From assembly GCF_000372725.1 (NCBI RefSeq), contig NW_005201791.1:362553-419573 (forward strand): a stretch of 57,021 bases of DNA. The letters are read 5' to 3'. The notes under the pieces were generated by a model, which did no database searches, was not told the DNA's origin, and saw only the letters and a program-made list of their open reading frames with translations. Shown here piece by piece: positions 1 to 57,021 of this stretch. The DNA comes from Emiliania huxleyi CCMP1516. Its lineage: Eukaryota. Made by a program: the position numbers and the translations under genes. How positions within the stretch are numbered: position 1 is the first letter of the stretch; the number at the start of each line of letters is the position of its first letter.

Positions 1-1
1 C

Positions 2-517
2 ATCTGCGACTCGCTGCTGTTGCCGCAGCAGCCGCTTTGGAGTGCGGCCGCGCGCCTGATCGGCGGCAGCGTGCTATTTGTGGTGGCGTGCGTCATTCAG
101 CCGTCGCTCGCGGCGTGGGCGCGCCATCACGATAGGACACGGTGCTTGTGGCTCGTCGACGCGCTGTACACTTACCTCTCGTTCTGGGTCAGCATGCTTA
201 CGTGGAACGGCGTGTGGTACATCTACGACCAGGTGGTCGGCATCGGCCTTGCTCCCGCGCCGCCCGACTGGGCGCACGCGCGGCAGGGCGCGATTAGCCA
301 CGCGCTCGGGCTGCTGCTGCTCGGGTCGCTCGGCGCGCTGCGCAACAGCGTCGCCGCACCGATGGTCATCTCCTCGGACGCCGTCGCGCCGATCTTTGGC
401 GCAGGTGTCACGGCGGGCGTGGGCACTTGGCTCAACCCGTTTGAGAGGCTGAAGCGCCCGCCCGCGGTGCAGTCGCGCGGGGACTGGCACCGGGCGGTGG
501 GCGTGCCAGTGCTGTGA
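2..517 (+). CDS. Fuseless-like multi-pass membrane protein, 3' part (5' end outside window)
   Basis: Open frame from the window edge to TGA at 515-517. It has hydrophobic helices and the pattern 'TWNGVWYIYD...SHALGLLLL..LGALRNSVAAPMVISSD', which resembles the Fuseless family repeat. Confidence 0.6.
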   Translation: MCDSLLLPQQPLWSAAARLIGGSVLFVVACVIQPSLAAWARHHDRTRCLWLVDALYTYLSFWVSMLTWNGVWYIYDQVVGIGLAPAPPDWAHARQGAISHALGLLLLGSLGALRNSVAAPMVISSDAVAPIFGAGVTAGVGTWLNPFERLKRPPAVQSRGDWHRAVGVPVL

Positions 518-1977
518 GCACAGTATGGAGTACTCTGTGGCCTCTTCACGCAGCCACGTCTTTTTGCGTTTTGGATACACAGAACATGTGCAAAGGCGAT
601 AACGCGGGCTTCGAGGACGTCCGTTGGCGTGTTGTGCGCAGTGAAACCACCCCGGGGCCAACCGTCTTCGGTTTCGTCGCTTCCAAGTGCACTATAACCC
701 ACGAAACCCGAAAAGAAAACGTGTACCCCTTCGAGTGTATCTCGAGTGTTGCTATGGAGCGTCCGTTTCAACACGCGCTCGCGCGCTCGCGTCTGCTGGC
801 GCCCAGAGAACATGTTGCACCACATGCTCCCGGCGGAGCCCAACTGCTTGCACTCGACAAGGCAGTCCATCCACTCGCGGCAGCTGAAGTCGAACTTCCA
901 CTCGATGCGGCTCGCGCCGGATTGTGAGCTCGGCGAGCGAGGTCGGAGAGCGACCTCCAGTTGGCCCAAGCCGCACGCCACTGAGGCAGAGCGGCCGTGC
1001 GCGTACGACGCCGTACGCGCACGGCCACTCTGCACCGACCGCAGCGCTGCAATTGCGACCGCAGTGGCTCAGCTCAGCCAGGGCTCGCTCGCCCGAGCTC
1101 GGAGCCGCCGGCGGTCATGGGCAGCAACAAAGGTTTGACGCGTCGCTCGGTGCAGGAGGGCAATGCAGTGGAGGTGCAGTGGCCGTCCGGCGCGCGCGCG
1201 ATGGGCTGCAGCTTCATTGGCAGCTACCAGAGCGCGTCTGGAGCGCTGCCATTGTGTGACCCACGTGCAAGCGGCGGTTCCGGCCTGTTCCGCGCCTCTT
1301 TTTACGCCTTTCATTGGAGAGGGGGGGGCGAGGTCTCATCAACTTCGAAACCGCCTTTGAAAGGGGGCAAATGCGTCCGTCCCTGAGACGGTTGGAAAGG
1401 GGGTGGTTTCACTGCGCTCCCCCAGCTCTCGGTATCGCGTACTGCACGAGGCTACCGTGGGCCCCGCCTGCGCGCTGGGGGTTCCCTGCCCTGTCGGGAA
1501 GCCTAGCTCTGAACCTGGGGTCGCTACCTAATGCGGGGCTCCTGGGGACGGGCGATGAAGTTCGCCTTGAATCTCTCGTCTCGCTTTCCCCCCGACTCGC
1601 GTCCGTCGGGGGTACTCCCTGCTCTGGCTCTCTGATCTCCCCCCCGCCCCCCCCCCCTCCTTCCCTCTCCGGGATGAGAAGCGCGCTGCTGTCCCTAGAG
1701 GGGGGTCGGGTGGTGAGGGAATTGATTAGGCCTCATGTTGTCCGCGGTCGCCCACGGACGATCGCCGGAGTGGGCCGAAGGACAGAGGCTTGCCTGTGTG
1801 GGGGCGCGCGGGCGCCCACTCAGGCTCGGCCTCCGTTGTCTCAGCCTTCAGTTCACCTCTCCTAGCGCCCGGTTTTGCGTGGCGACCTTCATTTCGGGGT
1901 CGAAGGTGCTACACACACTTGCCCCCTGGTGGTCTGGCACTCGGCGTTATACCTACTGGGGTTAGGCTGTTTTTCTT

Positions 1978-2484
1978 TTATTTTCTGAATTTCGGGGTGG
2001 TGTGCCAGAGGTTGGTATTGACGGCGCAGCCCCAGTGGCAGCCCGATGGCGGTGGCGTGGGGGACCGCGCGGGTGGTGGCGGTGCCGTCGAGCAGCTCGA
2101 GCAGCCATCGCACTTTGCTCTCCATCTGCACTTGGAGTCCCACAGCTGCGTGTGAATGGTGCACCAGCTAAGGCACTGCGTTTCTGCGGCATGCGCTGAA
2201 CGCAAATGTGGCAGAACTGGCAGGGGCTCCCAAAGTCCGGAGCCCAGCTCACCAGAGCCAGCCTCCCCAGAGCCAGCCTCACCAGAGCCAGCCTCGCCCG
2301 TGCCAGCCCGAGCTGCAGATGGGAAGGAGAGCAGCAGGAGCAAGGCCACCACGCTGAGACTCCCGCTCAGCCGGGGTCGGACCGCCGCACCGGAGCGCGG
2401 CGCTCGCCGCCCCAGCAGCAGGCAGGCGTCGCACGCTTGGAGGAGCAACATCGCTAGCGTAGCGGCGAGGTCCTGGGCAGGCAT
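1978..2484 (-). pseudogene. Truncated secreted Cys/Trp-rich repeat protein fragment
   Basis: Hydrophobic segment (VVALLLLLSFPSAARA), (GEAGS)n linker, then CLSWCTIHTQLWDSKCRWRAKCDGCSSC and a Pro-rich linker. A second unit (CHWGCAVNTNLWH) breaks off at about 1998. Confidence 0.45.
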
Positions 2485-2831
2485 TAAGGAGTATCACACA
2501 ATCAACGCGGCTCGCGTCGCCGAGGCGAATGACGGATGGATGAACGTGCGTCCCGAGCGCCCACTAGGGCACAAATAAGAAGAAATTGCCGGCCGCTGCA
2601 GTGGCAAGACGAATCTATCCCAACGGACGCAGACGACGGGGAGAGCAGTACCGTGGGCGACGACATGCCTATCAACGGAGGAGGTACAACCATCCCACTC
2701 GACGACATCGGTGATCCTTGCCCGATTGGTTCCGTCGCTCCCCGGCGCACACCGGCCCGGAGCAAGGGTACCCTAGATTGCATTTCGGCGGGGGCGCGCA
2801 TTAAAACAACATTGAGGCTACACACACGATC

Positions 2832-2969
2832 GTAAGGTAAGGTAAGGTAAGGTAAACTTCTCCACACACACGAGGTGGTGGGGCAAGGGGGGGCAACCCT
2901 CGCATCTCCACGTCTAACGACAGGAGCCCCACACGATCCGGTCCTCGAGCGCCTGAGCCCTTACCTTAG
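2832..2969 (-). mobile_element. Family A short element (introner/MITE-like), intergenic copy
   Basis: Homologous to the introns at 33059-33277, 53655-53852 and 56445-56589 (shared GGGGCTCCTGTCG..AGACGTGGAG..TTGCCCCACCACC.TGTGTGTGTGGAGAAG). Its ends are inverted: (GTAAG)n on the left and CCTTACCTTAG on the right. Confidence 0.75.
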
Positions 2970-3183
2970 AATCGCGGGTCTGATGTCAGAATGTCTGTCA
3001 GAACATGTGCCGTGAAGAAGATAGAGTGCGACTACTGACGTACGAACGTACGAACGTACCGGGAAATCAAAACGGTGTCGCAGGAGGGCGCTCCCTGTAC
3101 ACGGCGCGCTGCGCGCTGTCACACACTGCTGTCACTGGTGCCAAGCGGCGAGCGATCGCAAGGCGCGGGGCGCTGCCCCTCAC

Positions 3184-4890
3184 TCATGCCCGCTCGGCCA
3201 CCTCCGCCCGGACCTTCCCGAGCTCCGCGTCGCGCGCCGCCACCGCCCCCTTCAGCTCCGCCACCTGGTCGAGCGCGTCGCCGAGCAGCCCCTTGGCCAC
3301 GCCAAAGTCGCGCAGCTGCTCCACGCCGCCGCTCGCCCGCACCTCGGCGGCGTGGTCGGCCACGAAGCGGCGGCACTGCGCGAGGAGCCGCCCGTCGCCC
3401 GTCGTGTGCGCCGCCTCGAGCAGCGGCACGGCGCTCGCCGGCGCGACGCTTTCCTGCAGTGCCTGCGCGCAGAGCAGCTCGAGGCGCGGCACCTGGTACA
3501 TCTGCGCCAGCTCCCGTAGGTCGAGCGCGCGCTGCGCTCTGCCGCCCACCGCCTCGCCGAGGTCGAACTTGTCGGAGAGGAGGTAGTCGATAAGGGCGGT
3601 GAAGCTGGCGAGGTCGGTGTTGCGCACCGTGACCTCGGCGGCGTCGCGCTCCTTCATGCCGATGCCAAACATCGTCCGAAAGACCGGGGACCGGGCGCAG
3701 AGGACGGCCTTGGTGACGTACTCGATGCGCTCCAGGTCGTCGCCGACCAGGAAGGTGACTTTCCCCTCTGGCAGGGAGGCGTCGCCCCGCGTCGTTGCGA
3801 GGTCGGCTCCAAGGGTCGAAGGCGGAACGACGATCGGGGCAAAGGAGGGAGGCGGAGGAGGCGCAGCCACGCAGACCTCGCGGAGGCCACCGCTCGAACT
3901 GACCAACAGCGTGCTGCCGTCGGAGCTGATGGCGACTTCATCTGGGCCGTCGAGCTGCGCCGCGTCGCCCACGCCGTCTTTCCTACCCCTGGTGCCACTG
4001 CCCGCGACCGTCGTCACCTCTCCCGTCGCCACCTCTACCCGCCGGATCTTGTGGTTCTCATAGTCCGCCACATACAGCGCGCCGCCGTCCGGGCTGATGG
4101 CGATGCCAGCTGGGTAGCGGAACTGCGCCGCGTCCGCGACGCCATCCGCGCCGCCATCCTCGCCGCCTCCAGCGAGCGTGGTCACCGCGCCAGTCGCCAC
4201 CTCCACCCGCCGGATCTTGTTGCCGCAGGAGTCCGCCACAAACAGTGCACTCCCGTCGGAGCTGAGGGCGACTCCGGAGGGGCCGTCAAACTCCGCCGCG
4301 TCGCCCACACCATCCGCGTCGCCCACATCGCCGCCTCCAGCGAGCGTGGTCACAGCGCCCGTCGCCACCTCCAGCCGCCGGATCTTGTGGTTGCTGCAGT
4401 CCGCCACAAACGCCGCGCTCCCGTCCGGGCTGATGGCGATGCCGGCTGGGCCGTCGAACTGCGCCGCGTCGCCCACACCATCCGCGTCGCCCATGTTGCC
4501 GCTGCCCGCGAGCGTCGTCACAGCGCCAGTCGCCACCTCCACCCGCCGGATCTCGTTGGTGTCGTCTGCCACAAACACCGCGCTCCCGTCTGGGCTGGCA
4601 GCAACGGTGTAGAAGACTTCACTTGCCGGCAAGGCTGCTACGCGGCGCACGCGCCCGGCCGCCGAGACGTGCAGCAGCGAGTCCATGGTCGCGACGTACC
4701 AGGCGCCTGCGTGCTCGCTCGCGACGCCAACGAGGCCGTCCTCGCCCTCGAGCGGCAGCGTGGAGACCTGGCCGACGACGCGCGCGCCAAATATGGGCGC
4801 CTCGAAGCCATCCGCGACCGGCACGGGCTCCTCGTCCTCCTCCTCGCCGCCGCCGCCGGTGCGGGCGCGCTTGCGGGCGGCGGACGCCAT
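3184..4890 (-). CDS. NHL-repeat beta-propeller + BTB/POZ domain protein (putative Cullin-3 adaptor)
   Basis: Intronless ORF with repeated 'AQFxxPxGIAISPDGxALFVADxxNHKIRRVEVATGAVTTLAG' NHL units. These are followed by a BTB signature: 'VTFLVG...KAVLCARSPVFRTMF..GMKE...F.ALIDYL...LAQMYQVPRLELLC'. Confidence 0.9.
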   Translation of the reverse strand: MASAARKRARTGGGGEEEDEEPVPVADGFEAPIFGARVVGQVSTLPLEGEDGLVGVASEHAGAWYVATMDSLLHVSAAGRVRRVAALPASEVFYTVAASPDGSAVFVADDTNEIRRVEVATGAVTTLAGSGNMGDADGVGDAAQFDGPAGIAISPDGSAAFVADCSNHKIRRLEVATGAVTTLAGGGDVGDADGVGDAAEFDGPSGVALSSDGSALFVADSCGNKIRRVEVATGAVTTLAGGGEDGGADGVADAAQFRYPAGIAISPDGGALYVADYENHKIRRVEVATGEVTTVAGSGTRGRKDGVGDAAQLDGPDEVAISSDGSTLLVSSSGGLREVCVAAPPPPPSFAPIVVPPSTLGADLATTRGDASLPEGKVTFLVGDDLERIEYVTKAVLCARSPVFRTMFGIGMKERDAAEVTVRNTDLASFTALIDYLLSDKFDLGEAVGGRAQRALDLRELAQMYQVPRLELLCAQALQESVAPASAVPLLEAAHTTGDGRLLAQCRRFVADHAAEVRASGGVEQLRDFGVAKGLLGDALDQVAELKGAVAARDAELGKVRAEVAERA

Positions 4891-6276
4891 ATCAAAGAGA
4901 TATATTTGCCACTTTCCGCACAAACATGGCACCCAACCCCAGCTGAAGCTCTCGACTCGTCGACCGAGCTCTGGACGATGCCGACCTCAAACCACCAGCG
5001 CCAGCAACGACGTGCCGCGGCTCGCCGCGCCGCTGTTGCGACCGACGACGTGCCCGACGCCGTCCCGCGGCCGAAAGGAAGAGGCCCGCGCAACCACTTC
5101 TGGGACCCGCGGCCGCCGGGCGTGCGGCGGCACAACGAGTCGAACGAACCGAACCAGCGCAGAGCGGCGCGTCTCGCGAGCGCCCGCGGCCGCCACGCCG
5201 ACGCCGTCCGCGGCCGACGGTGGTCGCGAATCAACGCGGCGCGGTGCAATGAGGCCAAGTCCTTCCAGGCTCCCGCCAGCAGCGCCTCGTGGCGTGGGCT
5301 GCACGGCCCTTCGAGACGGCCCGGGGGGCGGTGAGAGACCTCTCCCGCCGGCATGGCGCACTATATCACCCGTAGAGGCCTCTCTATAGTCGCCTTTTGG
5401 CACCTCCTCTATCCACGCCGCCGATTAGACCTCGCCGCATGCATCGCATCGCCCCCTTCCCTGCCCCGTCGCCCTCCTGAGCTCTCCCTCCTTCGCTCCA
5501 GCCATGCACAGGACAGCTGGACCATTGGCCCGCGTGCCAGGCGTCCGGGACGGCCGGGTATCGGCTCCGTACTTTGAGCCCTCTTGGGCCACCCTCGCGT
5601 CCACCGGCCGGCAGAGCACCGCTTGGGCGACTCAGACGGCCCGCCCGACCCGCGCGTTCGATCGTGCCGCCCCCACAGCGTCAGTGGCGTGCGTGGGGTG
5701 GCAGGCGGCGTCAGCGCAGCCCCTCGTGGGGGTGCCCACCGCTCTCCTCTCACCGCTCCCCCCCGCCCGTGGCACCCCACACACTCGTCCCTCCTCAGGG
5801 GCGCAAGGCGGCACGGCACGTTCAGCGCTTGCCTCGGCCCACCTCGCCTTCACGCCCGCCACCGCGACCAAGGAGGTGGCCTCGGCGGCCCAGATGAAGC
5901 CCGTGCGGCTCGTTTGGGAGCCGCATGCCGTCCCTCTCTCGCCGGCGCTGCTCACCACGCCCAAGCCTACGCCGAGGAACCCGTCGCGCCCGTCGCTCAC
6001 TCACGAGCTGGTGGCTCGCATCGACCGAGCCGTCCAGCTTTCTCACGCCCTGCCCACGATCAAATTCGAGACGACCAACATCCGACCACAAAAAAGGCCC
6101 GCGCGTGCTGCGCGGGCCGGCGAGCGACTAGCGAGCCAACCTGCTAGTACACACATATTTATGCATGGTATTGCAATAGTGATCTGATGTGTACGTGTGC
6201 GCCCTCGGCACTAAGCATCCAATGCGTGTTTTCTTGACGGCCGACCGTCTACAGTGCTTCACGGGTGGCTTTCGCA

Positions 6277-6330
6277 CTTGAGCACTTGAGCACTGGATAG
6301 GGTCGATTCCGCATGGTACGGGACCCCTCG
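6277..6330 (-). repeat. Family C 54-bp dispersed element
   Basis: Exact reverse complement of 24371-24424; ends in a duplicated GTGCTCAA unit. Confidence 0.85.
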
Positions 6331-6469
6331 CCGAGACCACGCCCGAGGCAAGGTCCGCCCCAAGCCCGCGCTGACAGCACCCCTGGCCCAGCCCAAGGCC
6401 AGGGTCGTAGGTGTGGCCATCGCAAATCATTTCCCAAACGCAGCTCGGGCGGCCTCCAGATCCGACTAT

Positions 6470-6797
6470 AACCCCCATCGGACTTTACCGAGCCGTCGGA
6501 CTTTACCGCGACGCACGCCATACCACCGCACATCGCGGCGATCACGCCCGAGCTGAGGTCCGGGGACACGTACGTCGTCTCCGTCATCCCTCCCTTGCAA
6601 TTCAGACAGGATCCTTTCTGAGAGGACACCCCCGTTGGGTCGCCTGCGCCCCTCTTTGGATGCCCCCACGCCACCGCCTTGCCGTCTTTCGTCACCGCGA
6701 CGCATGCGTTCCCGCCGCACATTGCCGAGACCACGTTCGAGACCTCAGAAGGGATCACGGGGTCGCCATCAACAATATCTGCCGCTGCTCTTGCCAA
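6470..6797 (-). pseudogene. RCC1-like repeat gene fragment
   Basis: Two units: 'VVSAMCGGNACVAVTKDGKAVAWG' and 'VIAAMCGGMACVAVKSDG'. The second is cut off after a short local duplication (VKSDG twice). No ATG start; bounded by repeat elements. Confidence 0.6.
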
Positions 6798-6882
6798 TGG
6801 CCTGCCTCTTCGCGTACCGTCACGACGAGGTGAGCTTCTGGGAGTTTCTGTTTTTGGATTGGCAATAATTGCTCATATACGA

Positions 6883-6932
6883 TAGGTAGGTAGGTAGAAA
6901 GGTGAAGAACAGCCAGGCTCGGACTGGACACC
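6883..6932 (-). mobile_element. Family B element end with (CCTA)n tail
   Basis: GGTGAAGAACAGCCAGGCTCGGACTGGACAC is shared with 11929-12061 and 36121-36253. Confidence 0.8.
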
Positions 6933-6993
6933 ATACGATCTGTTTCGGAAAAAGAAAATCCGCGACAAAGAATTCGGCCCGCGGCTTGCCTCG

Positions 6994-8913
6994 ATGGCGG
7001 CGCGCGGCGAGACGGCTGAGACGGCTGACCACGTAGAGGCGGTCTTCAGAGGTGACGAAGTGGCGGTGCGTGTGTGGCTTGAGGGTGGAGGGCGAGCGAA
7101 CGCCACCCGCGAGCGTCGGGGCGAGGAAGGCGAGGTGACTACTGGCGTAACGCTGCTGATGGACGCCGCCATCGAAGGCCACGAGCGGGTGGTCGAGGTG
7201 CTGCTGCAGCACGGTGCGGAGATCAACCTGCAGGACAGCGATGGCTGGACTGCGCTGGTGTGGGCCGCTTCCGAAGGTCACGATCAGGTGGTCGACCTTC
7301 TGCTGCGGCACGGCGCTGAGATCAACGCGCAGGACAGCAACGGCTGGACCGCGCTGATGGGCGCCGTCTTCGCAGGTCACGGGCGGGTGGTCGAGCTGCT
7401 GCTTCAGCACGGCGCGGAGGCCAACGTGCAGAGCAGCAAAGGCAGGCACCGCACCGCGCTGATGCTCGCCGCCATCAACGGCCACGAGCGGGTGCTTGAC
7501 TTGCTGCTGAGGCACGGCGCTGATGCAGAGGTGCGGGACAACGACGGCGGCACCGCGCTGATGGCCGCCGCCGGCAAAGGCCGCCTCCCCGTCGTGCGCT
7601 GTCTACTGCAGGCGGGCGCAGACACAAAGGCACGCTCTGTGGCCGGCATGACGGCGCTGCAATACGCCAAGGAGGGGGCCAAGCTGGCTACTGCCGACGT
7701 TGCTGGTGGTGCTCCTGCAAAGTACCACGCCGGGTGTGTGCGCGCTCTCACGGAGCACGCAGCGGCACTGAAGGAGGCGGAGGCGGCAGAGAAGGCGGCA
7801 GCGAAGGCGCTCGAGGCCAAGGGGCGGCGCGAGCAGCGCGAGCGGGAGGAGGCGGCGGCGGCGCGAGAGCGCGAGCAGGCTGCGCGCCGGCGCGAAGCAG
7901 AACGAGAGGCGCGCGAGGCGCGCCGGGCGGCGGATGCGGCGGCGCTGGAGGAGCAGAGGCGGGCGATTGCGGCGGAGGCGGAGGCGAAGCTGGTTGCCGA
8001 GCGAGCGGCAGCAGAGGAGACGCTGCGGGCGAGGGAGGCGGAGAGGCGAGCAGCAGAGGAGGCGCAGCTTGCGGAGCAGCGGGTGGCGGCGGCGGCTCGG
8101 AAAGCGGCTCAGGCAGAGGCGGAGCGGCGCGAGAAGGAGGCTGCTGACAAGAGGGCGGAGGAGGAGAAGGCGAAGCGGCGCGCAAAGGCGGCGGAGGCGG
8201 CGGCGGCCAGGAAGGCGGCCAAGGAGAAGAACAATAAGGCCAAGAAGGCGCCGTCTGCCTGCACGCTCGAGGAGGAGCGGAGGGCGCGGGCTGCGGCAGA
8301 GGTTCGCGCACAGGAGGAGAGGGCGGCGCAGCTGGCTGCTGAGCAGGAGGCGGCGAGGCGGGCGGAGCGTGAGGCGGCTGAGCTAGCGGGTGCGGCGGAG
8401 CAGGCGGCGCTGCGCGAGGCTGCGGAGCTGGCAGAGGCGTTGCGCCGGTCAGAGATAGATGCGGAGGAGGAGGCTCTGGCGCGTCGGGTGTCGCGGTGCG
8501 AGGAGGCGGTGAGCAGCGAGTTGACCGGCGGCGGGGACCTGATGCGGCGTGTCGAGCGGCTGGAGGCGAGCCTCGGCGCGGCGATCGAGGGTAGCCTCGA
8601 GGAGCGGGTCGGCGCCATCGAGCGCTTGATCGGGCCAGAGGCGGGAGAGGCGGCGGAGCAGCATCTGCCAGTCACCGAGTCGCTTGCTGCCGTCTCGCTC
8701 GCGGACGCCGGCCTCGACACGGGGCGGCCGGCTGCCCCCGAGTCCACGATGGGGGGCGAGACCACGTGTATCGTGTGTTTCGCGAGAGTCAAGTCGCATG
8801 CTGCGGTCCCGTGCGGGCACCTGTGCGCTTGCGGGCCATGCTCTGAGCTGATGCAAGAGTGCCCGTATTGCCGCGAGCCGGTGATGATGTGGATGGTCCC
8901 GCGTCCGGTCTAG
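6994..8913 (+). CDS. Ankyrin-repeat / coiled-coil / C-terminal RING finger protein (putative E3 ubiquitin ligase)
   Basis: Intronless 639 aa ORF. It has about 5-6 ankyrin repeats (GWTALMxAAxxGHERVVELLL.HGA), a long E/A/R-rich helix, and C-terminal CIVC...HAAVPCGHLCACGPC...CPYCR (IAP/Mib-type RING). Confidence 0.92.
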   Translation: MAARGETAETADHVEAVFRGDEVAVRVWLEGGGRANATRERRGEEGEVTTGVTLLMDAAIEGHERVVEVLLQHGAEINLQDSDGWTALVWAASEGHDQVVDLLLRHGAEINAQDSNGWTALMGAVFAGHGRVVELLLQHGAEANVQSSKGRHRTALMLAAINGHERVLDLLLRHGADAEVRDNDGGTALMAAAGKGRLPVVRCLLQAGADTKARSVAGMTALQYAKEGAKLATADVAGGAPAKYHAGCVRALTEHAAALKEAEAAEKAAAKALEAKGRREQREREEAAAAREREQAARRREAEREAREARRAADAAALEEQRRAIAAEAEAKLVAERAAAEETLRAREAERRAAEEAQLAEQRVAAAARKAAQAEAERREKEAADKRAEEEKAKRRAKAAEAAAARKAAKEKNNKAKKAPSACTLEEERRARAAAEVRAQEERAAQLAAEQEAARRAEREAAELAGAAEQAALREAAELAEALRRSEIDAEEEALARRVSRCEEAVSSELTGGGDLMRRVERLEASLGAAIEGSLEERVGAIERLIGPEAGEAAEQHLPVTESLAAVSLADAGLDTGRPAAPESTMGGETTCIVCFARVKSHAAVPCGHLCACGPCSELMQECPYCREPVMMWMVPRPV

Positions 8914-9660
8914 TTTTGCGGGCCAGATGTGTTGCAAGACCGGCTGCCGCGTGTTATTGAATTTGAATGGGGCAGGCGCGCGCGCGAAATCCCACGAAAG
9001 GGCGAGAGTACCGAGAGACACAGAGACACAGAACACAGTCAGACAGCTCAGACTGGGCTCCGTGGCGACGAAGGTCGCCCGGGACTGGCTCGCCAACGAG
9101 CTCTACGAGCCGTCCCGGCGCGGCAAAATTGATGCGGCCTGCACGCTGCAGGTGGACCGAAAGGTCGCCGACCTGATCACGGCTGCCGGCGCCTCGGCGC
9201 CGGCCGACGCCGTGTTCGGCGGCAGGTTCGCGACGGGCGAGGCGCCCCGCCCGACTACCTCCGCCTCCGAGGCGGACGAGGGCGACGGCGTCGGCGGCGA
9301 TGGCGGGACCGGCACCCACTTTGACCTTTTCGAGCCGGACGGACCCCACCCCCATGGAGGACCTCTGAGGTCCTCCCCAGTCTCCCCCCACCCTACCTCT
9401 GCCCCCCCCTCCCCCCATCCCTCTGCCTCCCATAGGGCAGGATAGCACTAGCATATGCGCCTAGTGCGCACTGGGCCCTCATAGATGTGACCCGCCCACT
9501 CGAGTGCGGCGCCCAGGTGCTAGTGCTTGAGAAGACACCACAAACGCGGCACGGCCCATTTTGGCTGTCTGCGGAGATTCTGTCTTAGCACACACAGTGA
9601 GTCATTCGGAGTCATTCGATGGCCAGAGTGCGATTGTGTGTGTGCGGGAGTTGGTTTGTC

Positions 9661-10512
9661 GGGAGGGAGGGGCAGGCTGCTCACCGAGCTGTAGAGATGT
9701 AGAGCGCTGGAGAGCGCTGTAGAGCTGTAGAGCTCTACATCCGCCGCGGGACGAACTGCCTGCGTTGTAGAGCGATGTAGAGGCGCTCTACAACGTGAAA
9801 TCTCTACAACAAACTCTACATCATAAGCGCGAACGAGGCACGGTCGCTCTCCGACATGAGGCGCGTTGCACTTGCCAGTGCTGCCCTGGCCTTCTGTCTG
9901 CCCGCCCAATGGGTGGGAGGTGCCTCTGCTGCTGTGGCATGCCTCACGGCTGCGACTGGCCGGCGCCTCGGCGCGTCAGCTCGGCTCGGCGTAGCGATCG
10001 TGGCCAGCGCAACTCGCTTGGACTCAACGCTCAGCCAGGAGCTCCCGCACGCGCTGGCGCGAGTCATGGCGCATGCAACGCGCCTGAATGCTCGCCTCGC
10101 CTCGCGCAAATGCGACCGTCCTCGCAGCCGACAGTCCACCGCCTGCTAAAGAAGCACAGCGACGAATGCGGCACCGGCGACGTATGGCAGGCTGGTCATG
10201 ACGCAGTTATAGGGTGTTTTGTGCCGTCAGAGTGACTCTCTGTGTGTCAGGGATAGTCAGGGCCGTCCATCAGAGCTCCAGTAAGCTCGGAGACACCCCA
10301 TTAGCGCGGCTCGACCTCTTTGAGTCACTGCCTTCCCGGCGGTTTGGCTGTAGAGCCTCTACAACAAACTCTGCAGCAAAATCGCGCCCTACATCGCTCT
10401 ACAACGCAGGCAGTTCGTCACGCGGCGGATGTAGAGCTCTACAGCTCTACAGCGCTCTACATCTCTACAGCTCTACAGTGCTCTACACTCTACATCCTCT
10501 ACACCCTCCCTC
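9661..10512. mobile_element. Non-autonomous element with long inverted repeats built of TGTAGAG/CTCTACA units
   Basis: 9688-9785 is a near-perfect reverse complement of about 10384-10475. The outer ends are GGGAGGG and CCCTCCC. Exact termini and target-site duplication were not resolved. Confidence 0.75.
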
Positions 10513-10784
10513 AGTGAGTGGTAGGGCCCCCAAGGGCCTATAGAAATCGCGCCTGCCTCTCCCTTTTTTCTCCCAGTAAGCTAAAAGTACGTACCCGTAC
10601 ACTTCGTCGCTTTCTCACACCGCGTTTGGATGCAAACTTGTGAAATTTTCAGTGAAACGGGATTCACATGAATTTCACATGTGATTGTGCGAAAGTGAAA
10701 GGGTGAAATTTCACTCACGAACCCTGTAGGCCAAGCTAGCGCACACTCGTCTCCGCTCCTGCCCCTCCCACCCGCACGGCCAAC

Positions 10785-13617
<2,833 letters not shown>

Positions 13618-13664
13618 GTATGTACCCGTGTATGTACCCGTGCATCAACAGGGTTCACCCGAGA

Positions 13665-14245
13665 GCTGGGTTCCGGCTCCTACCGGATAGGGGGTCTGTG
13701 CCACTGACTCGCGCCAAAACGCCCTACCTACCTACCTATCCCCAGGCCGCGCAGCGAAGCGAAAAAAGATGAAAATAGGGGGTACCTACCTATTGCAGGG
13801 CCCTTTTGGGCCAAACAAGACCAACCTACCTACCGGGCGGTATGTATTCTCGTATCAGTAGCTAGTGTCGTGTCCACTAGCTCCGAGTAGAGGGGGCGTT
13901 CTGCTGCTAGGGGAAACCCGGAGCGCGGTACTATCCCTCGGAGAGTATTCTTTAGCTCCGAGTAGAGGGGCGGCGTTCTGCAGTTAAGCTAGGGGAAACC
14001 CGGTACACGGAGCCAACCCTCGGAGACCCGTGTTATGGCCCTGCGAACGCGCACCCCCGGGGCTAGGGCTCCCTTGCCCGTAACCCGACACCAATCATCC
14101 GGCCCGCTGGGTGCGCTTCTGAGCTCCCCGGCCCTGGATGTGAGGTTAATGACTGCACTCCAAGTGCTCCAAGTGCTACCTATCTGGGAGGGAGGGGCCA
14201 GCCAGTGCAACAGACCCCCTATCCGGGTAGGAGCCGGAACCCAGC
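13665..14245. mobile_element. MITE-like element with about 40-bp inverted repeats
   Basis: GCTGGGTTCCGGCTCCTACCGGATAGGGGGTCTGT (13665-) pairs with ACAGACCCCCTATCCGGGTAGGAGCCGGAACCCAGC (-14245). An internal direct repeat TAGCTCCGAGTAGAGGGG..CTAGGGGAAACCCGG occurs twice. Confidence 0.7.
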
Positions 14246-15015
14246 GTCGCCATACTCGACACCCGATGCGTATAACCGATGCGTATAAAAGAATTTTAGA
14301 AAGTTAAAGGAGATAGGAAGTGGTAGACGCCCGAGGGTGGGCGACGGCTAGCACCACACCTCTCCTTGAAATCCCTGTAAACACCGCACTCGCAGCTAGC
14401 CGGGGGTGCAACACGCGCCGCTGGCGCTGCCCCGTCCCGGGGGAGGGGTAGGGGGCAAGGCGGGCGAGCACTCGCCGTCGGCTGCTCGGTGCGCGACACG
14501 GTGCCAGAGGCGCCTCGAGAACAGTCACAGAGTGGTCGGAAGCCCGCCGCTCCCAGTCCCCCAAAAGAAGTCAGGTGCGCTGCAACCTCGCGCCGCCGCC
14601 GCCCGCCTGGCTAGGAGGGGAAGTCGACGCCGTTGCTCGGATCCACGGTGCACTCGACCGTGTGCTGATGGAACGGTGCGGGGTCAGGAGCCGCTGCAGG
14701 TCGCGAGCATCGACGCGCCGACCGACGACAACCTCTTTGGACTTTGCAGAGCCCGTGCTAACGGAGCCGCTGCCTCTCTCTCGCTCAACGGAGGAGACGC
14801 GCCGCTGCAGGTGTCGTCCGTCGTGCCGCTGCCGCCCGGCGACAACTGTCGGTGGCCCGATGCCACCGTAGCTGTACGCACAGGCAAACTAGTGGGAACG
14901 ACCTCACGCACGCGACGGACGGAGACTGGCGGTTTTTTTTTGGTTCGTTCTTGTGGTTGGTGTAGAAGTATGGACCCGGGGTCCCTACCCACGCAAAAGA
15001 GCCGGAACCCAAACG

Positions 15016-18000
15016 ATGGTGGGTGCCGGTTCCCAAAGCTGCTTTGACGCGGTCGTGCTAGCGGCTGAGCGAGGCGAGGAGGAGGCGGTGCTGGCGTGGC
15101 TCGAGGGCGGCGGGTGGGCCGACGCGACGTGCGAGAGTGGCGGCGTGAGCGGCGTCACGCTGCTGATGGGCGCCGCCCGCTACGGCCAAGAGCGGGTGGT
15201 CGAGTTGCTGCTGCAGCGCGGCGCGGAGATCAACCTGCAGGACAGTAACGGCTGGGCCGCGCTGATGACTGCCGCCCAGGAAGGCCACGAGCGGGTGGTC
15301 GAGCTGCTGCTGCGGCGCGGCGCGAAGGTCAACCTGCAGGACAGCAACGGCGCCACCGCGCTGTTGCACGCCGCCTACAACGGCTGCGAGCAGGTGATCG
15401 AGTTGCTGATTCGGCACGGCGCGGAGGTCGACCTGCAGATCAACGGCGTCACCGCGCTGATGGGCGCCGCCTTCCTCAACCACCCCGCCGTCGTGCAGCG
15501 CTTGCTGCGGGCGGGCGCAGACGCGGCGCGCACTACTAACGGCAAGACGGCGCTGCAGCTGGCCAAGGAAAAGGGCCACGCCGAGTGCGTCAAGGTCTTG
15601 TCGGAGGCGGCGGCGGCTGCAGACGGCCGGGCAGGGGCGGGCGGCGCTTCCTCGGGCGCGGCAGCTGCAGCGGCAGCGGTGGACGCGCCGCTGCTCAGAC
15701 AGCGAGTCGTGCTCGGCGGGCTCTCTTCCCGCCCCGAGCTGAACGGGCAGTGGGGCGTGGCGGGGAGCTTCGAGGGCGGCCGGTACGCGGTGGCGCTCGA
15801 GGGCGGCGGCGAGAGCGTGCGGGTGCGGCCGGGTAATCTGTCGCTGGCGGCGGCGGAGCCGAGCGGTGGCGTGGCAGTCTACGACGAGGTCGTGGCAGCG
15901 GCTGGGCGAGGCGACGAGGAGGCGGTGCTGGCGTGGCTTAACAGTGGCGGACGGGCCAACGCGACGTACGAGCAAGGCGGCGTGAGCGGCCTCTCGCTGC
16001 TGATGGGTGCCGCTGCCCACGGCCACGAGCGGGTGGTCGAGTTGCTGATACGGCGCGGCGCTGAGGTCAACAAGCAGAGCAGCAATGGCGTCACCGCGCT
16101 GATGAGCGCCGCCGTCCGAGGCCAGGAGCGGGTGGTCGAGTTGCTGCTTCGGCACCGCGCGGAGATCAACCTGCGGAACAGTGGCGGCTTCACAGCGCTT
16201 ATTGACGCCGCCTTCAAAGGCCACGAGCGGGTGGTCGACTTGCTGATACGGCACGGCGCTGAGATCAACCTGCAGAACGGCGAAGGCGGCACCGCGCTGA
16301 TTCTCGCCGCCGACCAAGGCCACGAGCGGGTGGTCAACTTGCTGATTCGGCGCGGCGCTGAGCTCAATTTGCAGAGCAGCGACGGCGGCACCGCGCTGAT
16401 GAACGCCGCTTGCTTCAACCACCCCGCCGTCGTGCGGCGCTTGCTGCGGGCGGGCGCAGACACCGCGGCGCGCACTGCGAGCGGCAAAACGGCGCTGCAG
16501 TGGGCCAAGGAGCAGGGCCACGCCGAGTGCGTCGAGGCTTTCAAGAAGCACGTCCAGGATATGCTGGCGGGACGGCCCACTGCGACAGCAGCCGGCGGCG
16601 AAGGCGCGGGCGGCGCTTCCTCCGGCGGCGCTTCCTCGGCTGGATCGAGAGTCGCGAAGACGCCATCTCCAGCGGTGGCGGCGGGGCGGGCGCCGAGCGG
16701 TGTCGTGGCAGTCCCCGATGCGGTCGTGGCAGCGGCTGAGCGAGGCGAGGAGGAGGCGGTGCTGGCGTGGCTTGACAGTGGCGGGCGGGCCGACGCGACG
16801 TACGAGAGAGGCGGCGTGAGCGGCCTCACGCTGCTGATGGGCGCCACCGTGTATGGCCACGAGCGGCTGGTCGAGCTGCTGCTGCAGCGCGGCGCTGAGG
16901 TCAACCGGCACGACAGCAACGGCGACACCGCGCTGATGAATGCCGCCAGCCAAGGCCACGAGCGGGTGGTCGAGCTGCTGCTGCGGCACGGCGCGGAGGT
17001 CGACCTGCTGAACAGCGCCGGCTACACCGCGCTGATTCTCGCCGCCGGCGAAGGCCACGAGCGGGTGGTCGATTTGCTGTTTCGGCACGGCGCGGAGATC
17101 AACTTGCAGAACGGCGAAGGCGGCACCGCGCTGATGGCCGCCGCCGGCCCGGGCCACGAGCGGGTGGTCGACTTGCTGACACGGCACGGCGCGGAGGTCA
17201 ACCTGCAGGACAGCGACGGCGTCACCGCGCTGATGGTCGCCGCCGGCTACGGCCACGAGCGGGTGGTCGAGCTGCTGTTGCAGCACGGTGCTGATGTCAA
17301 CTTGCAGAACAGCAACGGTGGCACCGCGCTGATGATCGCCGCCATATTCAACCACCTCACCGTCGTGCGGCGCTTGCTGCGGGCGGGCGCAGATGATGCG
17401 GCGCGCAGTGCGAGCGGCGAGACGGCGCTGCAGTGGGCCAAGGAGAAGGGCCACGCCGAGTGCGTGCGCACCCTCGAGGAGCACACGTCGAGCACAGCAG
17501 AGGCTGAGGGGGAGACGGCGGTCGCAGAATCAGCCGAACAGGTCGCGGCGGCCGCACGCGAGGCGGGAGCGGCAGCGGTGGCGGCGGAGGCGCGCGATGC
17601 TGCCGAGGCTGCGCTGCGCGAGGCGGTTGAGGCGTGCGAGCGAGGCGACGCCGATCTCGAGGCGCTCAGGGCGGCGATCAACGCAAACACCGAAGCCGCC
17701 GACGGCTCGGAGGCGCTGCGGGCGGCGCGGCGGCTGCGCGACGAGCTGGCGGAGCGAAAGGTCCGCGAGGCCAGGGCGCTGAAGCGGCAGCGGCAGAAGG
17801 AGGAGAAGGCGGCGGCGAGGCAGGCGGAGGCGGCGGCGCGGGCGGCGGAGGAGGAGGCGCGGGCGGCGGACGAGGCGCGGGCGGCTGAGGCAGCTGCGGC
17901 GGCGCGGGCGGCGCGGGCATCGGAGGAGGCGGATGAGGCGGCGCGGGCGGCGGAGGAGGCGGAGGCGGCGTCGCGGGCAAGGGAGGAGGCGGAGGCGAGG

Positions 18001-19557
18001 GCAAGGGAGGAGGCAGAGGCGAGGGCAAGGGAGGAGGCAGAGGCGAGGGCGAGGGAGGAGGCGGCAAGGGAGAGGGAGGAGGCGAGGATGAGGGCGGAGG
18101 CGGCGGAGGCAGCGGCGGAGGCGGCGGCTGTAGAGGCGGCAGTGGCGGCCGTGGCGGCGGCGGAGGCTCAAGAGGCGGCGGCAGCGGAGGCGGCGGCAGC
18201 GGCAGCGGCAGCTGCGGCAGCGTCGGCGGCGGCGACTGTCGCCGCCCTCGCCACCGCCGCCGCGCCGCCCGCTGCCGTCCCTCTCGACGAGCTCATCGCG
18301 GCGACCGACGGCTTTGCCGAGGCGCGCAAGGTGGGCGAGGGAGGCTTCGGGCGCGTCTACCGCGCCGACGCGCTGCCGTCTCTCCCGCGCGTCGCTTGCG
18401 GGTTCGCCGTCAAGACGGCGTTGGTCGGTGTCGGCGCCCAAGGCCTCGCCGAGCTGCAGAGCGAGGTGCGCACGCTCAGCACGGCGTGCCACCAGTCCCT
18501 GCTCCCTCTGCTCGGCGCTTGCCTGGCGCCGGCGAGAGCGTGCCTCGTCTACCCCCTCTGCCGCGGCGGCAGCCTCGAGGACCGCCTCTACCGCGCTCCA
18601 GCCGCGCTGGAGCGGCTCCGCATGCTCGGCTTCGAGACGCCGCCTCCGCCGCTCTCCTCTGCCGCACGGCTCCGCGTGCTGCGCGACGCCGCAAGCGCGC
18701 TGCACTACCTGCACACGCGCTCTCCGATGATCCTGCACCGCGACGTCTCGGCGGGCAACATCCTGCTCGACGAGCGCGGCAACGGCTACCTCGCCGACGT
18801 GGGCCTCGCGCGCGCGGCAGAGGCGACGGCCGGCAGCAGCAAGCAGGTGTCGCACCTGTCGACGCAGCGCCTCTTCGGTAAGCTTGGGTACATGGACCCG
18901 ATCATTTCGCAGAGCGGGCAGGCGTCAGCGCTGACCGACGGCTATGCGCTCGGCATCACGCTGCTCGTCGCCTTGACGGGCCGCGGCGCCGTCGGCCTCC
19001 TCGACGAGTGCGACGATGCGCTTGAGGAGCCCGACACGGCGGAGGGATCGATCGCGGCGGCCGACGCGGGCTGGTCGGCGGCGCAAGCCGAGGAGTTGGC
19101 GCGGCTGGTGGTCGGGCTGGCTCTTGTGAGGAAGAAGAGGCGGATGCCGCTCGCAGAGGCGCTGCCGCGGCTGGAGGCGCTAGTCGAGGCGGCGGGGGAG
19201 GTGGAGGAGAAGGTTGGGGCCGAGGAGCGCCAGTGTGACCTCTGCTACGACGCGCCGCGCTCGGTCCGTTTCGCGTGCGGCCACGCGCTGTACTGCGAGA
19301 CGTGTGCGCCGCGCGTGCTGGAGCGCGACAGCAACTGCCCGGCCTGCCGCCAGCCGGCGCTGCCCATCGCCGCAACTGGGCGGCTGGTGGCGGAGCAGGC
19401 GACGTTTGTCCACCAGCCGCCCTCGCGCCCCGTGCCCCAGGCTCAGCCCGTGGGCGTCACGGCAGCGGTCGGCAGGCGAGGGGGGAGAGGGGGGCGTGGA
19501 CGTGGCGGGCGGGGCGGGCGGGGCGGGCGGGGCGCGGGGCGCGGCGGCTCTGCTTAG
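15016..19557 (+). CDS. Triple ankyrin-cassette / SH3-like module / coiled-coil / IRAK-Pelle(RLK)-like kinase / RING / RGG protein
   Basis: Intronless ORF of about 1510 aa with three capped ankyrin arrays. Kinase motifs: LDELIAATDGF, GEGGFGRVY, FAVK, HRDVSAGNILL, DVG, GYMDP. These are followed by RING CDLC...CGHALYCETC...CPAC and an RGG tail. Start codon uncertain. Confidence 0.92.
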   Translation: MVGAGSQSCFDAVVLAAERGEEEAVLAWLEGGGWADATCESGGVSGVTLLMGAARYGQERVVELLLQRGAEINLQDSNGWAALMTAAQEGHERVVELLLRRGAKVNLQDSNGATALLHAAYNGCEQVIELLIRHGAEVDLQINGVTALMGAAFLNHPAVVQRLLRAGADAARTTNGKTALQLAKEKGHAECVKVLSEAAAAADGRAGAGGASSGAAAAAAAVDAPLLRQRVVLGGLSSRPELNGQWGVAGSFEGGRYAVALEGGGESVRVRPGNLSLAAAEPSGGVAVYDEVVAAAGRGDEEAVLAWLNSGGRANATYEQGGVSGLSLLMGAAAHGHERVVELLIRRGAEVNKQSSNGVTALMSAAVRGQERVVELLLRHRAEINLRNSGGFTALIDAAFKGHERVVDLLIRHGAEINLQNGEGGTALILAADQGHERVVNLLIRRGAELNLQSSDGGTALMNAACFNHPAVVRRLLRAGADTAARTASGKTALQWAKEQGHAECVEAFKKHVQDMLAGRPTATAAGGEGAGGASSGGASSAGSRVAKTPSPAVAAGRAPSGVVAVPDAVVAAAERGEEEAVLAWLDSGGRADATYERGGVSGLTLLMGATVYGHERLVELLLQRGAEVNRHDSNGDTALMNAASQGHERVVELLLRHGAEVDLLNSAGYTALILAAGEGHERVVDLLFRHGAEINLQNGEGGTALMAAAGPGHERVVDLLTRHGAEVNLQDSDGVTALMVAAGYGHERVVELLLQHGADVNLQNSNGGTALMIAAIFNHLTVVRRLLRAGADDAARSASGETALQWAKEKGHAECVRTLEEHTSSTAEAEGETAVAESAEQVAAAAREAGAAAVAAEARDAAEAALREAVEACERGDADLEALRAAINANTEAADGSEALRAARRLRDELAERKVREARALKRQRQKEEKAAARQAEAAARAAEEEARAADEARAAEAAAAARAARASEEADEAARAAEEAEAASRAREEAEARAREEAEARAREEAEARAREEAAREREEARMRAEAAEAAAEAAAVEAAVAAVAAAEAQEAAAAEAAAAAAAAAAASAAATVAALATAAAPPAAVPLDELIAATDGFAEARKVGEGGFGRVYRADALPSLPRVACGFAVKTALVGVGAQGLAELQSEVRTLSTACHQSLLPLLGACLAPARACLVYPLCRGGSLEDRLYRAPAALERLRMLGFETPPPPLSSAARLRVLRDAASALHYLHTRSPMILHRDVSAGNILLDERGNGYLADVGLARAAEATAGSSKQVSHLSTQRLFGKLGYMDPIISQSGQASALTDGYALGITLLVALTGRGAVGLLDECDDALEEPDTAEGSIAAADAGWSAAQAEELARLVVGLALVRKKRRMPLAEALPRLEALVEAAGEVEEKVGAEERQCDLCYDAPRSVRFACGHALYCETCAPRVLERDSNCPACRQPALPIAATGRLVAEQATFVHQPPSRPVPQAQPVGVTAAVGRRGGRGGRGRGGRGGRGGRGAGRGGSA

Positions 19558-19979
19558 TGCCTTTACACTTCATCGCAGCGGCAGCCCGCACGCTCACGGA
19601 GGGTGCCCGGGTCTGCGTTGCCCGACCCCCCCCCCTCCGGCTCCTGCACTTGAGTTTGTGCGCGGGAACACAGGGAAGACAAGTTTTCGTGTGGGGTGTG
19701 GGGTGTGGGGTCTCGCGTCCTGAAAAAAGCGTCGGCACACTCGAACAAAAAACAAAACGCGCGCAAAGTGTCGCGCGCGGCAGCGTAGCTAGCGTAATGG
19801 TTGGGTAGTAGGGCTAGAGGGTCGCTCTACACTTAGCCTCTGCAGCGAGCGAGCGCTCAACTTAGCCCCCGCACGGAGCCGGGCTCAGACTTAGACGCTG
19901 GAAGGCCGGGGGCCATGAACTTAGACGACACGAGGCCAACTCCGGGTAAAACCCGGGTAATACCTGCAAAAGTCCAGGT

Positions 19980-20552
19980 TTCACCTTGTGATTTTTGGGT
20001 CAAAATCGTCCCGATTTCATAATGTTCGTTCGTACGTGCATCCGCGGCGCCCAGCGCGGTGCCAGCGGCTCCCATACCTCTAAGAGGCCACCCACCTCCG
20101 TATAGACCCTTATATCCGCGGTTTACGCCCAATAGAGGCAGCTGCAAGAGGGCCTGGACGGGCACTGCGGCACACACTGCTCGCTGCTCGGCCATGCGGT
20201 AGCGTCTGGTGATGCCGCCCCTGCGCGGGCGGGGGCGTCTCGCTCGGCAGCAACTGCGCCGCGCAGCGCAGGTTCGAGGGTCGCGGTGGGTGGGTGCACT
20301 GGAAGACGTAGCGGTCGAGAAAGCGCTCAGCGACCGCTACGTCTCGAGGATGGAGCCGTCGCGCGGACCCGACCGGCCGACCGGCAGTAGCAGCAGGCGC
20401 CGGAGGGCGCGGGAGGCAGCGGCGACACCTCGGGCCAGAAGCGCGAGCCCTAGGCTGGTGAGGGGGCCCGCTCATGCGTAAACGGCTCTGGGACTTAGCT
20501 AAATCGCGCATCGAAATCGGGACGATTTTGCCAGGGCACCGTCACAAGGTGT
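19980..20552. mobile_element. Inverted-repeat-bounded segment within a CTTAG(A/C)C-rich degenerate region
   Basis: CACCTTGTGA...CAAAATCGTCCCGATTTC at about 19983-20018 pairs with GAAATCGGGACGATTTTG...TCACAAGGTG at about 20513-20551. Confidence 0.5.
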
Positions 20553-21772
20553 ACCCGAAAAATACCTGGACGCGGTCCAGACCAGCGTATGCCGCGCACG
20601 ACGCCATATCGCCGTCTCCCAGGGCCAGTGCGCTACTTGCGGCGCGCAACGCCTGCTCAAGTACGCGCACCGTACCATGTGCTGCCGCTATGCGTGCCTT
20701 AAGGCGGCTGCGGCGAAGCGGCGGGCGCGGCATGCCGATGGCAGTGCGGACGATGCGGTTGCGATGTGTTCTGCTTCAAGATCGTGGCGGTGCTTGGCAT
20801 GCACTTCTGCGATCCCAATCAGCTCATCGCAACGAAGCAGCGCAACAAGCTGGCTGCTGCCAACAAGGCCCTATGCTACCTCACGCGCGGATCGTTCAAA
20901 GAGGACCAGCATACACAGGCTTCTCTGACATGCGTTTGTTTGAGCTTGAGGCTATTTGTGAGAACTATTTGGCTAGATGTCGCCGAAGTGCGCTCATGAA
21001 GCAGCAACGAGAATCGGAAGAGGAGGATGCTGAGGCGGCGATTGCTGAGCATGAGGAGGATCGATCGCCCGCCGCGCAGGCGAAGAAAATTTGGGCGCGA
21101 GCGCCGTATATCGCGTGCCATGGCCGACTTAGCCGGTGTAAGAGGCTCCCGCTGATCTTAGACCGCGTAAGCACTCCAGCGTGGCTAGCCACACTTAGAC
21201 CCGTTAAGCCGCGAGGCTCAGAACTTAGACTACTACCCAAGCAGTGCTAGCGTTGACCGCACGGCCTACTCGCCCAAGTAAGTACTCGCTTTCTTTTATG
21301 TCCCACCATGCACGAGAGCGCACCTCTCTCTCTCTCTGTTGTGCGAGGCGTGAACCGCGCCATTCGCTCTCACTGACCTGGCAACCCTGTCTGCACGTCT
21401 CGCGCGCGCGTGAACAGGGCTCCAGGCCCCAAATGACGTGTGAGTGTTAGAGTTGTTTGGTATTGCTAAAAATCTCTCTCACAGGCACTCGACCACCCGA
21501 TGTTTACAAAAGAATTTCAGAAATCTCGCAGGACATAGCGGGCACGGGACTGGCGCGGCGACTCCTGCGAGGACCGCGGCGAGAGGCACTTAGCCCCGTG
21601 CACTCGACCGCCCTCAGCGTCAAATTCACAATCGTATAAAAGAATTTCGAAATTTCGTGGGGGTATAGCCGCACTGTGCGTCCAGTACTTTGGGTCAAAG
21701 CAAAATTTTTAATCACTACATGCCACAGTGATGCACAAACGTGGTCGCGGATCCTGTGCCCCCCCCGTCGCC

Positions 21773-22919
21773 TCACGCAAAATTGAACCAGCCCGTCATG
21801 ATGCGCTTCTCCTGCGTCGGCGACGAGACGCCGCGGTGCATGAAGGTCCAGTCGGACGGCCAGACGAGCGTCAGGCCCTTCTTGGGCTGTATCGTCACGT
21901 TTTGGTGGAAGAACTGCGTGCCTGCGGCAGACACGTCTCGGACGCGTCATGGACGTGTGAGTGGACGTGTCGGGCCGGCGGGCACCACTGCGTGCCCCCC
22001 TCGTCGCTCACGTCGTTCAGGTACGTCATGAACACCAGGTGCCGCGACGCACCTGTTCACAGCCGGAGGTGTGAAGAGACGCCGCCCACAGGCCGACGGC
22101 ATGAAGAGACCAGGCGCCGCGACGCACCTGTTCACAGCCGGAGGTGTGAAGAGACACCGCTCACAGGCCGACGGCATGGAGACACCAGGCGCCGCGACGC
22201 ACCCGGCTCCATCCGGCCGTTCCTCTCCGTGTGGTAGATCTTATACCCGCCCCCGGGCGGGTAGTACTGGTAGTTGGTCGTGCACGAGAGGCCCCAGGGC
22301 GAGACGTGGTTGGCCGCGTACGGGTACCTCGCCGTGTACTTCATCGTGCACGCCTGGAGCGCCGTCACGTACCTCCGCCACTCGATCCGAGCGTCGTCTG
22401 GCTGGAAGGAGTACTCCAGCGACTCTTTGGAGGTCGGGTCAATGACCGCGCGCCCGTCTCTGCCCACGACGCCGGGCGCCAGCGCACCCGGGTCCTTCTC
22501 GAAGAGTGCGACGAGGCCGTCGCACACGCTCTCGTCCTCGATCAGGTAGGCGCCCATAAACATCGTGTTGACTCCCTCGCCCGAGGGAAGCGCGTGCTCC
22601 GAGATCCGGAAGCTCTCGCTCACCGTCGCGAGCGGCGGCGGTGCAGACGGCCTGGGCGCGGGCTTGGAGGCGCCGAAACCGCCGCCGCCTGAGTCAGGAG
22701 GGAGGACAGCATCAGCCTCGCTGTGTTTGGTGGGGAGGGAGGCGAGGCGAGCCCAGCGCGGCCGGCGCCTGCCTTCTTTCTACTTTTTGTGGCCTTCTTC
22801 GTCTGCGCCAACCGCGCCTCGGCTCGGCTCGAGCTCCGCGAAGCTGCAAGCGGCCAGAAGGCGGCGGTGTTGCTATGGAGGAGCGCGACCGCGATCAGGC
22901 TAGACGCCAGGGCGATCAT
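21773..22919 (-). CDS. 2OG-Fe(II) oxygenase (prolyl-4-hydroxylase-like) with N-terminal targeting peptide, multi-exon
   Basis: Spliced product contains YQYYPPGGGYKIYHTE, RHLVFMTYLNDV..EGGT, QPKKGLTLVWP.DWTFMHRG and EKRIMTGW, which give the HxE...H facial triad. The N-terminus MIALASSLIAVALLHSNTAAFWP resembles a signal peptide followed by an ASAF-type plastid motif. Confidence 0.88.
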
Positions 22920-23072
22920 GGCGAGGGCGACCTCAACCGCACAGCTCGGACTGGGCCCAGCGTTTTCTTTTTGTGTTGTCCCACTTATCGAATTTGTGCA
23001 GGCGAGAGTACTCGTCCGAATTCCGGCGTTTTTCATAATCTCATCCTACTACGCTACTAGTACCACCCTCTC

Positions 23073-23135
23073 TCTCGAGGTTCTCGAGGTGGATATCCTT
23101 TGGCCGCGTTGGGTAGCGAGGATTGGTGTAACCCG
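23073..23135 (-). repeat. Family D 63-bp dispersed element
   Basis: Matches 30511-30573 with one mismatch; duplicated TCTCGAGG(T) unit at one end. Confidence 0.85.
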
Positions 23136-23720
23136 GGCGGCGGTGAGGGCGGCGGTGAGGGCGGCGGTGAGGGCGGCGGTGAGGGCGGCGGTGAGGCGCC
23201 GCCTGAGGCGCTCGCGCTAGCGCCCGCAGCGCCGCTCTCGCTGGCGTCGCTGTCTGGTTGCGTGAGCGAGCTGGACGCGGTGATGCGGAGCCTGACCCGT
23301 TTCCCCCCTCTCGACCCTCCGGCGCCCTCCCCCGCCGCCCCTCCCCCCGTCCTGCACACCGCCGCGGGCGAGGGCGCTGGTGGCGAGGGCCCCGCCGCCG
23401 TTCCCGCCGCCGCTGCCGCTACCGCCCCCGCCTCGCAGCCCGCGGCAGCCTTCGACCCTCCGATTGGCGGCGCGTCGCCTTGCGGGCCGGCGCCCACAGG
23501 GGCACCACCCGCGGCCACCGAGCCCTTCCCGCTGGACGAGGCTGCGGGCGGGAGCGAGGCCGCCTCCACGCCCGTGCGGCGAAGCGCGCCGCGGCCCCCC
23601 GTCCGCCTCTCCCCCGGTGCCGCCCTCTCTCCCCAGGAGCTGGAGCGGATCGCGCGGATCCTGCACAGTGGCGGGCCCTCACGCGGCGGCGAGAGCGACT
23701 CGTCGTCTGAGGGGGACTAG
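23136..23720 (+). pseudogene. Orphan 3' gene fragment (low-complexity, unknown)
   Basis: Open frame with (GGGE)n, LSGCVSELDAVMRSL and LSPQELERIARIL. It has no ATG start and begins at the family D element. Confidence 0.35.
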
Positions 23721-24370
23721 TGGTCATGAGAGACTTAATGGGGAGGGGGGCTGTAACTTGTATTCGATATAGGGGTCGAGGGGGAGAGCATGCCGCATGA
23801 TGGTGTGTATGTACTACTACTAGCTGCAAATGTAGCAGCTGTTGCTTGGGTGCATGTCGAGTAAAAGCACGAATGTCGAATATCGTTTTTTAACGCGCGC
23901 GCCCCCACCCGCATGGCATCTGGCGTGATGCGGACACGTCCCAGGACCCAGCCGTCCCAGCCAGCTCCCACACACCTGCTCCTGTGGCGTGCCGTGACGC
24001 CGTCCCGCGTCCCGTGCATGCTGTACGCAGCTCTGAGTGTACCGAACTGTATATTCCAAAACCAAGATGTTGGTGGCTGTGATATGGAGTTTTGTCAGAA
24101 GTAAACGTAATATAAAGGACATAAACGATCCCACATGAATCCGAGACGGTGATGGGGGGCGTCTCGGCGGTCTCAGGCCCAGTGAGGTAGTGCGCCAGAC
24201 CAGCCCCGGATCCTGCTGACCAAGCTCCTCTTGTAGCTCGATCGGTCACACCGCCATCGCCGTCGGGGAGAGGGGGGACGACACTGCTTCTGCAGCGTGC
24301 ACCTCAATCCTGTACCGTGTTTGTTATGACCCCCCCCAATGAACACACCAGTGAGGGTGGGCGAGACGAT

Positions 24371-24424
24371 CGAGGGGTCCCGTACCATGCGGAATCGACC
24401 CTATCCAGTGCTCAAGTGCTCAAG
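24371..24424 (+). repeat. Family C 54-bp dispersed element
   Basis: Exact reverse complement of 6277-6330. Confidence 0.85.
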
Positions 24425-24501
24425 GACATAAAAACGCTGAATGAAACGAACATTGCCCTTGCTCATCGATCGGCCAGAGCGCCATACGCCGTGCTCACAA
24501 T

Positions 24502-24885
24502 ATGGCAGCCCTATCTGCCGATGGGGATGGTACTCGACGTTGCACGTTCTTCATGCTGAGCGCCGACTTCGTGCGCCAGTTCCCCGGCAAGAGCCTACCT
24601 TTCTTCCAGGATCTCCGTGACAAGTTCACTGCCGATGAGCCGCTCGTCAAAGTGTCGCTCGACTACGCCGACGTGGTGAAGGGCACCCACATTGAGACGA
24701 CCCTGGCGGTCTCGCACCGATGGATGCGGCCGGATCACCCAGACCCCGATGGCGAGCAGCTCAAGGCGCTCAAGGGCTTCCTCAACTCGCCCGACGGCCA
24801 GAAGATTGAGCGCGTCTGGATAGACTCGGCCTGCATGCCGCAGGATCTCCCCGAGGGCTCGCGCAGCGCGCTAGGGGTCCCCTAA
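24502..24885 (+). pseudogene. HET-like domain fragment (C-terminally truncated)
   Basis: Contains LAVSHRWMRPDHPDPDGEQL...VWIDSACMPQ, the same motif set as the gene at 52282-54666, but stops before the RGWC motif. Confidence 0.7.
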
Positions 24886-25037
24886 GATGTCAATTGCTCT
24901 TCCGCGCCCTCCACGGCGCGCACCGTTCTGGGACTTGCACACCCCTCGCGGCCCGTCTGCTGGATGGAGCCGACATCACTGCCTAAGCCTCGACGGCTCC
25001 ATGGCCGGCATGTTGGGTACTATACGGGCGGCGGGAA

Positions 25038-28000
25038 GTGCGCTTCCTGCCAGGCGCTAGCGGTGGAGCTTGGCTGGCTCGATACTGTGCACTCAGGCCC
25101 GGTGAACCAGACGGGCTGCGTGGTGACGACGCGCTGGATGCCGTGCCGACGGCCGACAAGATGCCCGACGCGACGGGTGGGACCATGTCAAGCCGGGGGC
25201 GGTGTTATTTAGCCGCAAGTCTTAGATCTACCGGGAATGCACGCAGCGCCAGAAGGCCGCGGTGTGGCTCTGCGAAGGCTGCCACACGCACACACAACAC
25301 ACACATGCACGCCTCCCTGTTGCGAGCCGCTCTCGAGGAGACGGCGTGCAGCCTGCAGTGGCAGCCTTTTGCCTCGCTCCGCGGCGCAGAGGGTCGCTAC
25401 ACGGTGAACACAACGTCCGGCTTCATCCCGGACGGCTCCGAGATCGACCTAGTGCCCGAGAACCGCCACCTCTTTCGGGGCACCACGCCGGCGCCACGGT
25501 CTGACGCGGAGGCGCTCGCACGGCGCGCGAGCGTGCTTCCTCGCGGCGAGCTGCTAGCCGGCGTGTGCACGAGCGCTGCCGCGCCCGATCCGGAGCAGGC
25601 CGACGACAGCTTTGCGTTTGGAGTGCACGGAGTAGACGGGCGATCGTCAGGGCCCGGGCCAGACGCTTCGCTCGCCATCGGCAGTGCGGGCGGGGAGAGC
25701 GACACCGGCGGCGGCGGCGGCGAGTGGCACACAGTCCGTGTCGGGCCGATGGAGTCGACCGGAGGGTTCGACTTTTGGTTCCTCGGGTGGGACGACTTTG
25801 CGGTGATCTCGGCATATCCCTCGTGCAATCTCGGGCGATCTCGTGCCATCTCGGGTGATCTCGGGCCATCTCGCCGTCGCGCAGGGGCTCAGTGAGCCGA
25901 TCGCAGCACACGGCGCCGTCTGCGCCACGGGCGCGCTCATCACCCTGGTGCGAGATATGGGGAGATATGGGGAGATATGGGGCGCGCTCATCACCCTGGT
26001 GCTCCCTTGATATACCCTAAGTTTCTCCGAGACCTCGCGAGCGGGCGGTTATTCACAGCTGGGCAGTGTGGGATGGGCAGGGGTGGGCAGTGTGGGTTTC
26101 ACACCCGGGGCAGGTAGGGGATCGGGCAGGCCAGTTGTGCGGCAGTGTGCGGGCAGTGTAGTGCGGCAGGGCAGGGCAGGGCAGGGCAGGGCATACTACT
26201 TAGAGAGGCGGAGACACCGTCTGACCAGCCACACTGCGGTACGGGTGGGGTGCAAGAGAAGGCGGAGGGAACTGTCACACGGGAGCGGCACAGACACAAC
26301 GAGCAGCCTTGAACTCTTCCCCCGTGCGTGGACTGTGGGCTCCAACTGGGCTGCCAGGTGGACGAGGCCGGGCGCCCGATCGGCCAGCCGCCGCTGCACA
26401 TCCACCATGCCTTTCTCAACCTCGAGAGCAGCGGCAGCCGGCACCACACCACCGACACGCGCGCCTGCCTCCTGCTCGGCCGGCGCTGCCCTGGAGGGGC
26501 GGCGATGTTTGCTGGTGCGGCCGACTTCGAGCAGCTGCAGCGCGTCTTCTCGATGCGCCTCACCGTCGAGGAGCCTCTGAACGCGCGCGCCATGGTCAAT
26601 GACGCCCGGCCGCGCGGGTCGGCGCCAATGCGGTGGTACGTCCAGCTGTCGCTACGCACGTCCCCCGGCCGCTGCGAGGCGCGAATATCTCCCCACATCT
26701 CCCGTATCTCCCCCATATCTCCCCATATCTCGCAGCCGCTCGACGTCCTCGTCTCTAGACACGGAACATCTCCCCACATCTCCCGTATCTCCCCCATATC
26801 TCCCCATAGGACGCGCACTCCGTCGTGTCGGTCTTCCACCCCGGGCTGCTCTCCAAGTTCACCACGCTGCAGGTGCCCGCATGCGGACACGCACGTCCCA
26901 CCCGCAGCACACACACTCAGGGGCGAGGGACGGCAGCACAACTCCTCGCCGCGGGGCCAGCACGCGCGCGTGGCAATCTCCCCATATCTCCCCATATCTC
27001 CCCATATCACCGCGCCGCGGGGCCAGCACGCGCGCGTGGCAAGCCGGCCGGCTGGCACCGACACCCTCCCGGACCTCCCCATATCTCCCCATATCTCCCC
27101 ATATCACCGGCGGACTTCGACCGACACCCGCCCGGATCTCCCCATATCTCCCCATATCACCAGAGGGGCTTCGACCGACACACCGCCCGGACCGGTGACA
27201 CTAAATGGCAGCGGAGTTGCGCGTGTCCAGCATGTCAGGTGCGAGATATGGTGAGATATGGGGAGGTGTGGGGAGAGATGGGGAGAGATGGGGAGAGATG
27301 GGGAGAGATGGCGTCTACTACAGGTGCCCGCCACCGAGGACTCCTTCTACTACTACACCTTCCGCCTCCCCTTTTCGGGCTCGCTGCTGCCCCCCGGCAG
27401 GGAGCGCGAGGCGCCGCCGCCCATGCTGCACACGCACCCCGGCCTTCATTGTAGCTCATTCTAGGTCTTCGTCTTCTTCTTCTGAGTTCGTAGGCGCCGT
27501 CGATGCTGCACACGCACCCGGCCTTTCTTCAGCGTGTCTTCCTTCTCAACGGCTCGCCGTCCTAGAAGCGGAGTACCTCCCCATATCTCCACATATCTCC
27601 CCATATCTCCCCACATCTCCCCATATCTCCCCATATCTCGCGCCTAGAAGCGGAGTACGCACTCTTGTCTCCCAACCAGCGCCCGAGAGGACACACAGAC
27701 TCAGCTGCACTCGGCCGTAGCCCGCGATCTTCCCTGCATTCGCCTCCCTCGTATCCACGCGGTGCCCTTGAGTACACCGCGCACAGCCGCCCCGAGGCTG
27801 GCGTATGCGAAGCGAAGGCACCCCGTCGCAGCTCGCCCTCCCCGCGCTGCCCCCGTTTTGCTCGTGGCTCGGAATCGGCGGCCGCGACTGCACGCTGCCG
27901 CCCACCGCCGCCGCGGCCACCTCCAACGCGCGACTCGCTGCGGCGGCGGAGCGGCGCTTCCAGCCGTGCCGCCAGCGGCCGCGCCCGTCTGCCATGCCGC

Positions 28001-28848
28001 GCGTGGGCGAGCTCGCTTGCGACGCGTGGTCCTTTGAGCGCGGGGACGCGGTCACGCTGCTCGCCCTCTTCGGGCCAGGCAACACGAGCGGGTGGAGGGG
28101 CATGGCGGCGTGGGCGCCGCCGGGGTGTGAACGGCGTCTCTTCACAGCGGCAGCCGTGAACAGGTGGAGGGGCATGGCGGCGTGGGCGCCGCCGGGGTGT
28201 GAACGGCGTCTCGTCACAGCGGCAGCCGTGAACAGGTGGAGGGGCATGGCGGCGTGGGCGCCGCCGTCGCTGCTCCACGAGGCCAAGGCGGCGGAGGCGG
28301 ACTTTTTGCGCAAGGGGGGGCGGGACGGGTTTGAGCGGGGGGGGTCCGACTACCTAGAAGCGGAACACGCAGTCTTGTTTTCCAACCAGCGCTCGAGAGG
28401 GCACGCACTCCGCTGTACTCGGCCGCATTCCGCTGTGTGCCCTGTATTCGCCTCCGTTGTATTCACGCGGTGCTCTGAATACGCTGCACACAATACCGTC
28501 CTCCCGCCCTGAGGTTGGCGTCTTCAGCACGTAGGCTCTACTACCCCAGCCACGTCACCGTCTACCTGCGCGCGCGCGCCGCCGACGGCAGATCGCACTA
28601 CCCCTTCCTCTGGGCGGGGCCCGACGGCGGCTGTGGCGAATTGTGTGAACGGCGTCGCTTCACAGCGGCAGCTGTGCGCAGGCGGGCCCCGACGACGGCG
28701 CCTTCGAGACAACCTTTTGGGCGCCGTCCGACGCGCTCGCGCTCGCGCTGCTCCCGTTCGCCCCGACCGGCGCCTTCCGCCTCCTCTCCTCGCGGCGCCT
28801 CTCGCTCACGCCGGCACTCGTCGCCCTCGTCGCCCTCGCCGCCGCTCT

Positions 28849-28879
<31 letters not shown>

Positions 28880-29014
28880 ACTCCGCGCGTGCGGGCGTTC
28901 GCTCGGCGGGGGAGGGGCGGCGAGGGCGAGGTGCGCTTCTCCTTCTACCGCCCCTCCTCCTGGGCGGGAGGGCTGACCCACCCGCACTGGAGGGACCGCA
29001 AGAGCCTGCAGTAA
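25038..29014 (+). CDS. Hypothetical multi-exon protein with His motifs and C-terminal hydrophobic helix
   Basis: Coding-like exons separated by repeat-filled introns: VGPMESTGGFDFWFLGWDDF; PPLHIHHAFL; VNDARPRGSAPMRWYVQL; VPATEDSFYYYTFRLPFSG; MLHTHP; CDAWSFERGDAVTLLALF; ALVALVALAAALAA. Start uncertain. Confidence 0.6.
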
Positions 29015-29346
29015 GGCCCGAGGGGCGAGGGCGGTGGGGGCCCACCGAGGTGCGAGGTCACAACACTGAGAAGTGTAAGTGGCGCGCGTTTGCGGTGGCA
29101 GAGCGCTCCCTGTAGCTGTACGTAATAGCTAACTGTTAGAACTGTGCGTGATGCGGCGTGAGTGTTACTGGCGGCGCGACCCTTGGGGGGGCGCTTGCGG
29201 CCCTGGAAGGGCGTTTCCGGGCGTTTTCAGGTGGGTTTCCCCCCAGCGCCCAGGCATGACTTTCGTCTAAGGTTCCTATTTGTTTGTTTGGGGGATGGAA
29301 AGATGTGATGTGAAGGAGAGTGAAAACAGAAAAGGTTGTGAACATC

Positions 29347-29377
29347 CACGCACGCACGCACGCACGCACACACGCAC

Positions 29378-29411
<34 letters not shown>
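29347..29411. repeat. (CACG)n/(CA)n microsatellite
   Basis: Directly visible. Confidence 0.95.
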
Positions 29412-29414
<3 letters not shown>

Positions 29415-29566
29415 ACTCGTTGGATCGATAGCTAGGGTTGGCGCCCTTTGATGTTCGCGGCCGAAAATTGCCGTGCCGGCGTGCCGTGCTCCACCTCGCC
29501 CTCCCGAATTCCCGATCGCCCTAGTTGGGGTCCTCGCCGCCCGAGATCGCCCGTCCTCGCTCGAGA

Positions 29567-30466
29567 TCACCCGCGGTAAGCCCAGTCGTCGAGATCCCCC
29601 GTCCTCCCATCAAGGGCCCCTACATTACCCTGGGAGGTTTCCATCTTCTGTGGGAAGGCTGGGGCGCGGATGACCGGCTGCGAGCCATCGGCGGAGTAGG
29701 GGCACGTCATAGTGTACACCAGCAAATCTCGGGTCCCTCCAATTCGCACGCTCGTGCGATTGAACACCATGCAGATCTCGTTCTCGGTTTGCTCGCAGTG
29801 GAGGTAAGGAAACTCCACACCGGGGTGTGGCATCTCAGAAGACAGGTACTCCTCAACATTTGACTTGAACTCCTCTTCGATCTGTTCTTGGCTCAGGCAC
29901 GTTCCGTTGCAGAATGACTTGGGGCATGCGAACAAGCAGTAGTTGCGGAACGGCTGCGAAGGGCTCCCGCCGCCAGAGTTGCACGTGTACCAACCGTCTG
30001 CGATCGTGCTCGGGACGCGTGCTCCTGGGTCCGACGCGGAGATGAACTTGCCGTCCGCCCGTGGCAGGGAGGACCAAGTGCACGACGACTGCAGGCGGCG
30101 GCGGCCGCCCTCGTGCGAATGGTTGTGGCAGCAGGGCAGGTCGGGGTGATCTGCGCAGGTGCTGCAGATGGCCGCCGTGGCCGCCGGCGGCAAGTGGTCG
30201 CCTTTGTCGGAGGGGGCGGTGTCCTGGGCCAGGTGCCCGGACGTCGCCTCCGCCGGAAGGCTGCACGTCACGGGGCAGGCCATCTTCACTTCTTCGACGC
30301 ACGCCTCGTCGCACGCTGCGTTGGCCGAGTCGCAGATGCCAAAGCCTTTCGCTTGCTCGCACGTCGGGACGAAGCCGGCCTCGCACGGCGCCAGAGCCGG
30401 GGCGAAGGTTGGCTTGCGCGCCCTTGGAGTGATGTTCGTCAGGGCGGTGACGGCGAAGGCAAACAT
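29567..30466 (-). CDS. Cys-rich, probably secreted protein with ShK-like modules
   Basis: Intronless 299 aa ORF with C..TCEQAKGFGIC...MACPVTC (ShKT-like ending), a basic RRRL site and a second YCLFACPKSFC module. Confidence 0.6.
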   Translation of the reverse strand: MFAFAVTALTNITPRARKPTFAPALAPCEAGFVPTCEQAKGFGICDSANAACDEACVEEVKMACPVTCSLPAEATSGHLAQDTAPSDKGDHLPPAATAAICSTCADHPDLPCCHNHSHEGGRRRLQSSCTWSSLPRADGKFISASDPGARVPSTIADGWYTCNSGGGSPSQPFRNYCLFACPKSFCNGTCLSQEQIEEEFKSNVEEYLSSEMPHPGVEFPYLHCEQTENEICMVFNRTSVRIGGTRDLLVYTMTCPYSADGSQPVIRAPAFPQKMETSQGNVGALDGRTGDLDDWAYRG

Positions 30467-30510
30467 CGAAGAGGGGGGGTCTGAGGCTCGGTAACTAGCA
30501 GATACTGTGT

Positions 30511-30573
30511 TCTCGAGGTTCTCGAGGTGGATATCCTTAGGCCGCGTTGGGTAGCGAGGATTGGTGTAACCCG
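30511..30573 (-). repeat. Family D 63-bp dispersed element
   Basis: Matches 23073-23135. Confidence 0.85.
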
Positions 30574-30673
30574 AGCCACGGAGGCGTGTTTTCTGGCGGC
30601 CGACCGTCAGTGCACGGAGTTGCCACTTCTCCGACTGCCCCGGCTAGTTCCCGAGGTCGTCGGGTGTGACCCC

Positions 30674-30706
<33 letters not shown>

Positions 30707-31287
30707 TGGCCTGTCCGAGGGTTTCCTCTCGCACCCTACCTGGTTTCCTTTCCGTGTTTCCTGCTCGTTTCCCTACAACACCCTCTAGTTTCCTCGGGAA
30801 ACCCCGGGGAAACTCCGTGGAATTCGTCATTTTGGGGGGGCTCTGAGCCGTGTCTGAGGCTGTTTTGGGGCCAAAATCGGCAAAATACCGGGTATTTTGC
30901 GGGTATACCTGGAAAACCCCGGTATACCTGGAAAATACCTGGGTATCGTGCCGATTTCCTCAATTTTGCCCCAGATTTTGCCCCAGACCAGCTCTCAGAC
31001 TCAGGGAAACTCGCGAGTTTCCCGAGAGCCTCTGCCTTGCGCGCGCCCGCCCTTCGCCGCCCCGCACAACCACACACCCCACACGCACATACCAGGCAAA
31101 TTAGGCGTGGTGTGCAAGTTTTTTATTTGAGAGCGCCTTCGTTGTTAATAGTACAAACCCAATCCTTGCTAGCGGTCCTTCGTTGCAGTCGCACACACTC
31201 ACACGCCACGCCGCACCGCGCGCCCGCCTATGGCCGACAGTTTCTTATTTACCGTGCACTACGGCGTCGGCGTGAAGCAAAGGCTGG

Positions 31288-33075
31288 ATGGCCTACTGTT
31301 CATCAAACCAGTTCAACTCGGCATTTGTGCTCGTGCTCTTTGGCGCCGTCCTTCTGCTCTCCAGTCTCGACGTGCAGCCCGCACGCGTCGCCGACGTGCG
31401 GTGGACGCGCAGCGATGACGGGCGCCGGCCGGCCGCTGTGAGCGTTCACGCAGGAGATCGTCGACGCGCAGGGGGGACTTCGGAGGTGCCGCGAGCGGAG
31501 GACGCGCGGCTGAGGGCCAGCCTTCCAGCTAACCGTCCCGCCGTCGGCACATGCGAGTCGCTCGAGTGCGCGGCGCGGCTTGGGGTGAGCGAGCCGTCGT
31601 GGGTGGACCTCACCTTCCAGCCACGGATCGACTGGAGGGGCGGCGGCGTGCGAGGTGACTGTGTCGCCGGTGAGCTCGAGTACATCATGCCCAAGTACTG
31701 CTCTCCCCGCGCCAAGAGGGCGGGCGGGTGGCCTTCTGAGGCGCGGCTGCGCGAGGCGGACGTGCACGCGAGCGGGCTGCCGCAGGCGGGAGAGATGGGG
31801 AGAGATGGAGAGACATGGGGAGAGATGGGGAGAGAGATGGGGAGGGGTGATGAGAGCTGGACGTGCACGCGAGACGGGCCGCGGAGACGAGACGAGATGG
31901 CCCGAGAGATGACCCGAGATGCCCCGAGATGCCCCGAGATGCCCCGAGATGACCCGAGATGACAGGGAGGGCAGCCGGGAGCAACAGCCGCGCAGCAAAC
32001 GAGCACCATAAATTGTGCACGCCTTCCTGCTGCGCCTCTCTCTCTGAGGAAAACTCCTGGCCTGCCGCAGGCGGGCCTGGGCGAGCTGGCTGCGCTGCTG
32101 GGCGGCAAGAGCGCTGCTCGTGGTGCGAGACTCGGTGATGGAGCAGGTTTGACCAGAAGAAGACTGTGACAACCCTAGGCAAGACGCTGCTCGTGATGGG
32201 CGACTCGGTGATGGAGCAGTTTTACAACACGCTGCAGTGCCTCGCGGCGAAAGAGTCGCTCAAGGTGCGAGATAGGGGGAGATATGGGGAGATATGGGGA
32301 GATACGGGGAGATAGGGGGAGAGATGCAGTGCCTCGCGGCGAAAGAGTCGCTCAAGGTGCGAGATAGGGGGAGATACGGGGAGATACGCCCCCCCTCCCT
32401 GGAAGCGATGATTGAGTGCGCCTGCTCCAAGCGACCGCCACTGTGCCACACCGGAGTCCGCTTCCCCCCCCCCTCGCTCAAGGTGCGAGATATGGGGAGA
32501 TATGGGGAGATATGGGGAGGTGTGCCACACCGGAGGCCGTCCGCTCCCCCTCCTCACTCATGGTGCCCCACTCGACCCAATTAGTTATTAATTAACTGTT
32601 AATTAAATGTTAATTAACATCGAGGCGCCCCACTCGGCCTCGCACGAGTCCTTCCTCCCCATATCTCCCCATATCTCCCCATATCTCCCCATATCTCCCC
32701 TCAAGGTGCCCCACTCGGCCTCGCACGAGTCCTTCCTGCTCGCGACCAAGCCCCTCTGGAACAGAGGCAAGCGGAAGAAGCCGCCCAAGCTGCCCGTCGA
32801 GGTGGCCAGCGGGATGCGGATGACGTATGCTGCTGTGAACAGCGTCTCCTCACACCTCTAGCTGTGAACAGGTGGCCAGCGGGATGCGGATGACGTATGC
32901 TGCTGTGAACAGCGTCTCCTCACACCTCTAGCTGTGAACAGGTGGCCAGCGGGATGCGGATGATGTATGCGCGCGTGACGACGATGCAGCCGGACGAGGT
33001 CGAGGCGGCAATTGGCTCGGCCGACGTTGTGCTCCTCAACTGGGGACTTCACTACCAGGTGGACACACACACACA

Positions 33076-33122
<47 letters not shown>

Positions 33123-34618
33123 GCACCCCGCCCACCCACGCGCGCGCGCACCGGGCCTTGCACCTTTAGTGCCGCGGGGCTCCTGTCGTCTAGACGTGGA
33201 GTCGGAGGGCTGCCCTGCCCTTCACCACCTCGTGTGTGTGGAGAAGTGTACCTAGCTTACCTCACCTTACCTACCAGGAGATGGACGGCTACCGCACGGA
33301 CCTGCACCACTCGATGGCACGCCTCGAGGCCTTCGCGGCGGAGCCGGGCCGGGCGGCGCTCTTCCAGGAGACGGGCGCGCAGCACTTCAAATCGTCAGAC
33401 CGGCGCGGCTATGCCACCGGCGAGTGGGAGCAGCGCGACAAGAGCAGCGACAAGCTCTGCTCGTGCCAGCGGACGGAGGACTTCAACGTCAACACACGCA
33501 ACCGCGTGCTGCATGAGGCGAGCGAGATGCAGCCGAGATTATGCAGCCGAGATTATGCAGCCGAGATGCAGCCGAGATGCAGCCGAGATGCAGCCGAGAT
33601 GCAGCCGAGATGCAGCCGAGATGCAGCCGAGATGCAGCCGAGATGCAGCCGAGATGCAGCCGAGATGCAGCCGAGGTGTTAGCGCCGAGAAGCAGCGCCG
33701 AGAAGTAGCGCAACCGCACGAGTCAGATAGATTGTGTGCAGCCCCCCCCCCCNNNNNNNNNNNNNNNNNNNNNNNNNNNNNNNNNNNNNNNNNNNNNNNN
33801 NNNNNNNNNNNNNNNNNNNNNNNNNNNNNNNNNNNNNNNNNNNNNNNNNNNNGGGGGGGTTTTTTCCGGGGAAGGGGGGGGCGGCTTTTAAAATTTTAAA
33901 ACGGGGGGGGTTTTCCCCCCGGGGAGGGGGAGAAGCGCCAAAAAAAAAGGGAAAATTTTTTTTTGTTCCAGGGGGGGGGGGATTTTAAGGTAAACACCCG
34001 CAACCGGTTTTTTCTTGAGGGGAGGGAAATCCCCCCGAATTTTTCCCCCCGAAATTTTCCCCCCGAAATCCCCCCGAAATCCCCCCAAAATCCCCCCGAA
34101 ATCCCCCCGAAATCCCCCCAAAATCCCCCCGAAATCCCCCCAAAATCCCCCCGAAATCCCCCCAAAATCCCCCCGGGGTTTTAGCCCCGAAAAACACCCC
34201 CAAAAATTAGCCCCCCCCCCCGATTAAAAAAATTTTGGGGCCCCCCCCCCCCCCCCCAAAGGTGCTGGGCTGGGGGTCCTACCCCCACGGGGGGTTCCTC
34301 CCCTTTTAAAACCTCACCCTGCCGGGGGGGGGGCCCCCCCCCCCCCCCCCCCACGCGCGGCACTGCCCTTGCTCCCCTGCGAGCTGGGTCTCCTCACACC
34401 CGCCGTGCGCTCTTAACAGGCGGTGGCACTTTGGAAACTGCACGCACCGCCCCAACGGGTGGAACTACGACACGTGCTGCGACTGCACCCACTTCTGCTT
34501 CTCGCCGGCGATGTGGGGCGCCCACCTGCACAGCCTGCTCGCGGTTCTGCGGCGTACGGCGGTCGCGGAGAAGCCGGCTGAGACCGTGCGCGAGAGGGTC
34601 GCGCGAGGCGCAGCTTGA
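31288..34618 (+). CDS. TBL/PC-esterase (SGNH-type) family putative polysaccharide O-acetyltransferase, type II membrane, multi-exon
   Basis: N-terminal TM helix, then GKTLLVMGDSVMEQFY (GDS), DVVLLNWGLHY, FQETGAQHF and C-terminal DCTHFC (DxxH). Confidence 0.85.
33059..33277 (+). mobile_element. Family A element forming an entire intron
   Basis: GT...AG intron whose whole body aligns with 53655-53852 (reverse) and 56445-56589. Confidence 0.8.
33523..33675. repeat. 11-bp intronic tandem repeat (GAGATGCAGCC)n
   Basis: Directly visible after a GC donor. Confidence 0.92.
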
Positions 34619-35445
34619 GCGAAACACGCCGACGAGGGCTTACCCACAGGATTTAGGCATCGCTAAGAAAAAAACGGCAACGAGGGGGGCCTTAATTAAA
34701 AAGAGAAAAATCACCTTAACACTCGATCGTCTCGCCCTCCCTCGCTATCGCAGCGCACTCCCGCTCGCCGTCTGTGAGCCTAGCGCAGCGGCTAGCGCGA
34801 ACTCGCCGTCTGAGCCTAGCGCAGCGGCGAACTCGCTCTGAGCCTAGCGCAGCGCCTCGGAAAACACCATTTTGGCTCGCCAACAAGCCCTCCAATAATA
34901 AATAAATAGAGCAAGCCCTCCACGCCCCTTAATTAAGCCCTTATGATAGAGGGAGCGGACCGTGAGTTGAGGAAATCGAGGGACGCGACCCACTTCGCCA
35001 CAGACGGTCCCGCGCCTCGCCGCTATGACGGGCACACGCCCCGCACCGTCCGCTGTGTGCCCGTCTTTGTCCGGAGTGAAAAGTCCAACGCGCTCGTCGG
35101 TGGCGGCTTCCCTCAACCTGCGCCGCGCTCGGCGAACCTCGACAGCGCTTTCGGTGGCATGCAGCTCTTTGCGACAGAAGCCTGGAGAGCAGCTCCTCTG
35201 CTGCTCACACACTCTGCACAGTTGACACAGCCTACTGTGCGGCTGCCACAGCTGTGACAGCGATGGGCTCGCCCTCACTGGCCCTCAGTCACTTGTGCTG
35301 CGGCTTGTGTGAGCGACACTGCTCGGCGACTGCCGGCACACTGTGAGACCATGGGTGTGAGGTTAAACCACGCTACCAGCGCTTGGTCACATCGGCCCCG
35401 AGATCAGATCCTTCTACTCTGTTGATGACAAGACTTGTCTACTGG

Positions 35446-35811
35446 CTAAAGCCGAGCAGGAGGGCCCAGCGCATAACCCTTGGTCAACTCAGGGTCCACA
35501 CCCCGTATCCGGTTTGAAAATTCTTTCTGGACGGCTACGGTGAGGACGACGGCTTCTGAGGAAGCCGTCGCCCGTGCCTTGCCTGTCGCGTGAATCGTGT
35601 TGTGCGACCGGATCCGCCCGGCGGCGCCCTCGCCCGGCGGCGCGAGCCCTTGCGCAGCCGGGTCTTGGTCTTGCGCAGCCGGGTCTTGCGCAGCCGGCTG
35701 GCGGCGCTGTTCGCGCTCGGCCTTGTCCTCGGCGAGCTGAGAGAGGATGCGGCGGCGCTCGGTGTCGTCCTTGCGGCGGAGCGCCTTGAGCTCGGCAGCC
35801 TTGTTAGACAT
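35446..35811 (-). CDS. Short hypothetical coiled-coil protein or fragment
   Basis: ATG-initiated 121 aa ORF with ERRRILSQLAEDKAEREQRR; no recognisable domain. Confidence 0.3.
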   Translation of the reverse strand: MSNKAAELKALRRKDDTERRRILSQLAEDKAEREQRRQPAAQDPAAQDQDPAAQGLAPPGEGAAGRIRSHNTIHATGKARATASSEAVVLTVAVQKEFSNRIRGVDPELTKGYALGPPARL

Positions 35812-36120
35812 TTGGCCAGGGTCCCCCCGGTCGGATCGGTCTTCTTGGCAGCACCTTTTCGGCCGGGGTCACCTTCGGCCGCGACTGGTTCGGGCTCCGT
35901 GATGTGAGGGAAGCGGATGGAAGGAGAGAATTTCCATGTTACGAAAAACGCAAAAACAAAATCCACGGCATGCACACGCACATGTCAACCATGAGTGCGA
36001 GAGATAGGGCTAGCAGTAGCCCGCTGTGGGCATCTGCCAGCGTCGGTCACCGGCCGACAGGTGCCGCGGGTGAGGCGGCTCGGCTGCATTTTGAACCATG
36101 ACCACTCTGAGCAGGGCCGT

Positions 36121-36253
36121 GTATGTATGTATGTAGTAAGGTGAAGAACAGTCAGGCTCGGACTGGACACCAACGCGGTATGGGTGGACGCAAGACAGAT
36201 GATGACGACACGCACGAGCGACACACAGACACAAACAAGCTCACAAGACACAC
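36121..36253 (-). mobile_element. Family B element (may extend further to about 37300)
   Basis: Aligns with 11929-12061; the tail here is (TACA)n. Confidence 0.75.
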
Positions 36254-37430
36254 AGCCAGCGGGCTGCCACACATCCTGAGTGGGCGTACACATCACTCAG
36301 GCCACGTCCCCCCTGTCGCCCCCCCCAGCACTCCAAGGTGCCAAGAGACAAACAACAGCACAACAACACAGACAGGCGACAGGCGCGAACGTGTGAGACT
36401 AGAGCAGGCTTGCTCCGCCTCTAGCAATCTCGTCGCCGGCCGCAAGGCACGGACGAGACCGTGTGTGGGGTCTTGTGAGGTGTCTATGGACGCCCTCCTC
36501 ACAGGCTATTGGCCAGCCGCTAGCCCTAACTCGCACTCATGGGTGACGACAGTTCATTGGATGAGTGGTTGCGAGCAGAGGCGCGTGTGCTGAATCTAGA
36601 TCGCACGCCGTGGCATATGACTTGGGTAGGCGTGCGACCGCAGCGCGCCCGCCGAAGGCTCGACCGGGCGCGCGTGTCAGCCAGAAGTTTGCCAGTAGAG
36701 CGATCCTGGTCTTTCCGAAGACGAGCCCCGCGCCACGGGTGCCAGCCGTGCCTCCGCGGGAGCCGCCTCTCGAGCCGCGTCCCGCCGGCACTGTCCCTGA
36801 GTGCGTCCCGCCTTGGTTGGCGACACGCACTCGACGAGGGCAGTCCAGCCGACGGGAACGTGTCGCGCGCCGGCGACGAATGCGGCGGGGTGGGTGTGGG
36901 TACCGAGCGCCGCTTCGGCGAAGCGAGGTTGGCAGGCGCCCCTCACGAGTCCGTTCAGACATGCCACACGCCCCTCGCAAGCGAGGTTAGTAGGCGCCCC
37001 TGGCGAGACCCGCAAGAGATGCCACACCACCCTCGTACCTATACTCCACCAATGAGAAGGTGAAGAGATCTTATCGGCCAGGCGGGCAGGGCAGGCGGGC
37101 GGGCGGGCGGGCGGGGTCGGTGGAGACTATTCCTAGCGGGGTATCCCCTCCCGACCCACCTTCCGAACGGCCTACACCCTATCCAGGCTCCGAACATAGT
37201 TGGTTTACGGGTCAGTCGGGGGACCCACTAGGGGGCGGCCCCTCACACGACTGCCCAGTGGGCCCAGGGATGGCGGTGGCGAGTCACTCCGGAGCAGAAT
37301 AGAGGTGCGCACGAGGCAGGTGGCATAGCACTGCCCACCCCCTTCCACCCCCCCTCGCCCTTCGCAGCCTCGGCCGTGCTTTGGTGGGGTCCGCTTCCTC
37401 CTATCCAGCTTGCAGCCCGAACCCTGGCAC

Positions 37431-39392
37431 ATGACCAGGTGCGAGGCGGCGGTGGGCGGCGCGGGCGGCGCCTCCTCGGGCGAAGCGGCCTCTTCCAGCT
37501 CGCTGGGCAGCCTTCCCAAAGAGGCGGCGGCAGCAGCTATTAAAGGCGACGACGCGGCGCTGCTGGCGTGGCTCCACAGCGGCGGGCGGGTCAACGCGAC
37601 TTGTGGGGCAGGCAATGTGAGCGGCATCACCGCGCTGATGACCGCCGCCCAGTTTGGCCACGAGCGAATGGTCGAGCTGCTGCTGCAGCACGGGGCGGAG
37701 ATCAACCTGCAGAGCAGCGACGGCGACACCGCGCTGATGGACGCCGCCAACAACGGCCTCGAGCGAGTGGTCGAGCTGCTGCTGCAGCACGGGGCGGATG
37801 TCAACCTGCAGGACAGCAAAGGCTACACCGCGCTGACGGTCGCCGCCAGCAACGGTCACCCCGCCGTCGTGCTCCGCCTGCTGCGGGCGGGCGCGGATAC
37901 AAAGCTGCGCTCTGAAAGCGGCAGGACGGCGCTGCAGTGGGCCAAGCAGAAGGGCCTTTCCGCGTGCGTCGAGGCTTTCCGGCAGCACGTCGCGGAGGTG
38001 ACTGCGAGCCGGCACGAGGCGGCGGCGGGCGGCGCGGGCGGCGCTTCCTCGGGCGAGGCGGCGGCGGGTTCGACGGCCGCGGCTTCTTCGGCCGTGACAG
38101 CAGCTATCCAAGGCGACGAGACGGCGCTGCTGGCGTGGCTCGACAGCGGCGGGCAGGTCAACGCGACTTGCGGGATGGGCGATGTGAGCGGCATCACAGC
38201 GCTCATTGGCGCCGCCCGGTTTGGCCACGAGCGGGTGGTCGAGCTGCTGCTGCAGCGCGGCGCGGAGATCAACATGCAGAACAGCGTCGGCGGCTTCGCG
38301 CTGATGGGCGCCTCAAGCCAAGGCCACGAGCGAGTGGTCGATTTGCTGATTCGGCGCGGCGCTGACGTCAACCTGAAGAACAGCGACGGCGACACCGCGC
38401 TGATGGACGCCGCCACCAACGGCCACGAGCGGGTGGTCGAGTTGCTGCTTCAGCGCAGCGTGGAGATCAACCTGCAGAACAGCAACGGCGGCACCGCGCT
38501 GATGTACGCCGCCTACAACGGCCACGAGCGAGTGGTCGAGCTGCTGCTGCAGCGCGGCGCGGAGATCAACAAGCAGGACAGCCGAGGCGGCACCGCGCTG
38601 ATGGGCGCCGCCAACAACGGCCACGAGCGAGTGGTCGAGCTGCTGCTGCAGCACGGGGCGGAGATTAACATGCAGAACAGCAAAGGCTACACCGCGCTGA
38701 TGGTCGCCGCCAGCCACGGTCACCCCACCGTCGTGCTCCGCCTGCTGCGGGCGGGCGCAGACACGGCGCTGCGCTCCGAGAGTGGCAGGACGGCGCTTCA
38801 GCTGGCCAAGGAAAAGGGCCACGCCGAGTGCGTGCGCGTCATCGAGGAGCATGCGGCGGCGGAGGCGGAGGTGGAGGCAGCGCGGCATGCCGAGGCGCTG
38901 CTGGCGGAGGAGGAGGCGGAGAAGGAGGCGGGGGGGCGCGACAAGGAGAGCAAAAAGGGCAAGAAGAAGAAGAAGAAGGGGAAGGGCGGAGGTGGAGGCG
39001 CTGGGCCGTCGCGGGAGCCCGAGGATGAGGCAGCGCTGGCGGCGGGAGAGGAGGCGGAGTTGGCGGCGGCGCTCGAGGAGAGCGCGAGGCTGGAGGAGGA
39101 GAGGCAGGCGCCCGACGAGCAAGCGTCGTCCTCTTTGGCTGCAGAGAGGCCACCTTCGGTGGAGGAGGAGGAGCCGCCGGCCGACTTCGTCTGCCCAATC
39201 ACGACCGAGGTGATGAGCGACCCGGTGATGGCAGCGGATGGGCAGTCGTACGAGCGGATGGCGATCGAGCGCTGGCTCGCGACCAAGTCGACCAGCCCGC
39301 TGACGGGCGAGGAGCTCGAGTTCACTCGGCTCTTCCCAAACCACACACTCCGCCGGGTGATCCGACAGTGGCAGGAAACCGCTCGCAGCTGA
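37431..39392 (+). CDS. Double ankyrin-cassette / U-box protein (putative E3 ubiquitin ligase)
   Basis: Intronless. Two capped ankyrin arrays, then 'AEALLAEEEAE..KGKKKKKK', then U-box PADFVCPITTEVMSDPVMAADGQSYERMAIERWL...SPLTG...PNHTLR. Confidence 0.92.
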   Translation: MTRCEAAVGGAGGASSGEAASSSSLGSLPKEAAAAAIKGDDAALLAWLHSGGRVNATCGAGNVSGITALMTAAQFGHERMVELLLQHGAEINLQSSDGDTALMDAANNGLERVVELLLQHGADVNLQDSKGYTALTVAASNGHPAVVLRLLRAGADTKLRSESGRTALQWAKQKGLSACVEAFRQHVAEVTASRHEAAAGGAGGASSGEAAAGSTAAASSAVTAAIQGDETALLAWLDSGGQVNATCGMGDVSGITALIGAARFGHERVVELLLQRGAEINMQNSVGGFALMGASSQGHERVVDLLIRRGADVNLKNSDGDTALMDAATNGHERVVELLLQRSVEINLQNSNGGTALMYAAYNGHERVVELLLQRGAEINKQDSRGGTALMGAANNGHERVVELLLQHGAEINMQNSKGYTALMVAASHGHPTVVLRLLRAGADTALRSESGRTALQLAKEKGHAECVRVIEEHAAAEAEVEAARHAEALLAEEEAEKEAGGRDKESKKGKKKKKKGKGGGGGAGPSREPEDEAALAAGEEAELAAALEESARLEEERQAPDEQASSSLAAERPPSVEEEEPPADFVCPITTEVMSDPVMAADGQSYERMAIERWLATKSTSPLTGEELEFTRLFPNHTLRRVIRQWQETARS

Positions 39393-39723
39393 CACGCTTG
39401 TGGCGGGGTCAGTGCCTGTCACTGCATTGGTTGGTGCACCTGACCTGACAGAGATCAGAGTGTCACTGACAGTCCTTCTACATCGAGCATCCAGCAGCTT
39501 TCTCAGGGTGCATGGCCATGGGGCCCTCTCTGCCTCTCAAAAATAAATGAGAGAGGGGAGAGATATCTCGAGAGATCCCTGGGCTGATTTTTTGTGAGAA
39601 GCGCGCACGCACACACAAGCGCCGAGACACGCGTATTGGGAGTATAGAGCGGCCGCTCAGACCTCAGTAATAAATAAATAAATACAACGGACATCCCAAG
39701 CTAGGGCTGGGTCGAGGACAAAT

Positions 39724-41048
39724 GGGGTTTGTGGAGCGTCCAGGGATGTCCAGAAGGTCCAGAAGGTGTCCAGAAGATGTCCAGAAGGTGTCCAGAAGAT
39801 GTCCAGAAGGTGTCCAGAAGGTTGGAAAAGAATGTGGGAACGTCTAGAGGGTCCTCTGCAGGTGTGCAGAAGGCCTCAGGTGTTCTACCGAAGGTCTCAC
39901 TCAGTCAGGTTAAGCCGTAGGTCACACGTGTCTCAAAGAGTCGCCTCCACGAGTGAGCAACCCAGTCAGTCATGGGCTTTGAAAAGTAGACATTGTGGTT
40001 TGCTGGTGAAGGCCTGCGGGCCTTCTGGACATTCTGGACATTTGCTAAAGCTTCTAAAGCACCTTCTGGACATTCTGGACATTTGCTAAAGCTTGCTCAC
40101 TCGCGCCGAAGGGCGTGTTGGGAAGATTCTGTGATTACCGCTGCGTGGTCGCTCGGTGGCCGTCGCGATCGGTCGTCCCGTGCCGGCCTCGGCCTCGCGG
40201 CCCTCGCACACCTTGGGTTCGTCTAAATTCGAATCGCCGTTGTGGAGTACGGGCGCGGCAAAGACGGCGCCTCGACAGCGCCTCGACGGCGGCCGCAAAA
40301 GCCGTCTCATGCACGTCGCCGCGCGGCCTCGAGGCGCCGCGAGCGTGCACTGCGGTCAGCACTACCCGCTCCGGCCCGAGACGCCCGACGCGCGCGCGCG
40401 CGCGCTCTCTCCCACCTCTCCACCCAGACGCTCCACGGTCGCTGTGTCGCAGCTGTGTCGCGGCATAACCACCGAGCCGCAGCGCGGCGCTCGGCCCGCG
40501 CCGCCGTCTCACGAGCTCGTCTCTCGCCCGCCGCGCAGGCGAAAACCAACTCGATGCCTCAAGGCTTGACTCGAACGACTCTCGTCACTGTACCCGCCCT
40601 CGTGCCACGCTGCAGCCGCCGCTCTCGTCTCTCCTCTGTCGCTTCGCCGCGGTCGCGGCCGCACGGAGGTGCCACGGGCGGTGCGAGTGATACTCCGCTT
40701 CGCGCCGTCCGGCTCCATATACTGCGACTGTCGCGCCGCGGATGAGTGCGGTTTGTCCTGCCCCGCGCGCCTCGCGCCGCCGCGGCACTTGTTTATAGTT
40801 TTTTTTGCTTGTTTGTTGTTGTATACCGCCTTGAGATGTAACAATCACAGATTCAGTAAGAGTCTGATGGGTATGACCACACTTGGAGAGGTGTACAGAA
40901 TGTCCAGAATGTCCAGAAGGTGTCCAGAAGATGTCCAGAAGGTGTCCAGAAGATGTCCAGAAGGTGTCCAGAAGGTGTCCAGAAGGCTTCTGGTCAAAAT
41001 GCAGCTATTTAACCTTTCGCCATTTGAGAAGGCCAGCTCCCCACCCCT
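39724..41048. mobile_element. Non-autonomous element with subterminal (GTCCAGAAG[G/A]T)n arrays
   Basis: 11-bp arrays at 39748-39821 and 40897-40986, inverted copies (TTCTGGACA) at 40021-40081, and imperfect GGGG..GGAGC / GCTCC..CCCC ends. Confidence 0.6.
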
Positions 41049-41061
41049 GGCTTAATTAGTA

Positions 41062-42624
41062 GAGAGAGAGAGAGAATTCTTGATACGAAACCACGACGAC
41101 ACACACCAGTCGACTCGCATCGGTTGCCTCCATGAACGGCGGAGCTATTCTCGCGCCCACACCACACCTGGCTCCAACGTGGACACGCCCATAGCTGGGG
41201 ACACTACTAGGTCACGCATGGCATCACAGAAGTTTTATCTCTGGGCCCCGAAAGGCATCTCTAGCAGTGTCGTTACACATGCCCCCTCCCCTCCTGGGCG
41301 CATGCGCCTCACGTCTCACCAGAGCATAAGCCCTTGGCGTGTGGCGAGACGAGTTTTTCGCCATCGCAGCGAGCAGCAAGCCGCCCGCCGCAAACAGCCG
41401 GAGGCCTCGCCGCGGCACTGGCTGCGCCGCGGTCCCGCACCCGTCGACGCAGCTCCCCCCGCGGAAGACCGCGCGTAGCAACGTCTTGACGATCGAGATG
41501 AGCGTGCCTGAAGCTCGCCCACCTACTGCCCCTGAGAGTTGGTTATTGAGTGGGATCAGCTCCCCCCCTTGGGATCGAAGCCGCCACAACCTCACACCCA
41601 ACATCCCAGGCGGGATCAGAAGGGGACTCCACACCGGACACCGCCCGGGCACAGCCCCCCTACCCGTCGGATCGCACAGAGGGCCCCCTCGGAGCAGCCC
41701 ACACACAATCACGCATCGGCAGATTGAGTGCCTGAGTCAGGCAGACAGCACAGACAAGAGGAGAGAGAGGAGAGAGAGAGAGAGAGAGAGGAGAGAGGAG
41801 AGGGTGAGGGTGTGAACACACGTGAGGAGTGGGGGAGGGTGTCTGTGGTGGGCTGTAGTCCTACTACGTGGTTAGAACCACGCGCCCCTCAGGAGCTTAA
41901 GGTAGAGCTGAGCGTCCAAGACGCCTCGGTGCCTCCCACCGGCGTGAAGACCATCCGGATCTACCGGACGCGCCCTCCGGGCGGGTCCGTCCCCGCGATG
42001 GCCCACGGTCCTCCGTCGCCTGGTTGAACCCCCTGCCTCCCGGTTGACCCCCCGGTCCCCGTACTCCACCATGAAATAAACTCAAAGTCCACCACAGCCA
42101 CCACCCTCCACCTCCACCGTCGAGCCGCGATCGCTGCCGCCCGCGACGCCGCCCGCCGCGTCAGATAGCCGCGACGCGCGCATCGAGTCGCGTCGGAGAG
42201 CCGCGCCGCACCAGCAGCAGCATCTGCACCACCACCAGCAGCAGCAGCACCACCACCACCACCCGAGAGAGAAGCGCACCTGCCCGACGCCGCCCGCCGC
42301 GTCAGACGCTCGCGACGCGCGCGTCGAGCCCAGTCGCACAGCCGCGCCGCGCCAGCAGCAGCATCGGCACCAGCAGCAGCAGCACCACCACCACCAGCAC
42401 CAACAGAGACAGGCAGTGCAGGCGCAGAGGCGCTCGCAGAGCGGCGCTCAGCGCCGCGCACGCCACGCTGCGGACCGTCGGGCGAGCGCACCGTACGTCG
42501 GCGGCGAGCCGCGTCGCCAGCCGTCTCGCGAGAGAGCGGCGCCGCCGCGTGCGCGCAGCAGCCGCCGCGGCAGAGGCGAGCCGCGGCGACGTCCGCACTA
42601 ACGGATAACGGCCATTGGCGGTTT

Positions 42625-42670
<46 letters not shown>
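41062..42670. mobile_element. Family E insertion with (GA)n/(TC)n ends and 12-bp target-site duplication
   Basis: GCTTAATTAGTA occurs at 41050-41061 and 42671-42682. Internal segments are shared with 44547-44832. Confidence 0.8.
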
Positions 42671-42673
<3 letters not shown>

Positions 42674-43043
42674 TAATTAGTAATAGATCTAGATCTTTCA
42701 ATTGTGCCGCTCTCAAATCTAGTCTGGTTCAGAATGGCGTCCGCGGTCCCGAGATATTACGTAACAAAGGTTTCCCTGGACGCTCCACAAACCCTATTGA
42801 CAGACACGTCCCCACCTTTGCAGGATTTTGCAAACGCGAGGGGGGAGGGCGCATCGCCGCGCGGAGAGGGCTGGGCACAGGGCACAGGGGATCTCTCTCG
42901 ACCTCAGTGCCGTGCGTCAGCCTGTATCTGAGAAATTCTTTTGGATGAACGCACGGGCCCACATTTGGAGCACCGACATTGGGAGCACCGACACAGTTTG
43001 TTGGCGAGATCCCGACGAGCCCACACTAGGACCCTCGTCGCAT

Positions 43044-43834
43044 ATGGGTGCCTCGCATCCCACTCAAGACATATATCCACGCCGGTCCCTGCTCCTGCCT
43101 CCGCCTCAGCCGAACTCATATAACACCGCCGCGGCTCGTCTGTCCTTCAGGCGGCTGCAGCTCCAAATCCGACGAGACTAGCATCCGGACTGTCAGCGTT
43201 TACAAATCGACGCAGCAAGACGAACTGGGTGTGCGGCTCAGCAACAGCCGCAGCCGCAGCCGCAAAGGCCCTGTCGCGCTCAAACCTGACAAGTCCTTCG
43301 GAGAGCGCGCTGTCGGGTACGGCCAGCTTCTCGCTGTCAACGGCGAGCCCGTGCACAGCACCGAGCACGCAGCCTCGCTCATCAAGGAGGCGCCGCCTCC
43401 ACGCTCAGAATCCCACCCTCCACCCTTGCTGAAAGCGCCGCCCGCCCCTCTCCCTCATTTGACGCGATTCGTGCCGTCTGTAGGCGGAGGGCGAGGTGAC
43501 CCTGATGGTCGTGTCAGAAGGCCGAAACCGCCGCCGCAGCAGCTCGTCGGTGCGGGAGGACGAGGAGTATATGCGTCAGCTGCGCGCGGAGAGGCTCCGG
43601 CGCGGCCTCCCCGAGAACCCGTCGCCACAGCCCGACACGCGGGCGCAGGATGGCGCGGAAGACTGCGGTGTGGCCTGCGGTGAGCGACGCCTCTACACCG
43701 CCCGCATCGCCACGGACTCTCGCCTCCAGCCTCTGACACGTCCTTCCCATTCGAAGCTCACGCGCTGCCCCAACGCCCGCGTGTGCCCCTCAGGACTGTG
43801 CCTGTGCCTCGTAACGGGAGAAATGGTGGTATGA
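43044..43834 (+). CDS. Small putatively N-myristoylated PDZ-like protein, multi-exon
   Basis: ATG G|gt(43048)...cag(43150)|GC gives MGGCSSKS. PDZ-like segment: 'VSVYK...LGVRL...LLAVNGEPVHSTEHAASLIKEAEGEVTLMV'. Confidence 0.6.
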
Positions 43835-44546
43835 AGGAGAGCTGATGAGGCGACCAAAGAGACGACGACGATCCCGATCCGCCAAAGAGAGTAAAACAGC
43901 CGATCAAAGAGGGGGTTTGTTTGTGTTTCTCGCTGTCGGCCTGTGGTTAATCACTCTTACGATTCTCACGGGCGCGCGCCCCCCTCCCTGTCCCTCTCTG
44001 CACTCTGGCCGGGCCCGGGGGCGCCCGGGCGGGGCGAAGAGGCTTCAAAAGTGTGTTTCTCGGGTCCGTTGGCCTCTTTTGTAGGGAAGAATTTTGATAC
44101 CCGTCAAGACGCCTGCTGGGGGCAGGTTCGTAACGAAGCCGTCTGCTCCCCCAGCAGGTACACACTAGACAGATACCAGGAGGAGAAAGGGGACGGTGGT
44201 GGGTTCGCGACGAGGAGAGAAGGAGGTACTGGCGACGCGCACAGACTGACGTCAGCTCTGCTTCTGAAGTGCACCTCTGACGTCTGAGGCACCTCAGAGG
44301 AAACGACGCACTTGTCGTAACTTTTCGTCAGATTCGATCTCGTCGCCAGACTTCGATTTCTTTCTCTTTGTCAGGCCATGTGCCGCTCGCTCGCCCGCCC
44401 AAGTGGCTTGGACGCGCGGTCGAGGGCACCCCACCTTTCTTGGGACGCGCTGGCGCTCACCAGCGATCGTCCCCCCACCCATCCACCCTTTTTTCTTTGA
44501 GGCTGTCGCTCCGAGAAAGCTCGTCTCGCAGTGAGTGAGTGAGTAT

Positions 44547-44798
44547 ATTCTTGATACGAAACCACGACGACACGGACACCGCCCGGGCACAGCCCCCCTA
44601 CCCATCGGATCGCACAGAGGGCCCCCTCGGAGCAGCCCACACACAATCACGCATCGGCAGATTGAGTGCCTGAGTCAGGCAGACAGCACAGACAGGAGAG
44701 AGAGGAGAGAGAGAGAGAGAGAGAGGAGAGGGGAGAGGGTGAGGGTGTGAACACACGTGAGGAGTGGGGGAGGGTGTCTGTGGTGGGTTGTAGTCATA

Positions 44799-44832
<34 letters not shown>
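44547..44832. mobile_element. Family E internally deleted copy
   Basis: ATTCTTGATACGAAACCACGACGACAC (as at 41076-) is joined directly to GGACACCGCCCGGG...TGTAGTC (as at about 41636-41860). Ends in (TC)n. Confidence 0.85.
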
Positions 44833-44838
<6 letters not shown>

Positions 44839-44944
44839 TGAGAGAGGCTTGTATTTTAAGAATTCTTTGTTGAATTCTTTGTGCACGAGACGCCGCACAC
44901 ACGCTGCTTCTCACTACAATCCACGTACGCGCGAAAGCGCAACA

Positions 44945-45498
44945 ATGCCCTGCGCGCCGTCCTGCACCCCGACGGTCCTGGCCAACCGCGCCGGAGCTTT
45001 CTCGTGCGCCGCGCGTCTTGGCTGGCTCCAGTCCACGCGCGGCGGCGGTCTCACCGAGCACGCCGCCTGCACCACGGTTGCGGGCGAGTTTCCGATCGAG
45101 TGTGGCGACTGCGCGCCTTTGAGCCTCGTGGCGCAGCCGCATGCTGCCAGCAGAGTAGTGCCGCCCGCCGCGCCACCGCCGTCCCCTCCCTGGCACCTGC
45201 TCAAACTCCCACGCCCGAGCCCGCCGCCGCCGCCGCTGCCGCCCGGGATGCCTCCGCCGACATGGCCGCCGTCACCACTCCCTCCGTCGCCTCCAGTCGC
45301 GCCACCGCTCCCTCCGCCGCCGTCCCCCTCGCCGTCACCCCTCTCCCCGCCGCCCACCGCGAAGCCGCCGCACGCGCCGCCGCCGAACGCACCGCCGCCG
45401 CCACCCCCGTCTTCCCCGCCGTCGACGCCGCCGCAACCTCCGGCGGCGGCGCCGTCTGAGCCGCCTCCGCCGCAACCGCCGGCGGCGGCGCCGCCTGA

Positions 45499-45533
<35 letters not shown>

Positions 45534-47177
45534 TGCCGCCACCTCCGCCGTCGCCGCCGCTGCCGCCGCCGCCCCCGCCGCCCCATACGCCGCCCCCCCC
45601 GCCGCCTCATACGCCACCACCGCCGCCGCCGCCTCCAACGCCGCCGCCACCGACCCGCCCTCCGCCTGGCCTCTGGCATGACCCGATCGAGGGCAGCGAC
45701 GGATGCTGCAGGACGGATGCCGTGGGCGTCAGCACGCCTCATGCGAGCACCTTTACCCGCGCGTGGGCCGCCGGCCTGGAAGAGTGCAAAGGCAGGTGCC
45801 TCACACACCTGCAAACATGCACCGCCATCGGGTACAACAGAGTGAGCCAGGCTTGCGAGGTGCACACCTCCCCCGCAGTCGCCCACACGGCGGCGGGAAC
45901 GCCGTGCACGTGTCTGCTCTTCAAGACGGCGCCTCCGCCGCCGGGTGCCCCGCCGCCGCCACCAACTTCGCCGCCATCGACGCCTCCGCCGCCGCTGCAA
46001 CCACCAACTTCGCCGCCGGCCGTGAGGCTCATCCTTGACACCGACATGGGGTGTGGCGCTTGCCGCGACGTCGACGACGTCGTTGCCTTGTGCGCCCTCC
46101 ATGCGCTGGCGGACAACGGCGAGGTGGAGCTGCTCGCAGTTGTGCAGGACAGCGCGCCGCCCGCAGGAGCAGGCGTCATCTCTGTGGTGAACCACTTCTA
46201 CGGCCGCGACCACATACCGATTGGCGCGTACAAGGGGTCTGGGCTGACGCTGGCGGGAGAGCCTCCGCTCACGTTTGTCGACAGTGTCCTGAAAGCCTTC
46301 CCTTCGCCGATCCGGAACGCCTCACAGGTGCCGGACGCCGTCGACGTGTACCGGCGCGTGCTCGCCGCCTCGCCGCCGCGTTCAGTCACAATCGCGTCTG
46401 TCGGTCTGCTGACGAATCTGGAGCTCTTGCTTCGCTCGGGCCCCGACGCGCATAGCCCCTTGGACGGCCCCTCTCCCTCATCAAGCAGCGGCCTAACACG
46501 TGGAGAAGTGCTCGTTACTGTCTCTGAGAGCCTCCCCTGTAGGCTACGCTTTGGTGGCCGAAAAGGTGGCTCTCCTCTCAATCATGGCGGGAGACTACGC
46601 GACGAGCGGGCCTCGCTTCGCCGAGTGCAATGCGTGCGGCTGTTTCAACGGCGCGGACGCCGTCTCCAGGGCGACCGCCGCAGCCGCGTCCTCTTTCGTC
46701 GCAGCAAACGTGCCGCCGTCCGTCCGTACCATCTACCTCGGGTGGCGCGTCGGGGACGTGGTGCGGACTGGCGCGGTGATGGAGCTGTGCGCAGCGCCGG
46801 CCAACCCGTGCCGGCACGCCCTCCTAGCGAGCAAAGTAGCTCCACGCGCCCACGCGACCAGCGACACAGGTGACGCGGCCTTACGGTGTGGACTCTAGGC
46901 ACGCCCTGATGGACTTTCGCGACCGGGCGGGCTGGGGGTGGGGCCCGGGAGGCCGCTCCAGCTACGACCCGCTAGCCGCCCTCCTAGCGGTGCGCGGAGT
47001 CAGCCGCGAGGGCGTGGGCTTGAGCGAGTGCACGCAGTGCGACGGCGTCAACTCGATCGACCCAAAGAGCGGCAAGAATGAGTGGTTGCCGGGGCGGCGA
47101 AGCAACCAGAGCTATGTCGAGCTCACGGACCGGATGAGAGCGCAAGAAGCGATTGATGCGCTCCTCTGCCAGCCACG

Positions 47178-47224
<47 letters not shown>

Positions 47225-48191
47225 TGCCGCCGCTGCCGCCGCCGCCGCCCCATACGCCACCGCCGCCGCAGAGCGGCGGCGAGAGCGTGCTCGTGCGTCC
47301 GGGTCACCTCTCCGAGGTGGCGGCTGCTCCTCCAGTGCCGCCCGTGCCGCCTGCGCACGTCGCCAAGGGCGACACGCCGTCGGAGAGTGCGACGCCCTCG
47401 TGGGAGGGCCTCCTCGCCCGCGCATCCCGCATGGCGCAGTCGGTTGGCCAGTCCCTCGCGGAGGCCCTTGAGCTCGACGCGGCAAGCGGCGTGCAGCGGC
47501 GGCTGCTAGGGAGCGTCGAGCTCTCAGCCCTGCTCGGAGCCGTCGCCGCCTGCTGCTGCGTCGCCTGCCGGCGGCGGCGGCGAGAGAGGCGGTTCGATCA
47601 GCTCGCCGACGAGCCTGACCAGCCGGACCACCAGGAGCTGCACGGCGAGGGGAGGTCCGAGGCCTTTGGCACCGAGCGCAGGAAGAAGCAGGTGGCGCCG
47701 CAGCGGGGAGACCGCGTCACAAGCTGCTGTGAACAGCGTCTCTTCACACCTCTAGCTGTGAACAGGTGCCGCAGCGGGGAGACCGCGTCAAGCACGGCAG
47801 GCGCGGCGAGGGCACGGTGGCCGAGCTGCTGCCCGACGGCCGCTCGCGCATCGTCTTCGACGAGGAGGAGGAGCACGGCGAGCACCGCTACATCGGGCAG
47901 CTGGAGGGGGCAGCGCCGCTCGACTCGCCGCAGCGGCGGCAGGCGACGCGGTCGCACGTCGAAGAGGCGGCACGGCGAGCGAAGCTCGAGGCGAGCGCCG
48001 CGGCCGGCAGGCGCGCGCTGAAGGAGCTGCAAAAGGAGCAGGCACGGCAAAAGGAAGCGCAGCAGGAGGCGCAGACCCGCCAGCTGCTGCGGGCGCAGGA
48101 GCTCGGCCAGACGCAGCCCAGCCTTGCCCGGAGCCCCAGCCCGGTCCGGCTCTTGTCTCGCCTTGAATCGCGTGCGCGTTCATTCTCTTGA
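44945..48191 (+). CDS. Multi-domain membrane protein: Cys-rich module, Pro-rich stalks, PAN/apple-like module, inosine/uridine nucleoside hydrolase domain, TM, cytosolic tail
   Basis: Hydrolase motifs LILDTDMG...DVDDVVAL, SVTIASVGLLTNL and RSSYDP; apple-like ECKGRC...CTAIGY...CEVH; TM ALLGAVAACCCVAC followed by a basic stop-transfer stretch. Several introns. Confidence 0.8.
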
Positions 48192-48235
48192 TAAGCCCAT
48201 CCCGTAGCCTCAGCCCTGTCCCTGCCCGGAGCCGC

Positions 48236-48422
48236 CTCGGGGAGCGAGTCGTGCTCGGCGGGCTCTCGGCCCGCCCCGATCTCAACGGGCGGCGGGGCGT
48301 GGCGCGGAGCTTTGAGGGAGACCGAGACCCAGGCGGCGGCCACTACGTGGTGCATCTCGAGGGCAGCGGCCAAAGCGGGGAGGGGGGGGGGTGAGGTTGT
48401 GCGGGTGCGGCCGGAGAATCTG
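48236..48422 (+). pseudogene. Orphan, frameshifted copy of the SH3-like module found in the ankyrin-kinase gene
   Basis: LGERVVLGGLSARPDLNGRRGVARSFEG...YVVHLEG / GEVVRVRPENL matches 15694-15840. The frame breaks in a G run at about 48383-48391. Confidence 0.7.
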
Positions 48423-48889
48423 GATGGATTGTGAGTCCGACCCGGCCGCGCTCGCGCGGGCGCCGCCGCACTTTCGCGAGGCGTGGCTCTGAGCACCCGT
48501 GGGGGGGTGGGGGTGGGAGGGTGGGTGGGTGGTTAATGACTTGAGTAAGGGAAGGCGATTGCGCAGCCGGCACCTCCATATCCAGCGCGGCCCCAGTTGT
48601 TTCTACTAGACGAGACTCTGTGGGGAAAAGAATAGATGTTCCGACGTCGACTCGAGTCCGAGAGGAGCGGAGAGAGGATTGGCGAGTGTGGCCCGAGGCC
48701 GAGCGCAGGACCTGACGCAGGACGGAGGGGGAGAGCGAGAGGCTGCCGGCGCGCGGGGCGGGAGCGAAAACTCTGCACTCGGCACTGGACTGGCACTAAC
48801 CACCGCGGCGGGAGCCGCAAAGAAGAAAGAATCAAACAAGCTGGACGAGCTGTACCATACCGCAAAAAGTCCGAACCCTGCAAGTAAAG

Positions 48890-49278
48890 ATGGCAGGCTC
48901 GCGCGCGACGCTGCCGGCGCCGCTCTCCTGGCAGAGCCTCGCGGAGAGCGGGCGGCTCGCCCGCGCGCTTGACAGGGAGAGCGCGGCCGCCCCGCACCTC
49001 CGAAAGCTCCGCCTCACCCTGGAGCCCAAAGCGGAGCCGCACACGCTGCGGCTCAAAATGCCGTGCGACTGCGGGAGCTGCATCGTCAAGGCACAGATGA
49101 AGGCGGGCGCCTCCTGCCTGGTGCTGGTCTGGAACGAGGAGAAGCAGAAGTGCTCGCTCCGCCTCAAAGAGCTCGCGGACGCCGCGCCAAGCGAGGGGCC
49201 GCCTGCGCCCGCCGCCGGCGTTGCGGCTGCAGAGGCGGACACTCAAGCGGCGGCAAGCACTGCCACTGTCGAGGCGGC

Positions 49279-49324
<46 letters not shown>

Positions 49325-51973
49325 CGAGGCGAGCGAGGCGAGGGCGGCGCGGGCAGCGCGGGCGGCGCGGGCGACGCGGGCGGCGGCGAGGGCGGAGAGG
49401 GCGGAGAGGGCGGAGAGGGCGGAGAGGGCGGAGAGGGCGGTGGGGGCGGCGAGGGCGGCGAGGAGGGTGGCGGCGACGAGGAGGCCGGCGGTGGCGGAGG
49501 CGGCGGCGGCAGCGGTGGCGGTGGCGAGGCTGCGCTGCCGGGAAACAGCGCAGCGTGTCCGATGGAGCTGGACAGCGACGACGAGCCGGAGCCGGCGGCT
49601 GCTACGGAGCTTGCGGCCTCTGCGGAGGAGAGCGAGCAGAGCCCGCCCCTGCTGGCGCCCGCGGCGGCGGCGGCAGGAGCAGAAGAGCCGGCGCCGCTGG
49701 AGGAGGGAGCGGCGGCGGATGCGGCAGCGGAGGCGCCCGTGGCGGTCGCGGAAGGCTTGCGTCTGCATTTGTTTAGCAGCAGCACGGGATACAAGGGCGT
49801 GTACTCGCGAGACGGCCGCTTCTACGCGCAGCACAGTGTGGGCGGAAGAAATGTCCCACTAGGCCGCTTCGACACGGCGGTGGAGGCGGCGGTGGCGTAC
49901 GCGCGAGCGGTCGGGGAGTACCAGCCTCCGCCTCCCCCGACCGTGGCGGCAGAGGCGGAGGGGCTGCGGCTGCACCTCTCCAGCAGCAACGTGACCGGCT
50001 ACAAGGGGGTGTCTATATCTACGCATCACAGTGGCGGCTTCCGGGCGGAGCACTATGTGCGCCGAAGGCCAGTCCACGTCGGACGCTTCGACACGGCGGT
50101 GGAGGCGGCGGTGGCGTACGCGCGCGCGGTCGGGGAGGCGCCGGAAGCGGGCTCGGCGGTGGCAGCAGCAGCAGGGCAAGCGTCAGCAGCATCGCTGGGC
50201 GAGACGGCAGAAGGCGCAGCCGCTGCCGAGCCGGTGGAGGCGGAGGCGGCGGGCGCGGCGGCGGCGGCAGGGGCAGAGCAGCCGGCGCCGCTGGAGGAGG
50301 GAGCGGCGGCGGATGCGGCAGAGGAGGCGCCCCTGGCGGAGGAGGCGGAGGGCTTGCGTCTGCATTTGTCCAGCAGCAGCAATGCTGGCTACAAGGGGGT
50401 GCGCAAGGACTTGCGACACGGCCGCGTCTACTTCTACGCGCAGCACAGTGTGGGCGGAAGAAATGTCACGCTAGGCCGCTTCGATACAGCGGTGGAGGCG
50501 GCGGTGGCGTACGCGCGGGCGGTCGGCGAGTACCAGCCTCCGGCTCATCCTCCCCCGACGGTGGCGGCGGAGGCGGAGGGTCTGCATCTGCACCTCTCGA
50601 GCAGCAACGCCACCGGTTACAAGGGCGTGTTCAAGCAGCCCTCTGGCCGCTTCCTGGCGCAGCGCACTGTGGACGGAGGGAGGGTCTGGCTCGGCACCTT
50701 CGACACGGCGGTGGAGGCGGCGGTGGCGTATGCGCGGGTGGTCGGCGAGGCGCCGGAAGCGGGCTCGGCGGTGGCGGCAGCAGCAGGGCAGGCGTCGGCG
50801 GCACCGCCACCGTTGGGCGAGGCGGCAGAAGGCGCAGCCGCTGCCGAGCCGGTGGTGGAGGAGGCGGCGGGCGCGGCGGCGGCGGCAGGGGCAGAAGAGC
50901 CGGCGCCGCTGGAGGAGGGAGCGGCGGCGGCGGCGGCGGCAGCGGAGGCGCCTGTGGCGGAGGTAGCGGAGGGGCGTCGGCTGCACCTCTCGAGCAGCAG
51001 CGCTACCGGGTACAAGCACGTGTACTCGCGAGACGGCCGCTTCCAGGCGCGGCGCCGGATGGGCGGCAGGCAGGTCTCGCTCGGCTACTTCGACACGGCG
51101 GTGGAGGCGGCGGTGGCGTACGCGCGAGCAGTCGGCGAGTACCAACCTCCGGCTCAACCTCCTCCGCCTCCTCCGACGGTGGCGACAGAGTTTGAGGGGC
51201 TGCGGTTGCACCTCTCCGGCAGCCACGCCACCGGCTACAAGGGGGTGTCTAAGCATCACGGTGGCCGCTTCCGGGTGCAGCACAGGGTGGACGGAAGAAA
51301 GATCCAAGTCGGCGGCCTCTTCGACACTGCGGTGGAGGCGGCGGTGGCGTACGCGCGGGCGGTCGGGCAGGCACCGGACCGCTCCTCCTCTTCCGCCGCC
51401 GGTGGCAGCGGCGCCCGGCCCCGCCCAGCAAAGCGCCCGCTCGAGCCGACCGACGCGCCGCTGCCGAAGCGGCGCTCTAGCCGCGCCGCCGCCGCCGCCC
51501 CCTCGGCTGCCTCCTCCTCCTCCACCCCTCCCGCCGCTTCCTCCTCCTCTTGCTCCTCCTCCACCGCACCCACCGCACCCACCGCACCCACCGCACTGGC
51601 CGCGCCCGCCACCGCCGCCCGCCCCGCCGCCTCCGCCTCCACCTCCACTGCCGCCGCCGCCGCCCCCACCTCCACCGCCGCCCCTGCCGGCCCCTCGCCG
51701 CTCTCGAGCCGCCTGTTCACGACCACACCGGACGGGCGCACCGTGCTGAGGGAGACGCCCCCTCCGCCCACGGGCGGCATGGCGGCCGTCGCCGCGGCGC
51801 TGGCGCAGGTCAACCTGCAGGCCTACGCCGCCGCCTTTGACGCCGAGGGCTACGACGACATCTCGTTCTTGCGCGGACTGGACGCCGCCGAGCGGGCGGA
51901 CGTGGCCAAGGAGACGGGGATGAAGCCCGGGCACGCGGGAAGGTTTGTCAAGTTCGGCTTCGAGCCGCCCTGA
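48890..51973 (+). CDS. Six tandem AP2/ERF-like DNA-binding domains + C-terminal SAM domain
   Basis: Six units of EGLRLHLSSS..TGYKGV...GRF.A.......LG.FDTAVEAAVAYARAVG. C-terminal LAQVNLQAYAAAFDAEGYDDISFL...GMKPGH is SAM-like. True start uncertain. Confidence 0.88.
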
Positions 51974-52281
51974 GCGAGCCCGCCGCTAGGGGCTCAGCCC
52001 TGGATCAGAGTCGGGTCCCGACAGGAGCTCTGTCCCAGTACATTTCGAAGCCATGGCCTCAGGGAGCGGGGGCGAGGGCGTTGGGAGCAACACGGACAAA
52101 AAACATATTAAAATTCATCATGTTCACACCACCCGTATTTGCAACTAGTCACATACGTAGAACGTACGACATATCAATCACCCCATGTGTCATGCGCCAT
52201 GTGAGATGGGTTCCGTGCAATGCTCGAGTACTCGCTACACGGCGCTCTACCGCCGTACCGCCCGGTCTGACTCCCGGCGCG

Positions 52282-53791
52282 TCACCTCAGTGTGGCCGAG
52301 TGCTCGCCTAGCTGGGCCGTCTCCTCCTTGGACGGCACGCACCGTAGCCAGCAACGCCGCCGATCCTCGCCGCCGCCCTTGCCGTCCGCCTCGATGTCTC
52401 GGGCGCCGGCAGCGCGCAAGCGAAGCACAACGTCGTTGTGTCCCGCCATCGCAGCCAGAGCGAGGGCCGTTCGCCCGCGAGCGTTCTTTAGGTCCGGGTC
52501 CGCGCGGCGCGTGAGGAGCAAGTCGACGGCCCCGAGGTTGCCCGTCAGAGCTGCGAAATGCAGTGGCGCCGCGCCCGGCATGTTGTCAAAGAGCTCGAAG
52601 AATGGGGGGGGCCTCGAAAGCCAGTCGAACACCAAGCAGACAGCGCGGCTGATGAGCATTAGGGGGGGGGTTGCTGCCGTCGAAGAGCTGGAACAGAGCG
52701 CCCGCGGCGTGCGCCGGTTGACGTCGCAGCCCTGGCTGATGCAAAAGTCGAGCGTCTCGACGTCGCCGACGCCGAGGGAGAGGTTCACCGTGAGAAGGCA
52801 AGCGCCGAAGCCGTCAACTGACTGCAGGCTGGCGAAGACGGCCTCCCGCTGCTCGGGCGCGGCGTCGCGCAAATAGCACTGGATGCCGTCCTTGCGGCCA
52901 AACAAGGCGGCGATGCCCACCGGCAAATCGCCGAAAGCGGTGACGGAGCGCAGCATGGCGCCGCCGCAGCGCTCCATCAGGACACGGATGTTGCCGGCGT
53001 GGCCGCCAGCGAGGGCGGTGTGGAGCGGGGTCGCACCAACTTCCTTATCGTGCCGCGTCGGGTCCGCGCCAGCGTCGAGGAGCAGACTGACCAGCTCGGG
53101 CGCATCGCGAAAGCGGCACAGCCGGTACAGAATGGTCTCGCCTCGGATAAAGTCGAACGAGGGGTGCCCTTGCGCGAGTGGGGCTTCGACGTCTGCGCCC
53201 GCCGCAATCAGCTCGCTGGCGAGGTCGCCGCGGCGTGCCAGGACTGCGAAGCGAAGCGGCGTCAGTCCGGAACGGCGCCCGTCGGTGGGCGAGGAAAACT
53301 GCATGCGGTGCAGCCAGGCGTCGAGTGGCTCACTCTGCTGAGGGAGGTCCACTTCGCTGCCCGTGCCCGCGAGGATGGCCTCGGCGAGCGCCTGCGCGCC
53401 CGAGCAGCTCAGCTTGCACGGAACTGTGAGGCAGCAGATACAATGCGCATAGCAGCTACGTTTGCACGGATTTGTGGGTTGGCCGACGCGTTGCTACGCC
53501 GGTGGCTCGACACCGACTTTGAAAGGGTTGATGCTGCGCCGAACTACGCTAGGCCTCGTACCGTGAGCACGCGGTACCAGAGAAGCTCGCCGGTGGAGAG
53601 GGCGTGCGCCGCGCGCGTGTTGAGCAGCTCGAGGATCCGCGGGCCCAGGATCTCCTAAGGTGCGGTGCGGTGTAAACTTCTCCACACACACAGGGTGGTG
53701 GGGCAAGGGCCAGGCGACCCTCGCGACTCCACGTCTAGACGACAGGAGCCCCACGGCATCAAATGTGCAAGGCCCGGTGCGCGTGGGTGAG

Positions 53792-53838
<47 letters not shown>

Positions 53839-54666
53839 TCGTGTGTGTCCTCCTTGTCGCTCTCGACGGTGAAATCGCCGTGGCCGACTGGAGTCGCGAG
53901 CCAGTTGCTGGCCATCTGCCCGCAGCCGCCGTAGGTGAAGACGGAAGAGGAGGACTGGGCGACGATCTGCCACTTTGGCATCGGCGAGAGAGCATTCGCA
54001 AGCTGCTCGAGCCGGCACCACCCTACAAGTTCAAGGGCGTGCGTGCGAACGCCGCAGCTCATACACCCAGCCCGCGGAGGCGGTGGCCTCACCGCGACGA
54101 CTCCAGGCCCGATAGTCGCGAGGCGCGCCGCCCTCGTGCCGCCACGCGCCCGCGAGTACGACGAAGAGCGAGCACGAGGTGATGTAGGTCCCGATGCTGC
54201 TGATGGCGTCGAGGCGCGCCTCGACGTTTTCAGCCGCTTGCGGTATCGAGCAGTAGTCAATCCAAAGGTAGCCGTCGGCAAGGTGCTCGGCGAGGTGCTT
54301 GGCCGAGATGTGCATCTCGCCCCACACGAGCCGCTGCAGTGGCCACTCGTGGATGTCCAGCTTCCCGTTGAGCCCGTCCATGAGCAGCCCGCGCAGAAGG
54401 CGGAGCTTGCAGCCGTCCGGGTCCGGATGGGAGCTGCCGAGCCATGTGTGGCTCACAAAGAGCACGCACTCATCGTCCTCCGTGATTTCGTGCAGCAGGC
54501 CGCGCGCGGCCAGATCCTCGTGCCGTGCCAAATGTTTGTCGGGAAGCGCGATGAGGTCGCGCACGCGCAGCGCCCAGAGCGGGAAGCGGCGAGACATCGA
54601 GAAGCGCGCGTACTTACTGTTCTTCTCGGAACCGCGCAGGCTCGGTGGGGCGGCCCGCCATGGCAT
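52282..54666 (-). CDS. HET-like domain + C-terminal ankyrin-repeat protein, multi-exon
   Basis: FVSHTWLGSSHPDPDG, LWIDYCSIPQ, AISSIGTYI, RRG/WCRLE and GDFTVESD, followed by ankyrin repeats (GLTPLRFA, GATPLHTA, GAAPLHFAALTGN, GRTALALAA). Confidence 0.85.
53655..53852 (-). mobile_element. Family A element forming an entire intron (apparent GA donor)
   Basis: Aligns end to end with intron 33059-33277; its removal restores SDK|EILGPRI. Confidence 0.75.
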
Positions 54667-55250
54667 CGCGTTGCTGCTGTGTCACAATCAGCTGCTGTGT
54701 CTTCACCCTGGTACTACAACGAGTATCCTAGTGGGTTCGCTCGCGAGGCGGCCTCGGTGCGAGAATCACAATGCCAACCCCGAGGCGGCCGNNNNNNNNN
54801 NNNNNNNNNNNNNNNNNNNNNNNNNNNNNNNNNNNNNNNNNNNNNNNNNNNNNNNNNNNNNNNNNNNNNNNNNNNNNNNNNNNNNNNNNNNNNNNNNNNN
54901 NNNNNNNNNNNNNNNNNNNNNNNNNNNNNNNNNNNNNNNNNNNNNNNNNNNNNNNNNNNNNNNNNNNNNNNNNNNNNNNNNNNNNNNNNNNNNNNNNNNN
55001 NNNNNNNNNNNNNNNNNNNNNNNNNNNNNNNNNNNNNNNNNNNNNNNNNNNNNNNNNNNNNNNNNNNNNNNNNNNNNNNNNNNNNNNNNNNNNNNNNNNN
55101 NNNNNNNNGAGGCGCGCGGCATAATAATACAGGTATATGAGCTGGTGCTTCGCCGTTGTATCTCTCCCTGTCCGGCGTGGTGGCTCTCTCGCTCGTGTCC
55201 CGTTCTCGTGCCGGCTGGTCCCCAGTTCGAGTTGGTGGGGGGGAGGGGGG

Positions 55251-55334
55251 GGCCTTCTGGGCCTTCTGCGCCTTCTGCGCCTTCTGCGCCTTCTGCGCCT
55301 TCTCGCCTTCTCGCCTTCTCGCCTTCTCGCCTTC
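55251..55334. repeat. (GCCTTCTGC)/(GCCTTCTC) tandem repeat
   Basis: Directly visible. Confidence 0.85.
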
Positions 55335-55758
55335 TTGCCGCGCGAGCCGCGGGCGTCGCCCGTGTTTTTGCTCGCCGAGCGGCCCACACGCCGTCGTGTC
55401 TCGTGCTTCCTCGCGTGCGCGGGCCTCGGCGGGCAGCACCTCGTCTGGTGCTCTGGTGGTCGCTAAATGTGGTGCTGTTTGGCGCCTTGTGGCAGGGCTA
55501 CTGGCACGCGGAGCTGGGGTATCCACCCGTCTCAGCTCGCTGCCGATCTCTACTACTACCTCCCGCGTGGCGTGCACGGGAGGCGTCGGGTATCCCGTGT
55601 GCCCGGCGGGCGGGGCGCGCACCATGCTGCTTGAGGGTGATCGTCGAGCAAATCAAACGCCCAACCACACAGGGACTCCTGTGAGAGATTTTGTTTAACC
55701 CGGGCTCAAATTCTTTTCTTCGCTAGGCGGGCTCAAATTCTTTTCTTCGCTAGGCAGC

Positions 55759-56169
55759 ATGCGCGCCGCGACGACCCGATGCCATCGGAGCCTGCTGTGC
55801 CGGCCGCTGTGGCAGTCGCTGGATGGCCGCCTCGCCAGCGCCTCGCCCAGGCGGCACTTGGCCAGCGGTGCGCCAAAGGCTGCGCGCCGCCGCGGCCCGG
55901 GCGATCCTGTGCTGGTGCCGGAGCTGTGCAGCGCTGGCAGGCTCGCCGGCTTGCTCGGCATGTCTCCGGAAGGGCTGCTGGCGCTGGCAGAGTCGCTGGG
56001 CGAGCCGCTCGCGTCGGAGAGCGCGCCGGTCGGCCGCGAGCTCATCGAGCTCGTCGCCCTCGAGACCGGCCGCTCCGTCTCGCTGCAGCAAGTCGACGCC
56101 GTCCCGCGGCCGGCGCCGTCCGCAGCAGAGCTCGCCGAGCTGCCGCTTCGCCCGCCGGTGGTGACGCTG

Positions 56170-56211
<42 letters not shown>

Positions 56212-57021
56212 CTGCGTGGCTCCTCCATCGCCGCGGGCGAGGCCGGAGGCATCACGCAGGCAACCTCTCGGCCGTCGCCGATTTCTCGCGTAGGACGCAC
56301 TGCTGTTTGTTTGAGAATGCCTCTGTTGAGCTCACGCGCAGGCCATCTCTGCCTTTTCGGTCGGCGCGTCGGGAGGGAGGGAGCTCGGCGCCACCTTCAT
56401 CGACACGCCGGGCCACGAGCTGTTTGCTGCGATGCGCGAACGCGGTGCGCACGTGCCCCGGGCCAGTGCTTGCACTTTGAATGCCGTGCCAGCTCCTGCA
56501 CGCGGCCGGGCGTGGGGATGCGAGGGACTAGCCTGGCCCTTGCCCCACCACCTTGTGTGTGTGGAGAAGTGTACCGTACCTTACCTTAGGCGCGCACGCG
56601 ACGGATCTGATAGTGCTCGTGGTGGCGCTTGACGCGGGCGTGCAGGCACGGCTCGCGCTGCGCCACTCCCAACATCTCCCATCTCTCCCCATCTCTCCCC
56701 ATCTCTCGCGCAGGCACGGCTCGCGCTGCGTCACTCCCCATATCTCCCCATATCTCCCCATATCTCCCCATATCTCCCCATATCTCGCGCAGGCACGGCT
56801 CGCGCTGCGCCACTCCCAACATCTCCCCATATCTCCCCATCTCTCCCCATCTCTCCCCATCTCTCCCCATCTCTCCCCATCTCTCGCGCAGGACACGACG
56901 CGAGAGGCGATTCGGTATGCGAAGGAGGTGCAGTGCCCTCTGGTGGTCGCCGCCAACAAGGTGGATAGACCTGGCGGACCCGAGGCGGTGGCGAAGCTGT
57001 CGCAGCAGCTGCTGGATGAGC
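55759..57021 (+). CDS. infB: Translation initiation factor IF-2, organellar (probably mitochondrial), 5' part
   Basis: [71 protein letters not shown] and VVAANKVD; Arg-rich N-terminal presequence. Confidence 0.93.
56445..56589 (+). mobile_element. Family A element forming an entire intron
   Basis: GT...CCTTACCTTAG intron homologous to the other family A copies. Confidence 0.75.

What the first reader, a model, noticed from the sequence alone, without database searches (positions are those of the whole stretch)
6994..39392. Natural DARPin-like variable ankyrin receptor family with swappable effector ends
Seen in sequence: three intronless paralogues (6994, 15016, 37431) are built from the same capped cassette. 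The N-cap is '...G[DE]..A[VL].[AV]WL..GG..[ND]AT'. It is followed by 2-5 internal 33-aa repeats and a C-cap 'P.VV.RLLRAGAD...G.TALQ.AK'. The genes carry 1, 3 and 2 cassettes. The framework (GHERVVELLL..GAE.NLQ) is almost invariant, even in DNA. The positions xxxGx-TALMx-AAxx differ in almost every repeat (AAxx = RY, QE, YN, AH, VR, FK, DQ, SQ, GE, GP, GY, QF, NN, RF, TN, IE, SE, IN). The outputs differ: RING, kinase+RING, U-box. Established knowledge: these variable positions largely match the target-binding positions randomised in designed ankyrin repeat proteins, and highly conserved but locally hypervariable repeats typify fungal NLR/HET sensors. Inference: a recombining repertoire of binders that routes diverse targets (for example viral proteins) to ubiquitination, i.e. 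a candidate algal innate-immune system.
Basis: partly seen in the sequence, partly recalled or inferred. Interest (0 to 1): 0.85.

Follow-up and report, generated by a model that had tools for sequence, protein, structure and literature searches.

The report
Shuffled ankyrin binder repertoire in alga
Three genes in this algal DNA belong to a large family of antibody-like ankyrin proteins whose predicted binding-face positions change faster than silent sites and whose tails (ubiquitin-ligase or kinase domains) differ between otherwise alike members, so they likely form a recognition repertoire against foreign proteins, though no target or activity has been tested.

Summary
Observation confirmed. 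Three ORFs carry 1, 3 and 2 capped ankyrin cassettes (23 repeats, 20 distinct AAxx pairs) and end in RING, kinase+RING and U-box.

They belong to a large family, probably of Gephyrocapsa (Emiliania) huxleyi. 69 metagenome loci plus the window gave 252 distinct internal repeats with 247 distinct five-site combinations.

Diversifying selection holds at the binding-face sites (2ΔlnL about 315; neutral simulations with gene conversion 0-0.9). Effector ends and linkers are under purifying selection.

Tails are swapped: one linker leads to U-box or RING. One gene pair has its first cassette replaced. Some members are predicted surface receptors (signal peptide, ankyrins, membrane helix, IRAK/RLK-like kinase or RING).

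Against the reading:
- The same positions vary in unrelated ankyrin arrays.
- The fungal 85% conservation criterion is not met.
- Older members are stable across samples.
- 14 of 61 loci are frameshifted.
- No target, activity or infection response is shown.

Best reading: an NLR-free non-self recognition repertoire (0.6); a new variant of a known kind.

The parts
6994..8913 (+). gene g1: one cassette, Ala/Glu/Arg-rich linker, RING (639 aa)
7024..7749 (+). g1 ankyrin cassette: N-cap, 4 repeats, C-cap
8758..8883 (+). g1 C3HC4 RING (PF13920); the same end type occurs in P0003, P0010, P0042, P0009, L030, L037
15016..19557 (+). gene g2: three cassettes, spacer module, linker, kinase, RING (1513 aa)
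15046..15600 (+). g2 cassette 1 (3 repeats)
15682..15855 (+). 58-aa beta-rich spacer module (RPELNG motif) with no Pfam family; found beside cassettes in several loci
15883..16542 (+). g2 cassette 2 (4 repeats)
16717..17475 (+). g2 cassette 3 (5 repeats)
18271..19185 (+). IRAK/Pelle/plant-RLK-like kinase domain; its catalytic loop has Ser where relatives have Lys
19222..19356 (+). g2 RING
37431..39392 (+). gene g3: two cassettes, Lys-rich linker, U-box (653 aa)
37518..37979 (+). g3 cassette 1 (2 repeats)
38085..38843 (+). g3 cassette 2 (5 repeats)
38883..39065 (+). Lys-rich linker, shared with members that end in RING instead of U-box
39177..39383 (+). U-box (PF04564)

Best explanation
These genes are members of a large family of capped ankyrin cassettes with a near-constant framework and positively selected variable positions, joined to differing RING, U-box or kinase ends, and they likely act as a repertoire of binders that would recognise foreign proteins and tag them for ubiquitination or trigger signalling. 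SHOWN: family breadth; excess replacement changes at repeat positions 3, 8, 11, 12; purifying selection on ends and linkers; different ends behind the same linker; repeat-number variation; loss of linkage along the repeat. INFERRED from ankyrin and DARPin structure: the variable positions line the concave binding face. INFERRED mechanism of diversification: the conserved framework DNA allows unequal crossing-over and short-tract gene conversion within and between loci; recombination in the shared linkers swaps ends; members that drift from the consensus drop out of exchange and freeze. INFERRED function: cytosolic members (the three here) bind a target and ubiquitinate it through RING or U-box; members with a predicted signal peptide and membrane helix sense outside the cell and signal through an IRAK/RLK-like kinase or RING. 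The selecting agent (giant virus, bacteria or parasite) is not identified.
For: 252 distinct internal repeats give 247 distinct five-site combinations. Pairwise pN 0.61 against pS 0.32 at the five sites and 0.16 against 0.22 in the framework; window alone 0.62 against 0.28. At fourfold-degenerate codons of sites 3, 8, 11 the third base is as conserved (heterozygosity 0.17-0.24) as in the framework. Codon model: best null -11650.5, best alternative -11492.8, 2ΔlnL about 315, against 0-0.9 in 4 of 4 neutral simulations, 3 of them with conversion. dN/dS is 0.10-0.13 for the RING and 0.17-0.64 for U-box, linker, spacer and kinase, with one frameshifted locus at 0.81. P0003 and P0010 match the g3 linker at 63 of 70 and 61 of 72 residues but carry a g1-type RING (51 of 73), not a U-box. 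P0013 and P0355 are identical at 552 of 590 residues after cassette 1 but at 64 of 99 within it, with 3 against 4 repeats. r2 between polymorphic sites falls from 0.055 to 0.007 along the 99-nt unit (permutation p 0.001). The kinase's best PDB matches are IRAK1 and plant receptor kinases. Membrane-type members: L040 (ShK, cassettes, hydrophobic helix, kinase), L030 and P0134 (helix, RING). Precedents for this evolutionary pattern are fungal NLR ankyrin repeats and Ectocarpus LRR/TPR receptors.
Against: No target, activity or infection response was tested. The same positions are the most variable in unrelated arrays (site 3 in 15 of 15 scorable proteins of 17 examined, site 11 in 14 of 15). In 12 clusters of older, diverged members, sequences from different contigs are nearly identical, with no excess at the variable sites (7 of 456 against 35 of 2574); three divergent pairings were left out of that count. 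Sites 1 and 32 lose support when the silent rate varies per site, and single-site tests gave false positives in 1 of 4 simulations. 14 of 61 loci have repeats in more than one frame, and pairwise framework dN/dS is about 0.7, so many copies may be decaying. In the window the nearest repeat lies in another gene for only 4 of 17. Short-read contigs could be chimeric. Repeats were selected at 72% or more framework identity, which favours a conserved framework.
Confidence: 0.6

Rival explanations
1. An internal arms race or a substrate-adaptor expansion: the cassettes bind fast-changing products of the alga's own selfish elements, or diverse host substrates, with no outside pathogen involved.
For: Positive selection and E3 ends fit any conflict. 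The three window genes have no membrane helix. A high-copy non-coding repeat begins just downstream of g2.
Against: Members with predicted extracellular cassettes and an IRAK/RLK-like kinase point outwards. No link to mobile elements was found.
Confidence: 0.14
2. Self/non-self recognition between algal cells or cell-surface roles (mating type, allorecognition, coccosphere assembly) rather than defence.
For: Predicted surface members. Ankyrin proteins are reported as upregulated in a calcifying strain (PMC13334186, one passage); whether they belong to this family is untested. Fungal repeats of this kind were first found in allorecognition (abstracts).
Against: A structural role does not predict a large family diversifying at the binding face. 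The coccolith proteomics paper cited there has no 'ankyrin' in its main text (supplements not read).
Confidence: 0.1
3. Neutral expansion: a recently amplified, conversion-prone, partly pseudogenised family in which the normally tolerant ankyrin surface positions simply drift.
For: Frameshifts in 14 of 61 loci; weak framework constraint; the same positions vary in all ankyrin arrays.
Against: Drift predicts pN no greater than pS. Observed pN is 2.4-2.8 times pS at sites 3, 8 and 11, and neutral simulations with conversion give 2ΔlnL of 0-0.9 against about 315. The ends are conserved.
Confidence: 0.1
4. A targeted mutator of the diversity-generating-retroelement type, or assembly chimeras, creates the pattern.
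For: The variable codons are mostly NNC (third base C in 79-86% at sites 3, 8, 11), like adenine-mutated AAC codons. Most loci come from two short-read assemblies.
Against: Adenine is not favoured at sites 3 and 8 (13-26% at the first two bases). No reverse transcriptase appeared in the 30 segments scanned. The window's own 23 repeats show the same signal. The linker+RING arrangement occurs in four diverged proteins.
Confidence: 0.06

Closest known systems
Fungal NLRs with conserved, diversifying ankyrin repeats (Podospora; PMC4986451, passages read)
   Same: Ankyrin repeats under positive selection on the concave face; repeat-number polymorphism; combinatorial pairing of sensor and effector domains.
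   Different: No NACHT or NB-ARC domain here; internal identity is below the 85% criterion; cassettes are short, capped and multiple; effectors are C-terminal E3 or kinase domains.
Ectocarpus ROCO-LRR and NB-ARC-TPR candidate receptors (PMC3341825, abstract and first part of Discussion read)
   Same: Algal repeat receptors with diversifying selection, repeat shuffling and birth-and-death; the immune role is inferred there too.
   Different: There the repeats are LRR or TPR, one per exon, with a GTPase or NB-ARC core. Here they are ankyrins in open frames with no such core.
Plant XB3/XBAT ankyrin-RING E3 ligases (PMC3596331 abstract; PMC3661601 search listing)
   Same: N-terminal ankyrins with a C3HC4 RING.
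   Different: 187 proteins over 29 species with 2-7 ankyrins; no hypervariable repertoire, U-box or kinase swapping in the abstract seen. Orthology not tested.
Nematode and plant F-box and MATH-BTB adaptor expansions (recalled, no call)
   Same: Large ubiquitin-ligase families with positively selected substrate-binding domains, proposed to degrade foreign proteins.
   Different: Those are cullin adaptors with other binding folds. Here single-chain RING or U-box ligases sit on ankyrin cassettes.
IRAK/Pelle and plant receptor-like kinases
   Same: The kinase domain's best structural relatives; some members have a predicted ectodomain-membrane-kinase layout.
   Different: The predicted ectodomain is ankyrin, not LRR, lectin or LysM; g2 itself has no membrane helix and ends in a RING.
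DARPins (designed)
   Same: N-cap, 2-5 internal repeats and C-cap; top sequence and fold matches; 4 of 6 variable positions shared.
   Different: A natural family; the residue after the TALM motif is the most variable here, and two DARPin-variable positions are mostly fixed.

Membership tests
Fungal-type NLR (STAND) | central NACHT or NB-ARC domain | tested here: not met
   none in the three genes, the 30 segments or the relatives scanned
Fungal-type NLR (STAND) | high internal conservation (85% identity over 100 aa) | tested here: not met
   mean within-locus amino-acid identity 64%, median DNA identity 77%; criterion
Fungal-type NLR (STAND) | positive selection at binding-face repeat positions | tested here: met
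Fungal-type NLR (STAND) | repeat-number polymorphism between alleles | tested here: inconclusive
   P0013/P0355 have 3 against 4 repeats; g1-type members 4 to 11; allele and paralogue cannot be told apart; older members are stable
Ectocarpus ROCO / NB-ARC-TPR receptors | LRR or TPR repeats with a ROC-COR or NB-ARC domain, one repeat per exon | tested here: not met
   ankyrins in continuous frames, no such domain
XB3/XBAT ankyrin-RING ligases | ankyrin repeats plus C3HC4 RING | tested here: met
   g1 and g2; not g3
XB3/XBAT ankyrin-RING ligases | descent from the plant XB3 clade | not tested
   no tree built; no XBAT-named protein among the 120 listed hits
RING / U-box E3 ligases | intact domain above the Pfam cut-off | tested here: met
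   42.3, 35.9 and 63.4 bits against cut-offs of 27, 27 and 21.4
RING / U-box E3 ligases | ubiquitin ligase activity | not testable with these tools
   needs an in vitro assay
IRAK/Pelle/RLK kinases | kinase domain closest to IRAK/RLK | tested here: met
   the named hits among the 44 PDB sequences at E below 1e-20 are IRAK1, IRAK4 and plant receptor or cytoplasmic kinases; similarity only, no tree
IRAK/Pelle/RLK kinases | complete catalytic motifs | tested here: inconclusive
   Gly loop, Lys and HRD present; Ser in place of the catalytic-loop Lys found in five relatives and L023; DVG in place of DFG
Diversity-generating retroelement | adenine-biased variable sites, template repeat, reverse transcriptase | tested here: inconclusive
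   no adenine bias at sites 3 and 8; no reverse transcriptase in 30 segments; whole genome not held

The most novel reading that the evidence does not exclude
A bloom-forming haptophyte runs a natural DARPin library of hundreds of genes as its innate immune system. One recombining ankyrin cassette serves both as a cytosolic virus-targeting ubiquitin ligase and as the ectodomain of IRAK-like surface receptor kinases, with no NLR core, and its allele content helps set strain-specific resistance to the giant virus EhV.
Probability: 0.3. Interest if true: 0.92.

Novelty: new variant of a known kind. Interest (0 to 1): 0.7.

Why it matters
Strains of this alga differ in susceptibility to the giant viruses that end its blooms, and the recognition genes are not established (PMC3834299 and PMC8531018, passages read, name other candidates; the latter has no mention of ankyrin). 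This family offers a concrete, genotypable candidate with defined variable positions. It would extend repeat-based variable receptors to haptophytes without an NLR or ROCO core, add ankyrin-ectodomain receptor kinases as a design, and show evolution converging on the DARPin layout. Short-read assemblies shatter the family (no contig spans g2 in 4 of 4 runs), which may be why it has been overlooked.

Tried and rejected
No whole genome is held, so there is no genome-wide count.

Viral contigs gave 0 matches to the DNA motif and no confirmed relative, so there is no sign of a viral origin at that sensitivity.

Of the 114 loci, 45 had no family repeat and were dropped. The scan covered 50 of 64 parts, and flanks were fetched for only 80 loci.

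The first likelihood test (2ΔlnL 374, 1289, and 41.8 for the window alone) had its null at the edge of the grid. I use the refitted value of about 315 and treat the window-only figure as an upper bound. Single-site tests are not trusted alone.

The position map had a faulty pattern and was redone.

The single-sequence model is mediocre (pLDDT 71, pTM 0.65). It confirms only the ankyrin fold and was not used to place residues.

The profile search was swamped by long generic ankyrin proteins.

The Atlas gave only unnamed clusters for the spacer module, and a 0.77 MIB/HERC2 lead too weak to use.

Summed contig depth is not a copy number and is used only as a hint. Coverage over g1 and the neighbouring NHL-BTB gene was not obtained, so their expression and copy number stay open.

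Three look-ups of earlier findings returned nothing.

Ten literature searches were run (two concerned DARPins and XBATs), and none listed a description of this family. The original genome paper and all supplements were not seen, so absence from print is not established.
Full report
OBSERVATION. The three ORFs, their domains and the 1/3/2 capped cassettes are as described. The 23 repeats carry 20 distinct AAxx pairs. Numbering the unit from the residue before the conserved Gly, positions 1, 3, 8, 11 and 12 are hypervariable while framework codons are almost fixed. Whole repeats are 65-88% identical in DNA. None of the three proteins has a membrane helix by hydropathy.

ORGANISM. The window is mostly 60-74% GC. 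A U-box fragment clustered with family member P0015 is named by NCBI as Emiliania huxleyi CCMP1516. I infer Gephyrocapsa (Emiliania) huxleyi or a close relative. No genome was held.

FAMILY SIZE. A 21-base framework motif returned 114 loci from a partial scan of metagenomes. 69 hold ankyrin frames of this type and 45 were dropped; 66 of the 69 come from two assemblies that partly duplicate each other. Their best long matches to the window's genes are mostly 80-87% identical in DNA. Laying four public runs on g2 placed 21,995 contigs from one run, and none spanned the gene. Summed depth over the repeats was 138-397 times the flanks, and over the kinase 39-154 times, in the three runs not on record as RNA. 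The tool warns that this is no copy number; I take it only as a hint of a very large family. Viral contigs gave nothing.

SELECTION. An ungapped scan at 72% or more framework identity gave 333 units, 312 distinct, of which 252 are internal repeats with 247 distinct five-site combinations; site 8 shows 19 amino acids. Tree-free counts give pN 0.61 and pS 0.32 at the five sites and 0.16 and 0.22 in the framework; the window's 17 internal repeats alone give 0.62 and 0.28. Third bases of the variable codons stay as conserved as in the framework while the first two are scrambled. A codon model with a refitted null gives 2ΔlnL of about 315; four neutral simulations, three with heavy segment exchange, give 0-0.9. 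Sites 3, 8, 11 and 12 keep support with site-specific silent rates and sites 1 and 32 do not; such single-site tests misfired in one simulation. Ends, linkers and the spacer module have dN/dS of 0.10-0.64, apart from one frameshifted locus at 0.81.

BINDING FACE. DARPins are the top sequence and fold matches. In the printed alignments the DARPin-variable positions coincide with sites 1, 3, 11 and 12. Site 8 is fixed in some DARPins but varied in ANK-N5C, and two DARPin-variable positions are mostly fixed here. That DARPins bind through randomised positions on the concave surface is from PMC8229355 (passages); the count of six library positions is partly recalled. The same positions top the variability list in unrelated arrays, including sponge and fungal ones, so the positional match alone says little. 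The selection signal is the informative part.

SHUFFLING. Linkage between polymorphic sites decays to background within the unit. Repeats in one locus are scarcely more alike than repeats in different loci (22.2 against 23.7 differences). Nearest neighbours lie in the same locus for 31 of 224 pairs, above the 1.9% chance share, and in another window gene for only 4 of 17; exchange is therefore partly local. L029 shows a tandem two-repeat duplication. Complete in-frame cassettes hold about 1-8 repeats (21 cassettes). Members with g1-type ends hold 4, 5, 8 and 11. P0013 and P0355 are the same gene outside cassette 1 (552 of 590) but have different repeats inside it. Against ongoing turnover everywhere: 12 clusters of diverged members are nearly identical across contigs, with no excess at variable sites (7 of 456 against 35 of 2574; the P0013/P0355, P0001/P0345 and two gapped pairings were excluded). 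This fits exchange confined to near-consensus repeats, but these clusters are also the ones that assemble.

SWAPPED ENDS. The g3 linker leads to a U-box in g3, L056, P0001 and P0035, and to a g1-type RING in P0003, P0010, P0042 and P0009. L029 joins a g2-type N-cap to a g1-type tail. The kinase is closest to IRAK1 and plant receptor kinases. Its relatives also sit behind other modules, including a second ankyrin framework. Several members have a hydrophobic N-terminus and/or a helix between cassettes and end: L040 with ShK and kinase, L030 and P0134 with RING, P0013 and L026. This is a Kyte-Doolittle scan only, and it missed the candidate helix of P0005.

EXPRESSION. Six RNA runs from three studies hold 25-33% of g2's sampled words. 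In the one RNA run laid, a high-copy non-coding repeat has 0.013 of the ankyrin depth against 0.52-1.08 in the other runs, which argues against DNA carry-over. That run is another organism code and contigs only. Family transcription is probable; transcription of these three genes is not shown. 14 of 61 loci have repeats in more than one frame, from pseudogenes or assembly errors.

MECHANISM. Most likely (0.6) this is a non-self recognition repertoire: variable cassettes bind, RING or U-box ubiquitinates, or the kinase signals, and recombination on the conserved framework renews specificity. Binding, activity and targets are inferred. Rivals are internal conflict or substrate adaptors (0.14), cell-surface or allorecognition roles (0.10), neutral expansion (0.10), and a mutator or artefact (0.06).

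KNOWN SYSTEMS. [quoted passage not shown] Its architecture overlaps plant XB3-like ligases (PMC3596331, abstract). Ankyrin expansion without assigned function is reported in Bathycoccus (PMC3491373, passages). PMC13334186 notes ankyrin genes upregulated in a calcifying strain (one passage); PMC10290126 has no 'ankyrin' in its main text (word search). PMC8602657 (passages) gave only the general DARPin layout. PMC3834299 and PMC8531018 were seen as passages. The F-box/MATH-BTB parallel is recalled. The ten searches listed under Tried and rejected showed no description of this family; supplements and the original genome paper were not seen.

VERDICT. A real feature and a new variant of a known kind; interest 0.7.

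Noticed in passing
window 3184-4890 (-): An NHL-repeat propeller plus BTB domain in one open frame: another repeat domain tied to a ubiquitin-ligase adaptor, 2 kb from g1. P0133 joins a similar NHL part to the ankyrin cassette, possibly a gene-calling artefact.
   Followed up: partly
P0390, P0395, P0397, P0398, P0394, P0396: The g2-type kinase(+RING) end also occurs behind PF00514/PF02985, PF00595, PF00806 and PF00313 domains (recalled as ARM/HEAT, PDZ, Pumilio, cold-shock) and behind a second ankyrin framework with the same variable pattern, suggesting a wider sensor-by-effector network.
   Followed up: partly
window 48231-48318 (+): A diverged copy of the RPELNG spacer module away from any ankyrin cassette, with stop codons nearby.
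   Followed up: partly
window about 19746-19900: Start of a high-copy non-coding repeat: deep in the three non-RNA runs, nearly absent from the RNA run.
   Followed up: partly
window 48890-51973 (+): A 1027-aa open frame with several near-identical AP2-like units.
   Followed up: no
window 52282-53304 (-): An ankyrin gene of a different kind, without the family framework.
   Followed up: no
window 44945-46873 (+): A Pro-rich frame with PAN and nucleoside-hydrolase matches.
   Followed up: no
window 14995-15015 and 37410-37430: Similar short GAACCC-containing stretches precede the start codons of g2 and g3; several loci translate alike there. An exact pattern search found none.
   Followed up: partly
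L064:1084-3237 (-): A cassette and g2-type linker continue into an unrelated tail with a SAP domain.
   Followed up: no
P0012, P0057, P0081, P0018, P0190: Unrelated proteins with conserved ankyrin arrays varying at the same positions, one with N-terminal U-boxes; similar repertoires may exist in other lineages.
   Followed up: partly

Follow-up and report, generated by a model that had tools for sequence, protein, structure and literature searches.

The origin of new spliceosomal introns is an old question. It is raised here by a stretch of 57,021 nucleotides of the Emiliania huxleyi CCMP1516 genome (contig NW_005201791.1, positions 362,553 to 419,573 of the forward strand; hereafter the window, numbered from its first letter), in which several introns begin with a copy of the start of the following exon and end with a common sequence, the cassette, that provides the acceptor AG. 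According to the accessible part of PMC3443670, mass intron gains are linked almost wholly to transposons with short duplications, while repair-based gains are a handful, with only five DSBR intron gains of known origin being counted. How such introns arose, and what served as the template of their 3' parts, is discussed in the following.

Units with exon-start copies in the window

The four units and the degenerate one of the original prediction are present in the sequence where they had been placed (table 1). All four start with a near-copy of the downstream exon, as proposed, although that of 22053-22202 is nearly exact only over its first ~20 nt and that of 47692 is interrupted by insertions. 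Their assignment to four unrelated genes plus a degenerate case has to be corrected, since the 28092 and 28614 units belong to one transcript, and two members, 12118-12188 and 12551-12673 (both on the minus strand), had been missed. The latter lies in another gene, 9.5 kb from the 22-kb units; its 5' part matches the 22-kb exon and not its own, and its 3' haplotype agrees with allele P0023 of the 22-kb intron. A 28-nt cassette pattern has nine matches in the window versus none in 100 shuffles; chance and assembly artefact were rejected as sources of the units on the basis of shuffles, mismatched-pair controls and transcript contigs. Intron 21922-21995 neighbours 22053-22202. An array-type insertion is placed inside an intron at 27562-27659, and the reading of 27577-27658 (minus strand) as an exon duplication was rejected, as it sits within an intronic element.

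Table 1. Intron units of the window that carry a copy of an exon start.
Position	Strand	Organization	Composition	Remarks
22053..22202	-	double unit, 2x75 nt	in each unit, diverged exon-start copy + 39-nt cassette with the acceptor AG at its end	intron in 2OG-Fe(II) oxygenase gene
28092..28235	+	double unit, 2x72 nt	perfect 31-nt exon-start copy + variant cassette	
28614..28681	+	single 68-nt unit, GC..AG	variant cassette	cassette subfamily that of 28092
32802..32941	+	double unit, 2x70 nt	29-nt copy + cassette	
47692..47765	+	single 74-nt unit	copy with two 2-nt insertions + cassette (47727-47765)	
12551..12673	-	48-nt partial unit + whole 75-nt unit	copy of the 22-kb units	splicing predicted
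12118..12188	-	71-nt unit, GC..AG	~22-nt exon-start copy + variant tail (last ~20 nt in common with cassette)	splicing predicted
32625..32705	+		~30-nt exon-start copy + 10-bp repeat array	splicing predicted; further copy-plus-AT-rich unit directly ahead (32563-32624)
56646..56792	+	tandem units	exon-start copy + 10-bp repeat array	splicing predicted
12943..13015	-	73-nt unit	19-nt copy + 11-bp repeat array	splicing predicted; 3' tail common to an intron in L073
12734..12810	-	77-nt unit	~21-nt copy + non-repetitive filler	splicing predicted

The family across metagenome loci

The family was sized by a scan of metagenomes, a few of which supply most of the loci, and which yielded 103 distinct cassette sites at unrelated loci; cassette scans of viral contigs and genome contigs gave no matches. 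At 80 of the 103 sites an exon-start copy lies above the 99th percentile of controls, which were mismatched pairs rather than conserved introns. The copy has a median length of 30 nt and a range of ~15-40 nt (15-48 nt with junction homology included), and the unit measures 64-79 nt in 79 of 80 cases, copy length and switch point compensating each other (rho 0.83; s.d. of the total 3.5 versus 6.8 and 5.9). The GT start that had been described is true of the four units of the window and of less than half of the family, the base pair after the cassette being GT at 46 sites, GC at 44, GA at six (preceded by AG in five) and another at seven. G directly precedes the copy in 68 of 80 cases, a figure that bears on the orientation-specific target dinucleotide of Replitrons (see below) but in which the splice-site consensus is a confounding factor. 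At 80 of the 103 sites the first 25-39 nt at the 5' end are peculiar to the locus, and introns are similar over their whole length only when a whole donor has been copied, e.g. at L090 and in the head of L006, L035 and L041. Most of the 23 sites devoid of a significant copy appear, by reading, to be decayed or to have a whole donor head. Copy statistics and unit lengths bear out the proposal of an insertion with a long target duplication, here beginning at G|GY, and the acceptor on the inserted part.

Splicing and effect on the protein

Two of the junctions are used in RNA: transcript contigs of runs X10 and X4 (two contigs from two studies) lack the 144-nt GT..AG segment 28092-28235 and show the 68-nt joint at 28614-28681, both of which are retained in X1, a genomic-type run. 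For 22053-22202, an RNA contig agrees with the window over 12 bases and diverges from it at 22191, in a 13-kb read alignment that was swamped by low-complexity repeats and is only indirect evidence; the insert is absent from reference proteins, homologues are continuous across the site, and the frame has no stops if spliced and two if unspliced. Taken together, these observations indicate indirectly that the insert is spliced out. The frame at 32802-32941 contains no stops if spliced and four if unspliced, and removal of the 47692 unit gives a stop-free frame; judged from the sequence, the 32802, 47692, 12118 and 12551 units are probably introns. Across the family, 44 of 46 phased sense units would cause a frame shift or a stop if left in, which, along with the two splice joints, agrees with the claim that the protein remains unchanged. 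A Pfam search with eight exon pieces around the units, some of them in the wrong frame, and an Rfam search over 11500-48500 gave no matches.

Intron-less relatives and possible remodelling of older introns

The units might be older introns remodelled by ectopic gene conversion, which would spread the cassette, with the 5' end being overwritten from the downstream exon. Such a process would fit the units that immediately follow an older intron or a further unit (L017, L058, L064, L068, L086, L107 and L117), the L003 exon, which holds intron-derived bases missing from L039 and L049 (an assembly chimera being possible), and L032, where the cassette is present with no visible copy. However, at the one site where an ancient shared position could be checked, 22053, haptophyte relatives read through with no intron (P0040, P0051 and Chrysochromulina-cluster proteins on contigs up to 78 kb). 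Furthermore, coding frame is present to either side of most units, cassette divergence rises with that of the copy and remodelling cannot produce antisense units, which makes it a most improbable explanation overall. An empty allele was not seen in E. huxleyi DNA, where X1, X2 and X5 either contain the inserts or are interrupted at them, nor at the 22-kb gene, whose nine genomic read-through proteins all carry the insert, nor by BLAST among the loci, which gave allele pairs and copy-number differences. P0003 and P0027, which are devoid of the cassette intron and keep the next one, are compatible with partly spliced RNA or an empty allele and were left uncounted.

Donors, age series and copy number

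The bases that lie between the copy and the cassette derive from other units; the inserted piece reaches, to a variable extent, into the 5' part of its donor. At least 9 nt upstream of the cassette are in common in five of 5253 pairs (1, 0, 0 and 0 in the controls), and donor-recipient examples have identical cassettes (L008/L094, L059/L013 and L036/L043) or cassettes differing at one base (L100/L090). Donors are usually local: 71% of same-contig pairs have a common 3' haplotype versus 27% (28 pairs, p=0.0004), and a retest limited to one sample and one pair per locus gave 6/9 versus 25% (p=0.014). Donor and recipient differ in length by 0-4 nt, which equals the population spread, so that in-register replacement, with inherited donor length, and length selection are indistinguishable.

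The units also form an age series. The copy is perfect in 20 of 80 cases, with 154 of 2373 positions mismatched evenly over codon positions, and cassette drift amounts to 1/120 in substitution-free units versus 7/64 in units at least 12% diverged. Copy number varies: the 22053 intron has a single-unit allele in L084, the 32802 intron is a single unit in L072 and alleles L003 and L039 differ as well. Single-unit alleles could be assembly collapses, but at L084 the variant mix argues against this. Together with the double units, the copy-number alleles favour the later tandem doubling that had been envisaged.

Arrays of 10-11-bp repeats are flanked by long direct repeats like those of cassette units in 40 of 81 cases (above the 99th percentile of controls), with a spacing peak at 66-75, and 23 of the 40 have GY..AG at the repeat start. 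Because the shape is equal and the fillers are unrelated, the cassette is not required. The fixed ~40-nt cassette that had been proposed as the agent is, therefore, not sustained, given also the variable insert length, the local donors and the four antisense cases described below.

Proposed tail copying into a staggered break

The geometry of the units is very probably the outcome of tail copying combined with a long duplication and a splicing filter. That host repair or replication does the copying, with DNA as the template and a nearby intron tail being placed in a staggered exon break, is a version to which we would give an even chance. Opposite-strand nicks 15-40 nt apart would open the exon; the broken end just ahead of the future exon start would prime at the AG of an existing intron and copy ~40 nt backwards; the new strand would then rejoin the target at a microhomology, at times once copying had continued into the 5' part of the donor itself, and the stretch between the nicks would be duplicated by fill-in. 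The rejoining step is modelled on the junction homology and donor-derived filler that are observed. The first GT, GC or GA of the duplicate and the copied AG would be spliced, as seen at two sites, leaving the protein unchanged. Presumably, only products of ~64-79 nt would survive, so that a 39-nt tail would be kept only with a long duplication. Mispairing of the two direct repeats could account for the observed doubling of the unit, and precise deletion would be its other outcome. The exon-start copy would decay afterwards, as the correlation with cassette drift suggests. Since each new intron would be a possible next donor, no dedicated element would be needed; among the 16 window ORFs scanned no transposase or reverse transcriptase family was found.

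Several observations, besides the fact that no empty allele was seen, speak against this version. Neutral copies outside exons would be expected to be commoner than those surviving in exons, yet flanks are coding-like at 60 of 79 sites (as against 89/150 segments drawn at random from the loci and 62/150 from the window). The cassette has a fairly sharp 5' boundary, being at least 90% conserved from position 2, except at two dimorphic sites, and near background by -3. A separate family of ~105-190 nt starts sharply and always shows a duplication of 10 nt, as expected of a true transposon.

The cassette as a possible mobile element

The 39-nt cassette may instead be a non-autonomous element of minimal size that relies on a transposase for its movement, resembles the HUH-type Replitron-1 most closely and acts as an introner, the array introns being other families or the result of a separate process. 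In Replitron-1, short direct repeats are found at the termini, together with a hairpin; one of its ends is exact, the other is fuzzy and includes parent flank, and its target duplications vary (PMC10288648). The cassette resembles it, and Replitron-N1 of Chlamydomonas, in its exact end, donor-flank filler, variable duplications and copy-and-paste spread, and may do so in its 10-nt direct repeats, which are also an 8/10 inverted repeat (at 47727-47765), and its hairpin (z -2.4). However, the direct repeats can also be explained by a 29-nt period running over 1.3 turns, with upstream continuation in 4 of 143 matches, and the lowest-energy stem lies at the exact end and not, as in Replitrons, at the fuzzy (right) end, where an alternative 6-bp stem is possible; hairpin conservation among variant cassettes was left uncounted, as these were chosen by similarity. 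A single Replitron terminus (52 nt) already exceeds the cassette in length, and whole Replitrons measure 910-3600 nt; no HUH gene was detected among the window ORFs scanned; Emiliania is not mentioned in the text and seven supplements of PMC10288648, which itself suspects that duplications and fuzzy ends are not due to Rep, Chlamydomonas Helitrons showing both too. Moreover, coding sequence and introns contain fewer Replitron insertions than expected (PMC10288648), whereas the cassette creates introns in exons, and the same architecture is found with unrelated fillers. A transposase origin is thus rather unlikely; MITEs and cut-and-paste DNA transposons also differ by their fixed short target duplication.

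Antisense copies and the nature of the template

A codon model, whose calls are weak, assigned 46 of 80 units to the sense and eight to the antisense strand, with 26 unclear. After reading, antisense insertions are four, namely L021, L107 and L121 among the model's calls and L044, which was added; the other five of the eight calls were rejected or left aside. Each of the four has AG|GY inside the duplication, and their copies end within 1 nt of the cassette AG (microhomology of 6, 3, 1 and 0 nt), in a search able to find only copies with an intact end. As the AG is not needed for splicing there, this end points to a template with a fixed terminus, an outcome not predicted by host DNA repair.

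Such an end would be expected if an intron, once excised and debranched, primed reverse transcription with its 3' end at a nick, in a LINE target-primed or RNA-templated repair reaction, with 5' truncation at microhomology and a second nick giving the long duplication. RNA would serve for any intron tail, donors are often in the same gene and the sites are exonic and mostly sense when called. Variable long duplication, an exact 3' end and a 5' end truncated with microhomology are hallmarks of non-LTR insertion (Dualen, R9), long LINE duplications being described in the accessible part of PMC9977147. Unlike these insertions, the units show no poly(A) or simple-repeat tail among the matches listed and no LINE partner among the window ORFs scanned, and their donors are local introns. 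The copies also run past the likely branch point and, at 12551, past an internal AG|GT junction; one donor lies 9.5 kb away in another gene; no reverse transcriptase was recognized among the ORFs scanned; and 3-6 nt of microhomology explain two of the four exact ends. We consider an RNA template possible, though improbable, beside DNA-templated tail copying.

Relation to known routes of intron gain

In the accessible parts of PMC9860276 and PMC12130899, introners co-opt the 5' and carry the 3' splice site, the donor site deriving from the target duplication. The E. huxleyi units share this logic, as well as tails repeated at unrelated loci and an unchanged mRNA. Introner duplications are given as 3-9 bp; in contrast, those of the units are 15-40 nt, about 40% of the intron, with variable insert length, local donors, a locus-specific 5' part and many unrelated tails. 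We read the units as an introner-like gain with a long duplication and local donors. The mechanism had been called possibly undescribed, which needs qualifying, since the splice-site logic is standard for introners and a possibly matching family is tabulated: the CCMP1516 families in these sources include 70-nt ones (19 and 158 copies, TSD '?') and fam24 (five copies, 70 nt, '10bp terminal direct repeats', class unknown, TSD 2 nt), which, by its tabulated description, may be the present cassette family. Introner sequences in the supplements of both papers may bear on novelty; a long exon-start duplication in E. huxleyi introns was not found described in the literature searched, mainly open-access.

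As in DSB-repair intron gain, read as fill-in of a staggered break, direct repeats flank the units, but they are much longer and the filler is templated from other introns and spreads as families. As in tandem genomic duplication, a duplicated AG|GY gives both splice sites in the antisense cases; only in these four does the AG come from the duplication, and all units contain ~39 nt of foreign filler.

Significance

Tail copying would be a high-volume route to new introns that leaves proteins unchanged. Target, donor and age can be read from the introns themselves, apparently over many filler types, and, in a cultured alga with many sequenced strains, donor-recipient genealogies, rates of gain and precise loss, and DNA versus RNA templating are directly testable. 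Pipelines that cluster introns by overall similarity are likely to undercount such families, and the long direct repeats are relevant to E. huxleyi assembly and gene prediction, also because they can write intron bases into exons, as L003 may exemplify.

A large part of the introns of E. huxleyi may stem from a self-perpetuating cycle that needs no element, in which the last ~40 bases of any intron, possibly as excised RNA, are copied into a nearby exon with a target duplication of 15-40 bases as the source of the donor site; this is a tentative proposal that we hold as somewhat short of probable. If true, it would account for the ~70-nt, repeat-filled, GC-donor introns of this alga, and would imply thousands of young introns, polymorphic among strains and revertible via recombination between the two repeats.

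Structure and splicing of the cassette introns

The cassette introns are real and, at the sites examined by RNA, are removed by splicing. Each unit combines a copy of the downstream exon start with filler and a shared tail of approximately 39 nt, the cassette, which supplies the acceptor AG. On re-reading of the sequence, all five units of the original prediction, the degenerate one included, were found as described (table), and the cassette pattern matched nine times in the window, against none in 100 shuffles. The proposed use of the junctions by RNA was borne out at 28092-28235 and 28614-28681, where the joints 28090->28235 and 28612->28681 are present both in the RNA contig X10 and in X4, a contig from another study, of unrecorded kind, which behaves as mRNA since an unrelated 191-nt intron is also skipped in it; in run X1, both inserts are retained. 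At 22053, the RNA contig departs from the window sequence after 12 shared bases, and reference proteins are continuous across the site; the upstream exon is 100% identical, over 74% of its length, to a protein whose cluster includes CCMP1516 gene models of a 2OG-Fe(II) oxygenase, which identifies the host as Emiliania huxleyi.

Elsewhere, the window holds a cluster of ankyrin E3-ligase-like genes, three of the four ankyrin-repeat proteins adding a RING, kinase-RING or U-box.

Features of the window
Position	Strand	Feature	Details
3187-4986	-	Long open frame	NHL-BTB
6898-8910		Long open frame	Ankyrin-repeat protein
12118-12188	-	Cassette member	
12551-12673	-	Cassette member	
14893-19554		Long open frame	Ankyrin-repeat protein
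21922-21995	-	74-nt GC..AG intron adjoining a cassette intron	9-nt exon-start copy; kept in proteins P0003 and P0027
22053-22202	-	Cassette intron	2 x 75 nt
27552-27816	+	Second intron family	
27562-27659	+	Array within second-family head	16-nt duplication, 10-bp array
28092-28235		Cassette intron	2 x 72 nt
28344-28534	+	Second intron family	Spliced out
28614-28681		Cassette intron (degenerate)	68 nt
32269-32322		Array, mirror form	
32802-32941		Cassette intron	2 x 70 nt; splicing predicted
37329-39389		Long open frame	Ankyrin-repeat protein
44666-46870		Long open frame	PAN/nucleoside-hydrolase
47692-47765		Cassette intron	74 nt; splicing predicted
48800-51970		Long open frame	AP2 protein
52285-53493	-	Long open frame	Ankyrin-repeat protein

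An exact 28-letter pattern scan over 43 of 64 metagenome parts yielded at least 122 loci; among the matches listed (143), 134 had sufficient flank, and removal of 15 with a tandem unit after them and of 16 duplicates left 103 sites, two of which are alleles of window loci. At 80 of these, similarity between the 60 nt that precede the 39-nt cassette and the downstream sequence exceeds the 99th percentile of mismatched pairs. The alignment begins at the first exon base in 62/80 copies and the preceding base is G in 68/80; copy-exon homology has a median of 30 nt (range 15-48, junction homology counted), and unit length is 64-79 nt in 79/80, shorter copies being compensated by longer filler (rho 0.83). 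Perfect copies number 20/80, mismatches (154/2373) are evenly spread over codon positions and cassette drift grows with copy divergence (1/120 versus 7/64), a pattern of even mismatches and joint drift that fits copies exact at birth and ageing thereafter. Among the 46 sense units that were phased, retention would shift or stop the frame in 44. The other 23 sites, read by eye, mostly resemble decayed copies, whole-donor heads or stacked different units; among them, locus L032 carries the cassette without any visible copy.

GA donors would be needed by units in six loci (L014, L037, L047, L064, L095 and L101), and the GA-starting copies scored are preceded by AG in five of six, which suggests that E. 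huxleyi accepts introns of the GA-AG type. In L003, the exon just past the cassette holds intron-copy and cassette-start bases, changing V to M relative to L039 and L049; recombination between repeats or an assembly chimera may be responsible. In L006, L035 and L041, one 71-nt head is reused in several places and in tandem arrays, and occurs on opposite strands 350 bp apart; it would represent a whole-unit subfamily detectable by similarity pipelines.

Source of the filler and the cassette

A stretch of 9-24 nt upstream of the cassette is common to five of 5253 site pairs (exon-position controls 1, 0, 0 and 0). In four, the stretch belongs to the native exon copy of one site but is foreign filler in its partner, and the cassettes of these same donor-recipient pairs are identical or one base apart; the fifth is an extension of the cassette's own 29-nt period. 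Within the window, the member at 12551-12673 bears the head of the units at 22053-22202, including read-through over their internal junction, and its 3' haplotype is found in P0023, another allele of that intron. Same-contig neighbours share haplotype in 71% versus 27% (28 non-independent pairs, p=0.0004), and in 6/9 versus 25% (p=0.014) on retest with a single sample and one pair per locus; a rare cassette variant is common to 28092 and 28614. Four copies lie antisense to the host gene, their AG|GY coming from the duplication, and all four nevertheless terminate no more than 1 nt from the AG of the cassette.

The geometry is probably one in which a staggered break of 15-40 nt would open and receive a copy of the 3' end of a nearby intron; the copied end would be rejoined to the target at microhomology, and the products would be sieved by spliceability and a length of about 70 nt. 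As to the template, host DNA is favoured, with evenly balanced confidence, because donors are local, fillers unrelated, unit junctions copied across and both orientations represented. The exact ends of the antisense copies and the scarcity of non-exonic copies (coding-like flanks in 60/79, versus 89/150 at random in loci and 62/150 at random in the window) would suit excised-intron RNA as the template, which we consider unlikely. Less probable still is movement of the cassette by a transposase, as for Replitron-1, whose signature is matched at four points; however, no enzyme was found among the 16 window ORFs scanned, and PMC10288648 suspects a shared source other than Rep behind that signature.

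Age, polymorphism and abundance

The intron gain originally proposed agrees with the evidence at 22053, the one site compared, where the intron is absent in haptophyte relatives and its position appears, from protein alignment, not to be ancient: genomic read-through proteins of relatives, approximately 70% identical, cross the site without a break and enter an intron only after nine further codons; proteins of the Chrysochromulina cluster, encoded on contigs of up to 78 kb, have no interruption. That old introns were remodelled would account for a minority of units only, and is very improbable as the general origin. The 22053 insert is present in all nine E. huxleyi-type read-through proteins fetched and is, therefore, older than those alleles; no empty allele was found among the E. 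huxleyi loci and these nine proteins. Unit number is polymorphic, L084 and L072 being single where the window is double.

Cassette sites number 6-7 in the 57-kb window, with 21 more over 74 kb of flanking sequence. Extrapolation of this density to the 168-Mb assembly suggests thousands of sites, an estimate inflated by clustering and far exceeding the 653 E. huxleyi introner copies tabulated in PMC9860276.

Other fillers and a second intron family

The copy and filler architecture extends past the cassette and is more general than originally seen. Arrays of 10-11-bp repeats bear long non-periodic flanking direct repeats in 40/81 cases (loci and window; about one expected), in a set where a few arrays are alleles of one locus and loci were picked beside cassettes. 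The spacing of these repeats peaks at 66-75 nt, and the GY..AG register falls at the repeat start in 23 of the 40, its end in four and its middle in two, with none in six and five unclear. Certain array tails are exactly identical between loci. According to the 2013 E. huxleyi genome paper, such arrays are reportedly common in introns. The mirror form, in the window and in L060, L076, L094 and L028, has a duplication spanning the upstream exon end, with the splice site at the repeat's end (the class of four). The array at 27562-27659 represents the same duplication and array architecture at an intronic, splice-neutral site.

A second family comprises introns of about 105-190 nt, in which a sharply defined start motif (CTAGAAGCGG) is accompanied by GTATTC-type repeats in the interior and by degenerate inverted ends; the exon start is duplicated over a constant length of about 10 nt in seven readable copies. 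Its appearance is that of a conventional MITE-type introner. The family also occurs in L013, L051, L058, L059 and L068; L058 and L068 additionally contain a cassette unit behind it, at the same exon start.

Relation to known introners

Cassette introns are similar in mode of working to introners that co-opt the 5' and carry the 3' splice site, but lack whole-length similarity and a short fixed duplication. Since 70-nt E. huxleyi families are tabulated (PMC12130899, PMC9860276), one of them with 10-bp terminal direct repeats, a 2-nt duplication and class unknown (table of PMC12130899), the cassette family, compared by tabulated description only, may be partly catalogued already. No description of the long duplication, the donor chains or the independence of the filler was found in the literature searched. 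Tentatively, and somewhat short of an even chance, an element-free cycle could be the main intron source of E. huxleyi.
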